DNA of 64,000 nucleotides from a virus (taxonomy: Duplodnaviria > Heunggongvirae > Uroviricota > Caudoviricetes): IMG/VR virus record IMGVR_UViG_2740892442_000004, one strand, 5' to 3'. Of the stretch, positions 1 to 64,000 are shown piece by piece; positions within the stretch are counted from its first letter, which is position 1, and the number at the start of each line of letters is the position of its first letter. A model generated the notes under the pieces. It was not told where the DNA came from. It did not search any database and was given only the letters and a program-made list of their open reading frames with translations. Position numbers and translations under genes: made by a program.

Positions 1-671
1 AGTTTTCTAATATGCTCATCGGCTATTCTGCCAACAAATTCATAACGTTTTGTGTCGGGGCCAAGAGCTATATCCCTTGTAAAGTACTGCTGAGAACCGG
101 CTTTGACCCAGCATTCAATCTGATAAACTTCCATTATTAGCCCACCATATGTAGCGTAGGCATATTTGAGATTCTCGTCTCTTGGAACCTTTGCCCATAC
201 GCCACGCGTAGCTTCATATAATGCCAGAGCGGACATTCCTGACTTGTAGGTGCTGTTTAGCAGGAAGGCAAGACCGGCGTGCTCAGGAGCAATTTCAGTT
301 TCCTCTTGCAGCACTAAGTGATGGTAGGCGTCCAGTGATATTCTGCCCATCATGGAACCACTTCCTCGTACCTTATTCGTAAGCTCTCCGACCCCCATAA
401 GGTCGATGCATGTCGCCTCAACAAGTTTGGCTGTGGTTTCATCCATACCATGACGAAGAATATCTATGCCTAATTTTTTATTAGCCAAAAGTTCTTTGAT
501 CCGCATGGATTTGGGAGAGTCATCGGGATACTTGATGTGATCGAGACAACGAGTCGATTTGCCTTTTCCTATGTAAAACGGTCTTTTCATCTTGTCTTCT
601 GTATCATAGAGACAGTAAACATAGTATTTAGCCTTATCCAATGATCTCGCGTATACCGATAAATCGTCCAT
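1..671 (-). CDS. GIY-YIG-like nuclease domain protein (partial; 3' end lies beyond window start)
   Basis: Reverse translation from ATG at 669-671 gives MDDLSVYARSLDKAKYYVYCLYD...KRPFYIGKGKSTRCLDH, matching GIY-YIG spacing; no stop before position 1. Confidence 0.5.
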   Translation of the reverse strand, partial: MDDLSVYARSLDKAKYYVYCLYDTEDKMKRPFYIGKGKSTRCLDHIKYPDDSPKSMRIKELLANKKLGIDILRHGMDETTAKLVEATCIDLMGVGELTNKVRGSGSMMGRISLDAYHHLVLQEETEIAPEHAGLAFLLNSTYKSGMSALALYEATRGVWAKVPRDENLKYAYATYGGLIMEVYQIECWVKAGSQQYFTRDIALGPDTKRYEFVGRIADEHIRK

Positions 672-781
672 TATTGCATCTCTTAGCTACTGACTAATGC
701 GTTCTATTTTACACATAAGTTTTTAATCAATTTAACAGGCTCAAAGTGTAGAGCTTCTGGGCGTCTAAGACGACAAGTTAT

Positions 782-837
782 GCCTGCTTCTGTATATATA
801 AATAATAAGTAACTTATTAAATATATACGGAAGCAGG
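782..837. repeat. Long imperfect hairpin (about 17 bp arms, AT-rich loop); second copy at 47756-47812
   Basis: gcctgcttctgtatatat ... atatatacggaagcagg; near-identical arms in the second copy. Confidence 0.5.
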
Positions 838-953
838 TCTTTTAAAAGACACCACCAGAACAACTCCCTTCCGTTTCCACTTCCAAAAACTGCCACCAGT
901 CGCTATCATCCGCTCATTGTGATAAGTAAGTAACTACCTACCAGGTGAGACAC

Positions 954-1694
954 ATGAGCCAAATCTTTTTCGATACCATCGACAACGACCAGTACGACTT
1001 CATGACAGAGTGGAATACCGCTGTTATGGACAAGTGGGTCGCTGAAAACATTGGTTTGTCGCGCTGTAAAGACGAGGCTGAACTCTTCGAGACGAAGTGG
1101 TTTGATTACCGCGACATGCATCCTCTCATGGCCACCTGTCTTTTTACGGAGGCATACAAACGTCAGTACTCAAATATCATGCTGACGCACGGTCGTGAAC
1201 ACTTTGAAACAGCTCCGTTCACCACCGGGTTAAAACGCTTGCCTTATCAGGAGTTGTCGACTGCTAATAAAACGTCGCTATGGAAAGCACGCCAGTTTGC
1301 GGATCGCTATTGCTGCTCATACGACTACTTTATCTCCACTGTTCTTTCCGCAGCTGCACGACGTCTGTGGGACAAGCTGCCTCGCCCACAGCATTTGTGG
1401 CAGCCAGAACTGATTGAGATATTTGAAGAGAAATTAGCCAGACGCGCAACAACCCGTCTGGATGACTCTCTGGTTAGCTTTAAGCATATGGGAGACATGC
1501 AGTTCAACCCGATTCAGGAAAGCTATTTTGAGTGGATTCTGGAGCGTTTGCGCACCATCCCTCGCAGTAAGCGCATACGCGCAATTTTCTCCGCTATCTG
1601 GCTAATGGAAATCGTTCCAGAGCGCCTTATTTCCGCCCACTTTCCAGAAGAACTGGAAGAAGCACGGCGGTTTATTGATCCCCTATCTAATTAA
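954..1694 (+). CDS. hypothetical protein
   Basis: ORF with AGGTGAG Shine-Dalgarno 5-11 nt upstream of ATG at 954. Confidence 0.5.
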   Translation: MSQIFFDTIDNDQYDFMTEWNTAVMDKWVAENIGLSRCKDEAELFETKWFDYRDMHPLMATCLFTEAYKRQYSNIMLTHGREHFETAPFTTGLKRLPYQELSTANKTSLWKARQFADRYCCSYDYFISTVLSAAARRLWDKLPRPQHLWQPELIEIFEEKLARRATTRLDDSLVSFKHMGDMQFNPIQESYFEWILERLRTIPRSKRIRAIFSAIWLMEIVPERLISAHFPEELEEARRFIDPLSN

Positions 1695-1704
1695 CTAATA
1701 CTAG

Positions 1705-1718
1705 AAAACAATTTGTTT
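1705..1718 (+). promoter_or_regulatory. Palindromic AAAACAATTTGTTT element upstream of helicase gene
   Basis: One of seven near-identical palindromes about 20-45 nt upstream of start codons. Confidence 0.4.
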
Positions 1719-1737
1719 AAAAAACAAAGGAAAGCAC

Positions 1738-3078
1738 ATGACCGAACTTTGCCATACAGGACGCGGGCTGTCCGAAGAGTTTGATGAAGATTTCCAGAAC
1801 AGACTGACGGCATATTTTTGTCGTGATCACGAGTTTCTTACTCGTGCGGGAGATCTGGTTGTGCCTAGCCAATTTGCCAATGCGGCCAATGCCATATTGG
1901 TTAATATGGTTTCGGGCTATTACCGTATGTACAAGAGCGCGCCCTCTTCATCTGCAATTCTGGATATGCTTAAGCGTGCGAAACGCGATAAGACTATCCG
2001 TGAGGAACTATTCGCCGATGTTGTTGCTGCGTTTAAGCGCATCCTTGCAGAAAAATTGTCCGATACCTCGTACATGGTTGACCAGGTATCAACCTTCGCA
2101 AAAAGCGTAGCGTTTGATGATGCTCTGATTAAGGCTGCTGAACTGAAAGAGAAAGGCGACTTTCAGGGGGCGATGGCAATCATGGCCAAGGTTCAGCAGA
2201 TTGGATCGAACGAAGCGACCGGAATCTATGACTACTACACCTCCGCAAGTGAGCGATTGAAAGCGCGTGAATATGAGGCTTCAGAGGAGTATGTACCAAA
2301 CAGTATTACAACTGGACTCCCTCTTCTCGATAGGTTGCTGTACCAAAAAGGCTGGGCAAAGCGCGAAATGGTGCTCTTCATGGGGTTCGCTAAATCCGGT
2401 AAATCGACCGCAATGGGTGAGTTTTCCATAAACGCAACGCTTGCTGGCTACAATGTTCTGTATCTCTCGCTGGAGGTTCACACCACCATTTTATCCGACC
2501 GTTTTGATGCAAGATTGTCGGAGACGGAAATGTCCAAGCTGGTGGAACGGCGCGATGAGGTTCATCGTAAGTTGGCAGAGTTGGGAGCCACGAAGGGGAT
2601 TGGTAGTTTGTGGGTTGTCGAGCGTCCGTCAGGAAGTATGTCACCGGCAGACCTGGATCGTATGCTTAACAGCATGAAAGCCAATGGCATGGTGCCTGAC
2701 ATGGTTGTTGTCGACTACGCAGATTTGATGCGTGCCAGTTATGACCTTCGTGATGATCGCGCCAACATTCGTAGTATCTACACCGATTTACGTGCTCTTT
2801 ATGACAAGCATAACGTTGCTGGTATCACGGCGTCGCAAACAAACCGTGAAGGTGGCGCGTCAGAAGTTGCCACAATGATGCACGCTGCCGACAACATCGA
2901 AAAAGTACGTATTGCTGACCTGGTAATAACGATCAACAAAACCGAAGAAGAAGAAGCGAAAGGAGAGGCTCGTCTCTACTTTGCTGGTTCGCGTAACCAG
3001 CAGGGAGGGATCAGCATTCGCGTTAAACAAAACCTCGAACAAATGCGCTTCATTGAGCGAATCTTAGACGTTACCTAA
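1738..3078 (+). CDS. DnaB-like replicative DNA helicase
   Basis: Walker A GFAKSGKST, Walker B-like VVVDYADLM, RecA-fold C-terminal domain, 446 aa. Confidence 0.75.
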   Translation: MTELCHTGRGLSEEFDEDFQNRLTAYFCRDHEFLTRAGDLVVPSQFANAANAILVNMVSGYYRMYKSAPSSSAILDMLKRAKRDKTIREELFADVVAAFKRILAEKLSDTSYMVDQVSTFAKSVAFDDALIKAAELKEKGDFQGAMAIMAKVQQIGSNEATGIYDYYTSASERLKAREYEASEEYVPNSITTGLPLLDRLLYQKGWAKREMVLFMGFAKSGKSTAMGEFSINATLAGYNVLYLSLEVHTTILSDRFDARLSETEMSKLVERRDEVHRKLAELGATKGIGSLWVVERPSGSMSPADLDRMLNSMKANGMVPDMVVVDYADLMRASYDLRDDRANIRSIYTDLRALYDKHNVAGITASQTNREGGASEVATMMHAADNIEKVRIADLVITINKTEEEEAKGEARLYFAGSRNQQGGISIRVKQNLEQMRFIERILDVT

Positions 3079-3159
3079 AAAATAAGCGTGGAGAACACCT
3101 CCACGCTTGATTCATTGGTGAAACAACTTTTCTTTTGCCAAACCACAAAAGAAAAACAC

Positions 3160-4341
3160 ATGAGCCTTTATGTTATATCAACATTTAGGTTGGTCACAAT
3201 ATTGCCTGTTAAAAGTGGAATTATCGTGAGCGAGCTGAAAGAGCTAATTACCGAATTAGATTTTGAACAATGGTTGGATACTGAAGGTATCGTTTATCGA
3301 CGTGGAAGCGTGAGTGCTCGCGGTCGTGAAGTGAATATCAAGGAGTGTCCGGTATGCGGCAGCTCCAACTGGAAGGTATATTTCAATCTGACCAGCGGCG
3401 TAGGCAAATGCTTCGCTGGTGATCATCCCGAAGAGATTCAGTTCAATAAGCTGGTTTTCCTCAAGCACTACAGCGGCAAATCACGACGACAGTTCGAGGA
3501 ATATGTGCAGAACGCTCTTCTTTCGCAGGGGTGGGCACCAAAGAAAGAAGAAATAGTGCTTGCAAGCACAGTCGAGTTAGAGGGGCCACTTGCACTCCCT
3601 CGTCATTACGAACTTCCTATAGATGGCCGTCTTCCAGACTATCTGGTTGAACGAAACATATCGCCTGAAATGGCAAAGTATTTTGACCTACGATACTGCG
3701 TCGAAGGTAAGCACGCCTATGTAGATCCGTATACAGATCAGGTTAAAGGACAGATATTCGATATGCGAATACTGATACCGGTTTACGATCTGGATGGGGT
3801 AATGAAGACATTTCAGGGACGAGACATTACCGGTACAGCAGAACGCCGCTACCTCTTCCCTATGCAGCTGCCGGCGTCGGGTAAGTTTCTCTACAACGGC
3901 CACAACGCAGTCGGGAAACAAACAGTCGTTGTGTGTGAAGGGGCATTTGACGTAATGGGCGTGAAGCGAGCCATCTTCGACGAAAAGACGCTGAGGGATT
4001 ATGTAGAGCCAATTGGCACGTTCGGGATGCACTTGTCCGGAAATATGAATGAGGACGCTGAAGATCAGTTGGGCGCGTTCCTGACGCTCAAGGCGCGTGG
4101 ATTACGCAACGTCATCATGATGTGGGATAGCGAGAAGCAAGCGATCCGCAACACCATGTCGGCGGCCAAACGCCTCACCAGCATCGGACTAAATGTCAAA
4201 GTGGCCTGTCTGGGCGAAGAAGGTCTCGACCCCGGCGACGCGACGCCAGAGCAGATCCTCAAAGCCTATTATCGTGCCAAGCCTTACTCCAAACAGCTGG
4301 AGTTAAAATGCAAAGTGCTCGGTATCAAGTCACTCGTGTAG
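3160..4341 (+). CDS. DNA primase (zinc ribbon + TOPRIM)
   Basis: CPVCGSS...CFAGDH zinc-binding motif and VVVCEGAFDVMG TOPRIM-like motif; start set at ATG after conserved AAAGAAAAACACATG leader (ORF opens at 3088). Confidence 0.65.
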   Translation: MSLYVISTFRLVTILPVKSGIIVSELKELITELDFEQWLDTEGIVYRRGSVSARGREVNIKECPVCGSSNWKVYFNLTSGVGKCFAGDHPEEIQFNKLVFLKHYSGKSRRQFEEYVQNALLSQGWAPKKEEIVLASTVELEGPLALPRHYELPIDGRLPDYLVERNISPEMAKYFDLRYCVEGKHAYVDPYTDQVKGQIFDMRILIPVYDLDGVMKTFQGRDITGTAERRYLFPMQLPASGKFLYNGHNAVGKQTVVVCEGAFDVMGVKRAIFDEKTLRDYVEPIGTFGMHLSGNMNEDAEDQLGAFLTLKARGLRNVIMMWDSEKQAIRNTMSAAKRLTSIGLNVKVACLGEEGLDPGDATPEQILKAYYRAKPYSKQLELKCKVLGIKSLV

Positions 4342-4342
4342 T

Positions 4343-5395
4343 TTAAGTTGTGGGAGACAGACGGTTCAGGACAAACGCTGCGATATTATTTAGTGCTATA
4401 TTTAGCAAACTTGCATCATATGTTTGGTCGTTATCCTTAGGTTTAAAATTGCTGATACTGACTGTCTCACTGTGCTCATTTTCATAGAAACGTTTACTGC
4501 TTGAATCTAGGCGTTTGAGGACGTAAATTTGCCCAAATTCAATCCACTCACCTTCACCATTGAGTCCGCTCCCTGTTTTGACTGAGATGAAGTACTTTGC
4601 CAGCTTGGTTGTAATGCAGTCTTCATTTTTTTCTATGCAAACCTTAATGCCGGCGGCTTTCAAACTACGATAAATGCTGTTTGGATATGCCCCACTATAG
4701 ATTTCGCTGCTTTCAATGATAATGACGTCGTATTCTTCCTTTGGCTCAATAGATAAAGCTTCAGGCTCCAAATCATCCTTGTGAAAAATAAATCCTAAAA
4801 GACGCTCAAGTTCATCTGTTAATTTGAACATGGGGTTCGCTTGGATCTCGCCAGCCCTGTCTTCGTAGACGAGACCCGAGGTTATGAGCTTATTTAGCGA
4901 TCTCAGAGCCATTCCACTTTTTTGTGATGTGAGGCTAACTTGGGCTAATACAGTTGATTTATAGCCTTTTATTGGCGAGCTTGTTGTGATGTAAAGTTTG
5001 CGCGCATATTCAATATCAAAGCAGGTTAACCCACTCAGTATGTGGATAAAAAATAGTTTTTCATCGTCGTTAAGGCTGCTGCGGGCTAGGCTTACCGTCA
5101 AGCGAATGTAGTATTCTGTTTTCTTGTCTTCATCATCAAGCACGAGCTTTTTGACTAACGCCGAAAAGTGTTCTCTTGAGATATCGACCTCATCGTCGCA
5201 AATTTCACCAATGCCCATAATGTAACGGTTGAATCGATCACGACAAGTCGTCGCATTTATCTCTGAGAACAACGTGAACATTTTTTCCGCTGCCTCAATA
5301 TGAGGTCCAACAAGCGGTATAGATTTGGCAAACGCCAAACCAGTTTCTTTCAATACCTTCCTGTGTTGCATCACGTTTTTGGACAACGTTGTCAT
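4343..5395 (-). CDS. hypothetical protein, AT-rich, opposite strand; possible PD-(D/E)xK-like C-terminal region
   Basis: 350 aa ORF convergent with primase; lower GC than flanks; YDVIIIE...VCIEKNED weakly nuclease-like. Confidence 0.45.
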   Translation of the reverse strand: MTTLSKNVMQHRKVLKETGLAFAKSIPLVGPHIEAAEKMFTLFSEINATTCRDRFNRYIMGIGEICDDEVDISREHFSALVKKLVLDDEDKKTEYYIRLTVSLARSSLNDDEKLFFIHILSGLTCFDIEYARKLYITTSSPIKGYKSTVLAQVSLTSQKSGMALRSLNKLITSGLVYEDRAGEIQANPMFKLTDELERLLGFIFHKDDLEPEALSIEPKEEYDVIIIESSEIYSGAYPNSIYRSLKAAGIKVCIEKNEDCITTKLAKYFISVKTGSGLNGEGEWIEFGQIYVLKRLDSSSKRFYENEHSETVSISNFKPKDNDQTYDASLLNIALNNIAAFVLNRLSPTT

Positions 5396-5578
5396 AGACC
5401 TAAGCCTTGTGTGTTTAACGTATTAGTTAAGTGAAATCATATAGAAGTGACCTGACAGCTACAACTGGACAAGATTAAGAGCATTTTTTATAAACGAAAA
5501 TAAACGCCTACATTGATAAGTAGATACATACTTATATTTCTGTAAGAATATGCTCGACGAAGGAATTGAGGAACCTTT

Positions 5579-6373
5579 ATGAAAGCAGATATTCAGAAGT
5601 CCGTTACCGAAATCATCGACAAATCAGGCGTAGAAATTGATACAGAAGAGCGCCAGAAGATTATCGATGAGGCGATCCAGACTGCGCTGGAGCACATCGC
5701 CACGTCTGTGAGCACCGCACCTCTTTCGGAAGGCTCGAAATACATGCGGGTCTGGGTTCGTTTTGGGGAGTCCCCGGAGCTGCCTGGTGTTAAACAGAAA
5801 CGCGCGGCACTCGTGGCGTTCACTCGCAAAATGAAGGACGCAACGGTCGAAGTACGCGCCGGTGCATGGTACGACGGTCGCGTTGTCTACACCAATCAGG
5901 CAGTGTGCGATGAAGGTGAACGGTTTGAGGAAATTGTCGACGCGACTCTTCGCGCGATCAAAGGCAGGGCTGGCGTAGAGGATGATCCTTCTATCGCGGC
6001 GTTCCTGAGCATTGTCGAACTGCCTGAAGTTACCGAACGCGTTACAGATCTGACAACCCCACCTGGTTTGCTGGAGTTGGTGGTCAGTGGCGATACCAAA
6101 AAAGCCGTTGAGCGCATTCGTGAGGTGGAATACGGCATCATCTGCGATATGTGCCGCAGCGACTTAGACCTGGTGCGCATCATTGTCGACGCGGGTCAGA
6201 CATGTGACGGTGTGCTCGCCAGTTTTGCAGGGCAGGTGGCACGCCTGGCCAACGAGCTGCCGATGATTAAACAGGAGGCAAAATCCTACGCCGTCCACCA
6301 TGCCAACGATTTACTGGAACCATACCGGTTCGAAGCCGCTCAGGACAAAATGACTGGCTGGGCTACCTGGTAA
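5579..6373 (+). CDS. hypothetical protein
   Basis: 264 aa ORF, GAGG Shine-Dalgarno before ATG. Confidence 0.5.
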   Translation: MKADIQKSVTEIIDKSGVEIDTEERQKIIDEAIQTALEHIATSVSTAPLSEGSKYMRVWVRFGESPELPGVKQKRAALVAFTRKMKDATVEVRAGAWYDGRVVYTNQAVCDEGERFEEIVDATLRAIKGRAGVEDDPSIAAFLSIVELPEVTERVTDLTTPPGLLELVVSGDTKKAVERIREVEYGIICDMCRSDLDLVRIIVDAGQTCDGVLASFAGQVARLANELPMIKQEAKSYAVHHANDLLEPYRFEAAQDKMTGWATW

Positions 6374-6390
6374 GCCTTGATAAACCATTT

Positions 6391-6413
6391 AGCCCCCTGG
6401 TGGGGCTTTTTTA
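6391..6413 (+). terminator. Rho-independent terminator
   Basis: agccccctggtggggct followed by a T-run. Confidence 0.55.
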
Positions 6414-6454
6414 AACTGCGCTCAATAAGTAAGTACACGACTACGGTTAGAAGC

Positions 6455-6919
6455 ATGTCCACAAAAACAGATTTGTCGAAAATCCCGTCTATCTCCGGAA
6501 ACAACGGTTATTCGCTGCGCTGTCAGGAAGTGAAGATCAACGGCCATGAGGCCCATTGCAGCTATACAGTCTGCCAGCACACCATCCTCGCCTACAAAGA
6601 GAAGCGTCTCCCAGCGACATCGTTCCAGTCCTGCGCTGCGGCCATTGCTGCTGGAAAATGCCAGGCGCTGAAGATGATGGTCGAAGAGATCCGCAAAGGC
6701 GAACAGCTCTACTTCATCGATATGGCTGCGCTTATCAAAGAAGTGGAAGAGCAAAACGACCACGCCAGAACGCTTACCCGGAAGCGCAACACCATGACGA
6801 TTCAACGCACGAAGAAAACAGAACCAGCCAAACCCGAAACCACGTCCACCGATTCACTGGCGCCTGTCACTGACGTGTACGCGGCACTCATTGAAGAAGC
6901 AACCAAAGAAAACACATGA
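6455..6919 (+). CDS. hypothetical Cys-rich protein
   Basis: ORF opens at 6377; start placed at ATG 6455 downstream of the intergenic palindromic motif. Confidence 0.4.
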   Translation: MSTKTDLSKIPSISGNNGYSLRCQEVKINGHEAHCSYTVCQHTILAYKEKRLPATSFQSCAAAIAAGKCQALKMMVEEIRKGEQLYFIDMAALIKEVEEQNDHARTLTRKRNTMTIQRTKKTEPAKPETTSTDSLAPVTDVYAALIEEATKENT

Positions 6920-6953
6920 AAACTCCCGAGCGACCGATGGAAGTTAAACACTA

Positions 6954-8276
6954 ATGGAAAAACTGATCGCCCTAAAGCACAAGCTGGATGCCATAAAAAC
7001 GATGGGAACCAACGCCAAAAAAGAGGCGCTGGCCAACCTTGATGAATTTGAGCAGAGCATGGTCTCGCTAATGCTCAACCCATTCATTCGATTCGGTGTG
7101 AAGAAGTACAAAGTGGTCGAGCCACTCGATACTTCCGTACCCATCGACCAGAAGGTAGTCGAGCTGCTGGAGAAGCTGGCGGCGCGCGAACTGACCGGGA
7201 ACGCGGCCATTACTGCTGTTGAGTCTATCGTGGCGTCAATGTGCGCCGATGGGCAGGACGTGTTCCGTCGTTTCCTCTTAAAAGACCCGAAAGCGGGTGT
7301 TGGGATTAGCCTATGCAACAAGGTTTTTGAAAATCCCATTCCGAAATTCGAGGTGCAGCTGGCGTCACCGTATAAAGAAAAAGGCGACAAATACCCCTTC
7401 AAGCCAAACCCTAAAGCAAAATGGCCTATGATTGGCAGCCTTAAGCTCGATGGTTTGCGAGTAATTTGCGAGGTTATTGTTGACGAAGAAGAGGTTAACT
7501 TCCTTTCTCGTACTGGTAATCCAATCACGTCTCTCGATCACCTAAAGCCAGCCATGCTCGAATTAGGCAAACTTTCAGGCCACAAACACATCTTCTTCGA
7601 TGGTGAAGGAACTGCCGGTTCATTTAACCAGTCCGTATCTGCATTGCGCAAAAAGAACGTGCAGGCAATTGGCGCTATTTATCATGTTTTCGACTTCTTC
7701 CTACCGGAATGGCGGGCACAGGCTAAATCCAAAGAGTATGCAAAGACAGGTATGAAGCTGAAAGAGCGCCTGGCTATTCTCGTGGCGTTGTTCAAAAACG
7801 ATCGCAGTGAAGGCTACACACAAGACATTCACCTGCATCCGTTCTATATCATCCATAGCCACGAAGACTTCATCGAACGCTTCATGAAACGCCTGGACGA
7901 TAACGAAGAAGGGGAGATGGGCAAAGATCCGAACTCTGTTTACGAGTTTAAACGTACCCGCAGCTGGTGGAAGTTAAAAGACGAAGATTCAGAAGATGGT
8001 GAAATTATCGACTTTGAGCCGGGCGACCCGGACTCTGGTTTTGCCAACACGCTTGGAAAAATTGTTATTCGCCTTGAAAACGGTGTGATTGTTCGTGCGA
8101 GCGGCATTAAGCATAAATATCTGGACGAGATCTGGAACAACAAAGAGAAGTACCGTGGTCGTATTGTCGAGGTTCATTGTCACGAGAAAACGCCGGATGG
8201 CAGCTTACGCCACCCACGACTGAAATGGCCTCGTTGCTTACGCGATACCGAAGATCGAATCGGAGATAAAGAATGA
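6954..8276 (+). CDS. ATP-dependent DNA ligase
   Basis: Nucleotidyltransferase motif I SLKLDGLR, motif III FFDGE, motif V WWKLK, LRHPR motif VI-like. Confidence 0.7.
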   Translation: MEKLIALKHKLDAIKTMGTNAKKEALANLDEFEQSMVSLMLNPFIRFGVKKYKVVEPLDTSVPIDQKVVELLEKLAARELTGNAAITAVESIVASMCADGQDVFRRFLLKDPKAGVGISLCNKVFENPIPKFEVQLASPYKEKGDKYPFKPNPKAKWPMIGSLKLDGLRVICEVIVDEEEVNFLSRTGNPITSLDHLKPAMLELGKLSGHKHIFFDGEGTAGSFNQSVSALRKKNVQAIGAIYHVFDFFLPEWRAQAKSKEYAKTGMKLKERLAILVALFKNDRSEGYTQDIHLHPFYIIHSHEDFIERFMKRLDDNEEGEMGKDPNSVYEFKRTRSWWKLKDEDSEDGEIIDFEPGDPDSGFANTLGKIVIRLENGVIVRASGIKHKYLDEIWNNKEKYRGRIVEVHCHEKTPDGSLRHPRLKWPRCLRDTEDRIGDKE

Positions 8277-8488
8277 TCGTATTAAGTAAACGGGAGAAGG
8301 AAACGCTTCATGAAATCAGTAAGTGGCCGGAGTTCCCTGAGTACTGGAAGCCTAAAACGCGAGCTAAGTTAGAGCGTTTAGGGTTGGTTGCAAACGTTTC
8401 TGAAACGTGGTGTTCGGCCAACTACCAGTTAACTGATAAAGGGAAAGTATTGCTACAGCAATTAGTAGAATCAGGAGCGTTAAAATGA
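8273..8488 (+). CDS. hypothetical small protein
   Basis: 71 aa ORF with ATGA overlap to ligase stop. Confidence 0.4.
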   Translation: MIVLSKREKETLHEISKWPEFPEYWKPKTRAKLERLGLVANVSETWCSANYQLTDKGKVLLQQLVESGALK

Positions 8489-8637
8489 TTCCATACATCT
8501 CATTAGCTTTTATGGGTGGCTTCCTTATCGGCTTCGGCATCTGTCGTGATTTAATTAAGCAGGAACTTAAAACCAAAACACTGTGCATCGGAAAGCGTGT
8601 GTATCGGGTAGTTCATGAAACAAAGGTTAGAAAATGA
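8485..8637 (+). CDS. small membrane protein (50 aa)
   Basis: AGGAG Shine-Dalgarno before ATG; hydrophobic MIPYISLAFMGGFLIGFGI; overlaps neighbours by ATGA. Confidence 0.35.
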   Translation: MIPYISLAFMGGFLIGFGICRDLIKQELKTKTLCIGKRVYRVVHETKVRK

Positions 8638-8924
8638 GCAATTTAACTTCTTGGGACTGGTGGTTGGCCACCTATTTCTTAGCGGCCGGAGTCGCATTCG
8701 CCTTTTACGTAGGTCAGTTAGTCGTAAAACTGTTGCTGATTAAATTTGCTAGTCATAAACGTATCGATGATGGTCTGTGGCGTCTTGGCACCCTGGTGGA
8801 AACTCGCTACGGGCAACTTAAGGAGAACGAAACCATTACTATCCAGGCGAAACGATTCACTGCCACCATCACAAGAACACCTAGTCGTAGAGTGGCCTTG
8901 ATCAAAAAAGTCACAACCGAATAA
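8634..8924 (+). CDS. hypothetical membrane protein
   Basis: N-terminal hydrophobic helix WDWWLATYFLAAGVAFAFYV. Confidence 0.45.
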   Translation: MSNLTSWDWWLATYFLAAGVAFAFYVGQLVVKLLLIKFASHKRIDDGLWRLGTLVETRYGQLKENETITIQAKRFTATITRTPSRRVALIKKVTTE

Positions 8925-9702
8925 AAACATCACGATAAGTATTTACTTACTTATCTTTTATGTATAAGATGACTTTGTTTTCGTTGAGACGCGACTGTTT
9001 GAACTTAAATACAAGTGCAAACGAAGAAGTCTATCTGGCAGTAGCCTAATAAGCCAAACACCAGCGAGGTCAGTTTCCAGCCTCGTTACCGAAATGGGAC
9101 ACACTGAGCGAGTGTGATTGCAGAACGCAGGAGGGAACATGAGTGTTCCCTCCGATGAAGTAACAGAATGGGCGGTTGGTATATTTTCAACTCCATATGA
9201 CTCCCGGATTCTTAGCCACTGACCGCCCATCCTGTTACGTCATTTTGTTCAATTATGTCGTTTATACTGGGTTAAAAAGCGGCGACGTAGCCCGGCTGGT
9301 ATGGTTAGCCAGCACACAACGTTGAGGCCATTACATTTTTATCAATTCTAAGGTTCTATTCACAGAGATACCGGCGAGCGTTGATATGTAACATGTTGGG
9401 CAAACATTCAATCGGAGTAGTGGCCTCAACGTTGTGAAGACGGGATTGTTGTGTAGGTTTAACCACTGTTGCCATTGGTGCCTGTTTTCACAACAAATGA
9501 TTCCATACATCACATTGTATAAATTACAAAGTAGGTGCTGTCCTCAGAAACATCATCTACTTAAAGATTTTGCCTTCTACTATTGAGCGAAGTCGAAAGC
9601 GTCTGGCACTAACGAAAAGTGCAAGTAGCGGTGCGTTTCCTGGCAGAAACTAAACCGTCGCGATTGGCACTGTTGAGTAATAAATACTGGCAGTGCTGAA
9701 TT

Positions 9703-9777
9703 GATGGTGTAGCTCAGCGGTAGAGCAGTTGGCTGTTAACCAACTGGTCGGTGGTTCGAATCCACCCACCATCGCCA
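9703..9777 (+). tRNA. tRNA-Asn (anticodon GTT)
   Basis: Cloverleaf: acceptor gatggtg/caccatc, D-arm tagctcagcggtagagc, anticodon loop ctGTTaa, T-loop ggttcgaatcc, CCA end. Confidence 0.75.
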
Positions 9778-9782
9778 ATTTA

Positions 9783-9869
9783 GGGGAGTTAGTCCGTAGA
9801 GGTAGCGGTGTAGACTGTAAATCTACTGTCATGGCGACTCGGGTGGTTCGACTCCATCACTCCCCACCA
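9783..9869 (+). tRNA. tRNA-Tyr (anticodon GTA), long variable arm
   Basis: Acceptor ggggagt/actcccc, anticodon stem-loop gtagaCTGTAAAtctac, T-loop ggttcgactcc, CCA end. Confidence 0.65.
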
Positions 9870-9873
9870 AATT

Positions 9874-9949
9874 GCCGGTTTAGCTCAGTTGGTAGAGCAG
9901 TCGCTTTGTAAGCGAATGGCCAGCGGTTCAAGTCCGTTAACCGGCACCA
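9874..9949 (+). tRNA. tRNA-Thr (anticodon TGT)
   Basis: Acceptor gccggtt/aaccggc, D-arm tagctcagttggtagagc, anticodon loop ttTGTaa, T-loop ggttcaagtcc, CCA end. Confidence 0.65.
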
Positions 9950-10269
9950 ACACAACAGGTAAGAGCATTGGGCGAATCGGCGATACTGACCCACAAGGCC
10001 GTAAATCGATAGAGTCAGACCAGTGCTCTTACCGTTGTGAGGAAGTGCAGCTCTTTGAAGCAACCAGAAGATAAGCATCTGGCTTCACAACACAACGATA
10101 ATATCATTACGGTTAATCGTCGTTCATGTGCACAATGACTGGTCGAAAGGTAGTGATCTTACCGTTGTGATGAATGCACAGGCTGATGTGCCGCAACTAC
10201 AGTAGTGCGCGCTTTGCGGGGCTTGCTACAACCCTGTGTCGGAGTTCAGCACCGACCATCACAATAGCT

Positions 10270-10356
10270 GGAGAGTAGGGAGCATGGTGCTCAAGCGGTC
10301 TTGAAAACCGTCCCATTGTGCAAACGATGATGGTTCGATTCCATTACTCTCCGCCA
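10270..10356 (+). tRNA. tRNA-Ser (anticodon TGA), long variable arm
   Basis: Acceptor ggagagt/actctcc, anticodon stem-loop gcggtCTTGAAAaccgt as in enterobacterial tRNA-Ser(UGA), T-loop ggttcgattcc, CCA end. Confidence 0.7.
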
Positions 10357-10514
10357 GACACAGCGTTGAGCGGTTTGGCCTTTTAATCAACTCGATTAAG
10401 ACTCCGCTAACATAAACCAGACCGCTCAACGCTGTGATAGATAATTACGGCAGACGTTCTTAACCATAGCTTGCTAACATCCTAGCAACACTTTTTTTCA
10501 GCGCAAAATTCAAA

Positions 10515-10534
10515 GGGGCTTCGGCCCCTTTTTT
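10515..10534. terminator. Rho-independent terminator between convergent transcripts
   Basis: ggggcttcggcccc followed by tttttt. Confidence 0.65.
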
Positions 10535-10549
10535 GTTGAACAGTGCAAT

Positions 10550-11812
10550 TTACTTTGCATAGTCGCCCAATTTTAATATTTCGCGCTTATATTCATTAAC
10601 CATGCTACTGGATTCAGTATAAATTCGATTTAAAAGATTATCGTTATCTTTATTCTCATTTATCTTAATGAGTGATAATTTATATTCATAGTCATCAAAT
10701 GCCACAATCAAATGGTGGCCTGGGATTATATCTTCGTCACTCTTGAAGTATATATCTTCAAGTATGTAATCTAGTTGATTAGATTTTCTTTTCTCGATGT
10801 AATCTTCAGCCATAGCTATTACATCATTCCTGTCATTTAACCTGTTTTTTTCGGAAGGCACATCTTCGTAATGTTGCACGATTGAACAACCAATAAGGCG
10901 TGGGATGTAAACGTCAAAATGAGTAACTCTATCATTCGCGGTTTTAAGTAGTTCCTCAAAGTAGTTTCTTACATGTAAAGGCAACTTCTCAAAGTAATCA
11001 TTAATTATAGGAGAACAAGGAGTTTTATAATTCATAAGAACCGACGGTACGAGCTTTGGGTCTCGAAACATCCAGTCCCTTTTAACGTCCGATGGAACAT
11101 AATAACTTTTAATGATATTATCAAAATAATTTATCATTCGAGATTTGAATATTTTGTTGAATCTAAGGTTTATGAATGCATCCAGATAAGGCATATCTGA
11201 ATAAGCATCATCAAAAAATATTTCATCATTGAAAAAATCATATTTATTTAATAAACAACACAGTTTTCCCGAATTAATATGTTCACAATAATCGATCTTT
11301 AATCCAAAGATAGCAATGATCAACTTCATCTGAGGTGGGATTTTGAAAATTAATTGTGACACATACGCTCTTTTTTCCTTTAGACATTCCCCATCAATAT
11401 AAAATGAACTATCCACATACTCAAAAATATTAATAATATGCTTCACATACTGTATTACCTCATGCTGTTTTACCAATGGGTAATATAGTCTATTTAACTC
11501 ATCGCTGTTTAAATTAATTTTGCGTTTATCGATAATTTGTTTTGCAAGAAGACATAGCTCATCATGTTGATTTAATAAGGAATCAAACCATTGTTTAAAT
11601 GCACTCTTTCGCATTTCGAACAATGATTCTGTTGTTAATTGAAGGGCTGAAAAAGCTGCTTTTGCACTTTTTCTCGCTTCGTAGGCATTCCATGCTGTTG
11701 CTATAAAAGCAAATGCTGTAGCCAATGTTCCAACAATTTGACCATTTAAAACAACCCAATCCCAAAAAATCACGGTGAGCAGTAGTATAATAATGAAAAT
11801 TAAAAAAGGCAT
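10550..11812 (-). CDS. hypothetical membrane protein, strongly AT-rich
   Basis: 420 aa; two predicted N-terminal TM helices; GC visibly far below flanks; opposite strand to neighbours. Confidence 0.55.
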   Translation of the reverse strand: MPFLIFIIILLLTVIFWDWVVLNGQIVGTLATAFAFIATAWNAYEARKSAKAAFSALQLTTESLFEMRKSAFKQWFDSLLNQHDELCLLAKQIIDKRKINLNSDELNRLYYPLVKQHEVIQYVKHIINIFEYVDSSFYIDGECLKEKRAYVSQLIFKIPPQMKLIIAIFGLKIDYCEHINSGKLCCLLNKYDFFNDEIFFDDAYSDMPYLDAFINLRFNKIFKSRMINYFDNIIKSYYVPSDVKRDWMFRDPKLVPSVLMNYKTPCSPIINDYFEKLPLHVRNYFEELLKTANDRVTHFDVYIPRLIGCSIVQHYEDVPSEKNRLNDRNDVIAMAEDYIEKRKSNQLDYILEDIYFKSDEDIIPGHHLIVAFDDYEYKLSLIKINENKDNDNLLNRIYTESSSMVNEYKREILKLGDYAK

Positions 11813-11986
11813 GTATGTATTTCACTCTACTAACTATAAAATATTAGGGTAATGTTAACCAAACAATGCCTTAATTAATAGATTGATCGAGGCTTTAATA
11901 GCTTTATAATGCAGACTGCAAAGATAAGTATGGACATACCTATCTTCTTTGTGAGTAAAGTTGCATATCAATTCTATGAGGTAACA

Positions 11987-12232
11987 ATGACGATCACTAT
12001 CTACGGACGAGATAACTGCTCATACTGCAAACGTGCGGTCGAGCTGGCGAAGCAACTAAAGGGACATGGCTACGGTGATTATGAGTACATCGACATCACC
12101 ACTGCCGGTATCGACAAGGAAAAACTAAGTGAAATTGTTGGTAAACCGGTAGAGACTATCCCCCAGGTGCTGATCGATGGCCAGCCGATTGGCGGATACA
12201 CAGAACTGGCTGCATACGTCAGCACCCTCTGA
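11987..12232 (+). CDS. glutaredoxin (NrdC-like)
   Basis: CSYC active-site motif in an 81 aa thioredoxin-fold protein; GAGGTAA Shine-Dalgarno; ORF opens at 11909. Confidence 0.7.
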   Translation: MTITIYGRDNCSYCKRAVELAKQLKGHGYGDYEYIDITTAGIDKEKLSEIVGKPVETIPQVLIDGQPIGGYTELAAYVSTL

Positions 12233-12238
12233 TTTTAA

Positions 12239-12259
12239 CGGCTCACAGGAGCCGTTTTT
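12239..12259 (+). terminator. Rho-independent terminator
   Basis: cggctcacaggagccg followed by ttttt. Confidence 0.6.
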
Positions 12260-12442
12260 ATTCCCACCAAACTCACTCCCATTTCCCTTAAAATTCAAAA
12301 AACAACGTCAAAATGATTCCATACCTACTATGTATGGAATCATTGCTGAAAATGAGTTACTTTTACTCTTGATCCTATAAGAATCTATGCCTAATATACT
12401 GTTTACTTATACAGTACATCGGCGTAACTCGGTGATTGTCAT

Positions 12443-13545
12443 ATGAAAAATAGCTTTGACAGAGCACGCGCTGCGGAGAACACCTCAAAAGAGGCGATAG
12501 AGTATCTCGAAAGAGCATCTCAAATGCAGGCCGTTATGATCTCGCAGGTTAGCAATGACATGAGATTCTCGGACGCATTCATGTTATTCACTCGCTTATC
12601 TCTGCTGATAACCAGACGTCGGCCAGAGATCGCTGTTCATTGTATTTTGATACATGTTTTGCCGCACATTGCCGATGTAAAAGTAAGTGACATTAATAGG
12701 TTCATGGTGAACCAACTGGTCAACCCACTAATACTGGATGGCAAAATTGTTATGGGCCGCCGCGTTTTCTCTCTGATGAAGCAGTTCCTTAGCTGGTGCG
12801 CCTTCCAGGGGATGATAGACGTGTCACCGTTAAACGATATGTCACTTAACAAAGTTGCCGGTGGCGCAAAGCCCACACCTCGCGAGCGGAAGCTGACCGA
12901 CGCAGAGGTATGGGTGTTCTGGAATATATGGGACTACTTCAATGTGTGTGCTGGTACAAAATGGGCGGCCAGGCTATGTCTTGTATCCGCAAGACGACCT
13001 GACGAAGTACTGCGGGCTAAAAAAAGTGAGTTCAATCTTAAGCGTGGGGTTTGGAATCAAGGCAAGAGGAACAAATCTGCCCGTGAGCATTCTCTGCCTT
13101 TAAGCTCATTAATGCGCACTTGTATTGAAGAGTTGTTCGAATATGGTAAAGACAGCCAGTGGCTCGTGCCTTCGAATAAAAAAATCGGGAAAGACCTTCC
13201 TATGTCTAAAGTGGCAATAGCCAGGCATTACGTCGTATTCTGGAACGACCAGAACTGATGGAGCTTGAGCCATTTACACCCCGAGATTTGCGCCGTACTG
13301 CGCGTAGTTACTTCCCAGCATTAGGCATAAGCCAGGAGGTATCACGTAAAATCATGAACCACAGTCTTGAGGGGATAGATCGGGTCTACGACCGGCACGA
13401 TTATATGGACGAGATGCGAGACGCCTTAGAAAGTTTCTCGACGTACATCGCATCAATCGTAGAGCAACCGGATTTAGACGAAATTGACCACAAATTTAAG
13501 GGAGATCGTCTATCAACAGAGCTTATTCGTGTAAATTTTTCATAG
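12443..13545 (+). CDS. tyrosine recombinase/integrase, apparently frameshifted near 13258 (possible pseudogene or indel error)
   Basis: Upstream ORF has LVSARRPDE box I-like Arg; downstream ORF has TPRDLRRTARSYF and MNHSLEGIDRVYDRHDY catalytic motifs; the two ORFs abut in different frames. Confidence 0.5.
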
Positions 13546-13926
13546 AGACTTTATGGCCTCAACAACCTTTTGTGATGCGCCTTTCTCTTTACCGAATCGC
13601 TCGTTATATGCAGCAAGAACCTGTTTTTCGTCCTCGTTAAGAGGAGCAGTGCCTTCTTTGTATAAAAATGCTGCGAGTTCGGGTTGGCGTTCTTCCAGCA
13701 CCATCATCATAAGACGACTTGGCTCAATACCCAGTGCCAGCGCCAGCGGACGAACCTTATCGATAGGCAAAGGAATTTTGCCGCTTTTAATTAAAGAAAG
13801 GTTGTTGGCGTTTTTATACCCAATTGTTTTGGCTATCTGGGCCTGGCTCATAGGTGAGGATTCAATCAACCCTGCGATAAAAGCAGCGTAGCGACTTTCT
13901 ATAAATTCAATCTTGTTATCAGACAT
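13540..13926 (-). CDS. HTH (XRE-family) transcriptional regulator
   Basis: Helix-turn-helix segment SQAQIAKTIGYKNANNLSLIKSGK, 128 aa. Confidence 0.55.
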   Translation of the reverse strand: MSDNKIEFIESRYAAFIAGLIESSPMSQAQIAKTIGYKNANNLSLIKSGKIPLPIDKVRPLALALGIEPSRLMMMVLEERQPELAAFLYKEGTAPLNEDEKQVLAAYNERFGKEKGASQKVVEAIKSL

Positions 13927-14177
13927 GGTTACAACCTTTGCGCGTTCAATTCTCTCTGGTAAGTGCTTACCGATATTACATCAAAGGTTAGGGTTGTAAA
14001 GCTATTATCATTTTTTTCGATAGGCACTTAAAAGACCGGTTAAAGGCCATTGCACGGAGAAAAATTAGCCCAAAATAGGTAAGAAAATCAACTTGCATAT
14101 GATATGAATGTATTCAGTATTGATACAAATTTTAGTAGTATTCCTTACCATAGTATAAGTTAGAATGGATTGATTGA

Positions 14178-14390
14178 ATGAACACCACTATTTCCAGCCT
14201 AATCGCTCTTGAGATCGGACACGTACAGAAATTAGCTGATGAGTGTGTAGCTGACATCCTCACCGATCTACCGAATGAGCAGATTCAGGTTGGTGTGAAT
14301 GACACAACTGGATTTATATTCGAACTTAACAACAAACGCTTCACGCTTCTCAATACCGGCTCCGGGTCTTTAGCCGTCAGAATCTGTTAA
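14178..14390 (+). CDS. hypothetical small protein, divergent from HTH regulator
   Basis: 70 aa ORF. Confidence 0.4.
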   Translation: MNTTISSLIALEIGHVQKLADECVADILTDLPNEQIQVGVNDTTGFIFELNNKRFTLLNTGSGSLAVRIC

Positions 14391-14488
14391 CCCCTCTTCT
14401 CCCTGCGCGAATGGCTTAGTTCCCTGTTCGCGCAGTGCTACATTAAACACACTAGTAAATAATTTGTTTTCATAACAAAGGATTAGCC

Positions 14489-16597
14489 ATGTCTAAAAAA
14501 CGTTCCATCAAAGAGGTTCAGGACTTCCGTGACAGTGTAAAACGAGTAGTCGCTCTCCTTTCAGGTAAAAACATCCCTGTTGCAGAACGAGGGGACGACG
14601 CTTATGTACGCTATAACGATGATGGAGAGCCAATTCTCGTAAACATCCCATCAATCCCGGATAACGCAACACCGGCATTGATGAATGCTGTGCGCGGATT
14701 TCTCGATCATGAGGTTGCTCACATTTTGTTTACCGATATTCGTGTGTCCAACAAAATGAGAGAAAAAGGACGCGTTCCTTCCTGGTCGCTATGGAATGCC
14801 TTAGAAGACGTGTTCATCGAGCGAAAAATGGGTCAGGTCTTTAACGGAACAAGACGTAATCTGATGGCAACTCAGCGCCTTATAATCGAAAAAGTCTTTA
14901 AACCAAAGGCTTCAGAGGCTATTGCTTATTGTGGCAAAGATCAGCGCGCGCTTTTTCTAAACTTCTTTCTCTGTCCGGTTGTAAGAGCCTGGGATGGCCA
15001 AGCACCGTTCGTAGATTTCATGGATGAATATTGGCCTGTCATTGAGAAACCAATTTCATTATTAAAAGAACATGGTATCGATGTGGCCGTGCGTAACATG
15101 TCTTGCACCGAGGATTGTGTAAAGGTGGCTGCGACCATAGCTAAGATCCTCAAAGACACTGAAAGTGAAAGCAAAGGTAAGGAGTCAGCTCCGGGAAAAA
15201 CTTCCGATCCTTCAGACGCTGACCAGACGGATGCCTCTGGAGAAAACAATGAAGACAACGAAGATCATGAGACACCCTCAGCGTTAGATAATCACAAATC
15301 TATCAAATCAGAATCACACAGTAAGCACAAACATGATAATAACGACGGTGATGATTCAGATAATTCTGAATCATCAGAAACAATATTCGATGATACAGAA
15401 AATGATAAAGAGGTATCAGATTCTGATGCTTCTGATAACGCGGTGTCAGAATCATTTACCGCTGACCACGAAAAAAGAAAAACGACAGAAGACGGCTCTT
15501 CAGATATCCCAACTCCGTCAAAAATGAGTCTGGAAGAGGCTTTAGAGGAGCTGGATAGCATAGAAGATGAAGTCGGAGGCATGACAGAAGATGCTCTATC
15601 CGAAACGATTAAAAGCGAGTTAACAGAAAGCTCGAAAAGCGAATACAGGCCATACAATCGCTCATACGACTTCATCGGCTCGATTGATCAGGCAGAAGCC
15701 CATATCAAACGGCTTATTAAAACATTCTCCGATATTGATTTAGGTGGATATCCAATCAGCCGTTATCGCATCGTTCCTGAAGGCAACCAACTCTTCGACA
15801 AATATATTGAAAAGCACCTTTCGTCAGGTGTTTCGTCGACGCTGGCAAAAGACCTGGAGCGAGCAATAGCAAGCAGAAACAGAGTTCAGTTTATACCTGG
15901 CCAGCGTCGGGGGCGCATTCATGGTTCAAGTATCTACAGATTAACAATGAATGATGATCGCGTGTTTCGTAAAAAAGAAGAATCTAAAGCCGTTAACGCC
16001 TGTGTTCAACAAGTGATTGATTTATCGGGTTCAATGAGTGGCGAAACGATAAAACTAGCTCTTGCAAGTGCATATACCATCGCCGATGCACTTGATCGAA
16101 TAAATGTTCCCAACATTATCACCGGCTTCACTACATTTGGTAGTCATATGGCGGCAGGAGAACTTAAGGCTGTCAAGTATGAGTTCTCTCGCTTTGAATC
16201 TTTAATGCTACCTATCATCAAAAATTGGAATGAAAAGGTAAATTCTCGCGAAGTTCGCTCACGTATGGGGTGCGTAGGCTACACATTCCCACTTCTTAAT
16301 AACGTGGATGGTGAAAGCATAGCCAGCCTTGCATCGTTATTTTCCGGTCGCATGGAGGACAGGAAGATCATGCTTGTTCTGAGTGATGGCGCGCCGTGGG
16401 CTGTTGGGAGAGGTTTTGACGCTCATTTGCGTTCAGTTGCGAAGCAAATTGAAACGCAGACTGATATTGATTTGATGGCAATTGGCATCATGACTGACGC
16501 ACCGGAGAGATTTTACTCAAATCATGCCCTGGTAACGAGCGTTGATAGTCTTGGTTCATCTGTAGTTACTGAACTATCTCGTATCATTTTAAAGTGA
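14489..16597 (+). CDS. vWA-domain protein (CobT-like) with acidic low-complexity insert
   Basis: MIDAS-type DLSGSMSG motif near C-terminus; D/E/S-rich segment around 15180-15560. Confidence 0.6.
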   Translation: MSKKRSIKEVQDFRDSVKRVVALLSGKNIPVAERGDDAYVRYNDDGEPILVNIPSIPDNATPALMNAVRGFLDHEVAHILFTDIRVSNKMREKGRVPSWSLWNALEDVFIERKMGQVFNGTRRNLMATQRLIIEKVFKPKASEAIAYCGKDQRALFLNFFLCPVVRAWDGQAPFVDFMDEYWPVIEKPISLLKEHGIDVAVRNMSCTEDCVKVAATIAKILKDTESESKGKESAPGKTSDPSDADQTDASGENNEDNEDHETPSALDNHKSIKSESHSKHKHDNNDGDDSDNSESSETIFDDTENDKEVSDSDASDNAVSESFTADHEKRKTTEDGSSDIPTPSKMSLEEALEELDSIEDEVGGMTEDALSETIKSELTESSKSEYRPYNRSYDFIGSIDQAEAHIKRLIKTFSDIDLGGYPISRYRIVPEGNQLFDKYIEKHLSSGVSSTLAKDLERAIASRNRVQFIPGQRRGRIHGSSIYRLTMNDDRVFRKKEESKAVNACVQQVIDLSGSMSGETIKLALASAYTIADALDRINVPNIITGFTTFGSHMAAGELKAVKYEFSRFESLMLPIIKNWNEKVNSREVRSRMGCVGYTFPLLNNVDGESIASLASLFSGRMEDRKIMLVLSDGAPWAVGRGFDAHLRSVAKQIETQTDIDLMAIGIMTDAPERFYSNHALVTSVDSLGSSVVTELSRIILK

Positions 16598-16692
16598 ACA
16601 AAACAGCCTTAACGATAAGTAACCACTTACGATAGATAATGATATATTTATATAAGAAGTTGAACGCTCATTAGAAAACAAAGGAAAAACGC

Positions 16693-17928
16693 ATGACTAC
16701 TACTGCACTGCAAAATGAAAAAAATCCTTCTGATTACCTTGTTTGCAAGTGGTGCGGAAAATCATTTCACTATTTTAAGTCCCATGTAGCCAATGGTAAT
16801 TGCGAGGGCATTCCTGAGTCAGTAAAAGATGCCGATCCTGACACCGTACTGAAAATGTACACAACACAGTTTCCAGATGAGCCAACGCTATCGAAAAAGG
16901 CACTTGATGCAATTCAAGCTAAACGTGCCGAGCAAAAAAGCGAAATGGCCAAATCATCTGGCGTGACCAGTAGCCCAGGCTACACAGGCACAGTTGAGTA
17001 CAAGACAGATCTGGTCGCAGCTCACGAACTGCTAAATGTAACGGTGAAAGAACTCGGAACAAAACGTGGGACGCCGCTCATGGTTAGCGTCAACGTCAAT
17101 ACGCCGTTTCCAGAGTTCGTTCCTGAAGTGAAGAAGGGATACGTATATGGCGACTTCGAACTGATCAAAGACATTTTCATGATGCTTGAACTTGGCATAC
17201 CTGGCTATTTGTGGGGTCATGCAGGAACAGGCAAATCTTCATTGCCTACACAACTATGTGCTTTGCTCAATCGTCCGTTAATCCGTGCCCAACATACAGC
17301 ATCAATGGAAGAGGCTCATGTTACGGGACAAATTCTGGCGCGTGATGGCTCTACGTATTTCGAGCCTGGCTTGCTTGCGCTCGCAATGAAGCATGGCTGG
17401 GTTTACCTCGCGGATGAATACGACTTTGCGTTTCCACAGATTCTTGGCGTGTATCAGCCAGTGCTGGAAGGTGAAGCGTTGGTCATCAAAGAGGCGACTC
17501 CAGAATGGCGTCGCATTACTCCGCATGAACGGTTTGCTTTCATTGGCACTGGCAACACGAACGGATCTGGTGATGAAACCGGCTTGTACCAGGGTACAAA
17601 CATCCAGAACGCCGCGAACTTTTCGCGTTTTGGCATCGTTTCGAATGTGAAATACATGAGCAAAGAGGCAGAGATCAACATGTTGATAAATGCCGGTATC
17701 GTGGATGAATACGCAGAAAAGATGGTTAAGTTTGCCGGTATCGTTCGCGATGGATACGAAGAACACCTTATCAGTCAGCCAATTGGCCCTCGTGAACTTT
17801 TGTTGTCGGCCAAGATTGGAATGATGCGAGGCGACTTTGTGACAGGTATTGAGCGTTCTTTCATTAACAAACTCCCTTCAGCTTCTGCACAAGCGGCTCG
17901 TGAAGTTGTTCAAAAAATATTTGGTTAA
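16693..17928 (+). CDS. AAA+ ATPase (CobS/MoxR-like)
   Basis: Walker A GHAGTGKSS, Walker B VYLADEYD; 411 aa. Confidence 0.65.
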   Translation: MTTTALQNEKNPSDYLVCKWCGKSFHYFKSHVANGNCEGIPESVKDADPDTVLKMYTTQFPDEPTLSKKALDAIQAKRAEQKSEMAKSSGVTSSPGYTGTVEYKTDLVAAHELLNVTVKELGTKRGTPLMVSVNVNTPFPEFVPEVKKGYVYGDFELIKDIFMMLELGIPGYLWGHAGTGKSSLPTQLCALLNRPLIRAQHTASMEEAHVTGQILARDGSTYFEPGLLALAMKHGWVYLADEYDFAFPQILGVYQPVLEGEALVIKEATPEWRRITPHERFAFIGTGNTNGSGDETGLYQGTNIQNAANFSRFGIVSNVKYMSKEAEINMLINAGIVDEYAEKMVKFAGIVRDGYEEHLISQPIGPRELLLSAKIGMMRGDFVTGIERSFINKLPSASAQAAREVVQKIFG

Positions 17929-18108
17929 TCGTGCGTAAAGGATGTTTCGGCTCTCTTATCGCTGCTTCTGAAACTGGTAAGGCTTGTCTGGTGTGTCCAG
18001 ACAAGCCCGATTGTCACCAATCAGCAAAAGAAGTTGCGATTTCGATGCATGGGAAGTTCGTAGGCTTCCCCAATGACAAAATCAAAAAAACCAGAAAGGT
18101 AAAAACAC

Positions 18109-21100
18109 ATGAAGGCACTGATGGTTCGAACTGACTTCTCACTTGGGGAGTCGGCTCTAAAAGCAGAAAACGCGGTGAAGATTGCCAGAGAAGCTGGCTA
18201 CACCGCTGTAATTTCAGCAGATAGCATGAATATTGCGAGCGTTATTCCACTACAACGTGCCGCTGGTGACGACATGGCGGTTATTTGTGGTGTGAAACTA
18301 AACATTGTTGATGATCCCACATACGAGCACCGGGCTAAACTTGCTAAAGAATCTATGAGATGTATGGAATCATTAGAGCGGGGACGTAACTACTCGTTTA
18401 CCGCTCTAATTAAAAATGAGCAAGGATATCGCGACATCTGCGAACTAATGACGGCGGCCAACACACGAGAACAGTTCTACTTTGTACCGCGTCTCTCGCT
18501 CGAACAGTTGGTTTCTACATATGCCAAAGGCAACATCATCCTGCTTACTTCCGACATCGGTAGCGTGTTCCAACGCAACGATTTTGCAAAAATCATAAGC
18601 ACACTGATTACAGCGGGTGGAAAAGACAACTTCTATAGTGTGGTTTATCCGCACCCTACTCCATTCTACGACCAGATTAACGTCCGGGCGATGAAAGTCG
18701 CCAGCGCATTGAAAATAGAGCCAGTGGCGTTCTATCCCGCTTATTACGAATCGATCGACGATGCAGACATTAAAGACATTGCGCACATGGTTACGAACAA
18801 CATCAAAATCGACCAGCCGCATCGTCTGCGTATCCCCCACCAGCGAGATAACGCCGTCAATGGTCGCCGCCATCTCCTTGAGGCGCTTAAAGCCTTCTCC
18901 GTTCGCATGGATGTGCCGGTAACAGCTGCAATGGCCTCAACAACGCAGGATACCATTATCGATGCCTGCACATGGCGCTGGCATGAATTGCCGCCAGCAC
19001 TGCCAAAGATGGCAGACGACGAGCCTGCAACGCTTATGAAACTGGCTGTTGCAGGGCTGCGTAAACGTCTTACCACAAAAGAGTTTGGCTACACACCACC
19101 TGCTTCTGAGAACAGGGTTTATGTTGAGCGGCTAAAGTACGAAATGGACACGCTGACTCGCCTGGGATTTTGTGGTTACTTCCTGATGGTACGCGATCTG
19201 ATGAATCATAGTCGTGAAACTGGCATTCCCGTTGGGCCTGGTCGTGGTTCCTCTGCCGGTTCTCTGGTGGCGTGGTGCATAGGCATAACCAACGTCGACC
19301 CAATCCGTCACGGTCTTCTGTTTGAGCGTTTCATCAACCCTGAGCGTCTCGACTTGCCGGATGCGGACTTGGACTTCAGCCAGGCACGTCGCCATGAGGT
19401 GATCGAGTATCTGAATGAACGCTACGGCGAAGATTACGTTGCGGGTATTCCGAACTTCACCTACCTGGGCGCAGCCTCTGCACTACGTGATACCGCTCGT
19501 ATTTATGGTGTGGAGTCCGCAGATATGGCGGTATCAAAAGAACTGAAGAACGTCGAGGATGATAGCCTTCCATTGGAAGAGCTGCGCGAACAACTGGCAA
19601 GTCTCGACAAATACGCAACAAAATATCCTGATGCATTCAATGCAGCCTGCAAGTTACAAAGCCTTATGCGTGGCTTTGGTAGACATGCGGCAGGGATGAT
19701 CGTAGCAGGTGTTCCTCTGACAGAACGTACACCGGTTGAGCGCCGTGGTGACGCGCGTTGTATCGCATTTGACAAGCGTTACTGCGAGGCTATGGGCCTA
19801 ATTAAGCTGGACGTGCTTGGCCTGGCAACTCTCGATTTGCTCGATAGTGCAAAACTCTACATAAAAGAGAACACAGGTGAAGATATCAATCTTGATGCCA
19901 TTTCTCTTGAAGATCGCAAGGTGCTGGATGGTTTTGCTGCTGGGTACAGTCAAGGTGTTTTCCAGCTTGAATCAGGCCCAATGCGCAAGCTGCTTAAAGA
20001 TTTAGGTGGTGGAATTGAGCCAATGAGCTTTAAAACGGTCGTCGCTACAACTGCGCTCTTCCGGCCGGGGCCAATTCAATCAGGCATGTTGGATGACTAT
20101 GTTTCTGTCGCCAAAGGCTTTATGACGCCGGAATCATTACACCCCGTTCTTGATGAACTTACCGCGGAAACAAATGGCGTGATTCTCTATCAGGAACAGA
20201 CGATGAACGCGACTCGATTGCTTGCCGGCTTCACAATGGCTGAAGCTGACGCTGTGCGTTCCGCAATCGGTAAGAAGAACATGGAAAAAATGAAGAGCAT
20301 GGGCGAGAAGTTCATCGTTCAGGCTCAAGCTGGCTGGATAGACGTTGAGCTGGAAGATGGCACTACACAGCGCATTCACCGTGCGGAACATTTTAAATGC
20401 GAAGACGGAACTCTGAAAACTGTCGAAGAGGCACTTGAGCACGGCGCAAAACTACCTATAAACGCAGTACGCGTTACAGCGTCACATCCAGGGCTATCAG
20501 AGATGAAAGCGAAGGAGATCTGGACCGCATTTGAGAAAAACGGAGCCTATCAGTTCAATAAATCACACTCCGTTGCTTATTCTTTAATCAGTTATCAGTC
20601 TATGTGGCTAAAGACGCACTACCCTGCTGAGTTCTTCGCAGCTGCGCTCACCATTCTGGGCGAGGATAAGCATCAGGGGCTGGTGAAGGATGCGCTGACC
20701 TATGGCATTCGCGTATTGCCACCAGACGTTAATGTGTCATCTAACCGAATTGAGATCCGCACACTCGAAGACGGCAGTCAGGCACTGTATGCGCCATTCT
20801 CTGCTGTGAAAGGCTGTTCTGAAAATGGTTGTCAGGCAATTATGCGTGCGCGTGAGAAAGTTGGTGGCAAATTCGAGTCAGTGGCACAATTCGATGAAGC
20901 GGTCGAGAAGCGTGCATGTAACAGTCGTGTACGCGAGTCGCTTCATAAAGTAGGGGCTTTTGCGTCAATTGAGCCAGGCAGTCTGCCAGCAACTGATCCT
21001 GAACGACTGCGCGACCAGGCTGAGCTGATGGGCAATCTCATCATTGACGCTGTTAAAGCATCACGTCCGTTCGAAATGAATCCTAAGCGTTCTGCCGAAA

Positions 21101-21627
21101 TCAACGTACTCATGACACGTATGGCGGCTGAAATGGGCTTGGGTGAGGAGTTGATACGCCCGACTATTGGTATTAAACCCAAAATCATGATCATTCTGGA
21201 CAATGCGAACGGCAATGACGCTCGTACCGGCTACTTCATGGAGAACGGATACGACGACTTTAAGGCAAAACTACTGACAGTTGGAGATCTGCGCATGGGC
21301 GATCTTTATGTCACGGGTGTTTGTAAGAAGGTTAAGGACAAAGAGAAAGACTATACCAAAGACGAGATAGGCCAGTTCACAGACTTTATGCGGGAAGAAA
21401 TTAATCTTGTACGACCAACCTACATTTTGACGTGTGGTAGTCGTTCAACCGCACTATTTAACAATAAGAGTAAACCATCAGATCTGATTGGTCGTAAGGA
21501 GTACTTCCCAGAGCTTGATGCAACCGTCTTCTACGGATTTAACCCGAATATCCTGTACTTCCGACCGGAAGAAGGAGAGCGACTGGAGGCCATTCTGGCT
21601 GATATCGCGGAGACAATAAATAAGTAA
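18109..21627 (+). CDS. dnaE: DNA polymerase III alpha subunit (DnaE-type)
   Basis: PHP N-terminus; catalytic GPGRGSSAGSLVAWCIGIT motif; 1172 aa; conserved AAAGGTAAAAACACATG leader. Confidence 0.85.
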   Translation: MKALMVRTDFSLGESALKAENAVKIAREAGYTAVISADSMNIASVIPLQRAAGDDMAVICGVKLNIVDDPTYEHRAKLAKESMRCMESLERGRNYSFTALIKNEQGYRDICELMTAANTREQFYFVPRLSLEQLVSTYAKGNIILLTSDIGSVFQRNDFAKIISTLITAGGKDNFYSVVYPHPTPFYDQINVRAMKVASALKIEPVAFYPAYYESIDDADIKDIAHMVTNNIKIDQPHRLRIPHQRDNAVNGRRHLLEALKAFSVRMDVPVTAAMASTTQDTIIDACTWRWHELPPALPKMADDEPATLMKLAVAGLRKRLTTKEFGYTPPASENRVYVERLKYEMDTLTRLGFCGYFLMVRDLMNHSRETGIPVGPGRGSSAGSLVAWCIGITNVDPIRHGLLFERFINPERLDLPDADLDFSQARRHEVIEYLNERYGEDYVAGIPNFTYLGAASALRDTARIYGVESADMAVSKELKNVEDDSLPLEELREQLASLDKYATKYPDAFNAACKLQSLMRGFGRHAAGMIVAGVPLTERTPVERRGDARCIAFDKRYCEAMGLIKLDVLGLATLDLLDSAKLYIKENTGEDINLDAISLEDRKVLDGFAAGYSQGVFQLESGPMRKLLKDLGGGIEPMSFKTVVATTALFRPGPIQSGMLDDYVSVAKGFMTPESLHPVLDELTAETNGVILYQEQTMNATRLLAGFTMAEADAVRSAIGKKNMEKMKSMGEKFIVQAQAGWIDVELEDGTTQRIHRAEHFKCEDGTLKTVEEALEHGAKLPINAVRVTASHPGLSEMKAKEIWTAFEKNGAYQFNKSHSVAYSLISYQSMWLKTHYPAEFFAAALTILGEDKHQGLVKDALTYGIRVLPPDVNVSSNRIEIRTLEDGSQALYAPFSAVKGCSENGCQAIMRAREKVGGKFESVAQFDEAVEKRACNSRVRESLHKVGAFASIEPGSLPATDPERLRDQAELMGNLIIDAVKASRPFEMNPKRSAEINVLMTRMAAEMGLGEELIRPTIGIKPKIMIILDNANGNDARTGYFMENGYDDFKAKLLTVGDLRMGDLYVTGVCKKVKDKEKDYTKDEIGQFTDFMREEINLVRPTYILTCGSRSTALFNNKSKPSDLIGRKEYFPELDATVFYGFNPNILYFRPEEGERLEAILADIAETINK

Positions 21628-21636
21628 TAAAGAAAA

Positions 21637-21658
21637 CCCGCCTGTTGGCGGGTTTATA
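21637..21658 (+). terminator. Rho-independent terminator after dnaE
   Basis: cccgcctgttggcggg followed by tttat. Confidence 0.6.
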
Positions 21659-21930
21659 AAGAATTATGGCGCTTGTTGAGGAAGTCACTCCTCTTACGCA
21701 CTTTGTTTTGCCATGCCGGCAGTTAGCTTCTGCCTTTGACTATTCATGCGGCAACCCCGCATTTCGCCACAATGGGCAATTCACTTTTATGGAATAAACT
21801 GGCCGTTGTGTCGATTTAATTAGCATGGCCTTACCATGCTAATTTATTCAACTTGTACAATCCTACAAATCTATCCACTCAGGCTTACACCGTCTTCGTT
21901 ATTGTAGAAATGAGGATCATCAGCGTTGAA

Positions 21931-22146
21931 TCAGCTTAGAGCAACGACATTTGCTGCTGCTGGGCCTTTAGCCCCATTCTCGATAGAGAATTCGACCTGC
22001 TGGCCTTCTTCCAAAGTGCGGAAATTATTACTCTGAATTGCCGAAAAATGTACAAAAACATCTTTACTGCCATCAGCAGGAGAAATAAAGCCAAAGCCTT
22101 TATCAGAGTTAAACCATTTTACTAAACCAGTCATTTTATTAGACAT
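21931..22146 (-). CDS. cold-shock protein (CspA family)
   Basis: [21 protein letters not shown]...[11 protein letters not shown] motifs; close to enterobacterial CspA. Confidence 0.8.
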
Positions 22147-22475
22147 AGATATTACCTTCTTAATTTTGTGAGCCACATAGTGCGGCGAGAATTTGATCTG
22201 TATAGATTGGGACTTACTTAGGCACTTAAGGAGGAGACTCACGAAGAAGGGAAATCAGAAGATAACACTGAACTGAGACTGCTTTACTAAAACTGCTTAC
22301 ATAAGGTCTGTCTTGCAAACCAACGATGCTATTAACGCATACCCCTTCTTTTCATGCAACCTTTATTTTTCAAAGATAACTAATTTTTGTCACCATTGGT
22401 TTAGTAAACGTTAACGAACCAGACGATGCCAGACACCTTTACAGAGAACAGATGCCCGCCAATTGGCGGGCATCA

Positions 22476-23075
22476 TTATGCGCATTTCGCAATATCTTTG
22501 CGGCGTTTAATCAGTTTCTCCGCAATTTGCTCTATTTCGTTGAAATCTTTCGAGACGCTGTTTCGAAGCGCCAGATTCCATTTACTCAAAGTTCGGGCAT
22601 TTTGGACAATTTGATCGCCCTCTTTAAGTCGTCCGTTATTCATGAGCCATTCAGCCACATCAGCCCAATCCCAGAGAGGAGACTGGCCTTTTATGCGTTG
22701 TACAGGGCAAGGGAAGTCGCCGCTTCCGCGCTTACCGTCTTTGAGCAACGCCACTGCCTGGCGAGACAGGTCTGTCAGTTCCGCGATATCGCTTAAGCCC
22801 ACAAGAGCCGAGTCGACGGATTCAACAATTGCACCGATACCGGCTGATTCAATATTGTCGACCGCAGATGCGATAGCTGCATCAAGTGATTGTGCTTCGC
22901 GGTCAAATTCTACATAGACGGAGTTTCCATATGCGCAAATTAGCGCATCGTCACAGCCGTTTTGGTACAGCGCGTCTTCCAGTCCTTCCGTCTCATACGA
23001 TACGCCTGAGAGCGTCAGAGTGAAGTTATAAAGCGCCATAGTTTTCCTTTGAAGATAGTTGGACAGTTTCTGCAA
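22476..23075 (-). CDS. hypothetical protein (possible DNA-binding C-terminus)
   Basis: 199 aa ORF co-directional and 25 nt downstream of the small ORF 23100-23324. Confidence 0.45.
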   Translation of the reverse strand: MQKLSNYLQRKTMALYNFTLTLSGVSYETEGLEDALYQNGCDDALICAYGNSVYVEFDREAQSLDAAIASAVDNIESAGIGAIVESVDSALVGLSDIAELTDLSRQAVALLKDGKRGSGDFPCPVQRIKGQSPLWDWADVAEWLMNNGRLKEGDQIVQNARTLSKWNLALRNSVSKDFNEIEQIAEKLIKRRKDIAKCA

Positions 23076-23099
23076 AAGGCGGCTAATGCCGCCTTGAAA

Positions 23100-23324
23100 T
23101 CATTTACAACGATCAACCATTCGTTTGATCTGTTTGGCATGGTTTTCGGGATTACCCGGAGTCGACCATACGCTCATTTGGTGAGTTTTGTGTTCACCTT
23201 CTGGATTACCGCATCGCAGTCTGCAAAAACAATGTGCAGCACCACCAGCTGCTACCCAGATCCAGCCTTTACTTAATGCATAGTCAATGGCTGCTTGAAT
23301 ATGCTTATTCGGATGTTGCTTCAT
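23100..23324 (-). CDS. hypothetical small basic protein
   Basis: 74 aa ORF; His/Cys/Lys-rich. Confidence 0.4.
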   Translation of the reverse strand: MKQHPNKHIQAAIDYALSKGWIWVAAGGAAHCFCRLRCGNPEGEHKTHQMSVWSTPGNPENHAKQIKRMVDRCK

Positions 23325-23578
23325 TCGCCTCCGATAATAGTATTCTATTCACAGTGTTGACATCTGTCAACGGCGACTGAATTTCATCCGTTCATGCCAC
23401 ACCCCCATCCATCTCATGTATGTGACCTAAAGATGGTCAGCACAGCTTACCAAAATAAGACAACTAATTATCTTCGGTGATCTCAATATTTTCCCCTGAA
23501 CAAAGTTGACATGACGCCATAAACCCGTTCTCTGTTTGATATAATTGATACAGATTTTATAAGTAGGAACCTATTAGA

Positions 23579-24010
23579 GTGAACACTGATATTTTTTCTA
23601 AAATCATGGCCGATCTGGAGTTCGACCGCGACAACCTTGAGGAAGTATGGCGTAAACAGCCACGGCTTTTAATGGAGTATGGGTCAAAACTAGCGCAGGC
23701 AGATCGAGATGTCGCAGAGGCAAAACTTAACCTTGAAGCTGTTGAAGCAAAGCTATACGACACAGAGCGTAAGAACTTGAGTATGAACGGCATTAAGTTC
23801 AACGAGTCTGTACTGGACGCTAAGGTTAAAACAAACCCACAGTATCTGTCTAAACGGCAGAAGTTGGATGAAGCACGGCACATCGCAGACATATACAAAC
23901 ATGCTGTCGCCGCCTTTTCGCATCGCCGAGACATGATCGTTCAGGCGTCAAAGATGGCCATCGTTGAATTAGAGCGATTAGGCTCTGAACGCTTTATTAC
24001 TCCCCGTTGA
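23579..24010 (+). CDS. hypothetical coiled-coil protein
   Basis: 143 aa ORF, GTG start with AGGA upstream. Confidence 0.45.
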   Translation: MNTDIFSKIMADLEFDRDNLEEVWRKQPRLLMEYGSKLAQADRDVAEAKLNLEAVEAKLYDTERKNLSMNGIKFNESVLDAKVKTNPQYLSKRQKLDEARHIADIYKHAVAAFSHRRDMIVQASKMAIVELERLGSERFITPR

Positions 24011-24127
24011 TTTTTGATAGATAATAAGTAAGCACTGATCTATCATTTAACAGCTCGAAAGAGCCACGAATGAACGAAAGCCCAACGCGCATAGCGCCAT
24101 CGGCCAAATCACAACAAGGAGAAACAC

Positions 24128-25156
24128 ATGTCTAAGACATTACTTGATTTGCTTAACAAAACTCGTGAAGACATTGCCGCCAAACGTGGCAACAACGTTG
24201 ATCTGACTCGCTTAAAAGACGGCGTCAACTATATCCGCATCTTCCCGAATAAAGACGACCCAAACGGTAAGTTCTTCCAGACTTTCGGTATGCACTACGT
24301 TAAGTATCAGAACGAGGAAGGTAAAGAAGCAACCAACGCTTATATTTGTGAGCAACATACTCACGGTCGCGCTTGTCAGCTATGCGAAATGGTTATGGAA
24401 GGTCGCGCTCGTCACAAGGGTAACAAAGCAATGGAAGAACGCATCGGTCAAATGCGTGCCACTCCTCGCTACCTGGTCAACGGCATTCTTTCTGCTCGTG
24501 AGGATTTCGCAGATGCTGAGAAATGCCAGTTAATCGAGCTGCCGTCTACTGTATTCGATGATATCTGCAAAGCAATCACCGAAGACATCGCTGATGATAT
24601 CGGCAATCCACTGAGCAAAGAGGAAGGCTACGCATTCCTGATTAAACGTACTGGCTCTGGTCGCGATACCAAATATGACGTCTCGCCTAAGCGTAAAGTC
24701 TACAAAGGCGATATCGAAGATAAATTCTGGAACACCCAGCATGATCTGATCGCATACGCAAATCAGGCTGATGAAACTCGTCTTCTGTCGACAGTTCGCA
24801 CTATGGGTCGTCTGATTGGCATCGCTGCACCAACTGCCGCAGCATCTGCACCAGCAATTTCCTCAACCGCGAAAACATCGGCTGCGGCACTACCTGGATT
24901 TGGCTCTGTCACTGGTCATACAGAAGGAGCGACGGCTGTAGCAACCGCGCACACACCGGCTTCTGAACCAACCAGTCTGGTTGATGAAGAAATCCTCCGT
25001 GCCGTTGAAACTGAATTTAAACCAGAGGCAAGTTCCGCTGCCGTTGCCGTATCAGTCAAAGAGTCTGAAGCAGTCGCAGCGACATCTGTAGCAACCGCAT
25101 CTGCGACGGAAGATGAAGGTCTGGATGACCTACTGAGAGAGCTGGACTCTCTGTAA
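24128..25156 (+). CDS. ssDNA-binding protein (gp32-like) with Ala/Ser/Thr linker and acidic tail
   Basis: Putative zinc site CEQHTHGRACQLC; acidic C-terminus EDEGLDDLLRELDSL. Confidence 0.5.
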   Translation: MSKTLLDLLNKTREDIAAKRGNNVDLTRLKDGVNYIRIFPNKDDPNGKFFQTFGMHYVKYQNEEGKEATNAYICEQHTHGRACQLCEMVMEGRARHKGNKAMEERIGQMRATPRYLVNGILSAREDFADAEKCQLIELPSTVFDDICKAITEDIADDIGNPLSKEEGYAFLIKRTGSGRDTKYDVSPKRKVYKGDIEDKFWNTQHDLIAYANQADETRLLSTVRTMGRLIGIAAPTAAASAPAISSTAKTSAAALPGFGSVTGHTEGATAVATAHTPASEPTSLVDEEILRAVETEFKPEASSAAVAVSVKESEAVAATSVATASATEDEGLDDLLRELDSL

Positions 25157-25172
25157 TCCCATTACGTGACCA

Positions 25173-25201
25173 GTAAGGCGTCTACGGACGCCTTACTTTT
25201 T
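25173..25201 (+). terminator. Rho-independent terminator
   Basis: gtaaggcgtctacggacgccttac followed by ttttt. Confidence 0.65.
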
Positions 25202-25216
25202 GGAAGGAATGTACCG

Positions 25217-26160
25217 GTGAATTATCTCTTCGTAGATGGCAATAGCTGGGTTATTACCATCAACAATCTGACAAATTGCACAACGGCGAAATGGAAGTAC
25301 AGGCTGCTTTCGGCTTTGTTAAGAACGTCCGTCGTTATGCCTCCATCCTCCATGCCCGACCTATGATTCTTTGGGATGGATTTAGTGACAAGCGTCGCGA
25401 CTTTTACCCGGACTACAAAGCAAATCGCGACGACGATCCTGATATGAAAAAGATGAAGGAAGGCTTTGCTATCCAGAAGCCATACATCCTCAAAATGATG
25501 ACCGCGCTTGGAGTTACCCAACTCATTGCAAAAGATGCAGAAGCGGATGATCTGGCCGGGCTGCTGGTATCCCGCATGGCACCGCAGCCAACCGTTGAAC
25601 ACATCTATCTGTTAACAGGCGATAGCGACTGGCTTCAGTTAGTTCGTGAAAACGTAAGCTGGGTAAGCCTGCGTGAAGACGCCAAAAACAAGCAGGTTAA
25701 TTTTGAGCAATTTGCGGAGCTGACAGGATTCGCCACGCCTCGCGCATTTTTGGAAGCAAAAGCATTACAAGGAGATAACTCGGACAACATTAGCGGTGTT
25801 GGTGGCATTGGTGCTGGCGGTGCGAAAGAGCTGCTGCATGAATGGGGAAGTGTCGCAACGATGGTACGCGGCATCAACGACGGCTCAATCGTGGTTAATA
25901 AAGGGCGTCATAAGACCGCCTTCAACAAACTAGCGAAGAATGCCTTCAACGAGAAAACAGGCTGTCGAATGCTCGAAGCGTTCAAGAGAAACATCACGCT
26001 AATGAACCTGATTGAGACGAAGTTTCCGCCTACCGAAATCGAAACAATCAAAGGCAATCGTGACGTGAAAGCATTCGAGCAACTGTGCTACGAGCTGAAT
26101 TTCCGTTCGTTCCTTGAAGACCTTGAAGTGTTTGTTCTTCCATTCGAAAGGTATTGCTAA
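25217..26160 (+). CDS. 5'-3' exonuclease / flap endonuclease, apparent frameshift near 25245-25280
   Basis: N-terminal VNYLFVDGNSW in one frame; remainder (AEADDL, GDNSDNISGVGGIG H3TH) in another. Confidence 0.6.
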
Positions 26161-26426
26161 TGCTTAAATCGATTATCAATGGCGCTACAACCACCCCTGC
26201 CCAACTGGCAAAAGAGATTGTCTTTTATCACGGTGAGTACGCTGTCATCGCACTGCCGTCAATTCTAGGCGCTGCCGGAATGAAAGCGACAGATCGCGAG
26301 TTTGGATTAGTCAGCGAGCAGGTCGTAAAAATCCTCGCTCGTGTATCCAGACTCCTTAACCACGATGCGATTGTATTCGATGAATCCGCCGCTTTAAAAC
26401 GAATCAACGAAACAAAAGGAGCCTGA
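26160..26426 (+). CDS. hypothetical protein
   Basis: ORF overlapping FEN stop. Confidence 0.4.
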   Translation: MLKSIINGATTTPAQLAKEIVFYHGEYAVIALPSILGAAGMKATDREFGLVSEQVVKILARVSRLLNHDAIVFDESAALKRINETKGA

Positions 26427-26428
26427 TC

Positions 26429-27502
26429 ATGGCAAAAGGAAAATCCGCACTGGCACTTGCTCTGAAAAAGAAAATCGGTAGCAACGACGAAATTCAGAAA
26501 GTAACTCATTGGATTGATACAGGCTTTCCACCGTTAAACAAAGCTATTTCTGGTCGTTACGATGGCGGCTTCCCATGTGGTCGTATCGTCGAAGTATTCG
26601 GTCCTCCAAGTGCAGGGAAAACGTTCCTTGCAACAGCAGCGATGATCTCCGCTCAAAAACAAGATGGTCTGGCGGTATTCCTCGATCATGAAAACAGTTT
26701 TGACGTTGGCCTGGCTGTCGCCAATGGCCTGAACGCAGATGAGGATGACGGTCAGTGGGTATACAAGCAGCCAGATACCTTCGAAGACTCTGTAGAGTTG
26801 ATCGGCACAATACTTAAATTGGTTCGTGATGAAGAGCTTATCCCCGAATCAGCACCAATCTGTATCGTGGCTGACTCTCTTGCGTCTATGGTTCCGAACT
26901 CCAAAGCCGAGAAGTTCGAAAAGATGGCTGAAGGCACTGCCAAAGACAAAGATCAGCTAAACATGAACGACAATACGGCACTGGCTCGTGCGACGAGTGC
27001 GAACTTCCCTACTCTGGCTTTGTGGGCACGCAAATACAACGCCTGCATCATCTTCTTGAATCAGGTTCGCACAAAAATCGGTGTAATGTTTGGCGACCCT
27101 ACTACGTCGCCAGGTGGAGATTCACCGAAGTTCTACGCTTCTGTACGTATCCGTCTTGGTGCATCGGTGATGAAGGATGGTAAAGAGAAGATCGGCCAGG
27201 ACGTAGGCGCAGAATGCATCAAAAACAAAGTTGCACCACCGTATGGCAAATGCACCTGGAAATTCTACTTCGATCCTACTCGTGGCCTCGACGTTATCGA
27301 ATCGCTCGTCGAGTACATGCTGGAAGAAGGATACCTGCCAAAGAACGCCAGCGGGCGAGTTGAAATTGGTGACAAGAAATACACCAAATCGCAGATCGTC
27401 GAGATGTATCGGGAGAAGCCACTGGCTGAAATCATTGCGGCTTTGCAGGCAATCGACGACCGAAGAGCAAAAGACAACCCCACCGAGTCAGTAGAAGAGT
27501 AA
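26429..27502 (+). CDS. RecA/UvsX-like recombinase
   Basis: Walker A GPPSAGKT; RecA-fold core; 357 aa. Confidence 0.7.
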   Translation: MAKGKSALALALKKKIGSNDEIQKVTHWIDTGFPPLNKAISGRYDGGFPCGRIVEVFGPPSAGKTFLATAAMISAQKQDGLAVFLDHENSFDVGLAVANGLNADEDDGQWVYKQPDTFEDSVELIGTILKLVRDEELIPESAPICIVADSLASMVPNSKAEKFEKMAEGTAKDKDQLNMNDNTALARATSANFPTLALWARKYNACIIFLNQVRTKIGVMFGDPTTSPGGDSPKFYASVRIRLGASVMKDGKEKIGQDVGAECIKNKVAPPYGKCTWKFYFDPTRGLDVIESLVEYMLEEGYLPKNASGRVEIGDKKYTKSQIVEMYREKPLAEIIAALQAIDDRRAKDNPTESVEE

Positions 27503-27506
27503 ACAC

Positions 27507-27531
27507 AAGGCGTCCTGTGGACGCCTTTTTT
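27507..27531 (+). terminator. Rho-independent terminator
   Basis: aaggcgtcctgtggacgcctt followed by tttttt. Confidence 0.65.
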
Positions 27532-27594
27532 ATCTCTTGAAAATATATAAGCACTTACTTATTATTTTCGCATAACAACCACATAGGAAAACAC

Positions 27595-27795
27595 ATGATC
27601 AAAATCTATCTATTGGCAGTAGCCACAGGCCTTTCAGTGGCTCTCATCTACGGTTTACTGGTTCCGTCGCTGATTTCTACCAAGAGTGATTTAGCCGTCA
27701 TGTTTGGAGTTATCGTTGGTTTTGGTGCTCCTGTAATCGGTCTTATTGCTGGTCGTAAGTTTATCAACTCATTAATCAAAGCAAAGGGGAAATAA
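27595..27795 (+). CDS. small membrane protein (possible NfeD-like partner of SPFH protein)
   Basis: 66 aa, two hydrophobic helices; immediately upstream of SPFH gene. Confidence 0.4.
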   Translation: MIKIYLLAVATGLSVALIYGLLVPSLISTKSDLAVMFGVIVGFGAPVIGLIAGRKFINSLIKAKGK

Positions 27796-27798
27796 GTA

Positions 27799-28628
27799 AT
27801 GAAGAAAGGTTTACTTGCAGTTGCTCTGGCGGCTATTTGCACAATGGGTCTTACTGGCTGTGATCGCGTGGAGCTGGATACGTTGGCATCAAAGTAAACA
27901 AATTAGGTGAAGACAAAGGGATTGGTGAAGTGGTTGGCGTTGGTCGCCAATGGACAGGTCTTAACACCGAACTTTACGTATTCCCGACCTTCAAACAAAT
28001 GAAGACCTACGACGAGCCGTTCACATTCCAGATGAGTGACGGTACTGCTATTGGTCACAAAATTGGCGTTGCGTATCTGGTTAATCGTGACAAGGTAACG
28101 ACGGTGTTCCAGACCTATCGCAAAGGCGTAGACGATATCACCGAATCAGATCTGCGTCAGAAAATTGCCGACTCTCTAAACCGTTTGGCCAGCCGTATGA
28201 CCACTGACTCATTTATCGACGGTGGTAAGGCACAATTGCTGGACAACGCACTGAAAGATATTCAGAAAGAGATGTCTCCGGTTGGTATTGAGGTACTGAG
28301 CCTGTCATGGGTTGGAAAGCCTGATTACCCAAAAACTGTCATTGAATCTATTAACGCCAAAGTAACGGCTAACCAGCGTACTCTGCAACGTCAGCAGGAA
28401 GTTGAACAACGTAAAGCTGAGGCGAATATGCTACGTGAACAGGCTAATGGTGAAGCTGATGCTATCCGTGCTCGTGCGCAAGCAGAAGCAGACGCCATTC
28501 GTCTGCGCGGTGAAGCTCTGCGTCAAAACCCGAACGTTATGGAACTGGAAGCCATCAATAAATGGAATGGCCAGTTACCGCAGTACATGACTCAAGGGGC
28601 TAACACTCCTTTCATTACAGTGAAATAA
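27799..28628 (+). CDS. SPFH/band-7 domain lipoprotein, apparent frameshift near 27862-27870
   Basis: Lipobox signal MKKGLLAVALAAICTMGLTGC stops after 32 aa; SPFH body continues in another frame (…QRQQEVEQRKAEANMLREQANGEADAIRARAQAEADAIRLRGEAL). Confidence 0.5.
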
Positions 28629-28644
28629 CTCCCCTAAAAAGTTC

Positions 28645-28669
28645 AGGCGTCCAGTTGGACGCCTTTTTT
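28645..28669 (+). terminator. Rho-independent terminator
   Basis: aggcgtccagttggacgcct followed by tttttt. Confidence 0.65.
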
Positions 28670-28689
28670 ATCGCAATTATCTTATTAAG

Positions 28690-28703
28690 AAAACAATTTG
28701 TTT
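28690..28703 (+). promoter_or_regulatory. Palindromic AAAACAATTTGTTT element
   Basis: Same palindrome family, 17 nt upstream of ATG 28720. Confidence 0.4.
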
Positions 28704-28719
28704 AAAAGGATAAGAAAAC

Positions 28720-29145
28720 ATGACAGCTATTAAGAAACTCTACGATGCCGCAAACGTGGCTCTGGATGTTATTGATGATGAAGCAGCAAAAGGCTTTCCT
28801 GAACCTGATTGGGCGCATCAGCTACGAAACGCTATCGCCGAAATGAATCCACCAGATCCGACCACCGACGAGACAGACTGGCAGCGATTTATCCGTATGT
28901 ACGCTCAGGAAATAGGTCCAACGCCAACGGCAGAGCAAGCAATGCTGCTGAAATACTTCAAAGAGGCGGGAGAGGATTTACCAATTGATGACTCAGCATA
29001 TTGGTTCCACTGCGCATGGCGTAAGTATGACGTGATATTCACACAAGGCATGGGGAGCAAAGATATGGTTGTGTGGCATCTACTCCATATAGACACAGCC
29101 GTTGACAGAGTTATTGAACAGTTTTTCCCTAAACAAGAAGATTGA
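28720..29145 (+). CDS. hypothetical protein
   Basis: 141 aa ORF. Confidence 0.45.
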   Translation: MTAIKKLYDAANVALDVIDDEAAKGFPEPDWAHQLRNAIAEMNPPDPTTDETDWQRFIRMYAQEIGPTPTAEQAMLLKYFKEAGEDLPIDDSAYWFHCAWRKYDVIFTQGMGSKDMVVWHLLHIDTAVDRVIEQFFPKQED

Positions 29146-29200
29146 TCGCCTATTCATAACTAACAAAATAAGTAAACACTAACCACAAAAGGAAAAACAC

Positions 29201-29476
29201 ATGAGAGTTTTAGTTCGAATCGTTACCAGCACTGTCTATGACGTGTTTCCGCTTTTTATGGTCAAAGCCGATGGCCTTAACGACGAAGAAACTGACGCGC
29301 TGATCCAGCGTATTCTCGTTGAATATACAGGTCATGACGCTGATTCAGTGATGGTTGATGATGATGGTGTTTGTTGGCATAACGGCAACTGTTGGTACGT
29401 AGAAGAGACTCAACAAATCAGTGATGAAGATGCCGCACATCTTGAGCGTATTTTAAGCATCAGCACTTTTGAGTGA
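29201..29476 (+). CDS. hypothetical acidic protein
   Basis: 91 aa ORF after AAAGGAAAAACACATG leader. Confidence 0.45.
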   Translation: MRVLVRIVTSTVYDVFPLFMVKADGLNDEETDALIQRILVEYTGHDADSVMVDDDGVCWHNGNCWYVEETQQISDEDAAHLERILSISTFE

Positions 29477-29691
29477 GTTTACAGTAAAATTTATATAAGT
29501 TAGTATCTACCTATCATGAAGATTTTTATTGAATACTTGTTACTCATCGTTTCAATAGCTTTTGTCATCGACTGCATTTTCACCGGTGTCATTCGTAAAG
29601 TCTTTTCCCCGGTGAACGACGTAGTCATAAACGCTTTGGCTATCGTGCTCGTATTTAATTCAGCATTTGATGTAATCAAAGAGGTGGCAGC

Positions 29692-30027
29692 ATGAAGGCC
29701 ATCCCATTCGCGCTGTTGTTCCTTTCTTCGATCGTTGTGGCCGACACCACTGTTTATCAGTGTGAAATGTCTGTAGCCGACGTTAAGAATGGCGCTCTTA
29801 CCGACGTCATAAAAGCACCATATGGAGCGATGGTCGTAGACAGCGGCGACCAGTTCTATGTTGTGCGTGACGATCGAGTGTTGTCATCCCCATATCTCAC
29901 AAATCGTAATGGCAAATTAACCGGCGTCGGAGAAGACCACTTCGTATACAACAAATACAAGGGCTTCTATGGTGTTCACGCTTCTCAGCAAAGCTACCTT
30001 TTCGATGACTGCAAGGAGGTTGGATAA
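29692..30027 (+). CDS. hypothetical secreted protein
   Basis: Signal-peptide-like N-terminus MKAIPFALLFLSSIVVA. Confidence 0.45.
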   Translation: MKAIPFALLFLSSIVVADTTVYQCEMSVADVKNGALTDVIKAPYGAMVVDSGDQFYVVRDDRVLSSPYLTNRNGKLTGVGEDHFVYNKYKGFYGVHASQQSYLFDDCKEVG

Positions 30028-30224
30028 TGGCATTAACACTGGCAGGTCTGGAAATCGAGAAAACAAGCGGCTACTGGCGTGCTAAGGGTTTCAAGCAGCC
30101 TGGCATTCTTGAGCGTCTGGAACGTGAAGATGGGTATATCGTCCACCAGCGGCGTGAATGGCGTATGTACGATCCAGAAACAGGAAAACTGACTACAAAA
30201 GCCGGAACACTTTGGGTCTGTTAA
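30027..30224 (+). CDS. hypothetical small protein
   Basis: 65 aa ORF overlapping upstream stop. Confidence 0.35.
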   Translation: MALTLAGLEIEKTSGYWRAKGFKQPGILERLEREDGYIVHQRREWRMYDPETGKLTTKAGTLWVC

Positions 30225-30284
30225 AGAAAATACACTAAATGCAAACTGACTGCGGCACGTTCCGCAGTCATATTTCATAGTCGT

Positions 30285-30695
30285 CACCGCTGACAGCATA
30301 CACAATCAACTACCGCTGATAGCATATCGAGAGTCTATCTCACCGCTCACAGCATACTTTACTCGATTTTTTACCGCTGACAGCATACTTAAGACATTGC
30401 ATGAATAATGTGTACCGGTATGGGTATAACCAGAACAAAATTACCGCTGGCAGCATACGAAGGTCTGACATATACCATTAATTACCGCTGATAGCATATC
30501 CAAACTGGAATGCACTCTTCGAGGTTAGTAACCACTGGGGAGGTATGACAGAGCATTGAGTGGTGATAGATGATTTACCGCCCACAGCATACGTTCATCT
30601 CACTATACCGCTGGTAGCATATATTTAACCGTTTACAGCATACTTTTCAGAAAAATAGCCGCTGATAGCATACATTTCACCGCTGACAGCATATC
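30285..30695. repeat. Iteron array, about 11 copies (consensus ACCGCTGACAGCATAC), downstream of repA
   Basis: Degenerate direct repeats at irregular 20-70 bp spacing. Confidence 0.75.
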
Positions 30696-31788
30696 AAAGC
30701 AGTTTGAGACTATTGGAAAGGATCTCAATCATCTTGATATTTTCAGGCGTCAAATTCTGCGAAAGTTCGGTTATCTTGTTGATAATGTTCTGTTTGGCAT
30801 CAATTTCCCCAGCTTTCTCATCTAGTTTTTTGGGTTCGATGTCTTCAGGTTTTGGCGGTGCGACTTTGAGTTTTGGATTGCGGCTGTGAATCTGGATATA
30901 GATCGACCGCCCTCGCTTAATCTCGCTGTATTCGAGATAACCCAAATCTTGGAGAGCTTTTAAGCCGTTGCGTATAGTCTGATTCTGCGAGCTGACATTC
31001 CTGCTACTCAAATTGAGTCGCGCACGCAATCGAGCAAGCGATACCGGCGCAGGCTTGGTTGGAAGACTTTCGATGAAGGTGTACAGAGCCTGTGCTGTTT
31101 CTTTGCGTGGTAGCTTATTGATAACCTTTAACTGCAAAAGAACCTTATGGTCAAAGCGATATAGTTCGGCCAGCTTCGGTTCTGCATAGAACACCACCGT
31201 ATCTTTCTGCTCGTTGTAGTCCACGCTATTGATGAGGTGCACCATCAGAAGCGAGATCTTGTTAGAGCCGTCGACGTTCTTTTCTTCATACGTTCTCTGG
31301 AAAGACAGAGTTGTACGCATGATCTTCAAAAGACTGTTTGTAAGCCGGTCGCGGAGTGTTTTGCGGATCTGTGACGATGGATAGCCACAAAACTTCGCAA
31401 ATTTCGTGATGCTTAACTCGACACGACCGTTAGGTTCGCCGTATTCTGCCAGCGAACGCACAACGCCCACCCACGTTTTGAAATCATGATCCATGTCGAG
31501 ACGAGGACCGGTTATCTTGATATCGGAATAGCCTTCAGAACGGGCTACTTCGAGCTGAACAAGCTCCTTTGAAGCATCGATCTCATTTGGCTTGTTACGC
31601 TTGCTGTATTTTGTCCCCTTGAGCGTGGGCACGAACAATCCCAGCCGCATCAACGCAATTGGTTGGACTGTATTGTTGCTATTAGGGACAAGTTCCCCTG
31701 TGTACAATTCAAGGGAACCTTCTTCAAAGTTGTCGAGATTATCTTCTACTTCTTTGTTATTTTTACCTTTTTTATTTTTTGTGGACAT
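30694..31788 (-). CDS. repA: Replication initiator RepA-like protein
   Basis: Gene bracketed by iteron arrays; start set at MSTKNKK (AAGG Shine-Dalgarno) because ORF N-terminal extension to 31908 overlaps upstream iterons. Confidence 0.6.
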   Translation of the reverse strand: MSTKNKKGKNNKEVEDNLDNFEEGSLELYTGELVPNSNNTVQPIALMRLGLFVPTLKGTKYSKRNKPNEIDASKELVQLEVARSEGYSDIKITGPRLDMDHDFKTWVGVVRSLAEYGEPNGRVELSITKFAKFCGYPSSQIRKTLRDRLTNSLLKIMRTTLSFQRTYEEKNVDGSNKISLLMVHLINSVDYNEQKDTVVFYAEPKLAELYRFDHKVLLQLKVINKLPRKETAQALYTFIESLPTKPAPVSLARLRARLNLSSRNVSSQNQTIRNGLKALQDLGYLEYSEIKRGRSIYIQIHSRNPKLKVAPPKPEDIEPKKLDEKAGEIDAKQNIINKITELSQNLTPENIKMIEILSNSLKLL

Positions 31789-31807
31789 GTGGACACCTTT
31801 GTCATTC

Positions 31808-31910
31808 AACCGCTGACAGCATACTTGATTTGCCGCTGACAGAATACCAAAAACAGTTGGCAGCATACGGTGAACCGCTGACAGACTATCAATTACCGCT
31901 GACAGCATAC
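31808..31910. repeat. Iteron array, 4-5 copies, upstream of repA (origin-proximal)
   Basis: aaccgctgacagcatac, gccgctgacagaatacc, accgctgacagactatc, taccgctgacagcatac. Confidence 0.7.
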
Positions 31911-31950
31911 ATGAACATGGCTTCAGACCAGTCGTGGCGCGGCTTACAGC

Positions 31951-32023
31951 GATCGGGGATCTTATTTGATCTATACAAGGATCTATCTATGGATCTCTTT
32001 ATTAGGATCTATCCTGTGGATAT
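31951..32023. promoter_or_regulatory. Origin-like region: six GATC sites plus DnaA-box-like site
   Basis: GATC at 31951, 31958, 31968, 31980, 31992, 32006; tgtggatat at 32015-32023 is 8/9 to TTATCCACA on reverse strand. Confidence 0.5.
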
Positions 32024-32109
32024 GTGAATAATTAAAACAGGCATTTACTACCTTCGGCGCACCTGGTGGGTTATCGTTGCCTCGGCTAACAATCACAGAA
32101 AAATGACAT

Positions 32110-32754
32110 ATGGATCTAAAACGCACGCGCTGGGTTCGTCGTCTTGAAGACGGCTCCTACACTATCGAATCAAATTCCAACCTGAATAAGCAGAAGTTGC
32201 TTTGTGACATCTGCGGTATAGCGGCGAAGTGCCCGATCTACGAAACCAGAATTAAACTTGATAAGGCTGGTGTGAATTTTCATTTAAACAGTTGCATCAG
32301 GTACGTTCCATTACTCGCATTTCGTAAACCGATCATCGGATTGGATGCTCCCTACTTCAACACACTCCGTTCAGGTGTGACGTGGCGAGATCGTTTATCA
32401 CCAGACAAGCTGATTTGCCTCGTATCCGCAGACACAGGGAAAATCATCCGTTTTGGGAAAGTAGACAAGGTTTACTCAGGCCCAGTAGACGAAATGTTGC
32501 GGAAACACAGCCGGTTTAATCATCTCTGTATGGGTGGTGAGAAAATCGAGAAGGTAGAAGAAGTGATCCGCAAATCCTACGGACACTTTCTGACCAAAGA
32601 TAGCCTGCTCACCGCAATCTACATCAGACATGTAAAACGTGAGTTCGACCTCGAATACCACAGCGAAGAAGAGCTTAACCTTGTTGACCCACGTCCAAAA
32701 GCTGGCGTCATAAGCATAAACGCAGCGCGTAAAAAGCCCACTGACGCGCTGTAA
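32110..32754 (+). CDS. hypothetical protein
   Basis: 214 aa ORF next to origin. Confidence 0.45.
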   Translation: MDLKRTRWVRRLEDGSYTIESNSNLNKQKLLCDICGIAAKCPIYETRIKLDKAGVNFHLNSCIRYVPLLAFRKPIIGLDAPYFNTLRSGVTWRDRLSPDKLICLVSADTGKIIRFGKVDKVYSGPVDEMLRKHSRFNHLCMGGEKIEKVEEVIRKSYGHFLTKDSLLTAIYIRHVKREFDLEYHSEEELNLVDPRPKAGVISINAARKKPTDAL

Positions 32755-33008
32755 CCCTCCAGATCGTATATTGGCGTAGATAGAATCTACGCCCCCTCAA
32801 AATAGCTCTCATAGCGTTCTACAGTGATCCTGTCTTATTTTTAGTCATACAGACAAGCAAAGTTGCGCCACGATAAATAGGTATATACTTACTTATAAAT
32901 TTTGTATATTAAGGCGCTCGTTTCATTCCTAACATACCGTTATGCATAGTTGTTTACCTCCTCATTGCTCTTAGAATTTGTATCAAAATAACCACAAAGG
33001 AAAAATAC

Positions 33009-34094
33009 ATGACTTTGCCATACGGCGTCATTTCTGACTGCCACTACCACAAATGGGATGCGTTCTCCACGACGAACGCTGAGGGGCTTAACTCCAGACT
33101 TGAAATACAGTTGGAAGCAACGAAAGAAGCAGCCATCGCCATGAAGAAGGCCGGTTGTAAGTACATGTTGGTTGCCGGTGATACATTTCACGTCCGAGGA
33201 ACTGTGTCCCCTTCTGTTTTGCATTACGTAACTGAAACGTACAAGTGGATTATCAACGAGCTTGATCTGACAGTAGTAATGCTGGCCGGTAATCACGATC
33301 TTGAAACCAACGATTCAGTATATAGCGCCAACGCAGCAGCATCGCTGAGTTCTATCGGCGTGGTAATCGTATGTGGCAAGCGCCCACACTCAATAAAAAT
33401 TGGTGATGTGACTGTCCACCTGATTAGCTGGCGTAACAATCATGCGGAGCTTATCAGCGATCTGAAAGCATTACGTAAGAGCGTAGAAGGTGATAATCAT
33501 GACGTTGTTATCCATACATCCATTAACAAAGCCATTCCAACAATGCCTGACGTCGGTATCGATGCGCAGGAGTTAAAGGATATCGGCTTTCGTCTCGTGC
33601 TTAGTGGGCATTACCACAACCACAAAGAGGTCATTCCTGGAGTTATCAGTGTCGGTGCACTGACTCATCAAAATTGGGGAGATGTTGGATCTCTGGCTGG
33701 CTACATGATCGTAAACCCGGACGGCAGTTTCAGTCACTACGAAACCAGTGCGCCTAAATTCATTAACCTGGAAGATGATGTTGCTGATGACCAAATTCGC
33801 GGCAACTACGTGCGTTTCCGCGCCGTAATTGAGAACGATGAAGAAGGCATTAAGTACCAGAACATCCTCAAAACAATGGGTGCAAAAGGTGTCGTGTGCA
33901 ACTTCATCCGTAAGTCATCAATGATGGAAGGGACAGCCAGCACAACTGAAACCAGCAAAATCGATAGCCTGGGAGAGTCGGTATCTGCTTATTGCAAGAT
34001 TGTCCACGATACTGACGGCGGATTTGATCTGAGCAAATTGGATATTTTGTGTCAGGAAATCCTCACCGAAGCGGAGAGTTCGGAGGCTGTGTGA
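33009..34094 (+). CDS. SbcD/Mre11-like nuclease
   Basis: Calcineurin-like phosphoesterase motifs DCHYH, GDTFH, GNHD, GHYH. Confidence 0.7.
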   Translation: MTLPYGVISDCHYHKWDAFSTTNAEGLNSRLEIQLEATKEAAIAMKKAGCKYMLVAGDTFHVRGTVSPSVLHYVTETYKWIINELDLTVVMLAGNHDLETNDSVYSANAAASLSSIGVVIVCGKRPHSIKIGDVTVHLISWRNNHAELISDLKALRKSVEGDNHDVVIHTSINKAIPTMPDVGIDAQELKDIGFRLVLSGHYHNHKEVIPGVISVGALTHQNWGDVGSLAGYMIVNPDGSFSHYETSAPKFINLEDDVADDQIRGNYVRFRAVIENDEEGIKYQNILKTMGAKGVVCNFIRKSSMMEGTASTTETSKIDSLGESVSAYCKIVHDTDGGFDLSKLDILCQEILTEAESSEAV

Positions 34095-34323
34095 AGCAAA
34101 GTCGTTATGGGAGCTTTCGAGACTTTGCCATCACGATGAAAAGACTTGAACGAGGCCAGACGGTGATGTTTCACAAGCCCTACCCGCCACAAGGAAATCC
34201 CGTAGCGTTTTATCTTGGAAGGTTAACAAGAAAAGGCGTATTGAGGCGCAGATCCTTCCCGGCGCATACGGAGTTCAGATTGAAAGAAGGCCAAAAGCTA
34301 ACACACGGTATCAGAGGTGTTAT

Positions 34324-36240
34324 ATGAAGTTTTTAAAGCTCCAGGTTGAGAATTTTATGGCTATCGCCAGCGCGGAGGTCGAGTTAGATCAGCGTGGTTT
34401 AGTGCTTATTCAGGGTGTTAATAGTGATGATAGTTCCGCATCAAGTAATGGCTCTGGAAAGTCAACTCTAATGAATAGCCTGATGTGGTGTCTTTATGGC
34501 GAAACAGCTCATGGTGTGAAGGGTGACGATGTGTTGTCTACCGACCATGAAAAGAACTGTCGTGTTGCAGTAACCATCGAGGATGAAGGCAAGAGATACG
34601 CAATCATTCGTCACCGTAAACACAAAGAGTTCAAAAATCGTCTTATCGTTCGTGGTGAAGATGGCGATATGACGAAAGGCAAAGATGCGCTGACGCAGGA
34701 GTTCGTCGAGCGTCTGATCGGTGCATCTAAAGAGGTTTTCATGGCTTCCATCTATGCGAGCCAAGAAGCTATGCCAGATTTACCTGGAATGTCCGACAAA
34801 AACCTCAAAACCATCGTAGAAGAAGCCGCTGGCGTTGACAGACTGACACGCGCCTACGCTATTGCTCGTGAGCGAGCTAATGCAGCTGCCGCACGTATGG
34901 ATGTGGTTAAAACCAAATTGGAGTCGACAATCTCGACCATTGAGGCAACACAGTCAGAAATTGAGTCAGCGAAAGCCTCCTCTGAATCATGGGAGCAAGA
35001 GCGTTCTAAACGTTATGACGATGCCCTGGCTGGGCTGGCCAGTGCCGAAGTTGAGTTAACGGAAGTTGAACTTGAGATCCGCACTCTTCCCGAACAGATA
35101 CGTGATACCGAGAAGGCAATCGAAAGTGAGCGCAAAAAGTTAGCCTCAAAAGAAGAACATGACGCCAAGTTGCTCAAAGTTCGTGGTGCGATAACTGATA
35201 TTCGGGCAAGCATCAAAGCTACAGAAAATAGTCAGGCTGATGCAATGAGCCGCGCGCGCAATTTTAAGACCAAAGCAGAAGAGGTTGGTACTAAAGTAGG
35301 ATCACCATGCCCTACTTGTGGCAAAGCCTACTGCGAAGAAGATCTATCAACGGTGAAGGAGAATTTCATTGAACAAGCACGTCAGGAAATTGGTCAGGCG
35401 AAGACACTTGCAGAGGCAATGGCTAAACACAAAACGAATCTTGAGAAAGCGTTAAGCATTGAGTCTGCCCTTGTTAAAACGACACCTGATGTAACGGCTA
35501 TCATTGCCCGGATTGAAGAGCTTACGAAACAACTCTCATCTTTGCGTCATCGTGAGAAGGAGGTTGTTGCTATTGAGTCTCTTGTGACTCGTGCTCGTAC
35601 TGAGGTCGATCGTATATCAAAAGAGATTAATCCGTTTATTGCTCTTATCGCCAGACACGAAGATAACTTGGTATCCAGTAAGTCTACCTTCAAGTCCTTA
35701 AAAGATGAGTTGAAGGCTATTCAGGAACAAACGTTGCTATTGGAAAAAGCTCGTCAGGTCTACTCTCCTGCCGGGGTGCGTTCTCATATTTTGACGTCTG
35801 TTACGCCTTTCCTGAATACACGCACTGCCGAGTATCTCAATACGTTGTCTGACGGGAATATTACTGCTGAGTGGTCGACGATGGATGTCACTAAAAAAGG
35901 TGAGTATCGCGACAAATTCAACATTAGTGTGCAGAAGAAAGGTTCAAGTAAGTCGTTCCAGACCCTCTCTGGTGGTGAGAAGCGGAAGGTTCGCATTGCG
36001 TGTTCTTTGGCATTGCAGGATCTGGTTAGTAACCGGGCGAGTAAAAACATCGATTTGTTTATCGGCGACGAAATTGACGATGCACTCGATACAGCCGGTC
36101 TTGAACGCCTCATGGGTATTCTGGAGTCCAAAGCTCGCGAGCGAGGTACTGTGCTGATTATCTCCCATAAAGAGATGAAGTCATGGTTCCGGGAAACTAT
36201 TACGCTGGAAGTTAAAGAGGGGCGCAGCTATGTCGTTTAA
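34324..36240 (+). CDS. SbcC/Rad50-like ATPase
   Basis: Walker A GSGKST, zinc hook CPTCG, ABC signature LSGGEKRK, Walker B LFIGDEIDDALD. Confidence 0.75.
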   Translation: MKFLKLQVENFMAIASAEVELDQRGLVLIQGVNSDDSSASSNGSGKSTLMNSLMWCLYGETAHGVKGDDVLSTDHEKNCRVAVTIEDEGKRYAIIRHRKHKEFKNRLIVRGEDGDMTKGKDALTQEFVERLIGASKEVFMASIYASQEAMPDLPGMSDKNLKTIVEEAAGVDRLTRAYAIARERANAAAARMDVVKTKLESTISTIEATQSEIESAKASSESWEQERSKRYDDALAGLASAEVELTEVELEIRTLPEQIRDTEKAIESERKKLASKEEHDAKLLKVRGAITDIRASIKATENSQADAMSRARNFKTKAEEVGTKVGSPCPTCGKAYCEEDLSTVKENFIEQARQEIGQAKTLAEAMAKHKTNLEKALSIESALVKTTPDVTAIIARIEELTKQLSSLRHREKEVVAIESLVTRARTEVDRISKEINPFIALIARHEDNLVSSKSTFKSLKDELKAIQEQTLLLEKARQVYSPAGVRSHILTSVTPFLNTRTAEYLNTLSDGNITAEWSTMDVTKKGEYRDKFNISVQKKGSSKSFQTLSGGEKRKVRIACSLALQDLVSNRASKNIDLFIGDEIDDALDTAGLERLMGILESKARERGTVLIISHKEMKSWFRETITLEVKEGRSYVV

Positions 36241-36973
36241 ATTAAGCCGCTCGCAGTTTTTGCAGGTATTTGCAGTGATGCAGTCGATAAAACTGATCAA
36301 TGGGCATACTTCCAATGGTGCGGCTCCACGTATTCTGTGGGGCAGCAACAATATTGACGGAGTACAATTCGCCGCGTTGCTTGGTCTAATATCCGAGACG
36401 CCATTGATGCAAAGTTTGAAATCACTACCACCTGGATGTATTGCGCCGATCCTGATTAATCCTTTTGTTGAGGGGGGATATCTTCCCAACGTCGGGCCTG
36501 GGTTTATTGCATCCCATGAAACTGAAGATCTTAACATTAATAGCGAAGGGTTCTTTGGGGGAATGGGTGCGCATCACTGTATGGCTTTCACGAACCTTAT
36601 TCGACTTGCCAATAAGCGGGTGGATAGTTTGGCATCGCCAGGTGATGCTTTTACTGGTTTCCTTATCCAAAGGAGGGATAAAAAGTACAGTGCGGACAAA
36701 CTACAGTTTGTTGGTAAGTATGGAGAAATGGTAGAAATCGAACTTCAGCTCCCTCATGTTTTAGCAAACGATAGTGCAGACAGTCGGAGGCTATTGGGCA
36801 TCATGCGTCATTTCATAGCAAGTGGTGTTAAACATGCCGCAGATAAACGTGTCACGCAGGAAAATGAGTATTCAGACTTTGCAAACTATCCCCAACCAAC
36901 GTTGCAAACGGCAATAGTAGCCAATTCGTTGGAGGCGAGATTATTGGAAAACCCTATATGGGGAACATGGTAA
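36230..36973 (+). CDS. hypothetical protein
   Basis: 247 aa ORF. Confidence 0.45.
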   Translation: MSFKLSRSQFLQVFAVMQSIKLINGHTSNGAAPRILWGSNNIDGVQFAALLGLISETPLMQSLKSLPPGCIAPILINPFVEGGYLPNVGPGFIASHETEDLNINSEGFFGGMGAHHCMAFTNLIRLANKRVDSLASPGDAFTGFLIQRRDKKYSADKLQFVGKYGEMVEIELQLPHVLANDSADSRRLLGIMRHFIASGVKHAADKRVTQENEYSDFANYPQPTLQTAIVANSLEARLLENPIWGTW

Positions 36974-36982
36974 GGAGACTAT

Positions 36983-37552
36983 ATGAGTAAAAAAATCAGC
37001 GTAGTTGGTGTTGATCCCTCAATGAGCAACTTTGGGCTTGCTGTGGGCACTTTAGACCTTGAGACGGACGAACTTGAGATTCACGGCCTTACTCTTGTTG
37101 AGACTAAAGCGGGGAGTAACAAAAAGACCGTTCGTGTGAACAGTGACGATCTGCGCCGCGCCAGTGAAATATGGCGTGTTGCGAAGCCAATCATTGATAA
37201 GGCAAATATGGTTTTTTGTGAGCTACCGGTTGGGAGCCAAAACTCTCGTTCGCAGACGTCTTACGGTATTTGTATCGGTGTACTTGCGTGTGTGGATAAG
37301 CCATTGATCCAGGTTACTCCAAACGAAATCAAGCATTTTGTCGGCAATAAACTTACTACATCGAAAGAAGAGATTATCCAGTGGGCTACGAAAAAACACC
37401 CTAAAGCACCGTGGCTGCGTCGTAAGCAATCTGGACAGGATGTTCTCGTGAACAAAAACGAACATTTGGCTGATGCGGTGGCTGCCATCCATACCGGTAT
37501 GCAAACAGATCAGTTCCGCCAGGTGCGCGATGTTCTTAAGTCTCTCATTTGA
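36983..37552 (+). CDS. RuvC-like Holliday junction resolvase
   Basis: N-terminal VVGVDPSMSNFGLAV and C-terminal EHLADAVAAIHTG resemble RuvC-fold catalytic motifs. Confidence 0.55.
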   Translation: MSKKISVVGVDPSMSNFGLAVGTLDLETDELEIHGLTLVETKAGSNKKTVRVNSDDLRRASEIWRVAKPIIDKANMVFCELPVGSQNSRSQTSYGICIGVLACVDKPLIQVTPNEIKHFVGNKLTTSKEEIIQWATKKHPKAPWLRRKQSGQDVLVNKNEHLADAVAAIHTGMQTDQFRQVRDVLKSLI

Positions 37553-37625
37553 TTTCATTGATAGGTAAGTGCTTATCTATTAACATGGGCCACTATATTT
37601 AGTGGCCCTCTTTATTTGGTGATAC

Positions 37626-39939
37626 ATGATAAGCATCGTAAAACGTAACGGCCAAACAGAGCCGTTATCCGAAGAAAAATACAACCGCGTCGTAATGTAT
37701 GGCGTAGAAGGCATTCGTGGTGTAAGCGCATCCGCTGTAGCAATGGGAGCTGCGGCCAGCATTTTTGATGGGATTACCACCAGCCAGTTGCATGAGGCTT
37801 TGGTTAAATCTGCCGCTGATTTGATCTCACCAGAAGCACCAAATTACTCACAGGTGCTGCCCGCCTGAACATTTTTAAAATCCGCAAAGATGCCTTCGGT
37901 CGTTACGACTATCCGAACTTCTACCAACACATTGTCAAGAACGTTAACAAGGGCGTTTATGACAAGGATTTGCTGACACATTATTCGTTTGAAGAGATCG
38001 AAGAACTCGGCAATTACATTAAGCCGAAACGTGACGATCTTTTTGGCTATGCAGCTACGGTGCAGTTGCAAAGCAAATACCTCGTTCAAAACCGTGTTAC
38101 TGGTGAGATTCATGAGGGGCCGCAACATATCTATATGCTGGTAGGCATGTGTCTGTTCCAGAATTGGGAAGACGACTGCGCTGGCAAAACACGTATGGAG
38201 ATGGTCAAAGGTTTCTATGACGTTACAAGTACGTTCAAACTGTCTCTGCCCACACCAATCATGGCCGGCGTCCGTACTCCAACCCGTCAGTTCTCCAGTT
38301 GTGTGCTGATTGAGTCTGGCGATAGTCTGAAAGGGATTAGTGCAGCTTCAGCCGCAATTATCGACTACGTTTCACGTCGTGCTGGAATTGGTATTGGTTT
38401 TGGCCGTATCCGTGCGCTGGGCAGCGAGATCCGCAATGGTGAAGCCACCCATACCGGAGTTATTCCATTCCTGAAGCATTTCCAGACGGCTGTTAAATCT
38501 TGTTCGCAAGGTGGTGTTCGTGGTGGCGCAGCAACAGCGTTTTACCCGATCTGGCATCTTGAAGTTGAAAGTCTGCTGGTGGTGAAAAATAACCGTGGTA
38601 TTGATGAAAACCGCGTTCGCCATCTTGATTACGGCGTCATGAGTAACCGTCTAATGTACCGTCGACTCGTCAGAAGCGAGAACATCACTCTGTTCAGCCG
38701 CATGATGTGCCTGATATGTACGAAGCCTTCTTCACAGACCAGGAGCTGTTTGAAAAGCTGTACCATAAATACGAAGCCGATGATTCAATTCGCAAGAAGC
38801 CAGTACCTGCCATTGAGCTGTTCTCATCTCTGATGCAGGAACGAGCGTCCACGGGCCGAATTTATATTGCGAACGTAGATCATATTAACGAGCATGGCGC
38901 TTTCATTCCTGCTCTTGCACCTGTTCGCCAGTCAAACCTGTGCATGGAGATCACTCTACCCACTCGTCCACTGGCATTTACCGACGACCCGAACGGTGAG
39001 ATCGCGCTATGCACTTTATCCGCTTTTAACCTCGGAGCCATCCGTTCACTGGAGTCTCTTAAAGAGGTGGCGTTCTATGCCGTTGCTGCACTGGATTCGT
39101 TACTGGATTATCAAGACTATCCGATGGAGGCAGCCGAAGTGCCTGCCAAAGCTCGTCGTAGCTTGGGAATTGGTGTAACCAACTTTGCTTATTACCTGGC
39201 AAAGAATGGCGTTCGTTATTCTGATACCGCTGGCAATAAACTGGTGCATGAAACGTTCGAAGCTATCCAGTATTACCTTCTTGATGCCAGCTGCCGACTT
39301 GCTGAAGCAAAAGGTGAGTGTGACTGGTTTGAGCAGACCAAGTACGCAATTGGTCAGTTGCCGATCGACCATTACCGTTCTTCATTAGACGAAAGTGGCG
39401 AAACCAACTTTGAGTTAAAGATGCCGTGGGAAGAACTGCGTGAACGTATTGCAAAATACGGCCTTCGCAACTCCACACTGACGGCACAAATGCCATGCGA
39501 GACTTCCAGCCAGATCACTAATTCCACCAACGGCATCGAACCGCCTCGTGGCCCGGTGTCGGTGAAATCTTCTAAGGACGGCATCGTTAAGATGGTCGTG
39601 CCTGAGTTTGAAAAACTGAAGGAACAGTATGAATACCTGTGGGATATGCCGGACAACCGCGGCTATCTGACAAAGGTGGCGATCATCCAGAAGTTCTTTG
39701 ACCAGGCTATTTCAGCCAATACCAACTATGACCCTTCTCGCTTTGAAGGCGATAAAGTCCCAATGATGACGCTACTGTCAGATTTGCTTCTCGCCTACAA
39801 GATGGGAGTTAAAACGCTTTACTACCACAACACCAGAGATGGGGCAGGAAAGCGTGATGACGACGAACCGCAGAATCCACTGACGCAAGCTGTAGCCGTC
39901 GAGCCAGAAGATGAGTGCGACGGAGCCTGCAAAATCTGA
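37626..39939 (+). CDS. nrdA: Ribonucleotide reductase large subunit NrdA, interrupted by two apparent frameshifts (about 37856 and 38695)
   Basis: ATP-cone (37626-37868), catalytic core (37970-38833) and C-terminus (38707-39939) in three frames; each closely matches enterobacterial NrdA. Confidence 0.7.
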
Positions 39940-40002
39940 CATATGGTGGGGGATATCCCCACCTTCTCTTTGATTTGTAAGCCTTGTTTAAACACATAAG
40001 AT

Positions 40003-40014
40003 AACAACTTGTTT
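40003..40014 (+). promoter_or_regulatory. Palindromic AACAACTTGTTT element
   Basis: Same palindrome family, about 30 nt upstream of nrdB start. Confidence 0.4.
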
Positions 40015-40045
40015 AAACGCACCAAAAAAGAAAAAGGAAAAACAC

Positions 40046-41188
40046 ATGTCATATTCAACGTTCCGTTTGGGTGCTAATGATGCAACCAAAGAGCCTATGT
40101 TCCTCGGACAATCTGTCAACGTGGCACGTTACGATCAGCAAAAATACCGTGATTTTGAAAAGTTGATTGAACGTCAATTGTCTTTCTTCTGGCGGCCGGA
40201 AGAAGTTGATATTTCGAGCGATCGTATCGACTTCAACACGAAGCTGCGGGACCACGAACGTCACATTTTTCTGAGCAATCTCCGTTATCAAACGTTACTC
40301 GATTCAGTTCAGGGACGTAGCCCAAATGCAACGCTGCTGCCGCTTATCTCTATTCCTGAACTGGAAACGTGGGTTGAAACATGGTCTTTCTCTGAGACTA
40401 TCCATAGCCGCAGCTACACCCACATTATTCGTGGCATGGTGGACGATCCGAGCATTGTTTTTGACGGTATTGTTACGGATGAAGAAATCATCAACCGAGC
40501 GATCAGTATCTCTGCTGAATATGACAGGCTTTATGGGATGACCTGCGAGCGCCAGTCGTTAGGTGAGAAAGAGTTTGAACGTCTGTACGTAAATGAATAT
40601 GGCTGGGAGCCATACCCTTTGCATCGTCAGCTTTTCCGCACGTTGGTGTCCATTAATGCGCTTGAGGCGATCCGTTTCTATGTAAGTTTTGCATGTACGT
40701 TTGCCTTTGGCGAACGGAAGTTGCTTGAGGGTAACACCAAAATTATGCGCTTTATTGCCCGTGATGAAGCTCTGCATTGCGAAGGAACTGAACGCATGAT
40801 CCGCTTCATGCGTACCGGTCGCGAAGGTTTATTGTGGAAAGAGATTGCTGCTGATGAAGAAAACGTCATTTACGACACCATGAAATCAGTCGCCGAACAA
40901 GAAATGAACTGGGCAGACTATCTCTTCAAAGACGGTTCGATGATTGGTTTAAACGCGGATATTCTGAAGACCTATGTAAAATACCGAACCAATCTGGCTA
41001 TGAATCGTCTTGGCCTGAAGGCTTTATTTCCAGAAGTTACCACTGATCCGCTGGTCTGGATGAACAAGTGGTTGTTAACCGACACACTGCAAATTGCACC
41101 ACAAGAGGCAGAGCAAAGCACATATCTGGTAGGTCAGATCGATTCTACCGTGGATAAGGCTTCTCTAAGCCAGTTTGCAGACCTGTAA
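40046..41188 (+). CDS. nrdB: Ribonucleotide reductase small subunit NrdB
   Basis: Iron ligand and tyrosyl radical context [19 protein letters not shown]; 380 aa. Confidence 0.85.
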
Positions 41189-41265
41189 ACCGATACAAAG
41201 CATTATGTGGCCTGGCAACGCTGGGCCACAATGGATCACAAGAATTAAGAAGGAACAAAACTAGC

Positions 41266-42135
41266 ATGAACTTTACCAAACTGACTGACCACCTGAAACT
41301 TGCCACCGATCGACTCATTGGATTTAAGCCAGAACCATATGAGTTGCATGAAGGCCATGGTGTAGCCACTGAAAGTATTTACAAGATGGTCGATCAGTTT
41401 CATGAACTCTTCCAGCATCCGAGACGCGTTATGCCGACACCAGAGCTGCTTCGTCTCCGTGCAAGCCTGATTCATGAAGAAGCTGTAGTGGAAGGTATTC
41501 CAGCTGCAATGAATGGGGATATTGAGCAACTGCTGGATGCAATGGCCGACTTTTTATACGTTGGTGTTGGTACGATGGTCGCCATCAAAGGTGGTATTTC
41601 TACCGGCATGACCTATTACACGCAGGAACAGAGCATTGATCGCTTTATGCAGACAATTTTTGTGCCCGGTAACACTGTTTTCGATGATATGGCAATGCCA
41701 TTTCAGGAAGCTCGTGAGGCGTCATGTATGCTCGAAGAGCTGGCAGATAAACTTGAGAACAAGACTGTTAAGGATTCTGAGCTGATTCAGGAACTGCGCC
41801 GTGTCATGAACAAAATCTATGTGGCGTGCATGATGACCTATCGACTGGCTGATTTCCTCGGTATCAATGTAGTCGAGCTGGTTGGCGAAATTCATCGGTC
41901 TAACATGACAAAATTATGGCCTGCTGATGTAGAGGAACGTCACCAGGCTGTGGCCAACTGCAAATACGACTCTTCAGACCTGGGATTTCGCCATGCTGAT
42001 GGTACCGATAAGATGATCGGTTTTCGAATTTCCGATGGAAAGATTCTGAAGTCTCCAACCTATAGTGATGTCGATTTATCCTCCTTTGTTGAGCAAGCTA
42101 AAGCCTCAGCAATGTACGGAATGATCAAAAAATAA
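41266..42135 (+). CDS. putative all-alpha NTP pyrophosphohydrolase (MazG/HisE-like)
   Basis: Glu-rich helical motifs IHEEAVVEG...DIEQLLDAMADFLYV; weak. Confidence 0.35.
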   Translation: MNFTKLTDHLKLATDRLIGFKPEPYELHEGHGVATESIYKMVDQFHELFQHPRRVMPTPELLRLRASLIHEEAVVEGIPAAMNGDIEQLLDAMADFLYVGVGTMVAIKGGISTGMTYYTQEQSIDRFMQTIFVPGNTVFDDMAMPFQEAREASCMLEELADKLENKTVKDSELIQELRRVMNKIYVACMMTYRLADFLGINVVELVGEIHRSNMTKLWPADVEERHQAVANCKYDSSDLGFRHADGTDKMIGFRISDGKILKSPTYSDVDLSSFVEQAKASAMYGMIKK

Positions 42136-42203
42136 TTGTAGGTAGTTATCTATCTATGTATATTGTGTTGGCGCGTTAAATTCCTGAAACAACTATTCGT
42201 TTT

Positions 42204-42229
42204 TGGTGGCCTATGGCCACCATTTTTTT
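42204..42229 (+). terminator. Rho-independent terminator
   Basis: tggtggcctatggccacca followed by ttttttt. Confidence 0.65.
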
Positions 42230-42306
42230 ATCTATCTGGCCTTGTTCTCTCAATAAATGTAAACTCACGTAATGAATAAGTGGTTACTTATCTTTGTGAG
42301 GTTTTT

Positions 42307-43410
42307 GTGTCACTCCTTTTGAATCGTGAGCATACGAACGGTCAGGTAACAAACGCATCGTATGCAAAAGTTATTGAGACGGTGCTTAAAAGCGGCGTGC
42401 AGGCTGATGATCGCACAGGCACTGGTACTTTAAGCACCTGCTACGTTCCCTCTTACTACATGCTTACTGGTGGGACTGTGCCGCTTATTTCTGGAAAGGC
42501 GGTAAATCTTAAGCCACTGCTTGTCGAACTTGAGTGGTATCTGAAAGGCACGGGCAACATCCAATTTCTCAAGGATAACGGCGTTAAGATTTGGGATGCA
42601 TGGGCCGATGAGAATGGCGATTTGGGGCCGGTTTACGGTAAGCAGTGGCGTCGATGGGAAGATACCCGCATCGTGAGCCATAGTGAATATCTGAGCAAGA
42701 TCGCTACTTTCCGTGAACGCGGGTACAAAGTCGAGGGATACCTGGGTATCAGTGAAGATCGCGTAGTGCTGTCCCGTGAAATCGATCAGCTACAGCGTAT
42801 TGTCGATACACTGCGCACGAACCCTACCGATCGTCGCATCATGCTTAACGCATGGAACGTAGGCGAGCTTGAGGATATGAAACTGCCACCTTGCCACTTT
42901 GTCTTCTCTTTGTGGAGTCGTGAGCTGGATTTTGAAACCCGTTTAACGATGGCAACTGACATTGGTCTTCAACACAGTCGCCTCGGTTACGAGTCTATCT
43001 ACACCAAGATGCTATACGATCTGGAGATGGACGGCAGTGTTACTGAAGCTGAACTGGATGAACTTGGAATCCCCAAACGCATCCTCAACTCCTGCCTCGT
43101 ACAGCGTAGCGTAGACACTTTTGTTGGTATGCCATTCAATATTGCTGGCTATGGCATTCTCACTCATTTTCTCGCGAAGATTACGGGTCACATGGCCGGT
43201 GCATTTGTGCATTTTGGCTTTGACGTGCATTTGTACAACAACCACATGGAAGGTGTGTGTGAGCTAATGAAACGACAGGCTCCAGAGCATTCAGATCCGG
43301 TCGTTATTTTCCCTCATGAATGGTCAGAGTTGGATGATTTCAAATGGGACGAGGTTTTAATTCTTGGCTATGACCCTCTATCGTGGATCAAGGTTCCAGT
43401 GGCGGTGTGA
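42307..43410 (+). CDS. thyA: Thymidylate synthase (ThyA-like) with internal insertion
   Basis: DRTGTGTLS, GPVYGKQWRRW, catalytic PPCHF, LVQRSVDTF...PFNIAGYG; about 50-65 aa insert after the catalytic Cys; start uncertain (ORF opens 42280). Confidence 0.7.
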   Translation: MSLLLNREHTNGQVTNASYAKVIETVLKSGVQADDRTGTGTLSTCYVPSYYMLTGGTVPLISGKAVNLKPLLVELEWYLKGTGNIQFLKDNGVKIWDAWADENGDLGPVYGKQWRRWEDTRIVSHSEYLSKIATFRERGYKVEGYLGISEDRVVLSREIDQLQRIVDTLRTNPTDRRIMLNAWNVGELEDMKLPPCHFVFSLWSRELDFETRLTMATDIGLQHSRLGYESIYTKMLYDLEMDGSVTEAELDELGIPKRILNSCLVQRSVDTFVGMPFNIAGYGILTHFLAKITGHMAGAFVHFGFDVHLYNNHMEGVCELMKRQAPEHSDPVVIFPHEWSELDDFKWDEVLILGYDPLSWIKVPVAV

Positions 43411-43411
43411 T

Positions 43412-43825
43412 ATGGCAAGAGGTATGTATGTCTTATGCGAAATTGAAGGTGTGCTGGCAAATGCCAGCCATCGTAAATCAGTATCTGACGCGGATGCAGG
43501 CCAGCTCATTGCCGGTGATGAACTCATTTTCCCCACCAGCCGTATGTTGCGTGGTTTTGCTCGCTCAGGGGCTGAAGTGGTGCTTATCAGTAGCCGCTCT
43601 GAAACTCTTGAAGCGCCAACTAAACGATGGCTGAAAGATTTTGGCGTTGATTATGACTGGCTTCATCTCGTACCGAATGGCACCAGTTATGAGAAGCATA
43701 TTAAGCGCACATTAGCGGAGCATAAAGGCGATCTGCTTATCGCTGCGCTGGTGCACGATCCTCGACTCCGTGCCGCTTTAGCCGACTCTCACCATCGACC
43801 GGTCATCTATGAGGTGAGCAAATGA
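43412..43825 (+). CDS. hypothetical protein
   Basis: ORF opens at 43364; ATG 43412 just after thyA stop. Confidence 0.4.
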   Translation: MARGMYVLCEIEGVLANASHRKSVSDADAGQLIAGDELIFPTSRMLRGFARSGAEVVLISSRSETLEAPTKRWLKDFGVDYDWLHLVPNGTSYEKHIKRTLAEHKGDLLIAALVHDPRLRAALADSHHRPVIYEVSK

Positions 43826-44298
43826 AGATGATCGCTGCTGTTGGCCGTAACTATGAGATCGGCATAGCGAATGAACTCCCCTGGCGTTGTTCTACCGATC
43901 TGAAGCTATTTAAGAGACTCACCAAAAACGCCACTGTCGTTATGGGGCGTAAAACGATGGAAAGTCTCAAACGCCCTCTTCCAGAGCGTCATAACCTCGT
44001 TTTGACGCGCTCTCATGGCTTTGTACCAAATGGATTCTACCCTGCTGGTGTGGATGATGTGTTGCGATTACCAGAGCCTGTGTGGGTGATTGGCGGGGAA
44101 CAAATTTACTCGCTATTCATGCCGCATGTTGAAGAGATTTGGCTCTCCCACATCGGCGTTGATGTGCCAAACGCCGATGCATTCTTCCCGGCAAGCATGA
44201 TGCGTAATTTAGGCTTTGTGCCTGTTGAAACAGCTTATACCCAACGAGCCAGCGAGGAAGAGCCTGGCTTTTCGCAGATCGTATACAGAAGGTCGTAA
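43822..44298 (+). CDS. folA: Dihydrofolate reductase
   Basis: IAAVGRNYEIG...LPW...VVMGRKT...RPLPER...VIGG motifs; 158 aa. Confidence 0.8.
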   Translation: MKMIAAVGRNYEIGIANELPWRCSTDLKLFKRLTKNATVVMGRKTMESLKRPLPERHNLVLTRSHGFVPNGFYPAGVDDVLRLPEPVWVIGGEQIYSLFMPHVEEIWLSHIGVDVPNADAFFPASMMRNLGFVPVETAYTQRASEEEPGFSQIVYRRS

Positions 44299-44732
44299 TG
44301 GATTACCGGATTGGGATCACTGGTGCTCAGGGCAGTGGGAAAACAACCCTGGCTAAATATATCGACAAACATTACGGAATCCCTTACGTGGATGCTGGTG
44401 TCGGAAGTTTGATGAGCCGCCTCGGTGTTCGAGTAGGTGATTCTATGCCTCTATATGAGCGGCTTCAGATTCAAATGGAAATAGCAAAGCATATAGAGCT
44501 ACTTACGCGTGGTGTTGAAGGCTTTGTTATCGATCGCACACCTGCTGATGTTATGGCCTACACGTTGGATTTGGTCGGCCATACAAATGAAGATCGGTGT
44601 ATTGAGTTAGCCCTCGATATCGAAAAGTTTTGCCACAAAACTGCTATTTCAAACTTTAACGCCATTGCTGCTTACGCCCGGGAGTCGCTCTCTCAGAGCG
44701 AGATTACTTGCGATCACAACGAGCATCATTAG
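44298..44732 (+). CDS. P-loop nucleotide kinase-like protein (may continue in another frame to about 44941)
   Basis: Walker A GITGAQGSGKTTLAKY; downstream ORF 44708-44941 in a shifted frame could be its C-terminus. Confidence 0.45.
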   Translation: MDYRIGITGAQGSGKTTLAKYIDKHYGIPYVDAGVGSLMSRLGVRVGDSMPLYERLQIQMEIAKHIELLTRGVEGFVIDRTPADVMAYTLDLVGHTNEDRCIELALDIEKFCHKTAISNFNAIAAYARESLSQSEITCDHNEHH

Positions 44733-45002
44733 ACCGTCTGTATGTCGCTCGTATTGATGCGTTGATGTGCGGGGAACTGACAAAAATTCACCTGCATCCG
44801 CAAAGGGGAGATCTGCAAACCTTCGTCGTTTCCAACCGATATCGCACGGTTGAAGCAAGAGCCAGATCAGTGATGAGAATGCTAGATAACGCTGTAGAAA
44901 AGATAGAAAACCGGTTCTGTGGCCGAGTGACCGTTCATTAGAAATTGTTCGCCTCTTCGACATTGCGACAATAAAACTCTCAAAATGGGTTAAGGATAAA
45001 AA

Positions 45003-45421
45003 ATGTTTAGTGAAATGTTGCTTGAAGATGAACTGGATCGGAAAACAACAGAGGCTTTGATTCGTGTAGCGGACGAACATTCCCGGTCGCTTATGAGCGA
45101 TCGAGAGGCTCGTCTGGCTATTCGTGCCATATTCGAACTGCGCAGGGGCTTGTTGGTACACAAGTGGGTGAAGCCATTAACATCGCCATGTCTCAGTTCA
45201 GTGAAGGCAGTAAAAAGCCTCTGTTTCCTATGCATTTGATGCTGGCTGGTGGCACGGTGCTTTATATCTCTGTTTGTCTGGATAGCAACCAAATCAATAT
45301 TCTCAACACTGTGTCAGGTAAGTGGAAAGATCCGATTGTCTGTGAAACCAGTGAAGAAACTTTGAAAAAAGCGGCTCAATTTGTACGTAGCGCACTACTT
45401 AAGGGCGCTAAGAAGTTGTAA
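45003..45421 (+). CDS. hypothetical protein, apparent frameshift at GGGG run near 45170
   Basis: ORFs 45003-45239 and 45164-45421 overlap in adjacent frames across a homopolymer. Confidence 0.35.
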
Positions 45422-45430
45422 GGAGTTCTG

Positions 45431-45988
45431 ATGACAACGATTGTTGCAGGCATCGATATCGAGTCTACGGGACTGGATTTCCTTGCTGGTCATAAAATTA
45501 TTGAAATCGCAATTACCCGCTATGAACTGGAGACACAGAGACATATTGATAGTCTGGAGATGCGTTTTAACCCTCGCAGAAACATAGATCCGAAAGCTCA
45601 AGCCGTTCATGGCATTTCATTGGAACAGCTCGCAGCTGAACCTTTGTTGTCAAATCATGCCAGCGAAATTGGCGCTTATATGGGGGCATGTAGTGTGTGG
45701 GTTGCTCATAACGGCGAAGCATTTGATATACCATTTATTCGACACGAGTTTTCAGGGTATGGAGTAAGACTGCCAGAAGTTCCTGTTATAGATACTATGT
45801 TATCGGGATTGTGGGCCACAGAAGACGGTAAACGTCCCCGCCTTGAAGAGTTGGCCTTCTCTCTTGGCTTTATATACGATCATGCCAAAGCACATAGTGC
45901 CTTATATGACACAAACTTAATGATGCAATGCTTCTTTAAGGCACGTAATAAGTACGGATTTTTTAAATTACCCTCTGAAATTGTGTAA
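45431..45988 (+). CDS. DnaQ-like 3'-5' exonuclease (DEDDh family)
   Basis: Exo I GIDIESTGL; Exo II HNGEAFDIPF; Exo III HSALYD. Confidence 0.7.
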   Translation: MTTIVAGIDIESTGLDFLAGHKIIEIAITRYELETQRHIDSLEMRFNPRRNIDPKAQAVHGISLEQLAAEPLLSNHASEIGAYMGACSVWVAHNGEAFDIPFIRHEFSGYGVRLPEVPVIDTMLSGLWATEDGKRPRLEELAFSLGFIYDHAKAHSALYDTNLMMQCFFKARNKYGFFKLPSEIV

Positions 45989-46146
45989 AACAAAAGCCTA
46001 CTTTAAAAAGTTTAAAGTAGGCTTTCTTTTAAAGAACAGTCGCCTTTCAATCATTTCCTGCCTGTATTTAATACTTTTCCGCCTGATAGGTTTAGTCAAA
46101 ATGTAGCCATCGAAACGCAAATGTAACCAAACAGAAGGAGACTTAC

Positions 46147-46956
46147 ATGAGTTCGGTTGAAAATGTAATGACAAATGATGATCTGGACGAGCTGGCAGCC
46201 ATGTTGCAATCACTTGATGAACCAGTAAAAAAAGCTGCACAGGTTGAAAATACTGATGATATTGACGATCTGCTGCTCGGCCTAGATGCTGGCGTAGCCA
46301 TGAGTTCTGATGATGTTGCCGAAGAACTGTTCAATGAAGAAAAAGCAGGTGATTTCAGCTCAGCTTTAAATGAGTTGGAGTTAGCGCATGAGCCTATAAA
46401 CGTAATTAACGCTGAAAGTGGTGAAGCTGCCGAAAACGAACCAGAACAGTTGGGGATCATCGAGGTTGAAGGGTGTGTTGAGATTAATGATGAATTAAAA
46501 GTTCAACAGTCAAATGATAGCAACACAAATAAAAAAGCGCGTACTGCAAGAGGTCCTCGTTTTGCTCTAAGTGATAAAGATGATGCGTTTTTCAATAAAG
46601 CGGGTTTAGAGAAAGATATTTTTTTAGACGCTTACGATAACGCGCCTGTCAAAGCAAAGGATAAGATATTAAACCTTCTTAATTGGTTTAGCGGAGGTCC
46701 AGATATTAGTGTTTACACGGTAATTTCCATGAGACACCTTCTCACAGAAAAGAAGGCTACAAGTAATAGTATTAAGATTGCTTTAATGAGCAATCCAGAA
46801 AAACCGTATCCGCTTAACACTGCGTCAACTCAGGCTGGGCAAATGATGGCTGTATTTCCAGCGACAGGAATTGCCGTTAGAGACGGTGGAAATCTAACAT
46901 TGAACGAAGAATCACCGATCGTTAAGAAGTTTGTCGCGGAGTACACTATTGGATGA
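46147..46956 (+). CDS. hypothetical acidic protein
   Basis: 269 aa, D/E-rich N-terminal half. Confidence 0.45.
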   Translation: MSSVENVMTNDDLDELAAMLQSLDEPVKKAAQVENTDDIDDLLLGLDAGVAMSSDDVAEELFNEEKAGDFSSALNELELAHEPINVINAESGEAAENEPEQLGIIEVEGCVEINDELKVQQSNDSNTNKKARTARGPRFALSDKDDAFFNKAGLEKDIFLDAYDNAPVKAKDKILNLLNWFSGGPDISVYTVISMRHLLTEKKATSNSIKIALMSNPEKPYPLNTASTQAGQMMAVFPATGIAVRDGGNLTLNEESPIVKKFVAEYTIG

Positions 46957-47014
46957 CGTTCCCCTACTGAAAATAAAGCCCATAGAGAGCTTTATAGTGC
47001 TGGGTAAGCCAATC

Positions 47015-47058
47015 ACATACCCAGCACCACAAAAACGCGCCAGAGAGCTTCTCGTTTG
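47015..47058 (+). terminator. Rho-independent terminator (long stem)
   Basis: acgcgccaga ... tctggcgcgt followed by tttatttg. Confidence 0.55.
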
Positions 47059-47139
47059 CATTTCTGGCGCGTTTTATTTGATTGCCAGACATAAAATCAA
47101 ATGCAAAAATAGGTATTTACTTACCTATCGAGAAAGAAG

Positions 47140-47733
47140 ATGATTGCAGCCGAAAAAATCAAACAGCGAAAGCGCGACAACTCTCTTCGTGACCTCTGGA
47201 GAACACCTGACTGGCTGTTTTCTGCCATTCAACGTTATCTTGGAGTGACATTTGATGTTGACGTTGCCTGCAACAAGGACAATGCAAAGCTGCCTAATTT
47301 CATAGGCGTTGAGCGTGATGCTTTGAAATCTGAATGGGGACAGCCAGGTACAATTGCCTTCCTCAATCCACCCTACTCCAAAATCTCCCCCTGGATTGAT
47401 GCGGCTATACGTGAGCAGGCTCGCGGAGTTACAACAGTGATGCTAATTCCTCAATCCCTAGATACAAAGTGGTATGAGCGTGCAACAGAGTGTGCGAATG
47501 AGACGATTATTCTGTCTGGTGGCCGCGTAGCGTTTGTCGAGCCTGACGTCAATCTGGGTCAGGTAGAAGTAAACATCAACCCAGGTGGCAGTATGCTCGT
47601 TGTTTTTCGAGGATTCTGTCAGGACGCTGGGCACTCTATAAGCAAGATCCCTTTGGACGTCATGAAAAGTCTGGGAGGGTATGATCCTGCGAATGTGATC
47701 AGGAAAAAAAGACCATCAAAGAAGGCTGCTTAG
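47140..47733 (+). CDS. DNA N6-adenine methyltransferase (phage Dam-like)
   Basis: WRTPDWLF N-terminus and FLNPPYS catalytic motif; 197 aa. Confidence 0.7.
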   Translation: MIAAEKIKQRKRDNSLRDLWRTPDWLFSAIQRYLGVTFDVDVACNKDNAKLPNFIGVERDALKSEWGQPGTIAFLNPPYSKISPWIDAAIREQARGVTTVMLIPQSLDTKWYERATECANETIILSGGRVAFVEPDVNLGQVEVNINPGGSMLVVFRGFCQDAGHSISKIPLDVMKSLGGYDPANVIRKKRPSKKAA

Positions 47734-47755
47734 TTTGTTCTGGCGTCTGTAATTA

Positions 47756-47812
47756 GCCTGCTTCTGTATATATAAATAACTACATATTAATTATTAATAT
47801 ACGGAAGCAGGC
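47756..47812. repeat. Long imperfect hairpin, second copy of element at 782-837
   Basis: gcctgcttctgtatatat ... atatacggaagcaggc followed by tgttttg. Confidence 0.5.
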
Positions 47813-47918
47813 TGTTTTGTATCAGAGACTCCAGACCTGAACATCACTACAGAATCCACTAGAACCCCTTCCCAGACGCTTTAAAATCGATTTTATGAAT
47901 CACTTTAAGGAAACTAAC

Positions 47919-48149
47919 ATGTCATACCCGACTAATGTCGTTGCGCTCGTAGAGAGCGATTTTCTGGCCCAGGCCCGTGAAATGATGAAAGACCGCGAGC
48001 AGGCTTTCAACTTGTACGAATGGGCAATTAAGTGCTTGCATCTTGGGGAGCATCGCGAACTTGTTGAACAGCTTTTAGGTGAGTTGATCAACGAGGTGTT
48101 TGCCTTGAATGTTCAACTACATGGTCGAGAAAATAATCAATCGAAATGA
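47919..48149 (+). CDS. hypothetical protein
   Basis: ATG 47919 preceded by AAGGA; ORF opens at 47895. Confidence 0.4.
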   Translation: MSYPTNVVALVESDFLAQAREMMKDREQAFNLYEWAIKCLHLGEHRELVEQLLGELINEVFALNVQLHGRENNQSK

Positions 48150-48169
48150 TAGATAAGTACAAACTATTC

Positions 48170-48650
48170 ATAAAATGAATTGTAAGTGCTAAGATCTGAT
48201 AGTTTCCAGTCGTAGACTGGAGACTCGACCTGATGGGTGGGGGTAAGCGTCACTGGCGTCAGGTTTAAAAAAGCTCACTACCAGCGTAGAACCGGTGCCG
48301 TTTAGGTGTCGGGGAAGGGGGAACCAAAGTGAGCGGAGACAAGGGTCACTTTATGATTGTCGAGTCTGGGGTGTTTCGAGAGGTTGAATCCAGTACTCCC
48401 CTTCATAAAGTGTGGGAAGATCTCGGTTCTGGGGTGCTGTCATCCATAACTTCCCAAGTCTAAGCTGGCAGTAGACTTAGGCCATAACTTTTCAGGTTAT
48501 GAAACGACCAGGTTGGTGAGGGATTTTTATACTCACCTCCCTGGGAGAGTATTACCTGAAAAGACAACCTCTCACTTCGTTCGAGGTGAACTTCACTCAC
48601 TTCGTTCGTTCAGTTCAGGTTTATAAAAACCTGTTCTGGGAAGTAATTTG
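48170..48650. other. ORF-free, GC-rich, hairpin-dense tract (candidate structured RNA or origin-associated element)
   Basis: About 480 bp with no ORF of 60 aa or more on either strand, and several local inverted repeats. Confidence 0.3.
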
Positions 48651-48734
48651 TTTATTTTAATAATTATTAACACGCACGCGTGTGCGCACGCGCGAGGAAA
48701 AAAAATCGGCGCGGCGCTTGATTCAGGAGTTTAT

Positions 48735-49325
48735 ATGACGACGAAGACACCAGCCCGATCGCAAGAAAAAACTCGCAAAAAAGCCAAAAACAAAAATTCT
48801 CCCCGCACCAATTCCACAACGCCTGTCGTAGAGTTCAATCCCCAGCTTAAAACCGTGAAAATCTTCAGTGATGGCTCTTGCCTTAAAAATCCGGGTGGCC
48901 CGGGCGGTTACGGTATCGTTCTTCAGTATCGTGGAGAGGAACGCGAGTTCTCAGATGGTTTTCATAGCACCACCAATAACCGCATGGAGATGATGGGGGC
49001 ACTTATCGGGCTGGAGCGTTTGAAATATCCATGCAACGTTATTTTGCACTCTGATAGCCAGTATCTGAAAAACGGCATGACACAGTGGATGAAATGGTGG
49101 AAACGCAATGGATGGGTGACTTCTGACAAAAAACCGGTAAAGAATGTTGATCTGTGGAAGCGTCTGGATGAGGCTGCAAGTCGACATAATGTTCGCTGGA
49201 AGTGGGTTAAAGGTCACGCCGGGCATCGTGAAAATGAAATATGTGATCGACTCGCGAAGATCGCAGCTTTTTCCGCAGCAGATATGCCTCACAAGAAAGA
49301 TATTGGTTTTGTTTACAACAAGTAG
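48735..49325 (+). CDS. rnhA: Ribonuclease HI with Lys/Arg-rich N-terminal extension
   Basis: [49 protein letters not shown] RNase H motifs; AGGAG Shine-Dalgarno. Confidence 0.8.
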
Positions 49326-49473
49326 TAAGTAAGTGTTTACCTATCATTTTAAATCATGTATCTTATCGGCGTCAGGATGACAATGTGTCGGTAAGACACA
49401 GTTCCAGGATGGAACGAGAAAGGCGGCTGGCAATCGCCAGCCGCAACTCTTTCTGACACTGGATGGAGTCCAC

Positions 49474-49968
49474 ATGGCACGTCAAACCTATTTCACTTCT
49501 GCAACTAAACGTCCTCGTTCACTACGTCAAATTTTGGCCGAATTATTTAGCGGTCGTGTTCTGTCACGTCTTGATGAACTAGAGACTGCCGTTCGGTTGA
49601 TGAATGAACGTTTAGATAAGCAAGCGTCAGTTGTTGCGAACGTGGGGGCGATTGTTACCTCTGGTTCTTCACGCGAAGCGAAAAGTACACGGCCTTTAGT
49701 GAAGGAGAAAAACAACAAGGACAGTTCGAATGGAAAATTTTCAAAGAAAGAGGCTGAAACCAATGGCCTACGTTCTCATTATAGTTTCACTGGCGACGGT
49801 AGCCGTTCCAGCCGGCCAGAGCCTTTTGATGCCGGGTTCATCCATCACCACACCTCCGTCGACGACAATTACCACCACTCCAGTAGAGCGTCCTGTCACT
49901 CTGGATGGGATGACGGTGGATGCGATACCTCAAGTTCATCCAGTTACTCAGGATCATGCTGTGACTAA
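49474..49968 (+). CDS. hypothetical protein
   Basis: 164 aa ORF; Ser/Cys-rich C-terminus. Confidence 0.4.
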   Translation: MARQTYFTSATKRPRSLRQILAELFSGRVLSRLDELETAVRLMNERLDKQASVVANVGAIVTSGSSREAKSTRPLVKEKNNKDSSNGKFSKKEAETNGLRSHYSFTGDGSRSSRPEPFDAGFIHHHTSVDDNYHHSSRASCHSGWDDGGCDTSSSSSYSGSCCD

Positions 49969-49977
49969 GGCGGTTGT

Positions 49978-50175
49978 ATGAACTGGTTTTCAAATCACTT
50001 TGGAAAAACTTGGCTGGCGATTCTGGCTTTCATAGCTCTCATGGCCGCCGGTTGGGTATCGAACATTGTAAAACTCGTTTGCTCTGGTGATCTCCAGTTT
50101 CAGGCTGGTATGACCTTGGCTCGTGTTGTTGGGATTTTTGTTTTTCCAGTCGGTTCGGTACTTGGTTATTTCTGA
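49978..50175 (+). CDS. small membrane protein
   Basis: 65 aa with two hydrophobic segments. Confidence 0.4.
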   Translation: MNWFSNHFGKTWLAILAFIALMAAGWVSNIVKLVCSGDLQFQAGMTLARVVGIFVFPVGSVLGYF

Positions 50176-50230
50176 CGGTTGTTAGTGCATATGCATTGAC
50201 CGTCTTTTCGTAAGCAATTCATGTAACTAG

Positions 50231-50245
50231 AAAACAACTTGTTTT
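50231..50245 (+). promoter_or_regulatory. Palindromic AAAACAACTTGTTTT element
   Basis: Same palindrome family, upstream of ATG 50269. Confidence 0.4.
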
Positions 50246-50268
50246 AACAAATAACAAAAGGAAAGCAC

Positions 50269-50694
50269 ATGTTAGGTTTATTCAAAAAGAAAACTCGTAA
50301 AGCTGTTATCGAGGTCAAAAAAATGGAGAACCGAGATGCGGTTGAAGCCACCGTGTGGGGCGCGTACATGATCTCCTATGCCGATGGCACATGCGACGCA
50401 AAGGAAATTTCCATTCTTGAGAAAACAATTGCAGCTCTGCCTGCGTTTTCTCCGTTTGCTGGTGAGATTGCCCAAATGAGCGCCAATATCCGTGCTCAAT
50501 ACGAAGCCTCACCGCGCCGCGCTAATGCCCAGGCTTTACGTGAGCTGGCTGATGTGGCCGGGACTAATGATGCAGTAGATGTACTGTGTCTGTGCCTTGA
50601 TATTGCCGACCAAGACGGTATTGGCGAACAAGAAGAGCTGGCCCTGAAAAAGATCGCACAGGCGCTTCAGTTGTCACTGGATGCTTATCTCTAA
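50269..50694 (+). CDS. hypothetical protein (possibly TerB-like)
   Basis: 141 aa helical protein; weak resemblance only. Confidence 0.3.
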   Translation: MLGLFKKKTRKAVIEVKKMENRDAVEATVWGAYMISYADGTCDAKEISILEKTIAALPAFSPFAGEIAQMSANIRAQYEASPRRANAQALRELADVAGTNDAVDVLCLCLDIADQDGIGEQEELALKKIAQALQLSLDAYL

Positions 50695-50852
50695 TGCTTG
50701 AGAGATTCCGGCTTGTGACCGTCATTGCTCTTCTGGTGATGGCGGTGTTGGTGGATTTTACGGGAAAGATGATGTCTGTCATTTCTGATGGCGTCCTCAT
50801 TGGTCTGGCGATCTACTTCGCTTATCCGCTAGTCCGTAAAGCAACGTGTTAA
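50694..50852 (+). CDS. small membrane protein (52 aa)
   Basis: MLERFRLVTVIALLVMAVLV...; TAATG overlap with upstream stop; followed by terminator. Confidence 0.4.
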   Translation: MLERFRLVTVIALLVMAVLVDFTGKMMSVISDGVLIGLAIYFAYPLVRKATC

Positions 50853-50856
50853 TGAC

Positions 50857-50882
50857 AAGGGCCAAATGGCCCTTGTGTTTCG
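50857..50882 (+). terminator. Rho-independent terminator
   Basis: aagggccaaatggccctt followed by a T-rich tract. Confidence 0.55.
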
Positions 50883-50991
50883 TTGACCGAAATAGAGAGT
50901 TTGCACCTTTACGTTTAGCTTGCTCCCCTTTTATGCCACATCACAATAAAGCCAATAAGAAAACAACTTGTTTAAGCATTAGGAAAAACAC

Positions 50992-51561
50992 ATGTGCAAG
51001 AAATGCAAAGCGATAGCTGATGAACAAAACGCCTTATTCGAAGAAATGGATGCTAATGAACTGGTCAAAATGTTAGCCATTCTTCGAGGAATAGAAGACG
51101 TTTCCATATTTGAGAGAGTGGTTACAGCACTTAATTTTGAGTCCACCTTTGAAGAGCCAACTCAGGTTGTAGCTTTAGCACATCATTTCGGTGTTCATTA
51201 TCTTGCTGAAAAAGAGCGCGCTGATAAGTTGCAGGCGACTTTGGATATGGTGAGCGAGACTCAACGAACTGATGACACTAACAAGAGTGAGGCGATTATT
51301 GCCAGCAAAGATCGTGAAATTGCTGGGCTTAAATCCTCTCTAACGATGTTGATGTCTGCGTTCAATCTTATGTCTTCTCAGGCGGGTTATAAAATGCCAT
51401 CACTAAACAGCGATGATCCGATGGCCGTTCGTCAGCTTTTGGGAGCAATGGCCGACCAACTCGACGACACAAAGAGTCGGCTTGAAGACATGATGCGTGA
51501 GTTAAGCCATCGACATAACCTCGCAACACAGCCACACAAAGCCTTTCAAAGCTCTAATTGA
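50992..51561 (+). CDS. hypothetical protein
   Basis: 189 aa ORF with palindrome + AGGAAAAACACATG leader. Confidence 0.45.
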   Translation: MCKKCKAIADEQNALFEEMDANELVKMLAILRGIEDVSIFERVVTALNFESTFEEPTQVVALAHHFGVHYLAEKERADKLQATLDMVSETQRTDDTNKSEAIIASKDREIAGLKSSLTMLMSAFNLMSSQAGYKMPSLNSDDPMAVRQLLGAMADQLDDTKSRLEDMMRELSHRHNLATQPHKAFQSSN

Positions 51562-51616
51562 TCTGATATGGCCGCATGATCGGCCATATTGTGTTGATAA
51601 AAAACAAGGATGAAAA

Positions 51617-51898
51617 ATGGCATACGGTACAGGGATTTACAACAATAAAGGAATTAACGTTACTGGCTTCCTTACTCCTATTTTTTTTCTTGATCGATTT
51701 ACTGCGTCATCAGGCTCTAAGACGTACTCCAATCCGCCACCGGGTAAATCGCTACATGCCGTGTGGTCATTGATGCCTCTTAACAACGACAACTACATTA
51801 ATTTACCTGTTCCAACAGTTACTATTAATGGAAATACGGTTAGTTGGTCAAATTTATATACGGGGCTTGGTTCTTACATATACACATACTGGGGATAA
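51617..51898 (+). CDS. hypothetical protein, AT-rich, Tyr/Asn/Gly-rich
   Basis: 93 aa ORF. Confidence 0.4.
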   Translation: MAYGTGIYNNKGINVTGFLTPIFFLDRFTASSGSKTYSNPPPGKSLHAVWSLMPLNNDNYINLPVPTVTINGNTVSWSNLYTGLGSYIYTYWG

Positions 51899-51900
51899 TT

Positions 51901-52515
51901 ATGTTCGGGATGTCAATTACTCAATCAGATGGAAGTTTGTGGATGAGTCCAGAATTTACTCCGCAAAATCTGATTAATAAAGGGACAATGTCTACATCTA
52001 AAGGTTCTGTTTTTCAAACATCAATCCCATCAAACAAATCATGCTTTTTCTTCATAAAAAGCAGTAATAAGGCGAACATGATGTTTATTCATGAGCATAG
52101 TAACGGATACAATGCTCTCAGATTGCATCAGGTAAATGGTAGCCCCGGAACAATAACAGTTTATGCTTTTTCTGATATGGTGTTACCACATTCTGGCTAT
52201 GGCATTGCCATGTATAACAGCGCAGGCGCAATGGTGTATCACGGTGAGATGATGCCCCTTGATGCGAAACTTATCACTATTTCTGACCCTCAATTTACAA
52301 TAGATATGGGGTATCCATGTGCGGTAATGCCTGCTATGGTTGGGGTATATAACTATAGACGAACCGATTACGACAGACCTGTCTATGTAACAATGACAGG
52401 TGCAACTGGAAACCAAGTATATAACGGTCAATGGTATTCCGGTAATGTCACATGGGATATTAAGAAGATTTATACAAACAAAATTCTGGTGATAAATACC
52501 TCCAAGTATGATTAG
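51901..52515 (+). CDS. hypothetical protein, AT-rich, beta-rich composition
   Basis: 204 aa; ORF opens at 51844. Confidence 0.4.
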   Translation: MFGMSITQSDGSLWMSPEFTPQNLINKGTMSTSKGSVFQTSIPSNKSCFFFIKSSNKANMMFIHEHSNGYNALRLHQVNGSPGTITVYAFSDMVLPHSGYGIAMYNSAGAMVYHGEMMPLDAKLITISDPQFTIDMGYPCAVMPAMVGVYNYRRTDYDRPVYVTMTGATGNQVYNGQWYSGNVTWDIKKIYTNKILVINTSKYD

Positions 52516-52618
52516 CCAATGCCTTTATTTGAAGGATTGCCTGTTTATTTCTATTTAGTACCTTTTCATTTTTGAAATAATTGCACCATTAAACAAATCA
52601 CTTCTTAATGGTGCAATT

Positions 52619-54304
52619 ATGAATACAGCCCTTTCCATCATCGACGATGCCAACTCAAACACTGCTATCGACTATCGGCAGGAAATGAACGTCATCCACG
52701 AAATTGTGGCCGAGTGCGAGAAAGAGATCGCCTTCATGTATCAGGTACACGACTTCGTTTATGGCGACGAACGCCACAACATGATTAATCGCCTGCTGAG
52801 ACTAAACCATCGACCAGATGAAGATCGCTCGCGTTTAAATCGAGGTTGGTTGGATAAAGTCGATCTGGAATGGGTGAAACAGAATATTTGGGCCGAGTAC
52901 TGGAGGAAGGTCACGGACATGACTAACGTTTTGCTGATCATGCCAGCTTCCCGTCGAGATGAGTGGCGCGAGCAGTTTATAGAGGGCAAACAGGAAGTCA
53001 TCAAAACTGACAGAACCGGCTACCAGATGAAGGTTAAAGAGTTCGTTGGTGTACCGGAGTTCAAAGCAGAAACGGTCATACCCACGATGCTTAATTTGCT
53101 GAATGACAGGCACAAATATCTCTCTGAGCGCGTGTATGGCTTGTTTAAGGCGCTGAGTCCTGCGCACAAGACAAATAAGACAAACGGTTTCAGCGAACGT
53201 CTGATAATCGCTGACTGCATTTCTGATTTCTGGCGGGACAGCGTTAGTGTGAACTATCGCAAAGAGGACTATATCGACGATCTGCGTGTCTTGCTTCATT
53301 TCTTCGCGCACAAAGAATTTATTACCATCAACCGCACTGCTGAGGTGCTATCAGCTGCGTATCGGGCAAACGACTGCCAGACCGGTGACTGGATGAACGT
53401 CGATGGAAATCTAATGCGCGTGAAGATGTTCAAGAACGGCAACGTTCACTTTGAAATACATCCTGACGTGGCCTGGAAGTTGAATGAGGTGCTGGCTTAC
53501 AGTATGCCTGCTGCAATCCCCGCGCCATGTCGCACCGCGCCAAAAACACGGGCACCAAAGCAGTTCGGGTTAATCCAGAAGACGATCTCCGTGCCGGTTC
53601 GCACTGCGCTTCGTGACGGGCGATTTAGCAAAGACAAAGGCGTATGGTACTTCTCTGATTCAGCTCTCCAGAAGTCGCAGGTGGAAGAGCTTGAGCGCAC
53701 ACTGAGCTTCATTGGCGGCGTGCAGGAGAAAAAGCACTGGCAGTTCCCGTATGAGATCGGCCATACGCTAAATACGATTGTGGCTACCGGTTTAATACCG
53801 GATACAAAATCACACCAGTTCTACCCTACCCCACGCTTGATTGCTGAGTACGTTGCCAGAGCCACTGAATTGAAGCCTGGTGAGAAGTTGTTGGAGCCTC
53901 AAGCCGGACGTGGGGATCTTCTGGCCTATATTAACGCCGATCTGGAAGATGTTACCTGCATAGAAATCGCACCTCTCTTCGCTGATATCCTGCGTGGAAA
54001 AGGGTATACGAACACGATTTGCTGCGACTTCATAAAGTGGTCTGAGGACAACGCAGGTTATCAGTTCGACAAAATCGTTATGAACCCGCCGTACTCGCTT
54101 GGTCGTCATAGAGAGCACACGCTGGCTGCGCTGGGGCATCTGAAAGTCGGCGGGCGTCTTGTAGCAGTATTGCCGGGCACTGCGCCAATACTGGACTGGA
54201 TGACGATGGATAATTACGTTTATGCCAGAGGGAAGTCGTTTACCAACGAGTTTGAAGACACAGGGATCACAGTCAGCGTATACGTTTTCAAACGCGTTAA
54301 ATGA
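52619..54304 (+). CDS. N6-adenine DNA methyltransferase with about 380 aa N-terminal domain of unknown function
   Basis: C-terminal FYPTP, EPQAGRGDL (motif I), MNPPYS (motif IV). Confidence 0.6.
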   Translation: MNTALSIIDDANSNTAIDYRQEMNVIHEIVAECEKEIAFMYQVHDFVYGDERHNMINRLLRLNHRPDEDRSRLNRGWLDKVDLEWVKQNIWAEYWRKVTDMTNVLLIMPASRRDEWREQFIEGKQEVIKTDRTGYQMKVKEFVGVPEFKAETVIPTMLNLLNDRHKYLSERVYGLFKALSPAHKTNKTNGFSERLIIADCISDFWRDSVSVNYRKEDYIDDLRVLLHFFAHKEFITINRTAEVLSAAYRANDCQTGDWMNVDGNLMRVKMFKNGNVHFEIHPDVAWKLNEVLAYSMPAAIPAPCRTAPKTRAPKQFGLIQKTISVPVRTALRDGRFSKDKGVWYFSDSALQKSQVEELERTLSFIGGVQEKKHWQFPYEIGHTLNTIVATGLIPDTKSHQFYPTPRLIAEYVARATELKPGEKLLEPQAGRGDLLAYINADLEDVTCIEIAPLFADILRGKGYTNTICCDFIKWSEDNAGYQFDKIVMNPPYSLGRHREHTLAALGHLKVGGRLVAVLPGTAPILDWMTMDNYVYARGKSFTNEFEDTGITVSVYVFKRVK

Positions 54305-54365
54305 TAGGTAAATGCTTACTTAATTTGTGTAAGAATGTAATAACTAAACGATAAGAGAAAAACAC

Positions 54366-55070
54366 ATGAACAACCTCCAGTTAGAGCATTTTAACGTCAC
54401 AGGCCATTCTGATTTTCCTTTCAAGTTTACATTGAAAGGTTATGCAGAGGATGCGGTAGGCCAGATCATTATTGATAAAGGCATCGTTAAGTTTGAGGGG
54501 GATTTTGATGAATCCGCGAAAACATTCATAGACTTCGTTGCCAAACGTTGGAGCGAGCAATGGAAAGACCTGGAAAAGCGCGCTAGTGAGTTTGATCGGT
54601 TCATGGATGCAATGGATACAGCAAAAGAGGCTCTTGCTGCCGGGACTCCGTTAGATCTGGAGTCACTTTTCAACGGCGAAGTGGCCTCTGCGATGTTCGC
54701 CACCATGTTCGCGGGTGAGTTCGTCCGCAGCGGTGCCAAAAACTACCTTGAGCTGGATTACAACGTCCCTGCAATTGGCGATTTCGTCGTTACCATCCAA
54801 CGCAAAGAAGGTAAGACGCCAGGTGAACGCGTCGCAGAACTTGAGGCTGTTGTGGATCAGCGTAACGGAGAGTGTGACCGTTTGATCAACGAGCTTCATG
54901 CACTTCGGGAAGAAAGAATATGCGAGGGTAGTAATACACGTAATGCAGCGGATATCTACTTCCAGTTAGTTGAGGAATGCCAGATTCCACCAGGTGGCTC
55001 TCTTGTCGATTACGTCGGACATTTAATGGCGGAAGTTAACTCCAGCCATAAAGATGGTGAGGTGCGCTGA
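54366..55070 (+). CDS. hypothetical protein
   Basis: 234 aa ORF after AGAGAAAAACACATG leader. Confidence 0.45.
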   Translation: MNNLQLEHFNVTGHSDFPFKFTLKGYAEDAVGQIIIDKGIVKFEGDFDESAKTFIDFVAKRWSEQWKDLEKRASEFDRFMDAMDTAKEALAAGTPLDLESLFNGEVASAMFATMFAGEFVRSGAKNYLELDYNVPAIGDFVVTIQRKEGKTPGERVAELEAVVDQRNGECDRLINELHALREERICEGSNTRNAADIYFQLVEECQIPPGGSLVDYVGHLMAEVNSSHKDGEVR

Positions 55071-55450
55071 TGTTTGGCATTGACGCACAGCGTATAGCCG
55101 CTTTTGCAAAAAGCCCTCTTGATAATCCCTTGTCTCGTAGTGAGCAAATGGAGCTGGCAAGGCTTTTTCTTCACATTCAAAAACAGGCAGACATTTTCAA
55201 TAACATGCCTAATCAACCTATTCTGGATGGCCACATCCAGATGGTCATTAACAGTCATGAGAAAGGCTGGGCTGCAATCGTCCCCTGCACAATTACATAC
55301 AAGTTGGCGAAAGAGGTTCAAGAGTTTCGAAAAGCCAGTGTCGAATCGGAGTCTACCAAAGCCGCAATAAACACTCTTATTCGCATGGGGTTCACATGGA
55401 CCGGTGGAGCCTACTGGCAAGCACCTCACCCCATTTTATCCGGCAATTAG
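55070..55450 (+). CDS. hypothetical protein
   Basis: 126 aa ORF. Confidence 0.4.
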   Translation: MFGIDAQRIAAFAKSPLDNPLSRSEQMELARLFLHIQKQADIFNNMPNQPILDGHIQMVINSHEKGWAAIVPCTITYKLAKEVQEFRKASVESESTKAAINTLIRMGFTWTGGAYWQAPHPILSGN

Positions 55451-55587
55451 ACGCTACAAATCCTTCGGCATGAATAAATAAAGGCCATAAGTTGTGGCCC
55501 TAAATAAATTGTTTTCTACCTTTTCTTATTTGTGAAAATAACCAGCACTTGGTAGTGCTTATGTAACAGCAAAGAAGAGAAAAACAC

Positions 55588-56139
55588 ATGAGTAACAAAA
55601 TCGAAAATCCCGTAGTTCTCATTCACAAGCGCGAGAACCACGACTCCTATGCGGTGGCGATCACCAATGGGAGTCACGATTTTTACGATGGCCTGCTAAT
55701 GGCCTCAGTGTCGCCTGATGAGGCAGACAACTCTTTTGCCGTCTTCGCTATGGTTGGTTACTACATGGCTGCCGAAATTGAGAAGTTGCGGGCGCAGAGA
55801 GACGCATTAGCGGCGGAGAATGTGGCATTGCGATCTAAGGCTGCGGAACTGGCACATGAAGCGTCAAAAATTTACTCGGCATATAACGCCACTATCACAG
55901 AGCCTGACGGGGATTTTATGGACATGCAGACATTGCATGAAATGCAGTGCATAGAAACTCCAGCCACCGATGCTTTTCTGGCTGAAGTACGTGCGCAGGG
56001 CGTGGATATGGCTCGTAACGCGATGATTGATTTTGTTGATGGTGAAGTTGGGCCAAACAAGAACGTTCCGGGGCTGATTAGAGGCGCAGAGATATGCGTA
56101 AGTATTGCTGAACTGCTTCGTAAAGGAGTCATCCAGTGA
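55588..56139 (+). CDS. hypothetical protein
   Basis: 183 aa ORF after AGAGAAAAACACATG leader. Confidence 0.45.
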   Translation: MSNKIENPVVLIHKRENHDSYAVAITNGSHDFYDGLLMASVSPDEADNSFAVFAMVGYYMAAEIEKLRAQRDALAAENVALRSKAAELAHEASKIYSAYNATITEPDGDFMDMQTLHEMQCIETPATDAFLAEVRAQGVDMARNAMIDFVDGEVGPNKNVPGLIRGAEICVSIAELLRKGVIQ

Positions 56140-56780
56140 GCAAGATTGACTATCAGGCACTGCGTGAGATAGCAGAGAAAGCAACGTGTGGTGTGTGGTC
56201 GCTCGAATATGGAGAGGGCCGATTTGATGGTGATGATGCACTAATTCATCGCGAGGCTGCTGGATATATTCCCATTTGCAGAATTGAAGGAGCGCATCCT
56301 GAAAGCGGTTTCGATGAAGATTTCCAAATGGAACAGCAGGCCAATGCTGAATTCATCGCCGCAGCCAGTCCGGCTACTGTGCTGACGCTGCTGGATGAAC
56401 GGGAAAGAAACCAGCAATACATCAAAAGCCGTGACCAGGAGAACGAGGAAATTGCGCTAACGGTAGGGAAGCTGCGTGTTGAGCTGGAAGCCGCAGAGAA
56501 GCGCATAGCAGAACTGGAGGCACGGGAAATAAAACCAGCCAAAGGCGAAGTTCTTGTCGTTGTATCTGGTTTTACTGGTTGCGGAAAAAGCGCCATTGCC
56601 GGGGAAATAGAAATCGCGATGAAGGCTATTGGTGTACCGGTTCAGTGGACTAATGGCGATGCGGAAAAGCGCATGACAGGAGCTGACTGGCTGACAGCGA
56701 TTGAGATGTACAAACCAACAGTGCGCATCGTGGAAGTTAATGTGCCACGCGCCCCTGGCATTCGCATCAAAGGAGAGTGA
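56136..56780 (+). CDS. hypothetical protein (possibly Ead/Ea22-like)
   Basis: 214 aa; N-terminal [14 protein letters not shown] segment; weak. Confidence 0.35.
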
Positions 56781-56781
56781 G

Positions 56782-57108
56782 ATGGCCACATCGCATTATG
56801 CAATCACCCAGGAAAAAGTATTTCGCTTGCTCGAACGTCTGGAGGCGCTCGCCACGGAGGAGGATATATCCCCGGAGATGCTGGTTGAGTGCAGCCGTGT
56901 GATATTGCGTCGCAAGAACGACATCGCGCGGTTGACATCTGGCGCACCATCCGTATCAGCCAGTCCAACGCTTTATTGCAGCTTCTGCAACAAATCCCAG
57001 CACGCCGTCAAAAAGTTAATTGCTGGGGACGCCGTTTTTATCTGCGACGAGTGCGTGGATGTGTGCAACAGAATTATCCGGGGAGAGAAAGAGGGATCAG
57101 CACGATGA
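56782..57108 (+). CDS. Small protein with ClpX-type zinc-binding motif
   Basis: C-terminal [37 protein letters not shown] closely parallels the ClpX N-terminal ZBD; four Cys conserved; AGGAG Shine-Dalgarno. Confidence 0.55.
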
Positions 57109-57290
57109 GAAAACTAGAGGTTCGCGCTGAAGACGTAATCCCTGGTGATGTGCTCATAACATCTAAAGGTCAACAATGTGCGGTTAAATCTTTCTGGATG
57201 GACGGTGACAAAGTGACTCTGTTCGGTACGGATGGTTCCGAAACTGATTATGACTACGACGAATTGCTTGTTGTTGAGAGAGCTGCCTAA
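57105..57290 (+). CDS. hypothetical small protein
   Basis: ATGA overlap with upstream stop; 61 aa. Confidence 0.35.
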
Positions 57291-57916
57291 TGACCACGGT
57301 TAACAATAAGAAATGCTACCCAAGCGAGAAATATCTTAATGAGCTGATCACCAACATAGAGTTTGCGGCAAGGGCACCAGTTGAAGTCGTGAGAGCAATG
57401 GCAGCAGAGCTACAGAAGCGGCGCGAAGCTGATAGTGCCGAACCTGCAAGTAATCATGAAGAGTTGCCGCTTGATTATCTCCAAGGTCAAAAAGATGGTC
57501 TTGAATGGGCTGCGCAGCTTGCAGAAGCAAATCACCCACAAACTGGCGACTGGCTTTACGATGACCCGCTGGAGCTGGCTAAAGCTATCAGAAAAGGTCC
57601 TGACATGCCCGAATTCGATGGGCCAACTCCGGTAACTCCGGATGGTTGGATAAGCTGTAGTGAGCAGATGCCTGTAATCGGCGAGCTAAATTGGAGAACT
57701 GGTTTTCCTTTGCTGATTACGTGTGAGATCGGCGTTATACCAGCTTATTACGGCTTTGTGAGCGTTAATGGGGATAAGCATTATGGTTTTATGGAAAGTT
57801 TTAAATACGGAGACGATCGCGGCGGCCATCCTAAAACTAATGAATATGGTCTGATTAGCAATGTCACACACTGGATGCCGCTACCAGAACCTCCGCAGGA
57901 GTCGAAGAGTGAATAA
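57290..57916 (+). CDS. hypothetical protein
   Basis: 208 aa ORF. Confidence 0.45.
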   Translation: MTTVNNKKCYPSEKYLNELITNIEFAARAPVEVVRAMAAELQKRREADSAEPASNHEELPLDYLQGQKDGLEWAAQLAEANHPQTGDWLYDDPLELAKAIRKGPDMPEFDGPTPVTPDGWISCSEQMPVIGELNWRTGFPLLITCEIGVIPAYYGFVSVNGDKHYGFMESFKYGDDRGGHPKTNEYGLISNVTHWMPLPEPPQESKSE

Positions 57917-58130
57917 AGCAGAGTTATTTCAGAAAATATCGGCTCTCGCGACTGAATGCCACGCTATAGCATCTGAGCTTGATGTTGGCGATGAACGAAC
58001 CGAGATGTTCGAAATATACAGTGTGCTGCGCAATCTCTGTCGGCGTGGCTACGCCACTCAAGTAGGGCGAATGACTAACCCACTACTCTCATCCTGTGAT
58101 GAGGATGACTCGGATGAGGATGACGAATGA
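57909..58130 (+). CDS. hypothetical small acidic protein
   Basis: GTG start with AGGAG 6 nt upstream; ORF opens at 57861. Confidence 0.35.
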   Translation: MNKAELFQKISALATECHAIASELDVGDERTEMFEIYSVLRNLCRRGYATQVGRMTNPLLSSCDEDDSDEDDE

Positions 58131-58510
58131 TGCATAAATCAGTAGCCGGTGAGTTTCAGAAGGAAGTCGATAATACCACTGATCTATTGGACGATATTTT
58201 AAGCATTCTCGCGCTGCTTGAGGCTGGCGATTGGTCAGAACATTGCACTAAAACAGAGCTAGGCGGTCGGCTTGAAAGAGAGATTACACGACTGATTAGC
58301 GATGCCCAAAATGATTTGTCACCTGAGCATCTCCCCTGCGATGTAGTTCTTGTGCCAGGGATGAGGATACACGAAGGCGTCAGAACGAAAACATTATTAA
58401 CCGCATTACAGAGAAGAGCCGAACTAAGCTCGCGGATAAAGTTGATGCCATCCAAAATATTTGATGTCGTCAAATTTATGCCATCGCAACATACTGAGAG
58501 AGATAAATGA
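58127..58510 (+). CDS. hypothetical protein
   Basis: 127 aa ORF, ATGA overlap. Confidence 0.4.
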   Translation: MMHKSVAGEFQKEVDNTTDLLDDILSILALLEAGDWSEHCTKTELGGRLEREITRLISDAQNDLSPEHLPCDVVLVPGMRIHEGVRTKTLLTALQRRAELSSRIKLMPSKIFDVVKFMPSQHTERDK

Positions 58511-59133
58511 GCACGGTAGCGAAAGATCTCACAGAAGATATTCTCAATGAAATTATTGCTGGTGCAAATACCTCGCTTGAGCAACTTCTTGCGTTAGCAC
58601 TGAGAGCCGAACGTCGAGACAGAAATCGTTTTTATGAGCGATTACCAGGGAAGCGACCAGATAGATCGGATGAAGAAGGTTGCGATATAGACTACATGGA
58701 GCCTTCAGAGATTTATCAACTTGGTAAAGATGACGGCTGGAACGCTTATCACGATGCTGTGATGAAGTTGGATGAAAAAGTTAAACCTCTTTCTCGACCG
58801 GTAGATCACGGTTTCCGCGATAACTGCGAATGCTCTAGTTGCCAGACCACGGCCCGTATTTGTTCCGAATTGACAGATAAGTCCAGCCTAATCTACGAAG
58901 TTAATGTAGGCGGTAATACATGGGTCGAATGCACAAGAGCTGCATACGTAAGAGCAAAAGACAAGGGTGAATTAACCAGAGTTGTTACCAATCACCCAAA
59001 TAATGAGCTTAAAGATCACCAGATTCGAGAACTGGTGAACGAGTTGAGAGATATTGCGGTTCAGTACCACGGAACGCAGCAATTGCGGGAGAAGATTGCC
59101 AGAGCAGTGAACAACTCAGTCCGTAAAAAATAA
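58507..59133 (+). CDS. hypothetical protein
   Basis: 208 aa ORF. Confidence 0.45.
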   Translation: MSTVAKDLTEDILNEIIAGANTSLEQLLALALRAERRDRNRFYERLPGKRPDRSDEEGCDIDYMEPSEIYQLGKDDGWNAYHDAVMKLDEKVKPLSRPVDHGFRDNCECSSCQTTARICSELTDKSSLIYEVNVGGNTWVECTRAAYVRAKDKGELTRVVTNHPNNELKDHQIRELVNELRDIAVQYHGTQQLREKIARAVNNSVRKK

Positions 59134-59188
59134 GCAATAGTACGATAAAGAGGCCCCATGCTCTTGATGGGGCCTGTAGCAACTAGCG

Positions 59189-59272
59189 TTATGGACGCTG
59201 GTTTACGTACTCAATGATCGCTTTGATAATCGCGAACATCGGCGGCACGATTTTGAACAGTAAGTTAACCAT
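59189..59272 (-). CDS. candidate small hydrophobic peptide (27 aa)
   Basis: MVNLLFKIVPPMFAIIKAIIEYVNQRP with GAGG Shine-Dalgarno about 8 nt upstream; below the ORF-track size cut-off. Confidence 0.25.
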   Translation of the reverse strand: MVNLLFKIVPPMFAIIKAIIEYVNQRP

Positions 59273-59572
59273 AACAGGCCTCACTTAGTTTTATCGCGCC
59301 TAGCTGCAAATACCTTTGGGCTTGCCTTTGCAGTTGCAATATCTGTAGTCGCCAGATACTTACGGCACGATTTCGAGTTAAGGTAAGGTTTTAGAGTCAC
59401 CAAAAACCTGGACTTAAATCTTCTTTGAGAACAACGATGTTTAGTAAATGGTCATTATTACCTGGTATGACCACTCAACGTTTCTTGATGAATCCAGTAC
59501 ATTCGGTTAATCTTAATTCAGTCGCCAGATACTTATGGCTCAGGAACAGAGCCGCAAACTCTGTTTCCTTTT

Positions 59573-59604
59573 AAAAAGCCCAGCCTAGTCAACTGGGCTT
59601 TTTA
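59573..59604. terminator. Bidirectional rho-independent terminator
   Basis: agcccagcctagtcaactgggct flanked by A-run and T-run. Confidence 0.55.
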
Positions 59605-59701
59605 ATGTCTATTTTTAACCCAATGAACCTTCAATACCGCAACATCAGTGTCTTGCGAATTAAGATAGTGTGTATAGGTTATGCATGCAAGTGCATAACT
59701 C

Positions 59702-59710
59702 TGTGGATAA
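59702..59710 (-). promoter_or_regulatory. Perfect DnaA-box sequence
   Basis: tgtggataa is the exact reverse complement of TTATCCACA. Confidence 0.35.
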
Positions 59711-59898
59711 CTCAGGAAGGAAAAAGTAGCTTCCGCGCAATTTAGGCCAGACAAGGCTTTCGCAAAAGTCAACAGAGAGAAAAAATTTGTTAAAAATAAC
59801 GTTTGTTGGAATTATATATATTTATGCCTTTCAATAGTTAGCATCTTATTAACATCTTTTTTAAGAGATAGAGTTCAAAAATATATAGCTTCAACATA

Positions 59899-59918
59899 TA
59901 CTGTATGTATATACAGTA
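59899..59918 (+). promoter_or_regulatory. LexA (SOS) box upstream of UmuD'-like gene
   Basis: TACTGTATGTATATACAGTA matches CTGT-N8-ACAG perfectly; 17 nt upstream of ATG 59935. Confidence 0.75.
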
Positions 59919-59934
59919 TTAAGAGGCGAGTATT

Positions 59935-60324
59935 ATGGGCTTCCCTTCTCCTGCGGCGGATTATGCTGAGAGCCGTATTTCTCTTGATCAGCAGATAATT
60001 AGACATCCTTCAGCGACCTACTTCATGAGGGCAGCTGATAGTCATCATCGTGAGGGAATATTACAGGGTGCATTGCTGGTGGTCGATTCCTCACTTACCC
60101 CGGTTGATGGTTCTCTGCTTGTATGCGCTCTGGATGGGGAATATCGCGTAAAAAGATACCGGAAGTATCCACGTCAGCATCTGGAGGATTTAAGAACCGG
60201 TAAGAAGGAAGCATTGCCAAAGGATGACGATGGATGCACGGGCAGCAATGCCGTGTTTGGTGTGATCACTCACATTATCAACGACGCAAGAAGTGGCGAG
60301 TTTGATGATTGTCCCGTGATGTAG
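59935..60324 (+). CDS. UmuD'-like S24 peptidase-fold protein (resembles phage P1 HumD-type UmuD' analogue)
   Basis: Begins MGFPSPAADY, i.e. at the position of the UmuD Cys24-Gly25 cleavage site; Ser (ADSHH) and Lys (RVKRY) dyad positions retained; no umuC-like gene follows. Confidence 0.65.
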   Translation: MGFPSPAADYAESRISLDQQIIRHPSATYFMRAADSHHREGILQGALLVVDSSLTPVDGSLLVCALDGEYRVKRYRKYPRQHLEDLRTGKKEALPKDDDGCTGSNAVFGVITHIINDARSGEFDDCPVM

Positions 60325-60336
60325 GAGAACTGATTA

Positions 60337-60360
60337 GGCGGTGCAATGCACCGCCTTTTT
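60337..60360 (+). terminator. Rho-independent terminator
   Basis: ggcggtgcaatgcaccgcc followed by ttttt; ends 2 nt before apbC stop codon. Confidence 0.65.
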
Positions 60361-60361
60361 A

Positions 60362-61462
60362 TCACACTGCGCGGAATGCGATTTCGCCAGGTATTACTTC
60401 ACCTTGCCAATACATTTGGGCAGCAACGCGATCTGCGAGGTCACGATAAATAGCCGTAAATTCGCTATCTGGACGACTAATAACGGTTGGTGTTCCGTTA
60501 TCCAGATCTTCACGAAGAGAGATATGAAGTGGCATTTGGCCTAACAACTGCGTGTTGTATTTCTCGGCCAGTTTCTGTGCGCCACCGGTGCCAAAAATTG
60601 GCTCGTGATGACCGCAGTTACTGCAAATATGCACACTCATGTTTTCGACGATACCCAGTACCGGCACTTCGACTTTTTCGAACATCACAATGCCTTTCTT
60701 CGCATCGATCAGCGCGATGTCTTGCGGCGTAGTTACCACAACCGCACCAGTTACAGGAATGTTCTGCGCCAGCGTCAACTGAATATCACCAGTGCCCGGC
60801 GGCATATCGAGAACGAGATAGTCCAGATCAGGCCATAGAGTTTCCTGCAACATCTGCATCAGCGCCTTGCTGGCCATCGGTCCACGCCACACCATTGCAT
60901 TGTCGTCGGTGACCAGATAACCAATAGAGTTGGTTGCCAGGCCATGAGACATGATAGGTGCCATGTGAGTACCGTCAGGTGAGGTTGGACGTTGGTTTTC
61001 CGCGCCCAGCATGGTTGGAATTGATGGACCATAGATATCGGCATCCAAAATACCAACTTTCGCACCTTCAGCAGCCAACGCCAGTGCCAGGTTTACCGCC
61101 GTGGAGGATTTACCCACGCCGCCCTTGCCTGAGCTGACGGCGATAATGTTCTTAACGCCATTAATGCCTGGTTGGTTTTTGACGCGCTTAAGCGTGGCAA
61201 TGTTGTACGACAGCTTCCAGTCAATAGCCTTTGCGCCAGTGATACGGAGCAGATCACCACTACATTGCTCTTTCAGGTCTTCAAAAGGCTTATTCCACAC
61301 GAAAGGCATGATTAGTTCGACATGCAGTGTGTCATCCATCAACGCAACATGGTGTAACGCTTTAAGCGTAGTCAGGTTGTGTTTCAGGGTTGGGTGCTGA
61401 AAATTAGCCAGCGTACCGGCTACCATTGCTCTCAGGGCATCCGGCGATTTGGACTCGCTCAT
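60362..61462 (-). CDS. apbC: Fe-S cluster carrier ATPase ApbC/Mrp
   Basis: 366 aa; essentially collinear with E. coli Mrp as recalled; P-loop SSGKGGVGKSS; CxxC-containing ICSNCGHHEP. Confidence 0.9.
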   Translation of the reverse strand: MSESKSPDALRAMVAGTLANFQHPTLKHNLTTLKALHHVALMDDTLHVELIMPFVWNKPFEDLKEQCSGDLLRITGAKAIDWKLSYNIATLKRVKNQPGINGVKNIIAVSSGKGGVGKSSTAVNLALALAAEGAKVGILDADIYGPSIPTMLGAENQRPTSPDGTHMAPIMSHGLATNSIGYLVTDDNAMVWRGPMASKALMQMLQETLWPDLDYLVLDMPPGTGDIQLTLAQNIPVTGAVVVTTPQDIALIDAKKGIVMFEKVEVPVLGIVENMSVHICSNCGHHEPIFGTGGAQKLAEKYNTQLLGQMPLHISLREDLDNGTPTVISRPDSEFTAIYRDLADRVAAQMYWQGEVIPGEIAFRAV

Positions 61463-61619
61463 CCCGTCTCCTTTATTTTAATTTGCGCAATTGTCGCCTT
61501 GTAGTGTACTCCAGCTACGACATTTAATCATTTATGAGAAATGCTGTTATCACATGGCAGACATAAGGCCATTTTGTTACTATCAAGCCCCTTTTCACTA
61601 CAAAGAAGTAATGCCTACT

Positions 61620-63653
61620 ATGACCCAAGTCGCGAAGAAAATTCTGGTGACGTGCGCGCTGCCGTACGCTAACGGCTCAATCCACCTCGGCCATATGCTG
61701 GAGCACATCCAGGCTGATGTCTGGGTTCGTTACCAGCGAATGCGCGGCCACGAGGTTAATTTCATCTGTGCCGACGATGCCCACGGTACGCCGATCATGC
61801 TGAAAGCACAGCAGCTTGGTATCACACCGGAGCAGATGATTGGCGAAATGAGTCAGGAACACCAGACTGATTTCGCAGGCTTTAACATCAGCTATGACAA
61901 CTATCACTCGACGCACAGCGAAGAGAACCGTCAGTTGTCTGAGCTTATCTATACTCGCCTGAAAGAGAACGGTTTTATTAAAAACCGCACTATCTCTCAG
62001 TTGTACGACCCGGAAAAAGGCATGTTCCTGCCGGATCGTTTTGTAAAAGGCACCTGCCCGAAATGTAAAGCGCCAGATCAATACGGCGATAACTGTGAAG
62101 TCTGCGGCGCAACATATAGCCCGACTGAATTGATCGAGCCGAAATCGGTGGTTTCTGGCGCTACCCCGGTAATGCGTGATTCCGAACACTTCTTCTTTGA
62201 TCTGCCTTCTTTCAGCGAAATGTTGCAGGCATGGACCCGCAGCGGCGCGTTGCAGGAGCAGGTGGCGAACAAAATGCAGGAATGGTTTGAATCCGGCCTG
62301 CAACAGTGGGATATCTCCCGAGATGCGCCTTACTTCGGTTTTGAAATTCCGAACGCGCCGGGCAAATATTTCTACGTCTGGCTGGACGCGCCGATTGGCT
62401 ACATGGGTTCCTTCAAGAATCTGTGCGACAAGCGCGGCGATACCACCAGCTTCGATGAATACTGGAAGAAAGACTCCACCGCCGAGCTGTACCACTTCAT
62501 CGGTAAAGATATTGTTTACTTCCACAGCCTGTTCTGGCCTGCCATGCTGGAAGGCAGCAACTTCCGCAAGCCGACCAACCTGTTTGTTCACGGCTATGTG
62601 ACGGTGAACGGCGCGAAGATGTCCAAGTCTCGCGGCACCTTTATTAAAGCCAGCACCTGGCTGAATCATTTTGACGCCGACAGCCTGCGTTACTACTACA
62701 CTGCGAAACTCTCTTCGCGCATTGATGATATCGATCTCAACCTGGAGAATTTCGTTCAGCGCGTGAATGCCGATATCGTGAACAAAGTGGTTAACCTGGC
62801 CTCCCGTAATGCAGGCTTTATCAACAAGCGTTTTGACGGCGTGCTGGCAAGCGAACTGGCTGACCCGCAACTGTACAAAACCTTTACTGATGCCGCTGAA
62901 GTGATTGGCGAAGCATGGGAAAGCCGCGAATTTGGTAAAGCTATCCGTGAAATCATGGCATTGGCTGACCTGGCTAACCGCTATGTCGATGAACAGGCTC
63001 CGTGGGTGGTGGCGAAGCAGGAAGGACGCGATGCCGATCTGCAGGCGATTTGCTCTATGGGCATTAACCTGTTCCGCGTGCTGATGACGTACCTGAAGCC
63101 GGTACTGCCGAAACTGACTGAACGTGCAGAAGCATTCCTGAATACAGAACTGACCTGGGATGGTATCCAGCAACCGCTGCTGGGCCATAAAGTGAATCCG
63201 TTCAAGGCACTGTATAACCGCATCGATATGAAGCAGGTTGAAGCACTGGTGGAAGCATCCAAAGAAGAAGTGAAAGCCACAGCCGCACCGGTAACTGGCC
63301 CACTGGCTGACGACCCGATTCAGGAAACTATCACCTTTGACGACTTCGCCAAAGTTGACCTGCGCGTGGCGCTGATTGAAAACGCAGAGTTTGTAGAAGG
63401 TTCTGACAAACTGCTTCGCCTGACGCTGGATCTCGGTGGTGAAAAGCGTAATGTCTTCTCAGGCATCCGTTCCGCTTATCCAGATCCACAGGCACTGATT
63501 GGTCGTCACACCATTATGGTGGCTAACCTGGCACCACGTAAAATGCGCTTCGGTATCTCTGAAGGCATGGTGATGGCTGCTGGCCCCGGCGGGAAAGATA
63601 TCTTCCTGTTAAGCCCGGATGCTGGTGCTAAACCTGGCCACCAGGTTAAGTAA
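61620..63653 (+). CDS. metG: Methionyl-tRNA synthetase
   Basis: 677 aa from [26 protein letters not shown] (HIGH) with KMSKS; near-identical to E. coli MetG as recalled; track ORF opens upstream at 61491 with non-native extension. Confidence 0.92.
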
Positions 63654-63673
63654 TTAAACAACCTCTCTTCGCA

Positions 63674-63699
63674 ATGCCCGGCAACACGCCGGGCATTTT
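63674..63699 (+). terminator. Rho-independent terminator after metG
   Basis: atgcccggcaacacgccgggcat followed by ttt. Confidence 0.65.
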
Positions 63700-63736
63700 C
63701 ATATAGACACAATCCCTTCTGATTTACACAGTACCT

Positions 63737-63802
63737 AAAACAATTTGTTTTCTGCCTTTTGTTGATGGAGATAATAAACCACATAAGAAAACAACTTGTT
63801 TT
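63737..63802 (+). promoter_or_regulatory. Two tandem phage-type palindromes (AAAACAATTTGTTTT, AAAACAACTTGTTTT) plus ACCACATAAGAAAAC leader
   Basis: Same elements as upstream of genes in the phage-like region; located downstream of metG. Confidence 0.45.
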
Positions 63803-63814
63803 GGAGTGGTTGAA

Positions 63815-64000
63815 ATGTTGAACATTACCCAAGCCTACCAGGTGGCATTGATCAGCTCATCTCATACATCAGAGGAAGATGCTCGCCGATTCATGATCGC
63901 AAGCAATGAGCTGGATTGGGTTTCACAAATTGAGTACGGTTGCATTGTCCACGCCGGGTTACAGGACGATGACTGGAAAGATGAGTTGCGTCGATATGGT
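63815..64000 (+). CDS. hypothetical protein (partial; 3' end beyond window end)
   Basis: ATG 63815 after the tandem palindromes; open to the window end. Confidence 0.4.
   Translation, partial: MLNITQAYQVALISSSHTSEEDARRFMIASNELDWVSQIEYGCIVHAGLQDDDWKDELRRYG

Follow-up and report, generated by a model that had tools for sequence, protein, structure and literature searches.

What is the role of a palindrome that recurs in the gaps between the genes of a phage-plasmid, and which protein would read it? The question is raised by a DNA stretch of 64,000 nucleotides (the window), in which a first-pass annotation had noticed a recurring intergenic palindrome family and had proposed a promoter, an operator for an element-encoded transcription factor or an RNA-processing site. 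The window belongs to an SSU5-like phage-plasmid with ~98% identity to Escherichia phage Cyrano (pLF82), a near-identical complete genome (13% intergenic) that has been used for whole-element counts. Its distant syntenic relatives are pINF102.5 of K. pneumoniae and p5388_2 of A. baumannii. Phage-plasmids of the SSU5/pHCM2 type are frequent in clinical E. coli, Salmonella, Klebsiella, Yersinia and Acinetobacter and carry resistance genes, and to our knowledge their silence in the plasmid state and their switch to lytic growth are essentially unstudied. A literature search has found no description of the motif in SSU5/pHCM2-type elements.

Sequence and Geometry of the Palindrome

The family is real and consists of a 22-bp dyad, rATArGTAAGT|ACTTACyTATy (consensus GATAAGTAAGTACTTACTTATC), present in the window in 13 strong and 4–5 weak or variant copies. 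With up to 5 mismatches to the consensus 13 sites have been found in the window vs. 0 in 20 second-order Markov simulations, and with up to 6 mismatches 16 sites vs. 0.3 expected. In Cyrano, 19 of 20 matches to the position weight matrix (PWM, ≥18 bits) are intergenic, whereas a Markov null trained on intergenic sequence alone has yielded 0.015 matches (at most 1 match in any of 200 runs). With ≤2 mismatches, the half-sites ATARGTA and TACYTAT pair 18 times at a spacing of 6, compared with 0, 2, 0, and 0 times at the control spacings of 4, 5, 7, and 8. Chance and the AT-rich composition of the gaps, the latter named by the first-pass annotation as one explanation that would undo its proposal, are ruled out by these simulations and the spacing control. 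A mosaic-boundary or recombination signal has also been rejected, as the points at which homology between the window and Cyrano breaks off do not systematically fall on copies.

The half-site is ATArGTA, and an invariant GTA-N6-TAC skeleton is flanked by TA steps; in the symmetrised matrix, T3, T7, A4, and A8 are nearly invariant. The family had been described as TTACTTA-centred, but the true symmetry centre lies between T11 and A12 (GT|AC). Dyad symmetry with a fixed half-site spacing is the geometry of an operator for a dimeric helix-turn-helix (HTH) repressor of the Xre/CI-type. Overall, there are about 15 copies in the window and about 20–25 in the whole element.

The original site list has required several corrections. 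The family does not begin at 16598 but spans 921 to 54324, and two strong copies had been missed (11923–11944 and 29494–29515). Of the 14 sites listed, 12 are full copies, shifted by 0–13 nt; the 22-mers start at 921, 5515, 8934, 24023, 27542, 32876, 37560, 42271, 47108, 49324, and 54303, and one, at 16614, is a variant that lacks one base in its right arm; the site at 6424 is degenerate and that at 13957–13970 retains the core only.

Position of the Copies Relative to Genes and Promoters

The placement initially given, after a stop codon and 15–80 nt before the next start, holds approximately: about half of the copies fall into this interval, and the full range is 0–128 nt. Two copies overlap a stop codon, and TAA/TAG is present in the motif itself. 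The sites are dispersed over intergenic gaps, also inside operons, as stoperators are, with 20 in Cyrano, 7 of them in the 27-kb structural and lysis region.

Eight of 23 copies lie in strict sense-strand sigma-70-like promoter matches vs. 1 in an antisense match (mean of the flank-shuffled control 2.2; P about 0.003). In the promoter-embedded copies, the palindrome fills the 17-bp spacer. This is seen at 27542..27563, directly past the recA terminator (27507–27527), where the copy fills TTGAAA-17-TATTAT (27537–27565; promoter match 10/12), and the TTGAAA, motif and −10 are conserved in all lineages. A copy conserved across lineages, 24023..24044, occupies the spacer of the promoter-like TAGATA-17-TATCAT (24018–24046) upstream of a gp32-like SSB gene. 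Between ruvC and nrdA, the copy at 37560..37581 lies in the spacer of TTGATA-17-TAACAT (37558–37586) and abuts a terminator hairpin at 37587–37608, an order of motif and hairpin also found in pINF102.5 at 38744–38784. At 29494..29515, where the copy abuts the ATG at 29516, there are overlapping promoter-like matches at 29478 and 29490.

Two additional copies lie at predicted transcription starts. One, 11923..11944, covers ~+6 to +27 of the promoter-like TTGATC-16-TATAAT (11883–11910), 42 nt before the glutaredoxin ATG at 11987, and the other, 47108..47129, lies over the start site of the promoter-like TTGCCA-17-AAAAAT (TG-extended, 47082–47110), 10 nt before the dam ATG at 47140. Together with the eight embedded copies, they show the overlap with promoters and starts that is typical of dimeric HTH repressor operators. 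Several other copies have TGn-type −10 elements downstream. The strong copy GATAAGTAGATACATACTTATA at 5515..5536 is followed after 4 nt by the extended −10-like TGTAAGAAT (ATG at 5579), which is kept at the orthologous sites of Cyrano (34729) and SSU5 (38177), and the same TGTAAGAAT stands 3 nt past the copy at 54303..54324, which overlaps the stop at 54304 (next ATG at 54366). The variant at 16614..16635 between cobT and cobS, defined from an alignment of 54 distinct orthologous intergenic regions, has a conserved TATAAGA −10-like element ~17 nt downstream.

The promoter option of the first-pass annotation is partly right, for the 8 of 23 copies and, with TGn-type −10 elements, for several more. 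Only about a third of the copies satisfy strict promoter criteria, about half have no recognisable promoter, and five stand within 0–14 nt of a start codon and lack a clear promoter ahead of them, which weakens the operator reading as well. The strong copy GATAAGTAAGTAACTACCTACC at 921..942 (4 mismatches; 26.1 bits; Cyrano counterpart at 31295) ends 11 nt before the ATG at 954, and that at 42271..42292, after a terminator at 42204–42222, ends 14 nt before the thyX GTG at 42307; its ortholog in pINF102.5 (34066) is likewise ahead of a thymidylate synthase gene. The best copy, GATAAGTATTTACTTACTTATC at 8934..8955 (2 mismatches, 30.6 bits), is located 9 nt past the stop at 8924 with a tRNA cluster downstream, and the site is conserved in SSU5 (41772). 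The copy at 32876..32897 lies upstream of an sbcD-like gene (ATG at 33009), and the orthologous junctions of pINF102.5 (43366) and p5388_2 (11098) have a copy as well; that at 49324..49345 overlaps the RNase H stop codon. Among the weak copies, 6424..6445 has a good left half only (8 mismatches), follows a terminator at 6391–6407 and ends 9 nt before the ATG at 6455, and its Cyrano ortholog at 35606 scores 16.7 bits. Two others overlap stop codons, namely 42133..42158 at mazG (8 mismatches; 9–12.6 bits) and 48148..48169 at 48149 (6 mismatches, 14.8 bits).

Negative or Positive Control

From the sequence features, we infer that the copies are probably operators for a dimeric element-encoded protein and form one repressive regulon, with the Xre-type HTH repressor encoded at 13540–13926 as the most likely binder. 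Among the roles first proposed, the operator has become the best-supported one, based on the dyad geometry, the independent variation of the arms, lineage variants found in a single host genus and the core copy at the start site of the repressor gene. A protein bound to copies that fill the 17-bp spacer would exclude the host RNA polymerase, and the polymerase would also be blocked where a copy replaces the −35 ahead of an extended −10 or covers the transcription start; at junctions within long operons, the bound protein could in addition stop read-through. Such a regulon would silence replication, nucleotide-metabolism, recombination, structural and lysis genes during plasmid maintenance.

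Positive control has to be weighed against this: the palindrome would be recognised by an activator, or a polymerase-appropriating factor, of the element itself and would set apart a lytic promoter class. Parallels are the MotA boxes of T4 at −30, the C sites of Mu and the Lpa late-promoter inverted repeat of P1. Many copies indeed occupy the −35 position ahead of −10 or TGn −10 elements, some copies contain a MotA-box-like TGCTTA, replication and recombination genes of the element are T4-like, and the silence of the lysogen fits activation as well as repression. We nevertheless consider an activator improbable. Several promoters with copies are near-consensus (TTGAAA-17-TATTAT, TTGAAA-17-TATGAT, TTGATC-16-TATAAT) and should fire without one, which favours negative control. 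Moreover, the palindrome ranges from ~−40 to +15 relative to the −10, a spread seldom seen with activators. Copies stand ahead of early genes as well as of late, lysis and maintenance genes and thus mark no single temporal class, full dyad symmetry is unsuited to a MotA-type monomer, and no sigma factor (tblastn, A. baumannii query) or MotA homolog has been found in the window, Cyrano or the published annotation.

A sigma-70-family protein is encoded beside cobS in p5388_2. A phage sigma factor has been rejected as a candidate after tblastn with this protein found no homolog in the window, Cyrano or pINF102.5.

Conservation Across Lineages and the Candidate Binding Protein

In three lineages, orthologous intergenic regions have kept the motif block while their flanks have diverged. 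In pINF102.5 and p5388_2, variant palindromes (~25–30 copies) occupy the same gene junctions, with TATGTA-N6-TACATA in the former and TATTAGTAAGCGCTTACTAATA in the latter. Lineage-specific variants at the same junctions indicate that the binder is element-encoded and co-evolves with its sites.

The proposed binder (13540..13926, minus strand, 128 aa), to which the first-pass annotation had already pointed and which is in keeping with the comparative evidence, is 100% identical to CYRAN_45; it has a weak Pfam hit to HTH_19, below the Pfam threshold, and falls into PHROG 8 (‘transcriptional regulator’), and a sequence search for solved structures has found none. Its putative promoter, TTTACA-16-TAATAT, lies at 14000–13973 on the minus strand, and the 14-bp core-only copy GGTAAGTGCTTACC (13957..13970) is located just downstream of the −10 (TAATAT). 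The best-conserved block of this intergenic region in three lineages is TGGTAAGTrCTTACyGATATTACA; the core copy, conserved in these lineages, is also recognisable in pINF102.5, a placement that corresponds to autoregulation. Via this weaker site, the repressor would limit its own synthesis; the core copy is devoid of the outer ATA/TAT, elsewhere the most conserved positions, a point against the proposed assignment.

The recognition helix GYKNANNLSLIKSGK is essentially invariant in the three motif-sharing lineages, even though overall repressor identity drops to 56–66%, and it is altered in pINF102.5 and p5388_2, where the motif differs. This argument comprises only three motif types and is confounded by phylogeny, since every gene of the element co-varies with lineage. 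In the Cyrano lysogen, CYRAN_45 is expressed 10-fold above background, and the list of lysogen-expressed genes for Cyrano (PMC9928086) includes no gene located directly behind a strong copy. In the same lysogen, the tRNA region that follows the best copy seems to be expressed (CYRAN_40, 15-fold; PMC9928086), which counts against the repressive reading. Phage SSU5 and the contig L052 have no repressor module and have kept the copies; this is compatible with a recent deletion, as in mycobacteriophage D29, and lends no support to the binder assignment.

The same DNA sites may have a different reader, such as a ParB/KorB-like protein or another element protein (e.g., the ribbon-helix-helix protein encoded beside uvsW), for long-range silencing, genome organisation or partition. 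In RK2, KorB acts at 12 palindromes scattered over the plasmid, the centromere sites of N15 are likewise dispersed, and a full copy stands 14–16 nt upstream of the ParB-like gene in Cyrano (105106), pINF102.5 (13590), and p5388_2 (52930). The ribbon-helix-helix-like CYRAN_117 is lysogen-expressed, but ParB is absent from the genes reported as such (PMC9928086). In addition, the putative DNA-contact strand of the ParB-like protein (C-terminal, HQTMRFKV) is conserved between Cyrano and pINF102.5 despite their differing motifs, as is the winged-helix protein CYRAN_123, and Cyrano and SSU5 share the motif but differ in the CYRAN_117 strand. As these patterns do not track the motif, the three proteins fit less well than the Xre repressor, and we give such a binder only a small chance.

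DNA Site or RNA Hairpin

A transcribed palindrome could fold into a hairpin that is processed, stabilises the RNA or acts as a translational operator beside the Shine-Dalgarno sequence. The intergenic gaps that hold the copies are transcribed, several copies are directly followed by a ribosome-binding site, 8 of 13 fold better than most shuffles, and outside the window the element has a gene for an FljA-like RNA-binding repressor. Compensatory changes that would keep base pairing among the copies are absent: arm mismatches of the A-C type are as common as those of the G-U type (36 vs. 41, with 113 others; pair counts over four copy sets), and position 5/18 is A-C in 5 of 13 copies. Five of 13 copies form no hairpin, the energies of the set range from 0 to −8.5 kcal/mol, loop- and stem-equivalent positions are conserved as sequence and not as pairs, the copies at predicted promoters sit in the untranscribed spacer, and an Rfam search of the motif has given no family match. 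Since the arms vary independently and 5 of 13 copies are unfoldable, the motif is a site in double-stranded DNA, to be bound by a symmetric protein; an RNA hairpin is rejected on pair counts, folding and Rfam, and the RNA-processing site of the first-pass annotation has become highly improbable. Least probable of all is a host transcription factor or nucleoid protein recruited by the element: the half-site TACYTAT agrees with the heptamer consensus of NarL (TACYYMT), and the outer GATAA..TTATC may be Fur-box-like, but arrangement and spacing are unlike NarL 7-2-7 sites or the 19-bp Fur box, a third motif type occupies the same gene junctions in Acinetobacter, and the ATArGTA and TATGTA types both occur in plasmids of one host species, K. 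pneumoniae, which excludes a host factor.

Comparison With Known Systems

The repressive operator regulon, on our best reading, would be similar to the P1 C1 operators or the mycobacteriophage stoperators. P1, a ~100 kb plasmid prophage, likewise has a single repressor with many scattered operators, located ahead of replication, ssb, dam and regulatory genes, and an autoregulated repressor gene; its genome contains 22 C1 operators (PMC8546580). The P1 sites are 17 bp and asymmetric (ATTGCTCTAATAAATTT; PMC8546580) and C1 is not of the Xre-type, whereas here an unrelated consensus forms a perfect 22-bp dyad with a strict N6 core, for which a 128-aa Xre-type HTH binder is proposed.

The stoperators of Cluster A mycobacteriophages (repressors of L5 (gp71), Bxb1 and TipsytheTRex) comprise 20–30 sites genome-wide, mostly in short intergenic gaps, some of them true promoter operators and one, upstream of the repressor gene, proposed to be autoregulatory; the motif co-varies with the repressor between lineages, and the lytic D29 keeps sites without a repressor (PMC6550527, PMC9283540). 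Many intergenic sites, promoter-embedded copies, a copy at the repressor gene, motif variants that differ between lineages and sites kept without a repressor recur here. Stoperators, however, are 13 bp, asymmetric, oriented with transcription, bound by monomers and mostly not promoter-associated, while the palindromic sites described here have no orientation, at least a third are promoter-embedded, and a block of elongation is only a proposal.

The KorB operators (OB) of RK2 are also palindromes dispersed over a plasmid, some at promoters and some distant, and mediate global silencing. KorB is a ParB-family CTP-dependent clamp with a 13-bp operator (TTTAGCSGCTAAA), and the ParB-like protein of the element does not co-vary with the motif. 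In T1-like phages (T1, Stevie), 16–20 predominantly intergenic copies of a 22-bp repeat have been described (PMC4319613). These enterobacterial siphoviruses share repeat length and location with the element, but they are virulent, and their repeats are asymmetric, transcription-oriented and unrelated in sequence (VWATAGCAYKWWTTGYTAAAAV).

More speculatively, one may postulate an ancient genome-wide silencing system throughout the SSU5 supercluster, from Enterobacteriaceae to Acinetobacter, with ~20–30 palindromic promoter-operator modules at fixed junctions, some of them fused to terminators, and a half-site specificity that evolved together with a small Xre repressor and by which immunity groups are defined. 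If so, these groups would decide which phage-plasmids coexist or superinfect, and terminator-fused modules would stop read-through while their own transcript, starting inside the hairpin arm, escapes; the system would be a dyad-symmetric counterpart of the stoperators. The motif provides a testable map of putatively controlled promoters together with a candidate repressor, its three specificity types predict immunity groups, and annotators may take a copy as the probable border of a transcription unit.

Another dispersed palindrome, AAACAAnTTGTTT, occupies the start sites of operon-head promoters and could equally be the operator of the master repressor.

A Palindrome Dispersed Between Genes

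A family of related palindromes between the genes had been noticed in the first-pass annotation, and this family is real: the consensus GATAAGTAAGTACTTACTTATC is matched with at most five mismatches at 13 sites of the window and at none in second-order Markov simulations, and at up to six mismatches 16 sites are found against 0.3 expected from the same simulations. The symmetrised weight matrix derived from the 13 sites reads rATArGTAAGT/ACTTACyTATy, with T3, A4, G6, T7, A8 and their mirror positions nearly invariant, and the spacing of the half-sites ATARGTA and TACYTAT (≤2 mismatches) is strict, as 18 pairs have been counted at spacing 6 and 0, 2, 0 and 0 at spacings 4, 5, 7 and 8. Twelve of the 14 sites listed at first are full copies, the other two being a degenerate one at 6424 and one at 13957 that is reduced to its 14-bp core; the strong copies at 11923 and 29494 had been missed. 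A near-identical complete genome is that of Escherichia phage Cyrano (OV696614.1), an SSU5-like phage-plasmid that E. coli LF82 carries as pLF82, to which window 16000-24000 is 98% identical at 97% query cover by megablast (~80% for Salmonella phage SSU5 and Klebsiella phage-plasmids), and by whose annotated record the window corresponds to that part of a ~108 kb genome which is devoted to replication, recombination, nucleotide metabolism and the plasmid replicon. There, 20 sites of ≥18 bits have been found, 19 of them within the 13% not annotated as coding, where a Markov model trained on intergenic sequence alone predicts 0.015. Seven of the sites beyond the window lie in the structural/lysis region and one precedes a ParB-like gene, and the family is therefore genome-wide.

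Regarding the nature of the site, an RNA-processing signal had been proposed as one option, and this is not supported. With the copies oriented by surrounding gene direction, the mirror pairs of four sets (window, further Cyrano copies, and the distant syntenic plasmids pINF102.5 and p5388_2) include 41 of G-U type and 36 of A-C type, so that the former are not commoner, and further kinds of mismatch occur often. Among the window copies, position 5/18 is A-T (4), A-C (5), G-C (2) and G-T (2), which matches independent choices of R and Y. Moreover, five of the 13 copies form no hairpin upon RNA folding, the remainder reach just -2 to -8.5 kcal/mol, and Rfam gives no match at the motif positions. 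An RNA hairpin is thereby very unlikely, and the motif is therefore read as sequence on both halves of duplex DNA, in the form expected for a symmetric dimer.

Conservation Across Relatives

Among 80 IMG/VR loci around CobS homologues, with host types assigned by PLSDB comparison, three close lineages have been distinguished with CobS ~99%, 81% and 78% identical, corresponding to E. coli, Salmonella/Enterobacter/Citrobacter/Yersinia and Klebsiella types. All three share the same consensus, and in orthologous intergenic alignments the motif is among the best-conserved blocks within divergent flanks. The syntenic K. pneumoniae plasmid pINF102.5 (CobS 56% identical) carries ~25 copies of the variant rTATGTAwrT/AywTACATAy at the same junctions as here, namely terminase-portal, capsid-Ig-like, ruvC-nrdA and cobT-cobS as well as upstream of parB, thyX and sbcD, and A. 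baumannii p5388_2 (CobS 41% identical) has ~30 copies of TATTAGTAAGCGCTTACTAATA at the junctions used in pINF102.5. A GTA-N6-TAC skeleton is common to the three motif types, the surrounding positions being lineage-specific. As K. pneumoniae plasmids include both the ATArGTA and the TATGTA type, a host factor is ruled out as the binder, and the factor that reads the site is therefore encoded by the element and has co-evolved with ~20-30 sites.

Association With Promoters

The relation to promoters has been assessed for 23 copies by a consensus promoter scan and our own implementation of the same rule. Eight of the 23 overlap a sigma-70-like promoter on the sense strand and one on the antisense strand, where a control with the motif fixed and the flanks shuffled gives a mean of 2.2 overlaps (P ~0.003). 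The suggestion that the palindrome marks promoters is hence partly right. In a recurrent layout the palindrome occupies a 17-bp spacer, with the last base of the -35 hexamer at motif position 1 and the first base of the -10 hexamer at position 19, as seen at 27537 (TTGAAA-17-TATTAT), 24018 (TAGATA-17-TATCAT) and Cyrano 3521 (TTGAAA-17-TATGAT), the only copy within a gene, where it lies close to the 3' end of that for the portal protein. The copies at 11923 and 47108 cover the start site of a promoter just upstream, those at 5515, 54303, 8934 and 32876 are followed after 4-9 nt by a -10-like element containing TGT, and for the copy between cobT and cobS there is a conserved TATAAGA ~17 nt further downstream.

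At 37560 and Cyrano 15528 the -10 adjoins a terminator-like hairpin (promoter-like match and hairpin together 37558-37608; Cyrano 15526-15580), and judged by position the predicted start would fall inside the 5' arm; upstream transcripts would terminate there, and a transcript begun at the site would escape. A motif with a hairpin behind it is also found after the capsid gene in Cyrano, pINF102.5 and p5388_2. Copies outside all these arrangements, for example 921-942 and Cyrano 2019-2040 and including several only 0-14 nt from a start codon, show no recognisable promoter. The gp32-like SSB gene has an 83-nt leader (24045-24127) that is conserved across lineages nearly as strongly as coding sequence; its complementary GC-rich segments (GCGCATAGCGCC, GGCC) hint at a translational operator comparable to the one of T4 gene 32.

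With 10 of 12 sigma-70 consensus positions matched and an optimal spacing, several of the associated promoters should be active unaided, which speaks against positive control through an activator site. The variable distance of the palindrome from the -10 (~-40 to +15) and the occurrence of copies ahead of genes from every functional class likewise render an activator improbable. Expression in the Cyrano lysogen is largely confined to toxin-antitoxin genes, a few genes of unknown function and CYRAN_45, annotated as "putative repressor", and this list has none of the genes that strong copies immediately precede (PMC9928086). Together these observations indirectly favor repression over activation. 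A sigma-70-family protein is encoded beside cobS in the Acinetobacter relative (L089, 9298-9963), with no detectable homologue in the enterobacterial elements.

A Candidate Binder

CYRAN_45 is identical to the 128-aa Xre-type protein encoded at 13540-13926 (-) of the window. Upstream of its gene, a minus-strand promoter TTTACA-16-TAATAT is directly followed by TGGTAAGTrCTTACyGA, which equals motif positions 5-18; no other block of this region is as well conserved in the three close lineages, and in pINF102.5 the homologous gene likewise has a core copy behind its -10. A weaker site at a repressor's own start is the classical arrangement of negative autoregulation, and through this core copy the protein would limit its own synthesis. 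Its recognition helix, GYKNANNLSLIKSGK, hardly varies among the three motif-sharing lineages, where identity over the whole protein drops to 56-66%, and its counterpart is GFPNVNTLSIIKAGK in pINF102.5 and GI-NQNMVSFIVRGK in the Acinetobacter homologue; the comparison covers three motif types, and phylogeny confounds the co-variation of helix and motif. Between Cyrano and pINF102.5, where the motif has changed, the ParB-like protein keeps its putative DNA-contact strand and winged-helix CYRAN_123 its helix, and the strand of RHH-like CYRAN_117 differs between Cyrano and SSU5 although the motif is shared. The core copy at the promoter, the helix pattern and the misfit of the other candidates lean towards the Xre protein as the binder.

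At operon heads (terS, parA, helicase, cobT, nrdB and many small genes) another dispersed palindrome, AGAAAACAAnTTGTTTAA, recurs ~10 nt past GATAAT-like -10 elements, with the start codon 15-30 nt further on. In the window it is found on the plus strand at 1703-1720, 14454-14471, 28688-28705, 39999-40016, 50229-50246, 50958-50975, 63735-63752 and 63786-63803 and on the minus strand at 55500-55517, and in Cyrano also twice before terS and before parA. Its sequence has not changed between Cyrano and the distant pINF102.5 (9 copies), and it probably serves as operator for a different regulator whose specificity is conserved. Possibly, however, AGAAAACAAnTTGTTTAA rather than the 22-bp motif is the primary operator of the Xre protein.

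Phage SSU5 and the relative contig L052 have kept the copies and lost the repressor-integrase module, which neither supports nor refutes the Xre protein as binder and parallels D29 among the Cluster A mycobacteriophages. In L052 a gene encoding a secreted protein of 164 aa (6556-7050) takes the place of the integrase-repressor-cro-like module, and in SSU5 (42525-42761) the entire tRNA-to-cobT segment is absent; the retained palindromes suggest recent virulent or defective derivatives. Two near-consensus LexA boxes have been located, TACTGTATGTATATACAGTA (59901-59920) ahead of a UmuD-like gene at 59935 and TACTGTTTACTTATACAGTA (12399-12418) ahead of integrase-like ORFs that converge with the repressor gene and run into its 3' end, and this second box may provide an SOS-linked induction route. 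Cyrano replicates as a plasmid, with ~5.5 copies in each cell, and ciprofloxacin induces it (PMC9928086).

Relation to Known Systems

The motif would mark a regulon of dispersed operators in a plasmid prophage, of a kind known from other systems. The closest functional parallel is the P1 C1 repressor with 22 dispersed operators (PMC8546580), and Cluster A mycobacteriophage repressors use 20-30 operator/stoperator sites including an autoregulatory one, with a motif that co-varies with the repressor (PMC6550527, PMC9283540). Both have asymmetric sites that share no sequence with those found here, whereas the present ones are perfect dyads with strict core spacing and are often embedded in promoters. 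RK2 KorB operators and the 22-bp intergenic repeats of T1-like phages (PMC4319613) are looser parallels. Literature searches have found no description of the 22-bp motif in SSU5/pHCM2-type elements, a clinically widespread group whose regulation is uncharted.

Further Features of the Element

The repA-like gene (30694-31908, -) is flanked by at least 10 iterons ACCGCTGACAGCATAC at 30283-30702 and 31806-31918, and segment 30255-31922 is without similarity to Cyrano within a backbone 96-99% identical; the window element therefore has a different replicon on a near-identical backbone. The nrdA-like gene (37626-39939) comprises three overlapping ORFs (37626-37868, 37970-38833, 38707-39939) and the integrase-like gene (12443-13545) two (12443-13258, 13258-13545), each being a single gene in Cyrano, which reflects either frameshift mutations or sequencing errors. 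Relative to window 26618-26620, the recA-like gene of Cyrano has a 1264-bp insertion (55256-56520) that may be an intein or homing-endonuclease element. A cspA thermoregulator (Rfam, 185.7 bits; 21906-22324, -) containing a cold-shock protein ORF (21931-22146, -) lies between the Pol III alpha and hicAB genes, and outside the window Cyrano encodes a FljA-like "repressor of phase-1 flagellin" (100780-101301; Pfam E = 1e-80). Finally, a 56-nt inverted repeat, GCCTGCTTCTGTATATAT...ATATATACGGAAGCAGG, with a palindromic AT-rich centre occurs at 782-837, where the centre includes the motif-like AATAAGTAACTTATT, and at 47756-47811; in Cyrano, where the two ends of the record meet immediately ahead of terS, there is a third copy.

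Follow-up and report, generated by a model that had tools for sequence, protein, structure and literature searches.

For the plasmid replicon of phage P1, methylation dependence, sequestration by SeqA, handcuffing and activation by DnaK/DnaJ are well established, and the curated GenBank annotation of this replicon, in which incA, repA, incC, the Dam sites and the DnaA site are marked, was used here as the reference. Replicons closer to the one considered below have been described on plasmids of Escherichia coli and Klebsiella. In pEc_K1G_A, an iteron oriV consisting of four 21-bp repeats with gaps of 10, 9 and 5 bp has been placed downstream of repB (PMC13463583), and in Klebsiella IncpKPHS1 plasmids, four iterons were located 48–218 bp downstream of repA and oriV was placed there (PMC6735626). 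Plasmid p47258-4 has been typed as IncFIB(H89-PhagePlasmid) (PMC12838234), and the RepA of pECOH89 has been reported to be 48% identical to that of pLF82/Cyrano (PMC3999498), the same figure that we obtained for the RepA analysed here. The sister element Cyrano/pLF82 has been reported to produce virions and to be maintained at ~5.5 copies per chromosome (PMC9928086).

We analysed a 64-kb stretch of viral DNA (hereafter, the window) and conclude, with a probability of roughly 0.88, that the locus shown in Table 1 is the replicon of the plasmid (lysogenic) state of an SSU5-like E. coli phage-plasmid, that it belongs to the P1 RepA/RepFIB lineage, and that it represents the type named IncFIB(H89-PhagePlasmid) in PlasmidFinder. 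This replicon is already known and catalogued; the finding is correct but ordinary, and the general understanding of how such replicons work is unchanged by it.

Table 1. Features of the replicon and the associated methyltransferase gene, with positions in the window.
Feature	Position	Strand	Basis or remark
Terminator-like hairpin, bidirectional	30247..30270	.	stem of 9 pairs (6 G-C), both strands
Downstream iteron array, 11 copies	30286..30694	- (feature strand)	incA-like locus, proposed
repA, 364-aa iteron-binding initiator (predicted)	30694..31788	-	Pfam Rep3_N and homology with P1 RepA
Two weak DnaA-box-like 9-mers, GTGTCCACA and ATGTCCACA	31780..31796	-	each 7/9; overlap the repA start codon
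Origin iterons, five copies, 21-bp phase, incC-like	31809..31910	- (feature strand)	motif search
Candidate repA promoter	31821..31850	-	TTGGTA (31850-31845), 18 nt, AAGTAT (31826-31821), within the origin iterons
GC-rich spacer between iterons and GATC block	31911..31950	.	40 bp, 57.5% GC
AT-rich block with six GATC sites	31951..32012	.	34% GC; aligns with P1 oriR
Two tandem DnaA boxes, left end of origin	32015..32031	-	aligned to the P1 DnaA site
Dam-family N6-adenine DNA methyltransferase	47140..47733	+	197 aa; Pfam PF05869 Dam, E 2.5e-38

A search of the entire window for the 16-mer ACCGCTGACAGCATAC, with up to three mismatches, identified 16 copies, all on the plus strand and all in two arrays, one downstream and one upstream of repA; shuffled sequences contained 0.40 matches on average and 2 at most. 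The sequence-only reading had described a rep-like minus-strand gene between two arrays of direct repeats, with about 11 copies downstream and 4–5 upstream, and both the motif search and the predicted ORF agree with it, the counts being exactly 11 and 5. Its further description of six GATC sites within 60 bp also held, whereas the single DnaA-box-like site that it also noted is indeed present but proved to be two tandem boxes.

The origin iterons start at 31809, 31832, 31853, 31874 and 31895, that is, with spacings of 23, 21, 21 and 21 bp, compared to 22, 21, 21 and 21 bp in P1 incC. By analogy with P1, we propose that they are the RepA binding sites for both initiation and autorepression. The copies of the downstream array run in the same direction as those of the origin, with spacings of 26, 30, 31, 70, 41, 93, 30, 21, 30 and 21 bp, start to start. 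As in P1, where incA is placed alike relative to repA, the array extends right up to the repA stop codon, which its last copy abuts. This array is proposed, again by analogy, to be an incA-like locus of copy control and incompatibility. Its copy number differs among relatives, with 12 iterons in CP027358 and nine each in PhiR41_1 and Klebsiella pJN2-26. Compared with the 12-iteron array of the IncFIB(H89-PhagePlasmid) replicon, the array in the window has lost 124 bp and with it one iteron, a deletion not seen in any of the records listed, and that of PhiR41_1 lacks 87 bp including three iterons. These natural deletion variants fit the notion that the distal control iterons are dispensable. 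The upstream origin region shows no difference at all in CP027358 and PhiR41_1 (100% identity), whereas the downstream array has suffered deletions.

The repA gene starts with an ATG at 31788 that is preceded, 5 nt upstream, by a Shine-Dalgarno sequence (AGGTG). A profile search of the protein, as proposed in the sequence-only reading, matched Rep3_N (PF01051) at residues 118–239 with E 3.9e-9 and 37.5 bits, against a cutoff of 22.4. In BLASTP, residues 32–309 align with residues 20–284 of the 286-aa RepA of P1 (129 of 278 positions identical, 46%, E 4e-86), in agreement with tblastn, and given this level of identity we consider the assignment to this family settled. Compared with P1 RepA, the protein in the window is extended by ~12 residues at the N terminus, carries an internal insertion of 8 aa, and ends in a C-terminal tail of ~55 aa (residues 310–364) that is missing in P1. 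Rep3_C (WH2) was not matched by Pfam in this protein at E <= 0.01; in the RepA of P1 and SSU5, the match to this domain is weak, just under the cutoff, and the same region aligns well with the RepA of the window. There was no match in NCBIfam and nothing meaningful among PDB sequences (phmmer with RepA, hmmsearch with a profile of five RepA sequences), and a single-sequence AlphaFold2 model (pLDDT 38, pTM 0.26) was too poor for use. We rejected the 404-aa ORF predicted by PGAP (start at 31908) as the true protein: it runs through the iterons, the translation of which accounts for its first 40 residues (MLSAV..LSAV..MLPTV..LSAA), and homology with P1 sets in after the ATG at 31788.

In a sigma-70 scan, no promoter for repA was detected on the minus strand. 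The candidate promoter in Table 1 matches the consensus at 7 of 12 positions, below the threshold of the scan, and aligns with the annotated PrepA of P1 (TTGCTA-N18-TAGGAT), which occupies the same position; judging from this alignment, it may drive repA.

The GATC sites of the AT-rich block, at 31951, 31958, 31968, 31980, 31992 and 32006, span 59 bp, and five of the six lie inside (T/A/G)AGATC(C/A) heptamers. Nowhere else in the window do four or more GATC sites fall within 60 bp, and random placement of its 270 sites produced six clustered sites in 2 of 2000 trials. By analogy with P1, we propose that this block is an opening region sensitive to Dam methylation and SeqA. The adjoining DnaA boxes, TTATTCACA at 32023-32031 and ATATCCACA at 32015-32023, are the only adjacent pair with at most one mismatch in the window; because the number of DnaA-box matches across the window is not above chance, the weight of these boxes lies in their position and their homology with P1. 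The motif CCGCGCCACG.CTGG of the GC-rich spacer is retained in P1, Cronobacter JK004 and pJN2-26. So is the TCCACA core of the two weak DnaA-box-like 9-mers, which lie at the right end of the origin and may be functional. On the other side, the replicon cassette ends on the left at the hairpin, beyond which lies a small convergent ORF (30027..30224). No RNA family was matched between 29900 and 32300 (Rfam, E <= 1), and therefore this region shows no sign of antisense-RNA copy control.

The P1-type architecture recognised in the sequence-only reading thus extends to homology of the parts. The 125-bp origin core, comprising the spacer, the GATC heptamers and the DnaA boxes, is identical to P1 oriR in 98 of 132 alignment columns (74%), with a score of 55.5 compared to -6.1 +/- 4.6 for shuffled sequences, that is, ~13 standard deviations above. 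In both replicons, the order is tandem DnaA boxes, GATC heptamers, GC-rich spacer, five iterons, repA, control array; the five Dam sites annotated in P1 oriR line up base for base with the GATC block, the tandem DnaA boxes align with the annotated 18-nt DnaA site of P1 and in both replicons begin 9 nt past the final GATC, and the first GATC spacings are 7, 10 and 12 here and 7, 10 and 11 in P1. Because RepA (46%) and the non-iteron origin core (74%) are both conserved in sequence and the parts are colinear, the replicon is homologous to that of P1, beyond a shared layout. The two replicons also differ. P1 (IncY) has GATGTGTGCTGGAGGG as its iteron and the window GTATGCTGTCAGCGGT, with only the TRTGCTG half in common; all 16 iterons are direct here, but in P1 incA, six of nine are inverted; there are 11–12 control iterons and six GATC sites here, compared to nine and five, respectively, in P1; and, unlike in P1, no parAB-parS adjoins the replicon. 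Both elements are phage-plasmids and each encodes its own Dam-family methyltransferase, but the backbone here is that of an unrelated SSU5-like siphovirus, whereas P1 is a myovirus.

By analogy with P1, the replicon is expected to replicate autonomously, to exert incompatibility and to depend on methylation. The sequence anatomy, the homology to P1 of both RepA and the origin core, and the confinement of relatives to plasmids are observed, and each biochemical step of the following scheme is proposed by homology with P1. RepA monomers would bind the five phased origin iterons, and host DnaA would bind the tandem boxes, so that the two proteins would jointly open the AT-rich GATC block. This block would fire only when Dam-methylated, and SeqA would sequester it in the hemimethylated state after firing. 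RepA bound to the origin iterons would repress the repA promoter, and the 11 downstream iterons would titrate RepA and pair with the origin iterons (handcuffing); titration and handcuffing together would result in a low copy number and set incompatibility. Lytic replication presumably relies on helicase, primase, DnaE and ligase genes that the element itself carries elsewhere in the window.

The two published placements of oriV would put the origin in the downstream array instead, at the four distal iterons (30286-30388), leaving the upstream copies as merely the repA operator. The layout of four repeats published for pEc_K1G_A does match these iterons, with start-to-start distances of 26, 30 and 31 bp, and origins downstream of rep do exist in some iteron plasmids. 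Nevertheless, we regard this placement as very unlikely. PhiR41_1 is devoid of three of the four distal iterons and the window carries another deletion in the same array; the array is adjoined by no DnaA box (with up to one mismatch), GATC cluster or AT-rich block, whereas the upstream region has all these parts and shares 74% identity with P1 oriR, which has been defined by experiment. Furthermore, both papers used an over-long ORF of 404/405 aa that hides the five upstream iterons in coding sequence. The evidence presented here argues for the upstream array as the origin over the downstream placement.

The sequence-only reading had taken the element for a phage-plasmid that also encodes a Dam-like methyltransferase, and both proposals are supported. 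Nearly identical DNA is present in 143 PLSDB plasmids and in the deposited phage genomes PhiR41_1 (a complete circular phage genome, host MG1655) and CMS-2020a, and in complete genomes it occurs solely on plasmids: the replicon was detected in 120 of 5,426 complete E. coli genomes (~2%), at 185 places, each of them on a plasmid, with no chromosomal copy. The closest complete plasmid, NZ_CP027358.1, is circular (110,001 bp) and encodes capsid, terminase, tape-measure and tail proteins along with this RepA, its sole annotated replication initiator, as well as ParA-like and ParB-domain proteins. Sequence comparison thus supports a common SSU5-like E. coli phage-plasmid (SSU5_pHCM2 group) of ~110 kb, of which the window comprises only the replication and metabolism half. 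The methyltransferase gene is annotated in CP027358 as phage N-6-adenine-methyltransferase, and its product may keep the GATC sites of the origin methylated. The replicon is the same as that of pECOH89, p09EL50 and pEc_K1G_A, all of the IncFIB(H89-PhagePlasmid) type, and over 100 plasmids of ~110 kb from E. coli match the region with 98–99.9% identity. The link to the H89 type plasmid, pECOH89 (HG530657), was made via p47258-4, which is 98.7% identical to the window region, and via the 48% figure cited above.

Since phage-type replication proteins (DnaB-like helicase, primase, DnaE, ligase) are all encoded in the window, the element could in principle be maintained by these from another origin, the replicon being a passenger or relic. 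We consider this highly improbable. Neither the repA ORF nor any of the 16 iterons is disrupted, and they are 98–100% conserved across more than 100 independent plasmids; decayed derivatives in E. albertii, 62–64 kb plasmids in which dnaE is truncated and virion genes are missing from the annotation, retain the replicon at 99% identity; and, in an otherwise 97–99% identical backbone, the ~1.87-kb cassette is not lost but exchanged for another complete RepA/iteron allele.

Although direct-repeat arrays beside maintenance genes may be centromeres and no centromere has been identified for the ParA-like ATPase of this element, the reading of the arrays as partition sites, or as sites for another protein than RepA, is the least credible of all, because the repeats flank repA as the RepA-binding iterons of P1 do, with matching 21-bp phasing and a similar half-motif (TATGCTG here, TGTGCTG in P1), the ParA-like gene is ~30 kb distant, and the iteron sequence changes with the RepA allele, the P1/JK004, SSU5 and window/Klebsiella groups each having their own.

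In the Klebsiella IncpKPHS1/pKpn replicons, such as that of pJN2-26, RepA is 85–87% identical and the iteron sequence is unchanged, the origin likewise has five 21-bp-phased iterons, and the core of DnaA boxes, GATC sites and spacer is the same; their control iterons follow another spacing pattern, and the host genus and backbone lineage are different. The SSU5/pHCM2/pLF82 (Cyrano) allele occupies the same position in the backbone, the flanks of the replicon in the window (on the left side, from ~30240 leftward) being 97–99% identical to phage Cyrano, and agrees in architecture; its RepA belongs to the same family and also has the C-terminal tail, and its DnaA/GATC core is conserved. Its RepA is only 48% identical, however, and its iteron, CCACTGTAGAGAG, is unrelated; in SSU5, the control iterons are inverted as well as direct and the origin module is tandemly duplicated.

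These comparisons invite a broader proposition, namely, that the published downstream oriV is wrong and the true origin is an overlooked upstream module homologous to P1 oriR, that RepA and iterons co-diversify within a discrete ~1.87-kb cassette (46–48% protein identity, unrelated iterons) while the core that serves host factors (DnaA boxes, GATC heptamers, spacer) remains at least 74% conserved, and that the RepA tail of the SSU5 group, together with the all-direct control array, perhaps reflects a variant form of handcuffing; taken jointly, we give these claims an even chance. If they are true, cassette swaps in an identical phage backbone would let related phage-plasmids evade incompatibility and co-reside in a cell. 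IncFIB(H89-PhagePlasmid)/SSU5-like elements are frequent in clinical and animal E. coli and sometimes carry blaCTX-M-15. Correct mapping of the origin and of copy control would aid replicon typing, the design of curing strategies and vectors, and the interpretation of copy-number changes, as well as the prediction of incompatibility, both with elements that share the iteron (the Klebsiella pKPHS1 type) and with those whose iterons differ (the pLF82, SSU5 and P1 types). The analysis also exposes recurrent annotation errors, in which RepB is extended to 404 aa through the iterons, the iterons are labelled attL/attR, or oriV is assigned to the control array.

The replicon has a P1-type architecture, as the sequence-only reading proposed and as is borne out by homology of RepA, conservation of the oriR core and a colinear arrangement of the parts. 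The proposed profile search matches the protein to Pfam Rep3_N (WH1) at 37.5 bits (cutoff 22.4), and RepA shares 46% identity with P1 RepA across residues 20-284 of the 286 in P1 (E 4e-86), which upholds its relation to replication initiators. Identity is 48% to RepA of Salmonella phage SSU5 and of phage Cyrano (pLF82), and 85-87% to RepA of Klebsiella phage-plasmids. Compared with P1 RepA, the protein carries an internal insertion of 8 aa and a ~55-aa C-terminal tail that is common to Klebsiella RepA and, loosely, to SSU5 RepA, and is absent from RepA of P1 and of the Cronobacter relative JK004. A sequence search for a relative of solved structure detected none.

An AGGTG Shine-Dalgarno motif lies 5 nt ahead of the repA ATG at 31788, which is also the start in the record of the phage genome PhiR41_1. 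The 404-aa form called by PGAP was rejected given that it starts at an ATG within the outermost iteron. Such over-long calls, of 404/405 aa and labelled "RepB family", are made by PGAP and other pipelines (30694..31908, minus strand, in the window; 6620-7834 in L001; 1336-2553 in Klebsiella phage pJN2-26, MZ779062); their first 40 residues are translated iterons, and the five origin iterons are hidden in the CDS in >100 database records.

With at most 3 mismatches, the iteron ACCGCTGACAGCATAC occurs 16 times in the 64 kb window, always on the plus strand and within two arrays, whereas dinucleotide-preserving shuffles give a mean of 0.40 matches and never more than 2; an independent repeat finder recovered the same repeat families. 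The predicted bracketing of the rep-like gene by ~11 and 4-5 copies therefore stands, with 11 and 5 counted, and the remaining parts of the sequence-only description likewise proved real and in the places given.

Positions of the replicon features and of the methyltransferase gene in the window
Feature	Position	Strand	Remarks
Downstream iteron array	30286-30694		11 copies
repA	30694..31788	minus	364 aa, between the two iteron arrays; most likely gene form
Two weak DnaA-like boxes, TGTCCACA twice	31780-31796		overlap repA start
Upstream (origin) iteron array	31809-31910		5 copies
Tandem DnaA box ATATCCACA	32015-32023	minus	
Tandem DnaA box TTATTCACA	32023-32031	minus	
Dam-family methyltransferase	47140-47733		PF05869, E 2.5e-38

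Beyond the upstream array, where six GATC sites within 60 bp had been noted, six are found in 59 bp (31951-32009). Nowhere else in the window do four or more GATC fall within 60 bp, and random placement of the window's 270 GATC sites reached six in just 2 of 2000 trials. The DnaA-box-like site reported next to them is present as two tandem boxes; over the window as a whole, DnaA-like 9-mers show no enrichment, so that the value of these boxes lies in their position. The TCCACA of the weak boxes is conserved at the same place in the other aligned origins. By position, TTGGTA-N18-AAGTAT (31850-31821), within the iterons, is a candidate equivalent of the P1 repA promoter, albeit a weak one that a promoter scan did not report.

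When the upstream region is aligned with the curated P1 record, the non-iteron core (31911-32035) is 74% identical to P1 oriR (98 of 132 columns), with an alignment score of 55.5 compared to -6.1 +/- 4.6 for shuffles. The two origins are colinear throughout: in both, the tandem DnaA boxes begin 9 nt past the last GATC, (T/A)AGATCC heptamers recur at near-identical spacing, a GC-rich spacer bears the conserved motif CCGCGCCACG.CTGG, and five origin iterons (spacings 23, 21, 21, 21 in the window and 22, 21, 21, 21 in P1) are followed by repA and a second array with its final copy directly at the stop codon. The iterons themselves differ, GTATGCTGTCAGCGGT in the window and GATGTGTGCTGGAGGG in P1 in the repA sense, with only the TRTGCTG half in common; all 16 are direct in the window, whereas 6 of 9 are inverted in P1 incA, and inverted blocks are present in JK004 and SSU5 too. 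Furthermore, parAB adjoins incA in P1, whereas the likely partition pair of the window element is ~30 kb from the replicon. This pair, a 222-aa ParA/MinD-family ATPase (Pfam MipZ, AAA_31, CbiA) and a 117-aa partner, is encoded at 84257-85284 of NZ_CP027358.1, the closest complete plasmid, just upstream of window position 1, and the 117-aa gene straddles the window start; ParB-domain genes are located elsewhere (7899-9250).

From what is established for iteron plasmids, P1 among them, monomers of RepA would bind the phased origin iterons and, jointly with DnaA bound to the tandem boxes, would melt the AT-rich GATC block. The origin would require Dam methylation and be sequestered while hemimethylated; judging by their titles, papers by Abeles & Austin in 1987 and by Abeles, Brendler & Austin in 1993 reportedly address these properties of the P1 origin. 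Dam sites are annotated in the curated P1 record. The Dam-like methyltransferase proposed at 47140 was recovered as an ORF with a Pfam match, and this Dam-family enzyme of the element itself may keep the origin methylated. RepA is predicted to repress its own promoter inside the iterons, and the downstream iterons would titrate RepA and handcuff origins, resulting in low copy number and incompatibility. Cyrano, the sister element, is maintained at ~5.5 copies per chromosome (PMC9928086).

A different origin placement has been published for pEc_K1G_A, which carries the same replicon: an iteron-type oriV was put at four repeats downstream of repB, with eight downstream repeats counted, in a description that is silent on upstream iterons, GATC sites and DnaA boxes (PMC13463583). 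Several observations speak against this placement: PhiR41_1 has lost part of the four distal repeats, the downstream array lacks host-factor sites, and the upstream module shows homology to P1 oriR, which has been defined by experiment. The same report considers pEc_K1G_A unrelated to P1 and Cyrano devoid of repB-oriV (PMC13463583); the comparison here argues against the latter reading, given that Cyrano carries an alternative replicon allele. For the Klebsiella IncpKPHS1 type, four downstream iterons and no recognisable RepA domain have been described (PMC6735626). Placing the origin upstream of repA would correct a detail and would not amount to a novel type of system.

The window, NZ_CP027358.1 and PhiR41_1 share an identical upstream origin, whereas the downstream array differs among them. 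Downstream and upstream iterons number 12+5 in NZ_CP027358.1, 11+5 in the window, and 9+5 in both PhiR41_1 and pJN2-26. The window lacks 124 bp at 30506/30507, inside the downstream array (one iteron and a ~108 bp spacer), that are present in NZ_CP027358.1, PhiR41_1 and all other E. coli records among the matches listed, which all span 2026 bp compared to 1901 bp in the window; no microhomology was found at the junction. PhiR41_1 lacks 87 bp of this array, including three distal iterons. These natural deletions fit dispensability of the distal control iterons, and a constant origin beside a variable, deletable array is the pattern expected of an incA-like control locus.

In PLSDB, 143 plasmids match the 1.9 kb region, 122 of them at 95-99.9% identity, mostly non-mobilizable E. 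coli plasmids of ~110 kb; the region also matches two phage records, PhiR41_1 and CMS-2020a. Among 5,426 RefSeq complete E. coli genomes, it is found in 120, at 185 places, all plasmid and none chromosomal. The best match (99.9%), the circular 110,001-bp NZ_CP027358.1, encodes major capsid protein, terminase, tape-measure and tail proteins, ParB-domain proteins and a ParA/MinD-family ATPase, with RepA as its only annotated initiator. Of an element of this kind, the window spans the half devoted to replication and nucleotide metabolism. The exclusively plasmid location of the E. coli relatives and the virion genes of the best match support the proposed phage-plasmid. Because one matching record, the plasmid from strain 47258 (110,844 bp), was typed IncFIB(H89-PhagePlasmid) (PMC12838234), and the 48% identity reported between pECOH89 RepA and pLF82/Cyrano RepA (PMC3999498) is the same as for the window RepA, the replicon is the already known and catalogued H89 type, from a known phage-plasmid family, the SSU5_pHCM2 group (PMC7969092). 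For a 779-aa gene at ~25160-27500 of the window (56798-59137 in NZ_CP027358.1), one record gives the annotation LAGLIDADG homing endonuclease and PhiR41_1 gives RecA-like protein, suggesting an intein-containing recombinase.

Compared with Cyrano, the flanks are 97-99% identical, on the left to ~30240 and on the right from ~32108, and the ~1.87 kb between them holds another RepA and other iterons, with a recognisably conserved DnaA/GATC core. From these near-identical flanks around a differing allele, the replicon appears to be an exchangeable cassette with a fixed location. P1-like elements offer a parallel, with either an IncY or a p0111 replicase in the same position (PMC7969092). On the left, a small conserved ORF (30027..30224, plus strand), annotated as Cre-associated protein in SSU5 and P1 Cra protein in Cyrano, has a one-base deletion at ~30214 (TTTGGGG to TTTGGG) relative to NZ_CP027358.1 and PhiR41_1 that alters its C-terminus (65 aa in the window, 70 aa otherwise). 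Immediately outside the origin, a conserved 214-aa ORF (32110..32754, plus strand), annotated in Cyrano as an ASCH RNA-binding domain protein and without a match in a Pfam search, adjoins the replicon in SSU5, Cyrano and Klebsiella relatives regardless of the RepA allele.

The replicon persists, at 99% identity, in seven plasmids of E. albertii (62-64 kb), namely NZ_CP034165.1 (63.8 kb) and six others like it. These decayed derivatives of the phage-plasmid have insertions of IS110 and IS3, a truncated dnaE and acquired hdeAB, and their annotations include no capsid, tail or terminase genes; along with the replicon, they retain the ParA-like ATPase and a toxin-antitoxin pair of RelE/ParE type. 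Retention of the replicon in these decayed plasmids indicates that, with its maintenance genes, it can sustain a plasmid without phage functions.

In SSU5 (JQ965645), the origin module (DnaA box, GATCC repeats, ~5 iterons) is apparently duplicated in tandem (2280-2500 and 2655-2895), with a period of 375 bp and 80% identity in the non-iteron part, and the downstream array mixes direct and inverted iterons. In pJN2-26, the 20-nt "attR" and "attL" features flanking rep (1333-1352 and 2603-2622) are two iteron copies, and these labels are an annotation artefact.

Follow-up and report, generated by a model that had tools for sequence, protein, structure and literature searches.

The window (the whole stretch of 64,000 nt analyzed here, from IMG/VR record IMGVR_UViG_2740892442_000004) contains a gene nrdA, coding for the alpha subunit of a class Ia ribonucleotide reductase, that is distributed over three open reading frames (ORFs) situated in three different frames (Table 1), as the preliminary description of this sequence had stated. 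The nrdA region is 2701 nt long in the window and 2703 nt in its relatives, and the frame is lost at two single-nucleotide deletions. The first junction was rightly placed near 37856, although it had been read as a 2-nt insertion and it is instead the loss of one G from a GG pair; the second, near 38695, had been correctly ascribed to the loss of one C from a CCC run. The 771-aa product deduced after repair contains the ATP-cone (PF03477), all-alpha (PF00317) and barrel (PF02867) domains, with the barrel complete (1–523 of 523). Among the top-ranked relatives listed, nrdA is annotated as a single intact gene of 2316 nt, with the exception of RM9131, where it is interrupted by an IS91 element; overall, the gene is in one piece in the five close relatives and in some 200 plasmids. 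The exact fragments of 80, 287 and 410 aa were looked up and none is on record; a 407-aa version matched only a metagenome scaffold from ENA, in whose nrdA a C to T change has created a nonsense codon, situated 34 nt upstream of the CCC run; the CCC to CC deletion is not present there.

Table 1. Interrupted genes of the window and their single-nucleotide deletions (window coordinates).
Feature	Coordinates	Strand	Deletion	Codon affected	Premature stop	Remarks
nrdA, class Ia ribonucleotide reductase alpha subunit	37626..39939	+	two, 1 nt each			three frames
nrdA ORF 1	37626-37868					80 aa; ORF list
nrdA ORF 2	37970-38833					287 aa; ORF list
nrdA ORF 3	38707-39939					410 aa; ORF list
nrdA deletion 1	37856	+	GG to G	77 of 771	37866	gap vs 5/5 references
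nrdA deletion 2	38698-38699	+	CCC to CC	358 of 771		gap vs 5/5 references
Tyrosine recombinase/integrase	12443-13545	+	CCC to CC at 13221-13222	260 of 367	13256	
5'-3' exonuclease/flap endonuclease (FEN)	25217-26160	+	CC to C at 25246	10 of 314		
SPFH/Band 7 protein	27799-28628	+	CC to C at 27874	25 of 276	27895	
Small Cra-like gene	30027-30238	+	GGGG to GGG at 30214-30216	63 of 70		
P-loop AAA_28 protein	44298-44941	+	GG to G at 44670	124 of 214	44730	
139-aa hypothetical (hyp139)	45003-45421	+	AAA to AA at 45136-45137	45 of 139	45237	

Six other genes are broken once each, for a total of eight deletions in seven genes. Every lesion is the loss of a single nucleotide from a homopolymer of 2–4 nt and there are no insertions; from the frameshifts of 1–2 nt originally proposed, those of 1 nt hold for all eight sites and those of 2 nt for none. 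The split of the flap endonuclease was located accurately, at about 25250, and those of four other genes are real but were given a different place or cause: the position indicated for the SPFH gene, 27865, is 9 nt upstream of the lesion; those for the tyrosine recombinase (about 13258) and the P-loop kinase (about 44720) correspond to the premature stop codons and not to the deletions; and the GGGG run held responsible in the ORF at 45003–45421 is not the site, which is a run of A. The eighth site, in the small Cra-like gene, was absent from the earlier list. Putting one base back at each site restores full-length ORFs for all seven genes, with no internal stop codons and with complete matches to their Pfam domains, which are Phage_integrase for the integrase, 5_3_exonuc_N and 5_3_exonuc for the 5'-3' exonuclease, and Band_7 for the SPFH protein.

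The nrdA region showed 99.7% identity to Escherichia phage Cyrano and 77% to Salmonella phage SSU5. Matches of 95–99.9% identity were also obtained to some 170 PLSDB plasmids from E. coli/Shigella and to 200 RefSeq plasmids from E. coli. Judging from its collinearity and high identity with Cyrano/pLF82 and SSU5, and from the combination of plasmid replication genes and phage-type DNA metabolism genes, the element in the window is assigned to the SSU5 group of E. coli phage-plasmids, being similar to pLF82/Cyrano, and its virion module would lie outside the window. Cyrano, which is the same element as pLF82, is an SSU5-like phage-plasmid (PMC9928086). The whole window was aligned to five relatives: pAMPD01 (NZ_CP058309), Cyrano (OV696614), CP099286.1, pLR-60_2 (NZ_AP027572) and pMB3825A_2 (NZ_CP103696.1). 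The closest one, pMB3825A_2, is collinear over positions 1–64000, with 99 mismatches and two structural differences, and the only other indels are the eight single-nucleotide deletions and a difference in the length of a poly-A run at 48698. CP099286.1 is 99.75–99.78% identical to the window over 43.5 kb, and both of them share with Cyrano/pLF82 and the window a common set of genes for replication, recombination and nucleotide metabolism. The window differs from certain relatives in lacking a RecA intein (1263 nt), present in Cyrano, pAMPD01 and pLR-60_2, and the ISEcp1-blaCTX-M-14-IS903B unit, which in pMB3825A_2 is inserted within thyX; a segment of 124 nt in an iteron-like region adjoining repA is also absent from it. 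Separately, gene metG of the public relative pAMPD01 contains an indel cluster of its own.

A comparison with orthologous loci, suggested in the preliminary description as a check, revealed that the five aligned relatives are intact at all eight sites, so that each gap is present with respect to 5/5 references, and the deletions are private to the window except for the allele at 38698. Searches of PLSDB with 60-base queries found only the intact allele at the four sites examined, with the window allele in 0/172 plasmids for nrdA 38698 (intact in 172/172), 0/191 for the exonuclease (191/191), 0/174 for the SPFH gene (174/174) and 0/189 for the integrase (189/189). By exact scans, the window alleles were likewise absent from IMG/VR at five sites (37856, 13221, 25246, 27874 and 44670); the intact alleles were present in 19 contigs for 37856 and gave 34 hits for 25246 and 10 for 44670. 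The allele at 37856 was also absent from the GTDB representatives, and that at 38698 was found in 0 metagenome contigs, compared to 15 matches for the intact allele. Three sequences, H77, H90 and H92, in which the nrdA region match spans 2702 nt, were considered as possible carriers of an nrdA deletion and discarded, because their nrdA is intact and the difference in length is intergenic. The sole exception to privacy is an unrelated contig from IMG/VR, L028 (IMGVR_UViG_2617271087_000005), containing the same CCC to CC deletion at 38698. Its nrdA haplotype is different from that of the window, with SNPs on both sides of the deletion, at 194 nt upstream and at 48 nt downstream, and there is no further coding frameshift over its other 20 kb. 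This shared deletion could be either a recurrent systematic error or, at that one site, a real variant or natural hotspot.

The nature of the lesions was highly uniform. Seven of the eight deletions are losses of C or G, and six occur in the context AG[C]n/[G]nCT; this enrichment (p about 1e-7) was noticed post hoc and its p value is only descriptive. In turn, the 66 runs of at least 6 nt were unchanged, except for an A8 tract whose length is naturally variable in the relatives (A6 to A10). With respect to the five references, the window has only seven private substitutions, five of them transversions, against eight private deletions. Compared to CP099286.1, there were no substitutions in the SPFH, Cra-like, AAA and hyp139 genes, nor in nrdA, with 0 synonymous and 0 non-synonymous differences besides the two gaps. 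The window contains no IS elements and no internal nonsense codons, the sole nonsense change being one that turns the last sense codon of rnhA into a stop. Intergenic gaps at 12259, 12262 and 42222 with respect to CP099286.1 were evaluated as further errors and rejected; they are common to other references and represent natural variation in run length. Eight isolated coding frameshifts were counted along the 39.7 kb of coding sequence aligned from the window, whereas the same census on 81 loci of this plasmid family from IMG/VR and metagenomes found seven in 506 kb. The expectation for the window is thus about 0.55, with an excess of about 15-fold over the background (Poisson p about 1e-7).

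The sequence of the window corresponds letter by letter to positions 44283–108282 of the GenBank WGS contig JUDY01000008.1 (108,282 nt) from E. coli RCE04 (GCA_001630845.1), and its eight sites to contig positions 57503, 69528, 72156, 74496, 82138, 82980, 88952 and 89418. Two stretches of the window, 39474–59968 (20.5 kb) and 8109–31627 (23.5 kb), were compared directly with this contig and were 100% identical and gap-free along about 44 kb, both at the same offset of 44282 with respect to the window. Six of the eight deletions fall within these stretches, and the equal offset at either side of nrdA implies that both nrdA deletions are also present in JUDY01000008.1. Two proteins from the window with private substitutions, one of 164 aa and the DnaE of 1172 aa, are recorded in this contig and in no other, and the frameshifted genes, including those for the AAA_28 P-loop protein and the 139-aa hypothetical protein, are missing among its gene calls. 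Strain RCE04 (JUDY00000000) is a Crohn's-disease isolate carrying a pLF82-like plasmid contig, and its sequencing was by Ion Torrent PGM (318 chip, 200-bp kit), followed by assembly in MIRA 4.0 (PMC5517970). The draft is a 'meta-assembly', in which reads from six colonies were assembled jointly, and its authors indicate that artificial frameshifts in CDSs were only partly removed, since the tool used for correction makes artificial indels no more than about 2.5-fold less frequent (PMC5517970).

The PGM platform generates high-frequency indel (HFI) errors, which are predominantly deletions of C or G (Bragg et al., 2013; PMC3623719). Of the strand-asymmetric ones, 82% are in homopolymers of length 2–3; HFI errors occur about once per 1–2 kb of reference, seem to be motif-prone, cause frameshifts in assemblies and, at some sites, recur across runs (PMC3623719). 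The deletions in the window resemble them in affecting a single base, mostly C or G, in runs of 2–3 nt (one of 4), with one recurring context and causing frameshifts. They are sparser, at about one per 8 kb, as expected from the building of a consensus and the partial correction by the authors, and the errors remaining in a draft from six colonies should depend on coverage. We infer that it is the reads, rather than the DNA, that carry the deletions. Single-base under-calls or HFI deletions in homopolymers of 2–4 nt, mostly of C or G, would have been left in the consensus. The PGM/MIRA source and the caveat by the authors, the private alleles, the deletion-only and C/G-biased spectrum, and the lack of accompanying substitutions or nonsense codons all point in the same direction, and the eight frameshifts are very probably errors that persisted, uncorrected, in the consensus assembled from Ion Torrent PGM reads and not a product of pseudogenization. 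From the two options left in the preliminary description, homopolymer errors in the assembly are therefore strongly supported and pseudogenes in core functions are unsupported. Other assemblies have shown a similar outcome, with false deletions in short homopolymers that fragment genes and inflate pseudogene counts, and with genes restored by comparison to a reference (Kastor paper, PMC12007338; ONT, PMC6591954), although the platform for the window was not nanopore. Errors of the nanopore/Dcm type had been suggested by the overlap of three of the eight deletions with CCWGG (p about 4e-5 to 2e-4), since ONT consensus errors concentrate at Dcm motifs (PMC6591954). They were ruled out by the Ion Torrent source, and the overlap with Dcm motifs simply follows from the AG[C]n context that the deletions have in common (AGCC-WGG). 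The templates for PGM sequencing are products of emulsion PCR and, being amplified, methylation cannot cause the deletions seen in the window.

A genuine and recent pseudogenization, by which the RCE04 phage-plasmid would be losing functions for the lytic cycle and nucleotide metabolism through real −1 frameshifts, appears extremely unlikely. It would agree with the location of all eight deletions in genes dispensable for plasmid replication, with repA and dnaE intact, and with the loss of such genes in relatives, as seen with IS91 in nrdA of RM9131, ISEcp1-blaCTX-M-14 in thyX of pMB3825A_2, and the nonsense codon in nrdA from the metagenome scaffold. Indeed, the first and the last of these cases indicate that nrdA is dispensable for plasmid carriage, and hence its real inactivation is conceivable. 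Nevertheless, decay would have had to produce a single kind of lesion, with no insertion, internal nonsense codon or IS among the eight, and a private indel to substitution ratio of 8:7, with two deletions and zero substitutions in nrdA. Replication slippage favors long runs. The pattern in the window is the reverse, because short C/G runs of one context were affected and the long runs were spared. The excess of transversions among the private substitutions does not correspond to the signature of a mismatch-repair deficiency either, and a mismatch-repair-deficient host was discarded on this basis and on the sparing of long runs. Additionally, none of the hundreds of relatives has the window alleles at the four sites searched in PLSDB, and the platform and the caveat from the authors of RCE04 already account for the pattern. 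Even more remote is a recoding mechanism, in which programmed +1 ribosomal frameshifting or transcriptional slippage would allow expression of the genes; its sole support is the occurrence of the lesions in short homopolymers, and its probability becomes negligible because otherwise identical relatives are in frame at every site, with the frameshift conserved at none, and because a +1 event would be needed in each of eight different contexts.

A mixed situation, with mostly PGM errors and one or two real mutations, is also unlikely, and its best candidate would be the CCC to CC deletion in nrdA at 38698. In its favor, contig L028 carries an identical deletion on a different haplotype, in a sequence otherwise free of frameshifts over 20 kb. 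Against it, this allele was not found among PLSDB plasmids or metagenome contigs, its context is AG[C]n, as in five other deletions, and HFI sites can recur between runs (PMC3623719). The occurrence in two independent records might indicate that SSU5-like phage-plasmids have, in the CCC at codon 358 of nrdA, a true hotspot for recurrent −1 mutations, which we consider very unlikely; if this was so, the plasmid-borne ribonucleotide reductase would be switched off in some lineages.

The frameshifts call for caution in the use of this record, which, if taken literally, would point to a phage-plasmid that is losing its ribonucleotide reductase, integrase, flap endonuclease and other functions, whereas the evidence indicates an intact element with 'pseudogenes' that derive from the sequencing platform. 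Analyses of pan-genomes, pseudogenes or gene presence that include the RCE0x/JUD* Ion Torrent drafts will under-count intact genes. The broken genes can be repaired by the addition of one base at each of the sites in Table 1 and, in the real RCE04 plasmid, nrdA and the genes for the integrase, the 5'-3' exonuclease and the SPFH, Cra-like, P-loop and 139-aa proteins would most likely be intact.

Indels also clustered in a relative. Over a stretch of about 4 kb, equivalent to window positions 59890-64000, the public RefSeq record of pAMPD01 (NZ_CP058309.1) shows 15 private indels, and metG is annotated there in several 'frameshifted' pieces; the sequences of the window, Cyrano, CP099286.1 and pLR-60_2 are mutually consistent in this region. 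The pAMPD01 sequence is a further record from this plasmid family with assembly-type indel errors. Gene rnhA from pAMPD01 is also labelled 'frameshifted' by PGAP, and the poly-A tract preceding this gene contains eight residues in the window, seven in pMB3825A_2, six in Cyrano and ten in pAMPD01; the tract is either naturally hypervariable or error-prone. At the other end of rnhA, the final sense codon is TAA in the window (position 49323), whereas it is CAA in CP099286.1, pAMPD01 and pLR-60_2, and in Cyrano the difference falls instead at the base following the one changed in the window. The product deduced from the window is thus one residue shorter (196 aa versus 197 aa), and that of pMB3825A_2 is likewise annotated at 196 aa.

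Coordinates in the window of the features compared with related plasmids
Feature	Window coordinates	Remarks
tRNA genes (four)	9703-10356	Asn-GTT, Tyr-GTA, Thr-TGT, Ser-TGA
RecA-like gene	26429-27502	1074 nt, intein-free; junction at about 26618-26620
thyX	42307-43410	Site intact and empty; insertion point in pMB3825A_2 equivalent to 42447-42452
Dihydrofolate reductase (DHFR) gene	43822-44298	
Poly-A tract	48698-48705	About 30 nt upstream of rnhA

Gene nrdA also carries lesions in other records. In a metagenome scaffold from the same plasmid family (ENA ERZ28565275, scaffold_20397), a C to T change creates a stop codon at the equivalent of window position 38663, 34 nt upstream of the CCC run that is shortened in the window; because of this stop, the scaffold has a downstream nrdA ORF of 407 aa identical to that of the window. 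The change may be real or an error. The same CCC to CC deletion as in the window occurs, on a different haplotype, in the unrelated contig IMGVR_UViG_2617271087_000005 (handles L028 and L081), and no further coding frameshifts were found in the 20 kb of this contig that were read.

Between repA and the small Cra-like gene, the window lacks, at 30505/30506, a unique segment of 124 nt that is present in both CP099286.1 and pMB3825A_2. The surrounding region contains iteron-like repeats (ACCGCTGnnAGCATA), one copy of which lies inside the missing segment, and its absence from the window record may reflect either natural variation or an assembly collapse.

Gene content also varied among the relatives, which have three or four tRNA genes, with tRNA-Tyr missing from the annotations of pAMPD01 and Cyrano. 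The thyX gene of the closest relative, pMB3825A_2, is interrupted by a 4.8-kb ISEcp1-blaCTX-M-14-IS903B unit, and the two alignment blocks flanking the insertion overlap by 6 nt (TCCCTC), consistent with a target-site duplication. Gene thyX belongs to a nucleotide-metabolism block that also includes nrdAB, a MazG-like gene, a PNK-like gene and the DHFR gene. The last of these shows no codon differences from the copy in CP099286.1, and its counterpart in three further relatives is named in RefSeq as trimethoprim-resistant DfrA51 (WP_000781810.1). Lastly, the RecA-like gene of CP099286.1 and pMB3825A_2 contains no intein, the same state as in the window, and that of Cyrano, pAMPD01 and pLR-60_2 contains a 1263-nt insertion, annotated as a Hint-domain/LAGLIDADG homing endonuclease, within a CDS of 2340 nt. 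The intein of the RecA-like gene is polymorphic among members of this plasmid family.

Follow-up and report, generated by a model that had tools for sequence, protein, structure and literature searches.

A promoter-driven, structured non-coding RNA upstream of rnhA in SSU5/pHCM2-like phage-plasmids

The locus and its neighbours

The stretch of DNA analysed here (the window, 64,000 nt) is an E. coli phage-plasmid of the SSU5/pHCM2 type. When the 1.1 kb surrounding the tract under study were compared, the match was 97-98% to Escherichia phages CMS-2020a, PhiR41_1 and Cyrano, 83% to Salmonella phage SSU5 and 78% to Klebsiella phage-plasmids. The tract is located in a long + strand block of genes for nucleotide metabolism and replication, in which nrdAB, thyA, dfrA, a 3'-5' exonuclease gene and a Dam-like methylase gene are followed by orf84 and then by rnhA. 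The tRNA island of the window is 38 kb from the tract. No record of the matching elements carries an RNA annotation at this position.

The constant upstream neighbour is orf84 (47919..48149, + strand), which encodes a 76-aa all-helical protein belonging to phrog_5343 (E = 8e-53). It had no Pfam match, and its relatives form only 29 protein clusters, all from SSU5-like elements of Enterobacteriaceae. The AlphaFold model of the protein, three helices predicted with confidence (pLDDT 80), found no PDB fold with an E value below 5 and no Rop-like match, and a role as a Rop/Rom-like protein was rejected for lack of a significant fold match. Pfam and PHROGs searches with orf84, orf164, orf65 and the 200-aa gene of a divergent clade (clade B, see below) returned nothing informative on function. 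Downstream of the tract, rnhA (48735..49325, + strand, ATG at 48735) encodes an RNase HI that carries an extra basic stretch of about 37 aa at its N terminus (Pfam RNase_H, E = 1.6e-44).

The original prediction described a GC-rich, structured tract at 48170-48650, free of ORFs of at least 60 aa on either strand. The absence of such ORFs between orf84 and rnhA was confirmed, the longest ones being 44 aa (+ strand) and 46 aa (- strand). The tract is not GC-rich, however: 48170-48650 has 46.8% GC as compared to 46.1% for the whole window. The 5' half alone (48201-48420) has 52% GC and a strong excess of G over C (skew +0.29). The alternating GC tract said to end the region does exist, as an unbroken purine/pyrimidine alternation of 25 nt (48670-94) that includes cacgcacgcgtgtgcgcacgcgcg, but the latter lies at 48671-48694, past the predicted end and separated from the structured tract by an AT-rich spacer. 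This AT/U-rich spacer (48646..48669) is variable in length and sequence, and probably holds the 3' end of the RNA described below or the tail of a terminator. The alternating tract varies in length yet is kept across lineages, including two (L142 and L153) in which rnhA is replaced. It is overlapped by a GC-rich hairpin with an A8 loop (48684-48717), just 5' of the rnhA ribosome-binding site. The bounds of the unit thus needed revision: it starts at about 48167 if the promoter is counted, or at 48201 if only the RNA is considered, and ends at about 48660.

Promoter and transcript

A sigma-70 promoter is present at 48167..48195 on the + strand, with the -35 hexamer TTCATA (48167-72), a 17-bp spacer, a TG dinucleotide (48187-88) and the -10 hexamer TAAGAT (48190-95). 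From these elements the transcription start is predicted at approximately 48201-48203, the first base of a hairpin termed P1. A -10 hexamer of the form TAnnnT was found at the same place in all 107 unique upstream regions compared; 85 of these were recognized by pattern, all with the TG extension, and the 22 Klebsiella-type regions (TAGAAT) by eye. A -35 hexamer TTnAnn lies 17 bp upstream of the -10 in nearly all of the 85 scanned regions. Among lineages the -10 occurs as TAAGAT, TAAAAT, TACAAT, TAACAT or TAGAAT, and in the 107 regions the hexamers keep a fixed position in sequence that otherwise varies, both between and around them. A generic promoter scan, which was too strict to list the promoter at 48167-48195, found no separate promoter before rnhA. 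The sole promoter-like site on the - strand (48208 to 48179) is directed away from the RNA.

Of the two RNA ends, the 5' end was deduced from the promoter and the 3' end is approximate (~48645-48660). A terminator scan found none of the canonical intrinsic type. In lineage L154, homology to the RNA stops at the equivalent of window position 48658, which is the site of an IS3 insertion.

Published RNA-seq data are available for E. coli LF82 carrying Cyrano (ten samples, five conditions; PMC9928086, S1 Table). Cyrano is 97% identical to the window at this locus, and the counts were given per annotated ORF and taken without regard to strand. CYRAN_81, an ORF annotated inside the RNA, had log2(fpkm+5) values of 6.8-10.35 in the ten samples, ranging from 6.8-6.9 in LB up to 10.3 in macrophages at 6 h, whereas the values in the same samples were 3.1-5.8 for orf84 and 2.6-5.0 for rnhA (PMC9928086). 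In every one of the five conditions, the CYRAN_81 signal was about 8-40 times that of both neighbours, and its level paralleled that of the putative repressor. In that paper, CYRAN_81 is placed among the 'morons', at 12-fold over background, and is marked 'expressed' in Table 1 (PMC9928086). The abundance is moderate (about 117-1270 fpkm), below that of typical housekeeping structured RNAs. Because the signal over the tract greatly exceeds that over orf84 and rnhA, these data indicate a discrete transcript in lysogens, begun downstream of orf84 and for the most part ended ahead of rnhA. Since the 3' end is approximate and no terminator of the canonical type turned up in the scan, processing or cleavage by RNase H could also explain the fall in signal ahead of rnhA.

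The published annotation of CYRAN_81 as a CDS (44 aa, GTG start, 48329..48463, + strand, 'hypothetical protein'), together with its entry as 'expressed', would fit a tract that encodes a small protein, such as the product of this ORF or a type I toxin-like peptide. We regard the ORF as spurious. Its frame is broken by indels of 1-2 nt in three lineages (L035, L058 and L070), no ORF of at least 12 aa is common to all lineages and none is hydrophobic, and the substitutions track the helices of the RNA rather than codons. A short ORF with coding conservation, which would have contradicted the original prediction, was looked for across the lineages and not found. This reading was already disfavoured, and we regard it as extremely improbable.

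Fold, covariation and conservation

The tract had been proposed to be structured, and this was borne out: the minimum free energy of the + strand is -169.6 kcal/mol as compared to -139.3 ± 5.7 kcal/mol for dinucleotide shuffles (z = -5.3, with none of 100 shuffles as good); for the - strand, z = -3.6. The fold energy, the covariation, the ratio of G·U to A·C pairs and the RNA-seq data support a structured non-coding RNA of about 460 nt at 48201..48660 on the + strand. Its 5'-terminal hairpin P1 (48201..48225, 11+11 nt) contains at 48206-48220 the inverted repeat ccagtcgtagactgg quoted in the original prediction. The sequence of P1 is hypervariable and the hairpin is constant: all 23 distinct sequences fold, with energies of -3.9 to -16.8 kcal/mol.

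The 5' domain (48229..48334) consists of P2 (48229-35 with 48257-63; 4 pairs changed on both sides), P3 (48273-78 with 48329-34; 3 such pairs) and the hairpin P4 (48292-99 with 48305-12; 2 such pairs). A candidate pseudoknot, PK1, would join CUGG at 48253-56 to CCAG at 48281-84; it is invariant and hence gives no covariation signal. The domain contains the invariant motifs GGGUGGRGG, UACCAGCG and GGGGAAGGGGGAACCAAAG. In the central domain (48347..48482), P5 (48347-56 with 48403-12; 7 of 10 pairs changed on both sides) is accompanied by P6 (48362-69 with 48390-98), P6b (48375-79 with 48384-88) and P7b (48432-36 with 48441-45). P7 (48413-19 with 48450-56; 3 pairs changed on both sides) and P8 (48458-64 with 48476-82; 5 of 7 pairs) show pairing in 100% of cells. 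Little or no variation is seen in the internal loops AUCUCGGUUCU and CUGGCAGUAGA of this domain.

The hairpin P9 (48483-88 with 48496-501) has one compensatory pair, and P10 and P10b (48508-20 with 48532-44) have two. The loop of P9 (UUUUCAG, 48489-95) may form a second pseudoknot, PK2, with CUGAAAA at 48556-62 (93.6% paired). Judged by eye, a matched deletion preserves this pairing in L164 and a change of A:U to U:A does so in L161; MAFFT misaligns the stretch, and in the alignment the variation there appears as one-sided changes or unpaired cells. The 3' domain (48565..48645) carries two copies of the 13-nt motif CUCACUUCGUUCG as a direct repeat (48571-83 and 48596-608), the first in the loop of a hairpin ACCUC/GAGGU, followed by the P12/P13 hairpin (48609-40) and by the conserved GUUCUGGGAA. 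The motif and its spacing of about 25 nt are kept in both clades, and the stems that flank it covary (UGAAC/GUUCA versus GAAACC/GGUUUC); in the Klebsiella lineage, copy 2 could be paired in more than one way. GAAA or UUCG tetraloops take the place of the P4 and P11 loops in the divergent clade.

Some further pairings are candidates. PK3 (48314-20 with 48398-404) and a long-range pairing of 48378-86 with 48565-73, which excludes P6b, are 96-98% paired, and each has one compensatory change, the most seen in any candidate long-range pairing. An alternative pairing of 48449-56 with 48637-44, which excludes P7, has no covariation support. Three proposals were rejected: a long-range helix of 48221-29 with 48359-67 was only 75% paired, and both a GAGGUG switch between two CACUUC copies and a triple GUGAG/CUCAC complementarity were lost in clade B.

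RNAalifold found eight compensatory pairs in the set of close relatives. Covariation was tested with a hand-curated model of 104 pairs in 16 helices on an alignment of 21 diverse sequences (alignment A3). Standard pairs made up 96.5% of the pair cells. Changes on both sides were seen in 33 of the 104 pairs, as compared to 11.9 ± 2.5 in column shuffles, and none of 500 shuffles reached 33; when the 3' partners were slid by 1-3 columns, 3-8 such pairs and 33-50% pairing remained. At least one compensatory pair was found in 14 of the 16 helices, most of the compensatory changes coming from four or five lineages (clade B, L164, L170, Klebsiella type), so that independent events are fewer than the cell counts. 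At least 12 helices are backed by compensatory changes.

The same alignment identifies the strand. G·U cells outnumbered A·C cells by 213 to 19 (about 11:1), and the same helices read on the - strand were only 87.5% paired. These results show that the structure belongs to the + strand RNA, not to the DNA or to an antisense transcript. They also bear on the possibility that the conserved element is the DNA itself, whether as a site for recombination, packaging or protein binding or simply as a conserved boundary next to a cargo hotspot. The slot just 3' of the tract is a site where cargo genes are swapped (see below), the alternating purine/pyrimidine tract is prone to form Z-DNA, and two 13-bp direct repeats lie 25 bp apart. 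Compensatory changes that keep pairing, and an 11-fold preference for G·U over A·C that would be meaningless for duplex DNA or the opposite strand, argue for an RNA, as do the conserved promoter and the discrete transcript. We consider a DNA-level element, already disfavoured, very improbable.

The RNA is the most conserved feature of its neighbourhood. Identity of the core (48229-48645) to the window was 95% in SSU5, 91% in a Klebsiella phage, 91% in a Buttiauxella plasmid and 89% in L070, whereas the DNA of the methylase gene, orf84 and rnhA in the same elements was 73-81% identical as compared to 89-95% for the RNA core. Long invariant stretches were seen among 49 unique RNA sequences. A search anchored on orf84 revealed the divergent clade (L161, L162, L169, L191, L196, L216 and L228), with about 67% identity, and an intermediate member, L164, with 82% identity; L165, which looked divergent, proved to be a bisulfite-converted assembly and was discarded. 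The tract alone matched 687 PLSDB plasmids from Klebsiella, Escherichia, Enterobacter, Salmonella, Citrobacter and Cronobacter, including pHCM2 of S. Typhi CT18, and it was present in 232 of 5426 complete E. coli genomes (~4%), nearly always as a single copy on a plasmid of about 110 kb. A pattern scan gave 3 matches in GTDB species representatives and 55 in metagenomes, all of them SSU5-like, and the RNA was absent from RNase H-anchored loci outside the SSU5 group.

The original prediction had found no resemblance to RNase P RNA, tmRNA or intron cores, and the database searches agreed with this. An Rfam 15 scan of the whole window at the gathering thresholds found only cspA and three tRNAs, all outside the tract; the families covered included 6S RNA, group I/II introns, OLE, HEARO and raiA, none of which matched here. 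A permissive Rfam scan of 47700-48800 and of the clade B locus L161 gave chance miRNA-like matches only, Rfam had no match in any lineage among six related loci, and ARAGORN found neither tRNA nor tmRNA in the tract. A search for antisense targets of the RNA across the whole window found only chance complementarity of 10-12 nt. No prior description of the RNA was found in literature searches.

Taken together, the tract contains a promoter-driven, highly structured and strongly selected non-coding RNA that is expressed in lysogeny. The covariation, the positioned promoter, the G·U strand bias, the absence of a conserved ORF and of an Rfam match, and the discrete transcript seen in the published RNA-seq data bear out the earlier suggestion of a novel structured non-coding RNA. 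That the tract is a gene for such an RNA on the + strand we hold to be very likely, and we rate the RNA as a new family within a known kind.

Possible functions and comparison with known RNAs

Among the 172 copies with enough flanking sequence, rnhA is found within 1.5 kb downstream of the RNA in 152 (88%). In the other 20 the RNA is intact without rnhA, and other genes are in its place. In L142 a TIR-TPR gene replaces rnhA, and in L170 it is replaced by Gabija-like OLD-TOPRIM and UvrD genes on the opposite strand. In L161 and L169 the RNA is followed by an uncharacterized 200-aa gene and then by a Tad2-like gene, in L154 by an IS3 element, and in L153 by a lipoprotein gene with the alternating tract kept. 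An intact RNA beside such varied neighbours shows that it is not merely a leader of rnhA and that a cargo hotspot follows it. In L166-168 another, equally structured sequence of about 440 nt (z = -6.6) comes after an orf84 homologue, together with two RNase H genes. The alternative sequence of L166 had no match in plasmids, phages or IMG/VR, and nhmmer detected no homology between it and the tract RNA.

These observations bear on the possibility that the RNA is a cis-acting leader or attenuator. As the 5' leader of rnhA or of the cargo operon, its fold would sense a signal (a protein, a metabolite, temperature or the state of the phage) and set the read-through past the 3' stop, and the abundant RNA of lysogens would represent leader transcripts that had terminated. 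In favour of this, the gene that follows nearly always has the same orientation, the scan showed no promoter of its own for rnhA, the RNA-seq signal falls sharply between the RNA and rnhA in every condition, and a conserved GC hairpin stands ahead of the ribosome-binding site. Pairings that are mutually exclusive, P6b with 48378-86/48565-73 and P7 with 48449-56/48637-44, would also suit a switch, but these alternatives are without covariation support and the scan showed no canonical terminator/antiterminator pair. Moreover, the downstream gene is inconstant and even on the opposite strand in L170 and L153, in which the RNA is still about 90-93% conserved, and the RNA, with about 460 nt and at least 12 helices, exceeds known bacterial leaders by far in size. 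A riboswitch or attenuator would be expected to precede one constant class of regulated gene, which was not seen among the 172 copies. We consider a purely cis-acting leader function rather unlikely.

The proximity of RNase HI also brings to mind the ColE1/pMB1 origin. ColE1 RNA II is about 500 nt long and has an A-run behind GC-rich sequence. By analogy, the G-rich transcript would stay hybridized to the template strand, an RNase HI of either phage-plasmid or host origin would cut it near the A8 run at 48698-705, and the cut end would prime the leading strand of a secondary, perhaps lytic, origin. The tract RNA, like RNA II, is a folded, constitutive plasmid transcript of about 500 nt that ends near an A-run and is linked to RNase H: the gene for RNase HI is directly downstream in 88% of the copies, the distance from the RNA start to an A-run preceded by GC-rich sequence is about 500 nt, a lead in view of the similar layout of RNA II, the 5' half has a G skew of +0.29 and an AT-rich spacer is present. 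The non-homologous structured sequence of L166-168 likewise lies between orf84 and RNase H genes. ColE1/pMB1 plasmids have RNA I and Rom, but here there was no RNA I match in Rfam, no antisense RNA I gene over the 5' end, no Rop-like fold in orf84 and no evidence of origin activity. The helices and loops of the tract RNA are far more conserved and elaborate than those of RNA II, the RNA is retained where rnhA is lost, and in L154 the IS3 element splits it from the A-run. A secondary origin, the other candidate of the original prediction, found no support in the surrounding DNA: the seven DnaA-box matches in 64 kb correspond to chance level with none near the tract, iterons and tandem repeats are absent from it, the cumulative skew rises monotonically through the region without an inflection, and the SSU5 replication gene, about 18 kb away, has large intergenic regions of its own on its flanks. 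A primer or R-loop function seems improbable.

The reading that we prefer is that the tract specifies a non-coding RNA of about 460 nt that acts through its fold and whose strong stop probably limits transcription into rnhA or the cargo; we assign it a probability of roughly 0.55. A host-type sigma-70 promoter lies just after orf84 and would start transcription at the foot of a hairpin that protects the 5' end. The RNA folds into at least 12 conserved helices in three domains, and most transcripts would end in the U-rich spacer ahead of rnhA. The RNA would probably work by its three-dimensional fold, not by antisense pairing, and the invariant loops and junctions (GGGUGGRGG, AUCUCGGUUCU, CUGGCAGUAGA and the duplicated CUCACUUCGUUCG) probably serve to bind a protein partner or further molecules of the same RNA. 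The efficient stop would probably keep rnhA and the variable cargo slot quiet in lysogens. Such a binding role would resemble that of sequestering or scaffold RNAs and of the phage-borne ROOL and GOLLD RNAs.

The phage-plasmids of E. coli, Salmonella and Klebsiella that carry the RNA, with pHCM2 of S. Typhi among them, also bear resistance genes and defence cargo, and the RNA is expressed in lysogens, even inside macrophages. Roughly 4% of complete E. coli genomes contain a member of the carrier family, as do many plasmids of Klebsiella, Enterobacter and Salmonella, and current annotation omits the RNA or labels part of it as a hypothetical protein. Control of lysogeny, of copy number or of the cargo hotspot are candidate roles, as is something new. 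These elements can be studied with established genetics, available RNA-seq data and inducible phages, which makes the function directly testable.

Among the regulatory RNAs of phage-plasmids, the C4 RNA of P1/P7 and the CI RNA of P4 are likewise made in lysogens from the start of an operon and limit downstream lytic or cargo genes. These immunity RNAs, however, are 70-80 nt long after processing and pair with repeated targets, whereas the tract RNA has no Rfam c4 match and its GUGAG/CUCAC complementarities are not kept in the divergent clade. CsrB/RsmZ and 6S RNA are also stable structured non-coding RNAs, and the repeated loop motifs of the tract RNA could bind a dimeric protein, but it has two motif copies only, GGA loops are not enriched in it, its shape is not that of a rod with bubbles, and Rfam gave no match.

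It is rare for a bacterial RNA to be large and to have many helices with covariation support, and such RNAs have repeatedly proved to be ribozymes, RNP cores or, lately, RNA-only cages. The tract RNA has the features of such large 'ornate' RNAs in that it is longer than 400 nt, non-coding and phage-borne and has many covarying helices. It may represent an unrecognised class of ornate RNA with tertiary structure, perhaps self-assembling, catalytic or the core of an RNP, a proposal that we regard as possible but tentative. ROOL and GOLLD are large multi-domain RNAs of phages and prophages, defined by covariation and non-coding, whose function is unknown (Weinberg et al. 2017, PMC5737381; Kretsch et al. 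2025, PMC12286853). The tract RNA differs from them in that it fails their covariance models, is shorter (about 460 nt as compared to 581 to more than 800 nt), is much more invariant in sequence, is confined to one family of Enterobacteriaceae phage-plasmids and is not beside the tRNA island. Like them, it is large, multi-domain, phage-carried, defined by covariation and without coding capacity. Non-homologous RNAs are found in equivalent slots in the case of ROOL and GOLLD, and here the same slot is taken in L166-168 by a different structured sequence. If this proposal is true, an ornate RNA class of the sophistication of ROOL, GOLLD and OLE would be available in a genetically tractable enterobacterial system.

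The cargo slot and its borders

Directly 3' of the RNA there is a cargo hotspot, a slot whose contents differ from element to element. It can be occupied by rnhA, by a gene for a TIR-TPR protein (6033-8501 of the related locus L142), by Gabija-like OLD-TOPRIM and UvrD genes (L170, 2895-4231), by an uncharacterised 200-aa gene together with a Tad2-like gene (L161, 3329-4416), by an IS3 element (L154, 7884-9004) or by a lipoprotein gene (L153, 1340-1888). The far side of the slot is bordered by a conserved gene, orf164 (phrog_10411; window 49474-49968), whose product was without Pfam match and has a low-complexity C-terminal third rich in Ser and Cys.

On the near side, a perfectly alternating, Z-DNA-prone purine/pyrimidine tract of 25 nt and an overlapping GC hairpin with an A8 loop are located at 48670-48717, with the ribosome-binding site of rnhA following directly 3'. 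The length of the tract varies among lineages. It is kept in elements in which rnhA has been replaced, and the replacement junction lies directly 3' of the A-run.

Other sequences compared with the RNA locus

In a rarer lineage, represented by the loci L166, L167 and L168, the slot after the orf84 homologue is filled by a sequence of approximately 440 nt (L166, 2255-2700), which is not homologous to the RNA and is followed 3' by two RNase H genes. This sequence is strongly structured (z = -6.6), and searches against Rfam, plasmids, phages and IMG/VR yielded no match to it. Another locus, L165 (Logan SRR8137545), carries C-to-T changes at almost all C positions; it is an assembly of bisulfite-converted reads and was rejected as a natural divergent homologue.

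Palindrome, tRNA region and cspA-like gene

Directly 3' of the Dam-like methylase gene, at 47755-47815, there is a long AT-rich palindrome (GCCTGCTTC...GAAGCAGGC), after which comes TGTTTTGT. The palindrome is likely to be a terminator, and is also the likely source of the miRNA-like noise matches to Rfam.

In addition to tRNA-Asn, Tyr and Thr (9703-9949), ARAGORN identified a fourth tRNA 3' of these, a tRNA-Ser(UGA) on the + strand (10270-10356), which was not detected by the Rfam gathering scan. The entire 549-nt segment 9947-10495 folds with z = -7.1 and is the counterpart of CYRAN_43, annotated as 'hypothetical protein' in the phage-plasmid Cyrano, where its expression (approximately 7000 fpkm) is the highest among the prophage features. 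The signal assigned to this 'gene' probably derives from a tRNA or non-coding RNA.

The Rfam gathering scan found a full-length match (186 bits) to the cspA thermoregulator 5' UTR on the - strand at 21906-22324. This means that a cspA-like gene, together with its regulatory leader, is present on the phage-plasmid.
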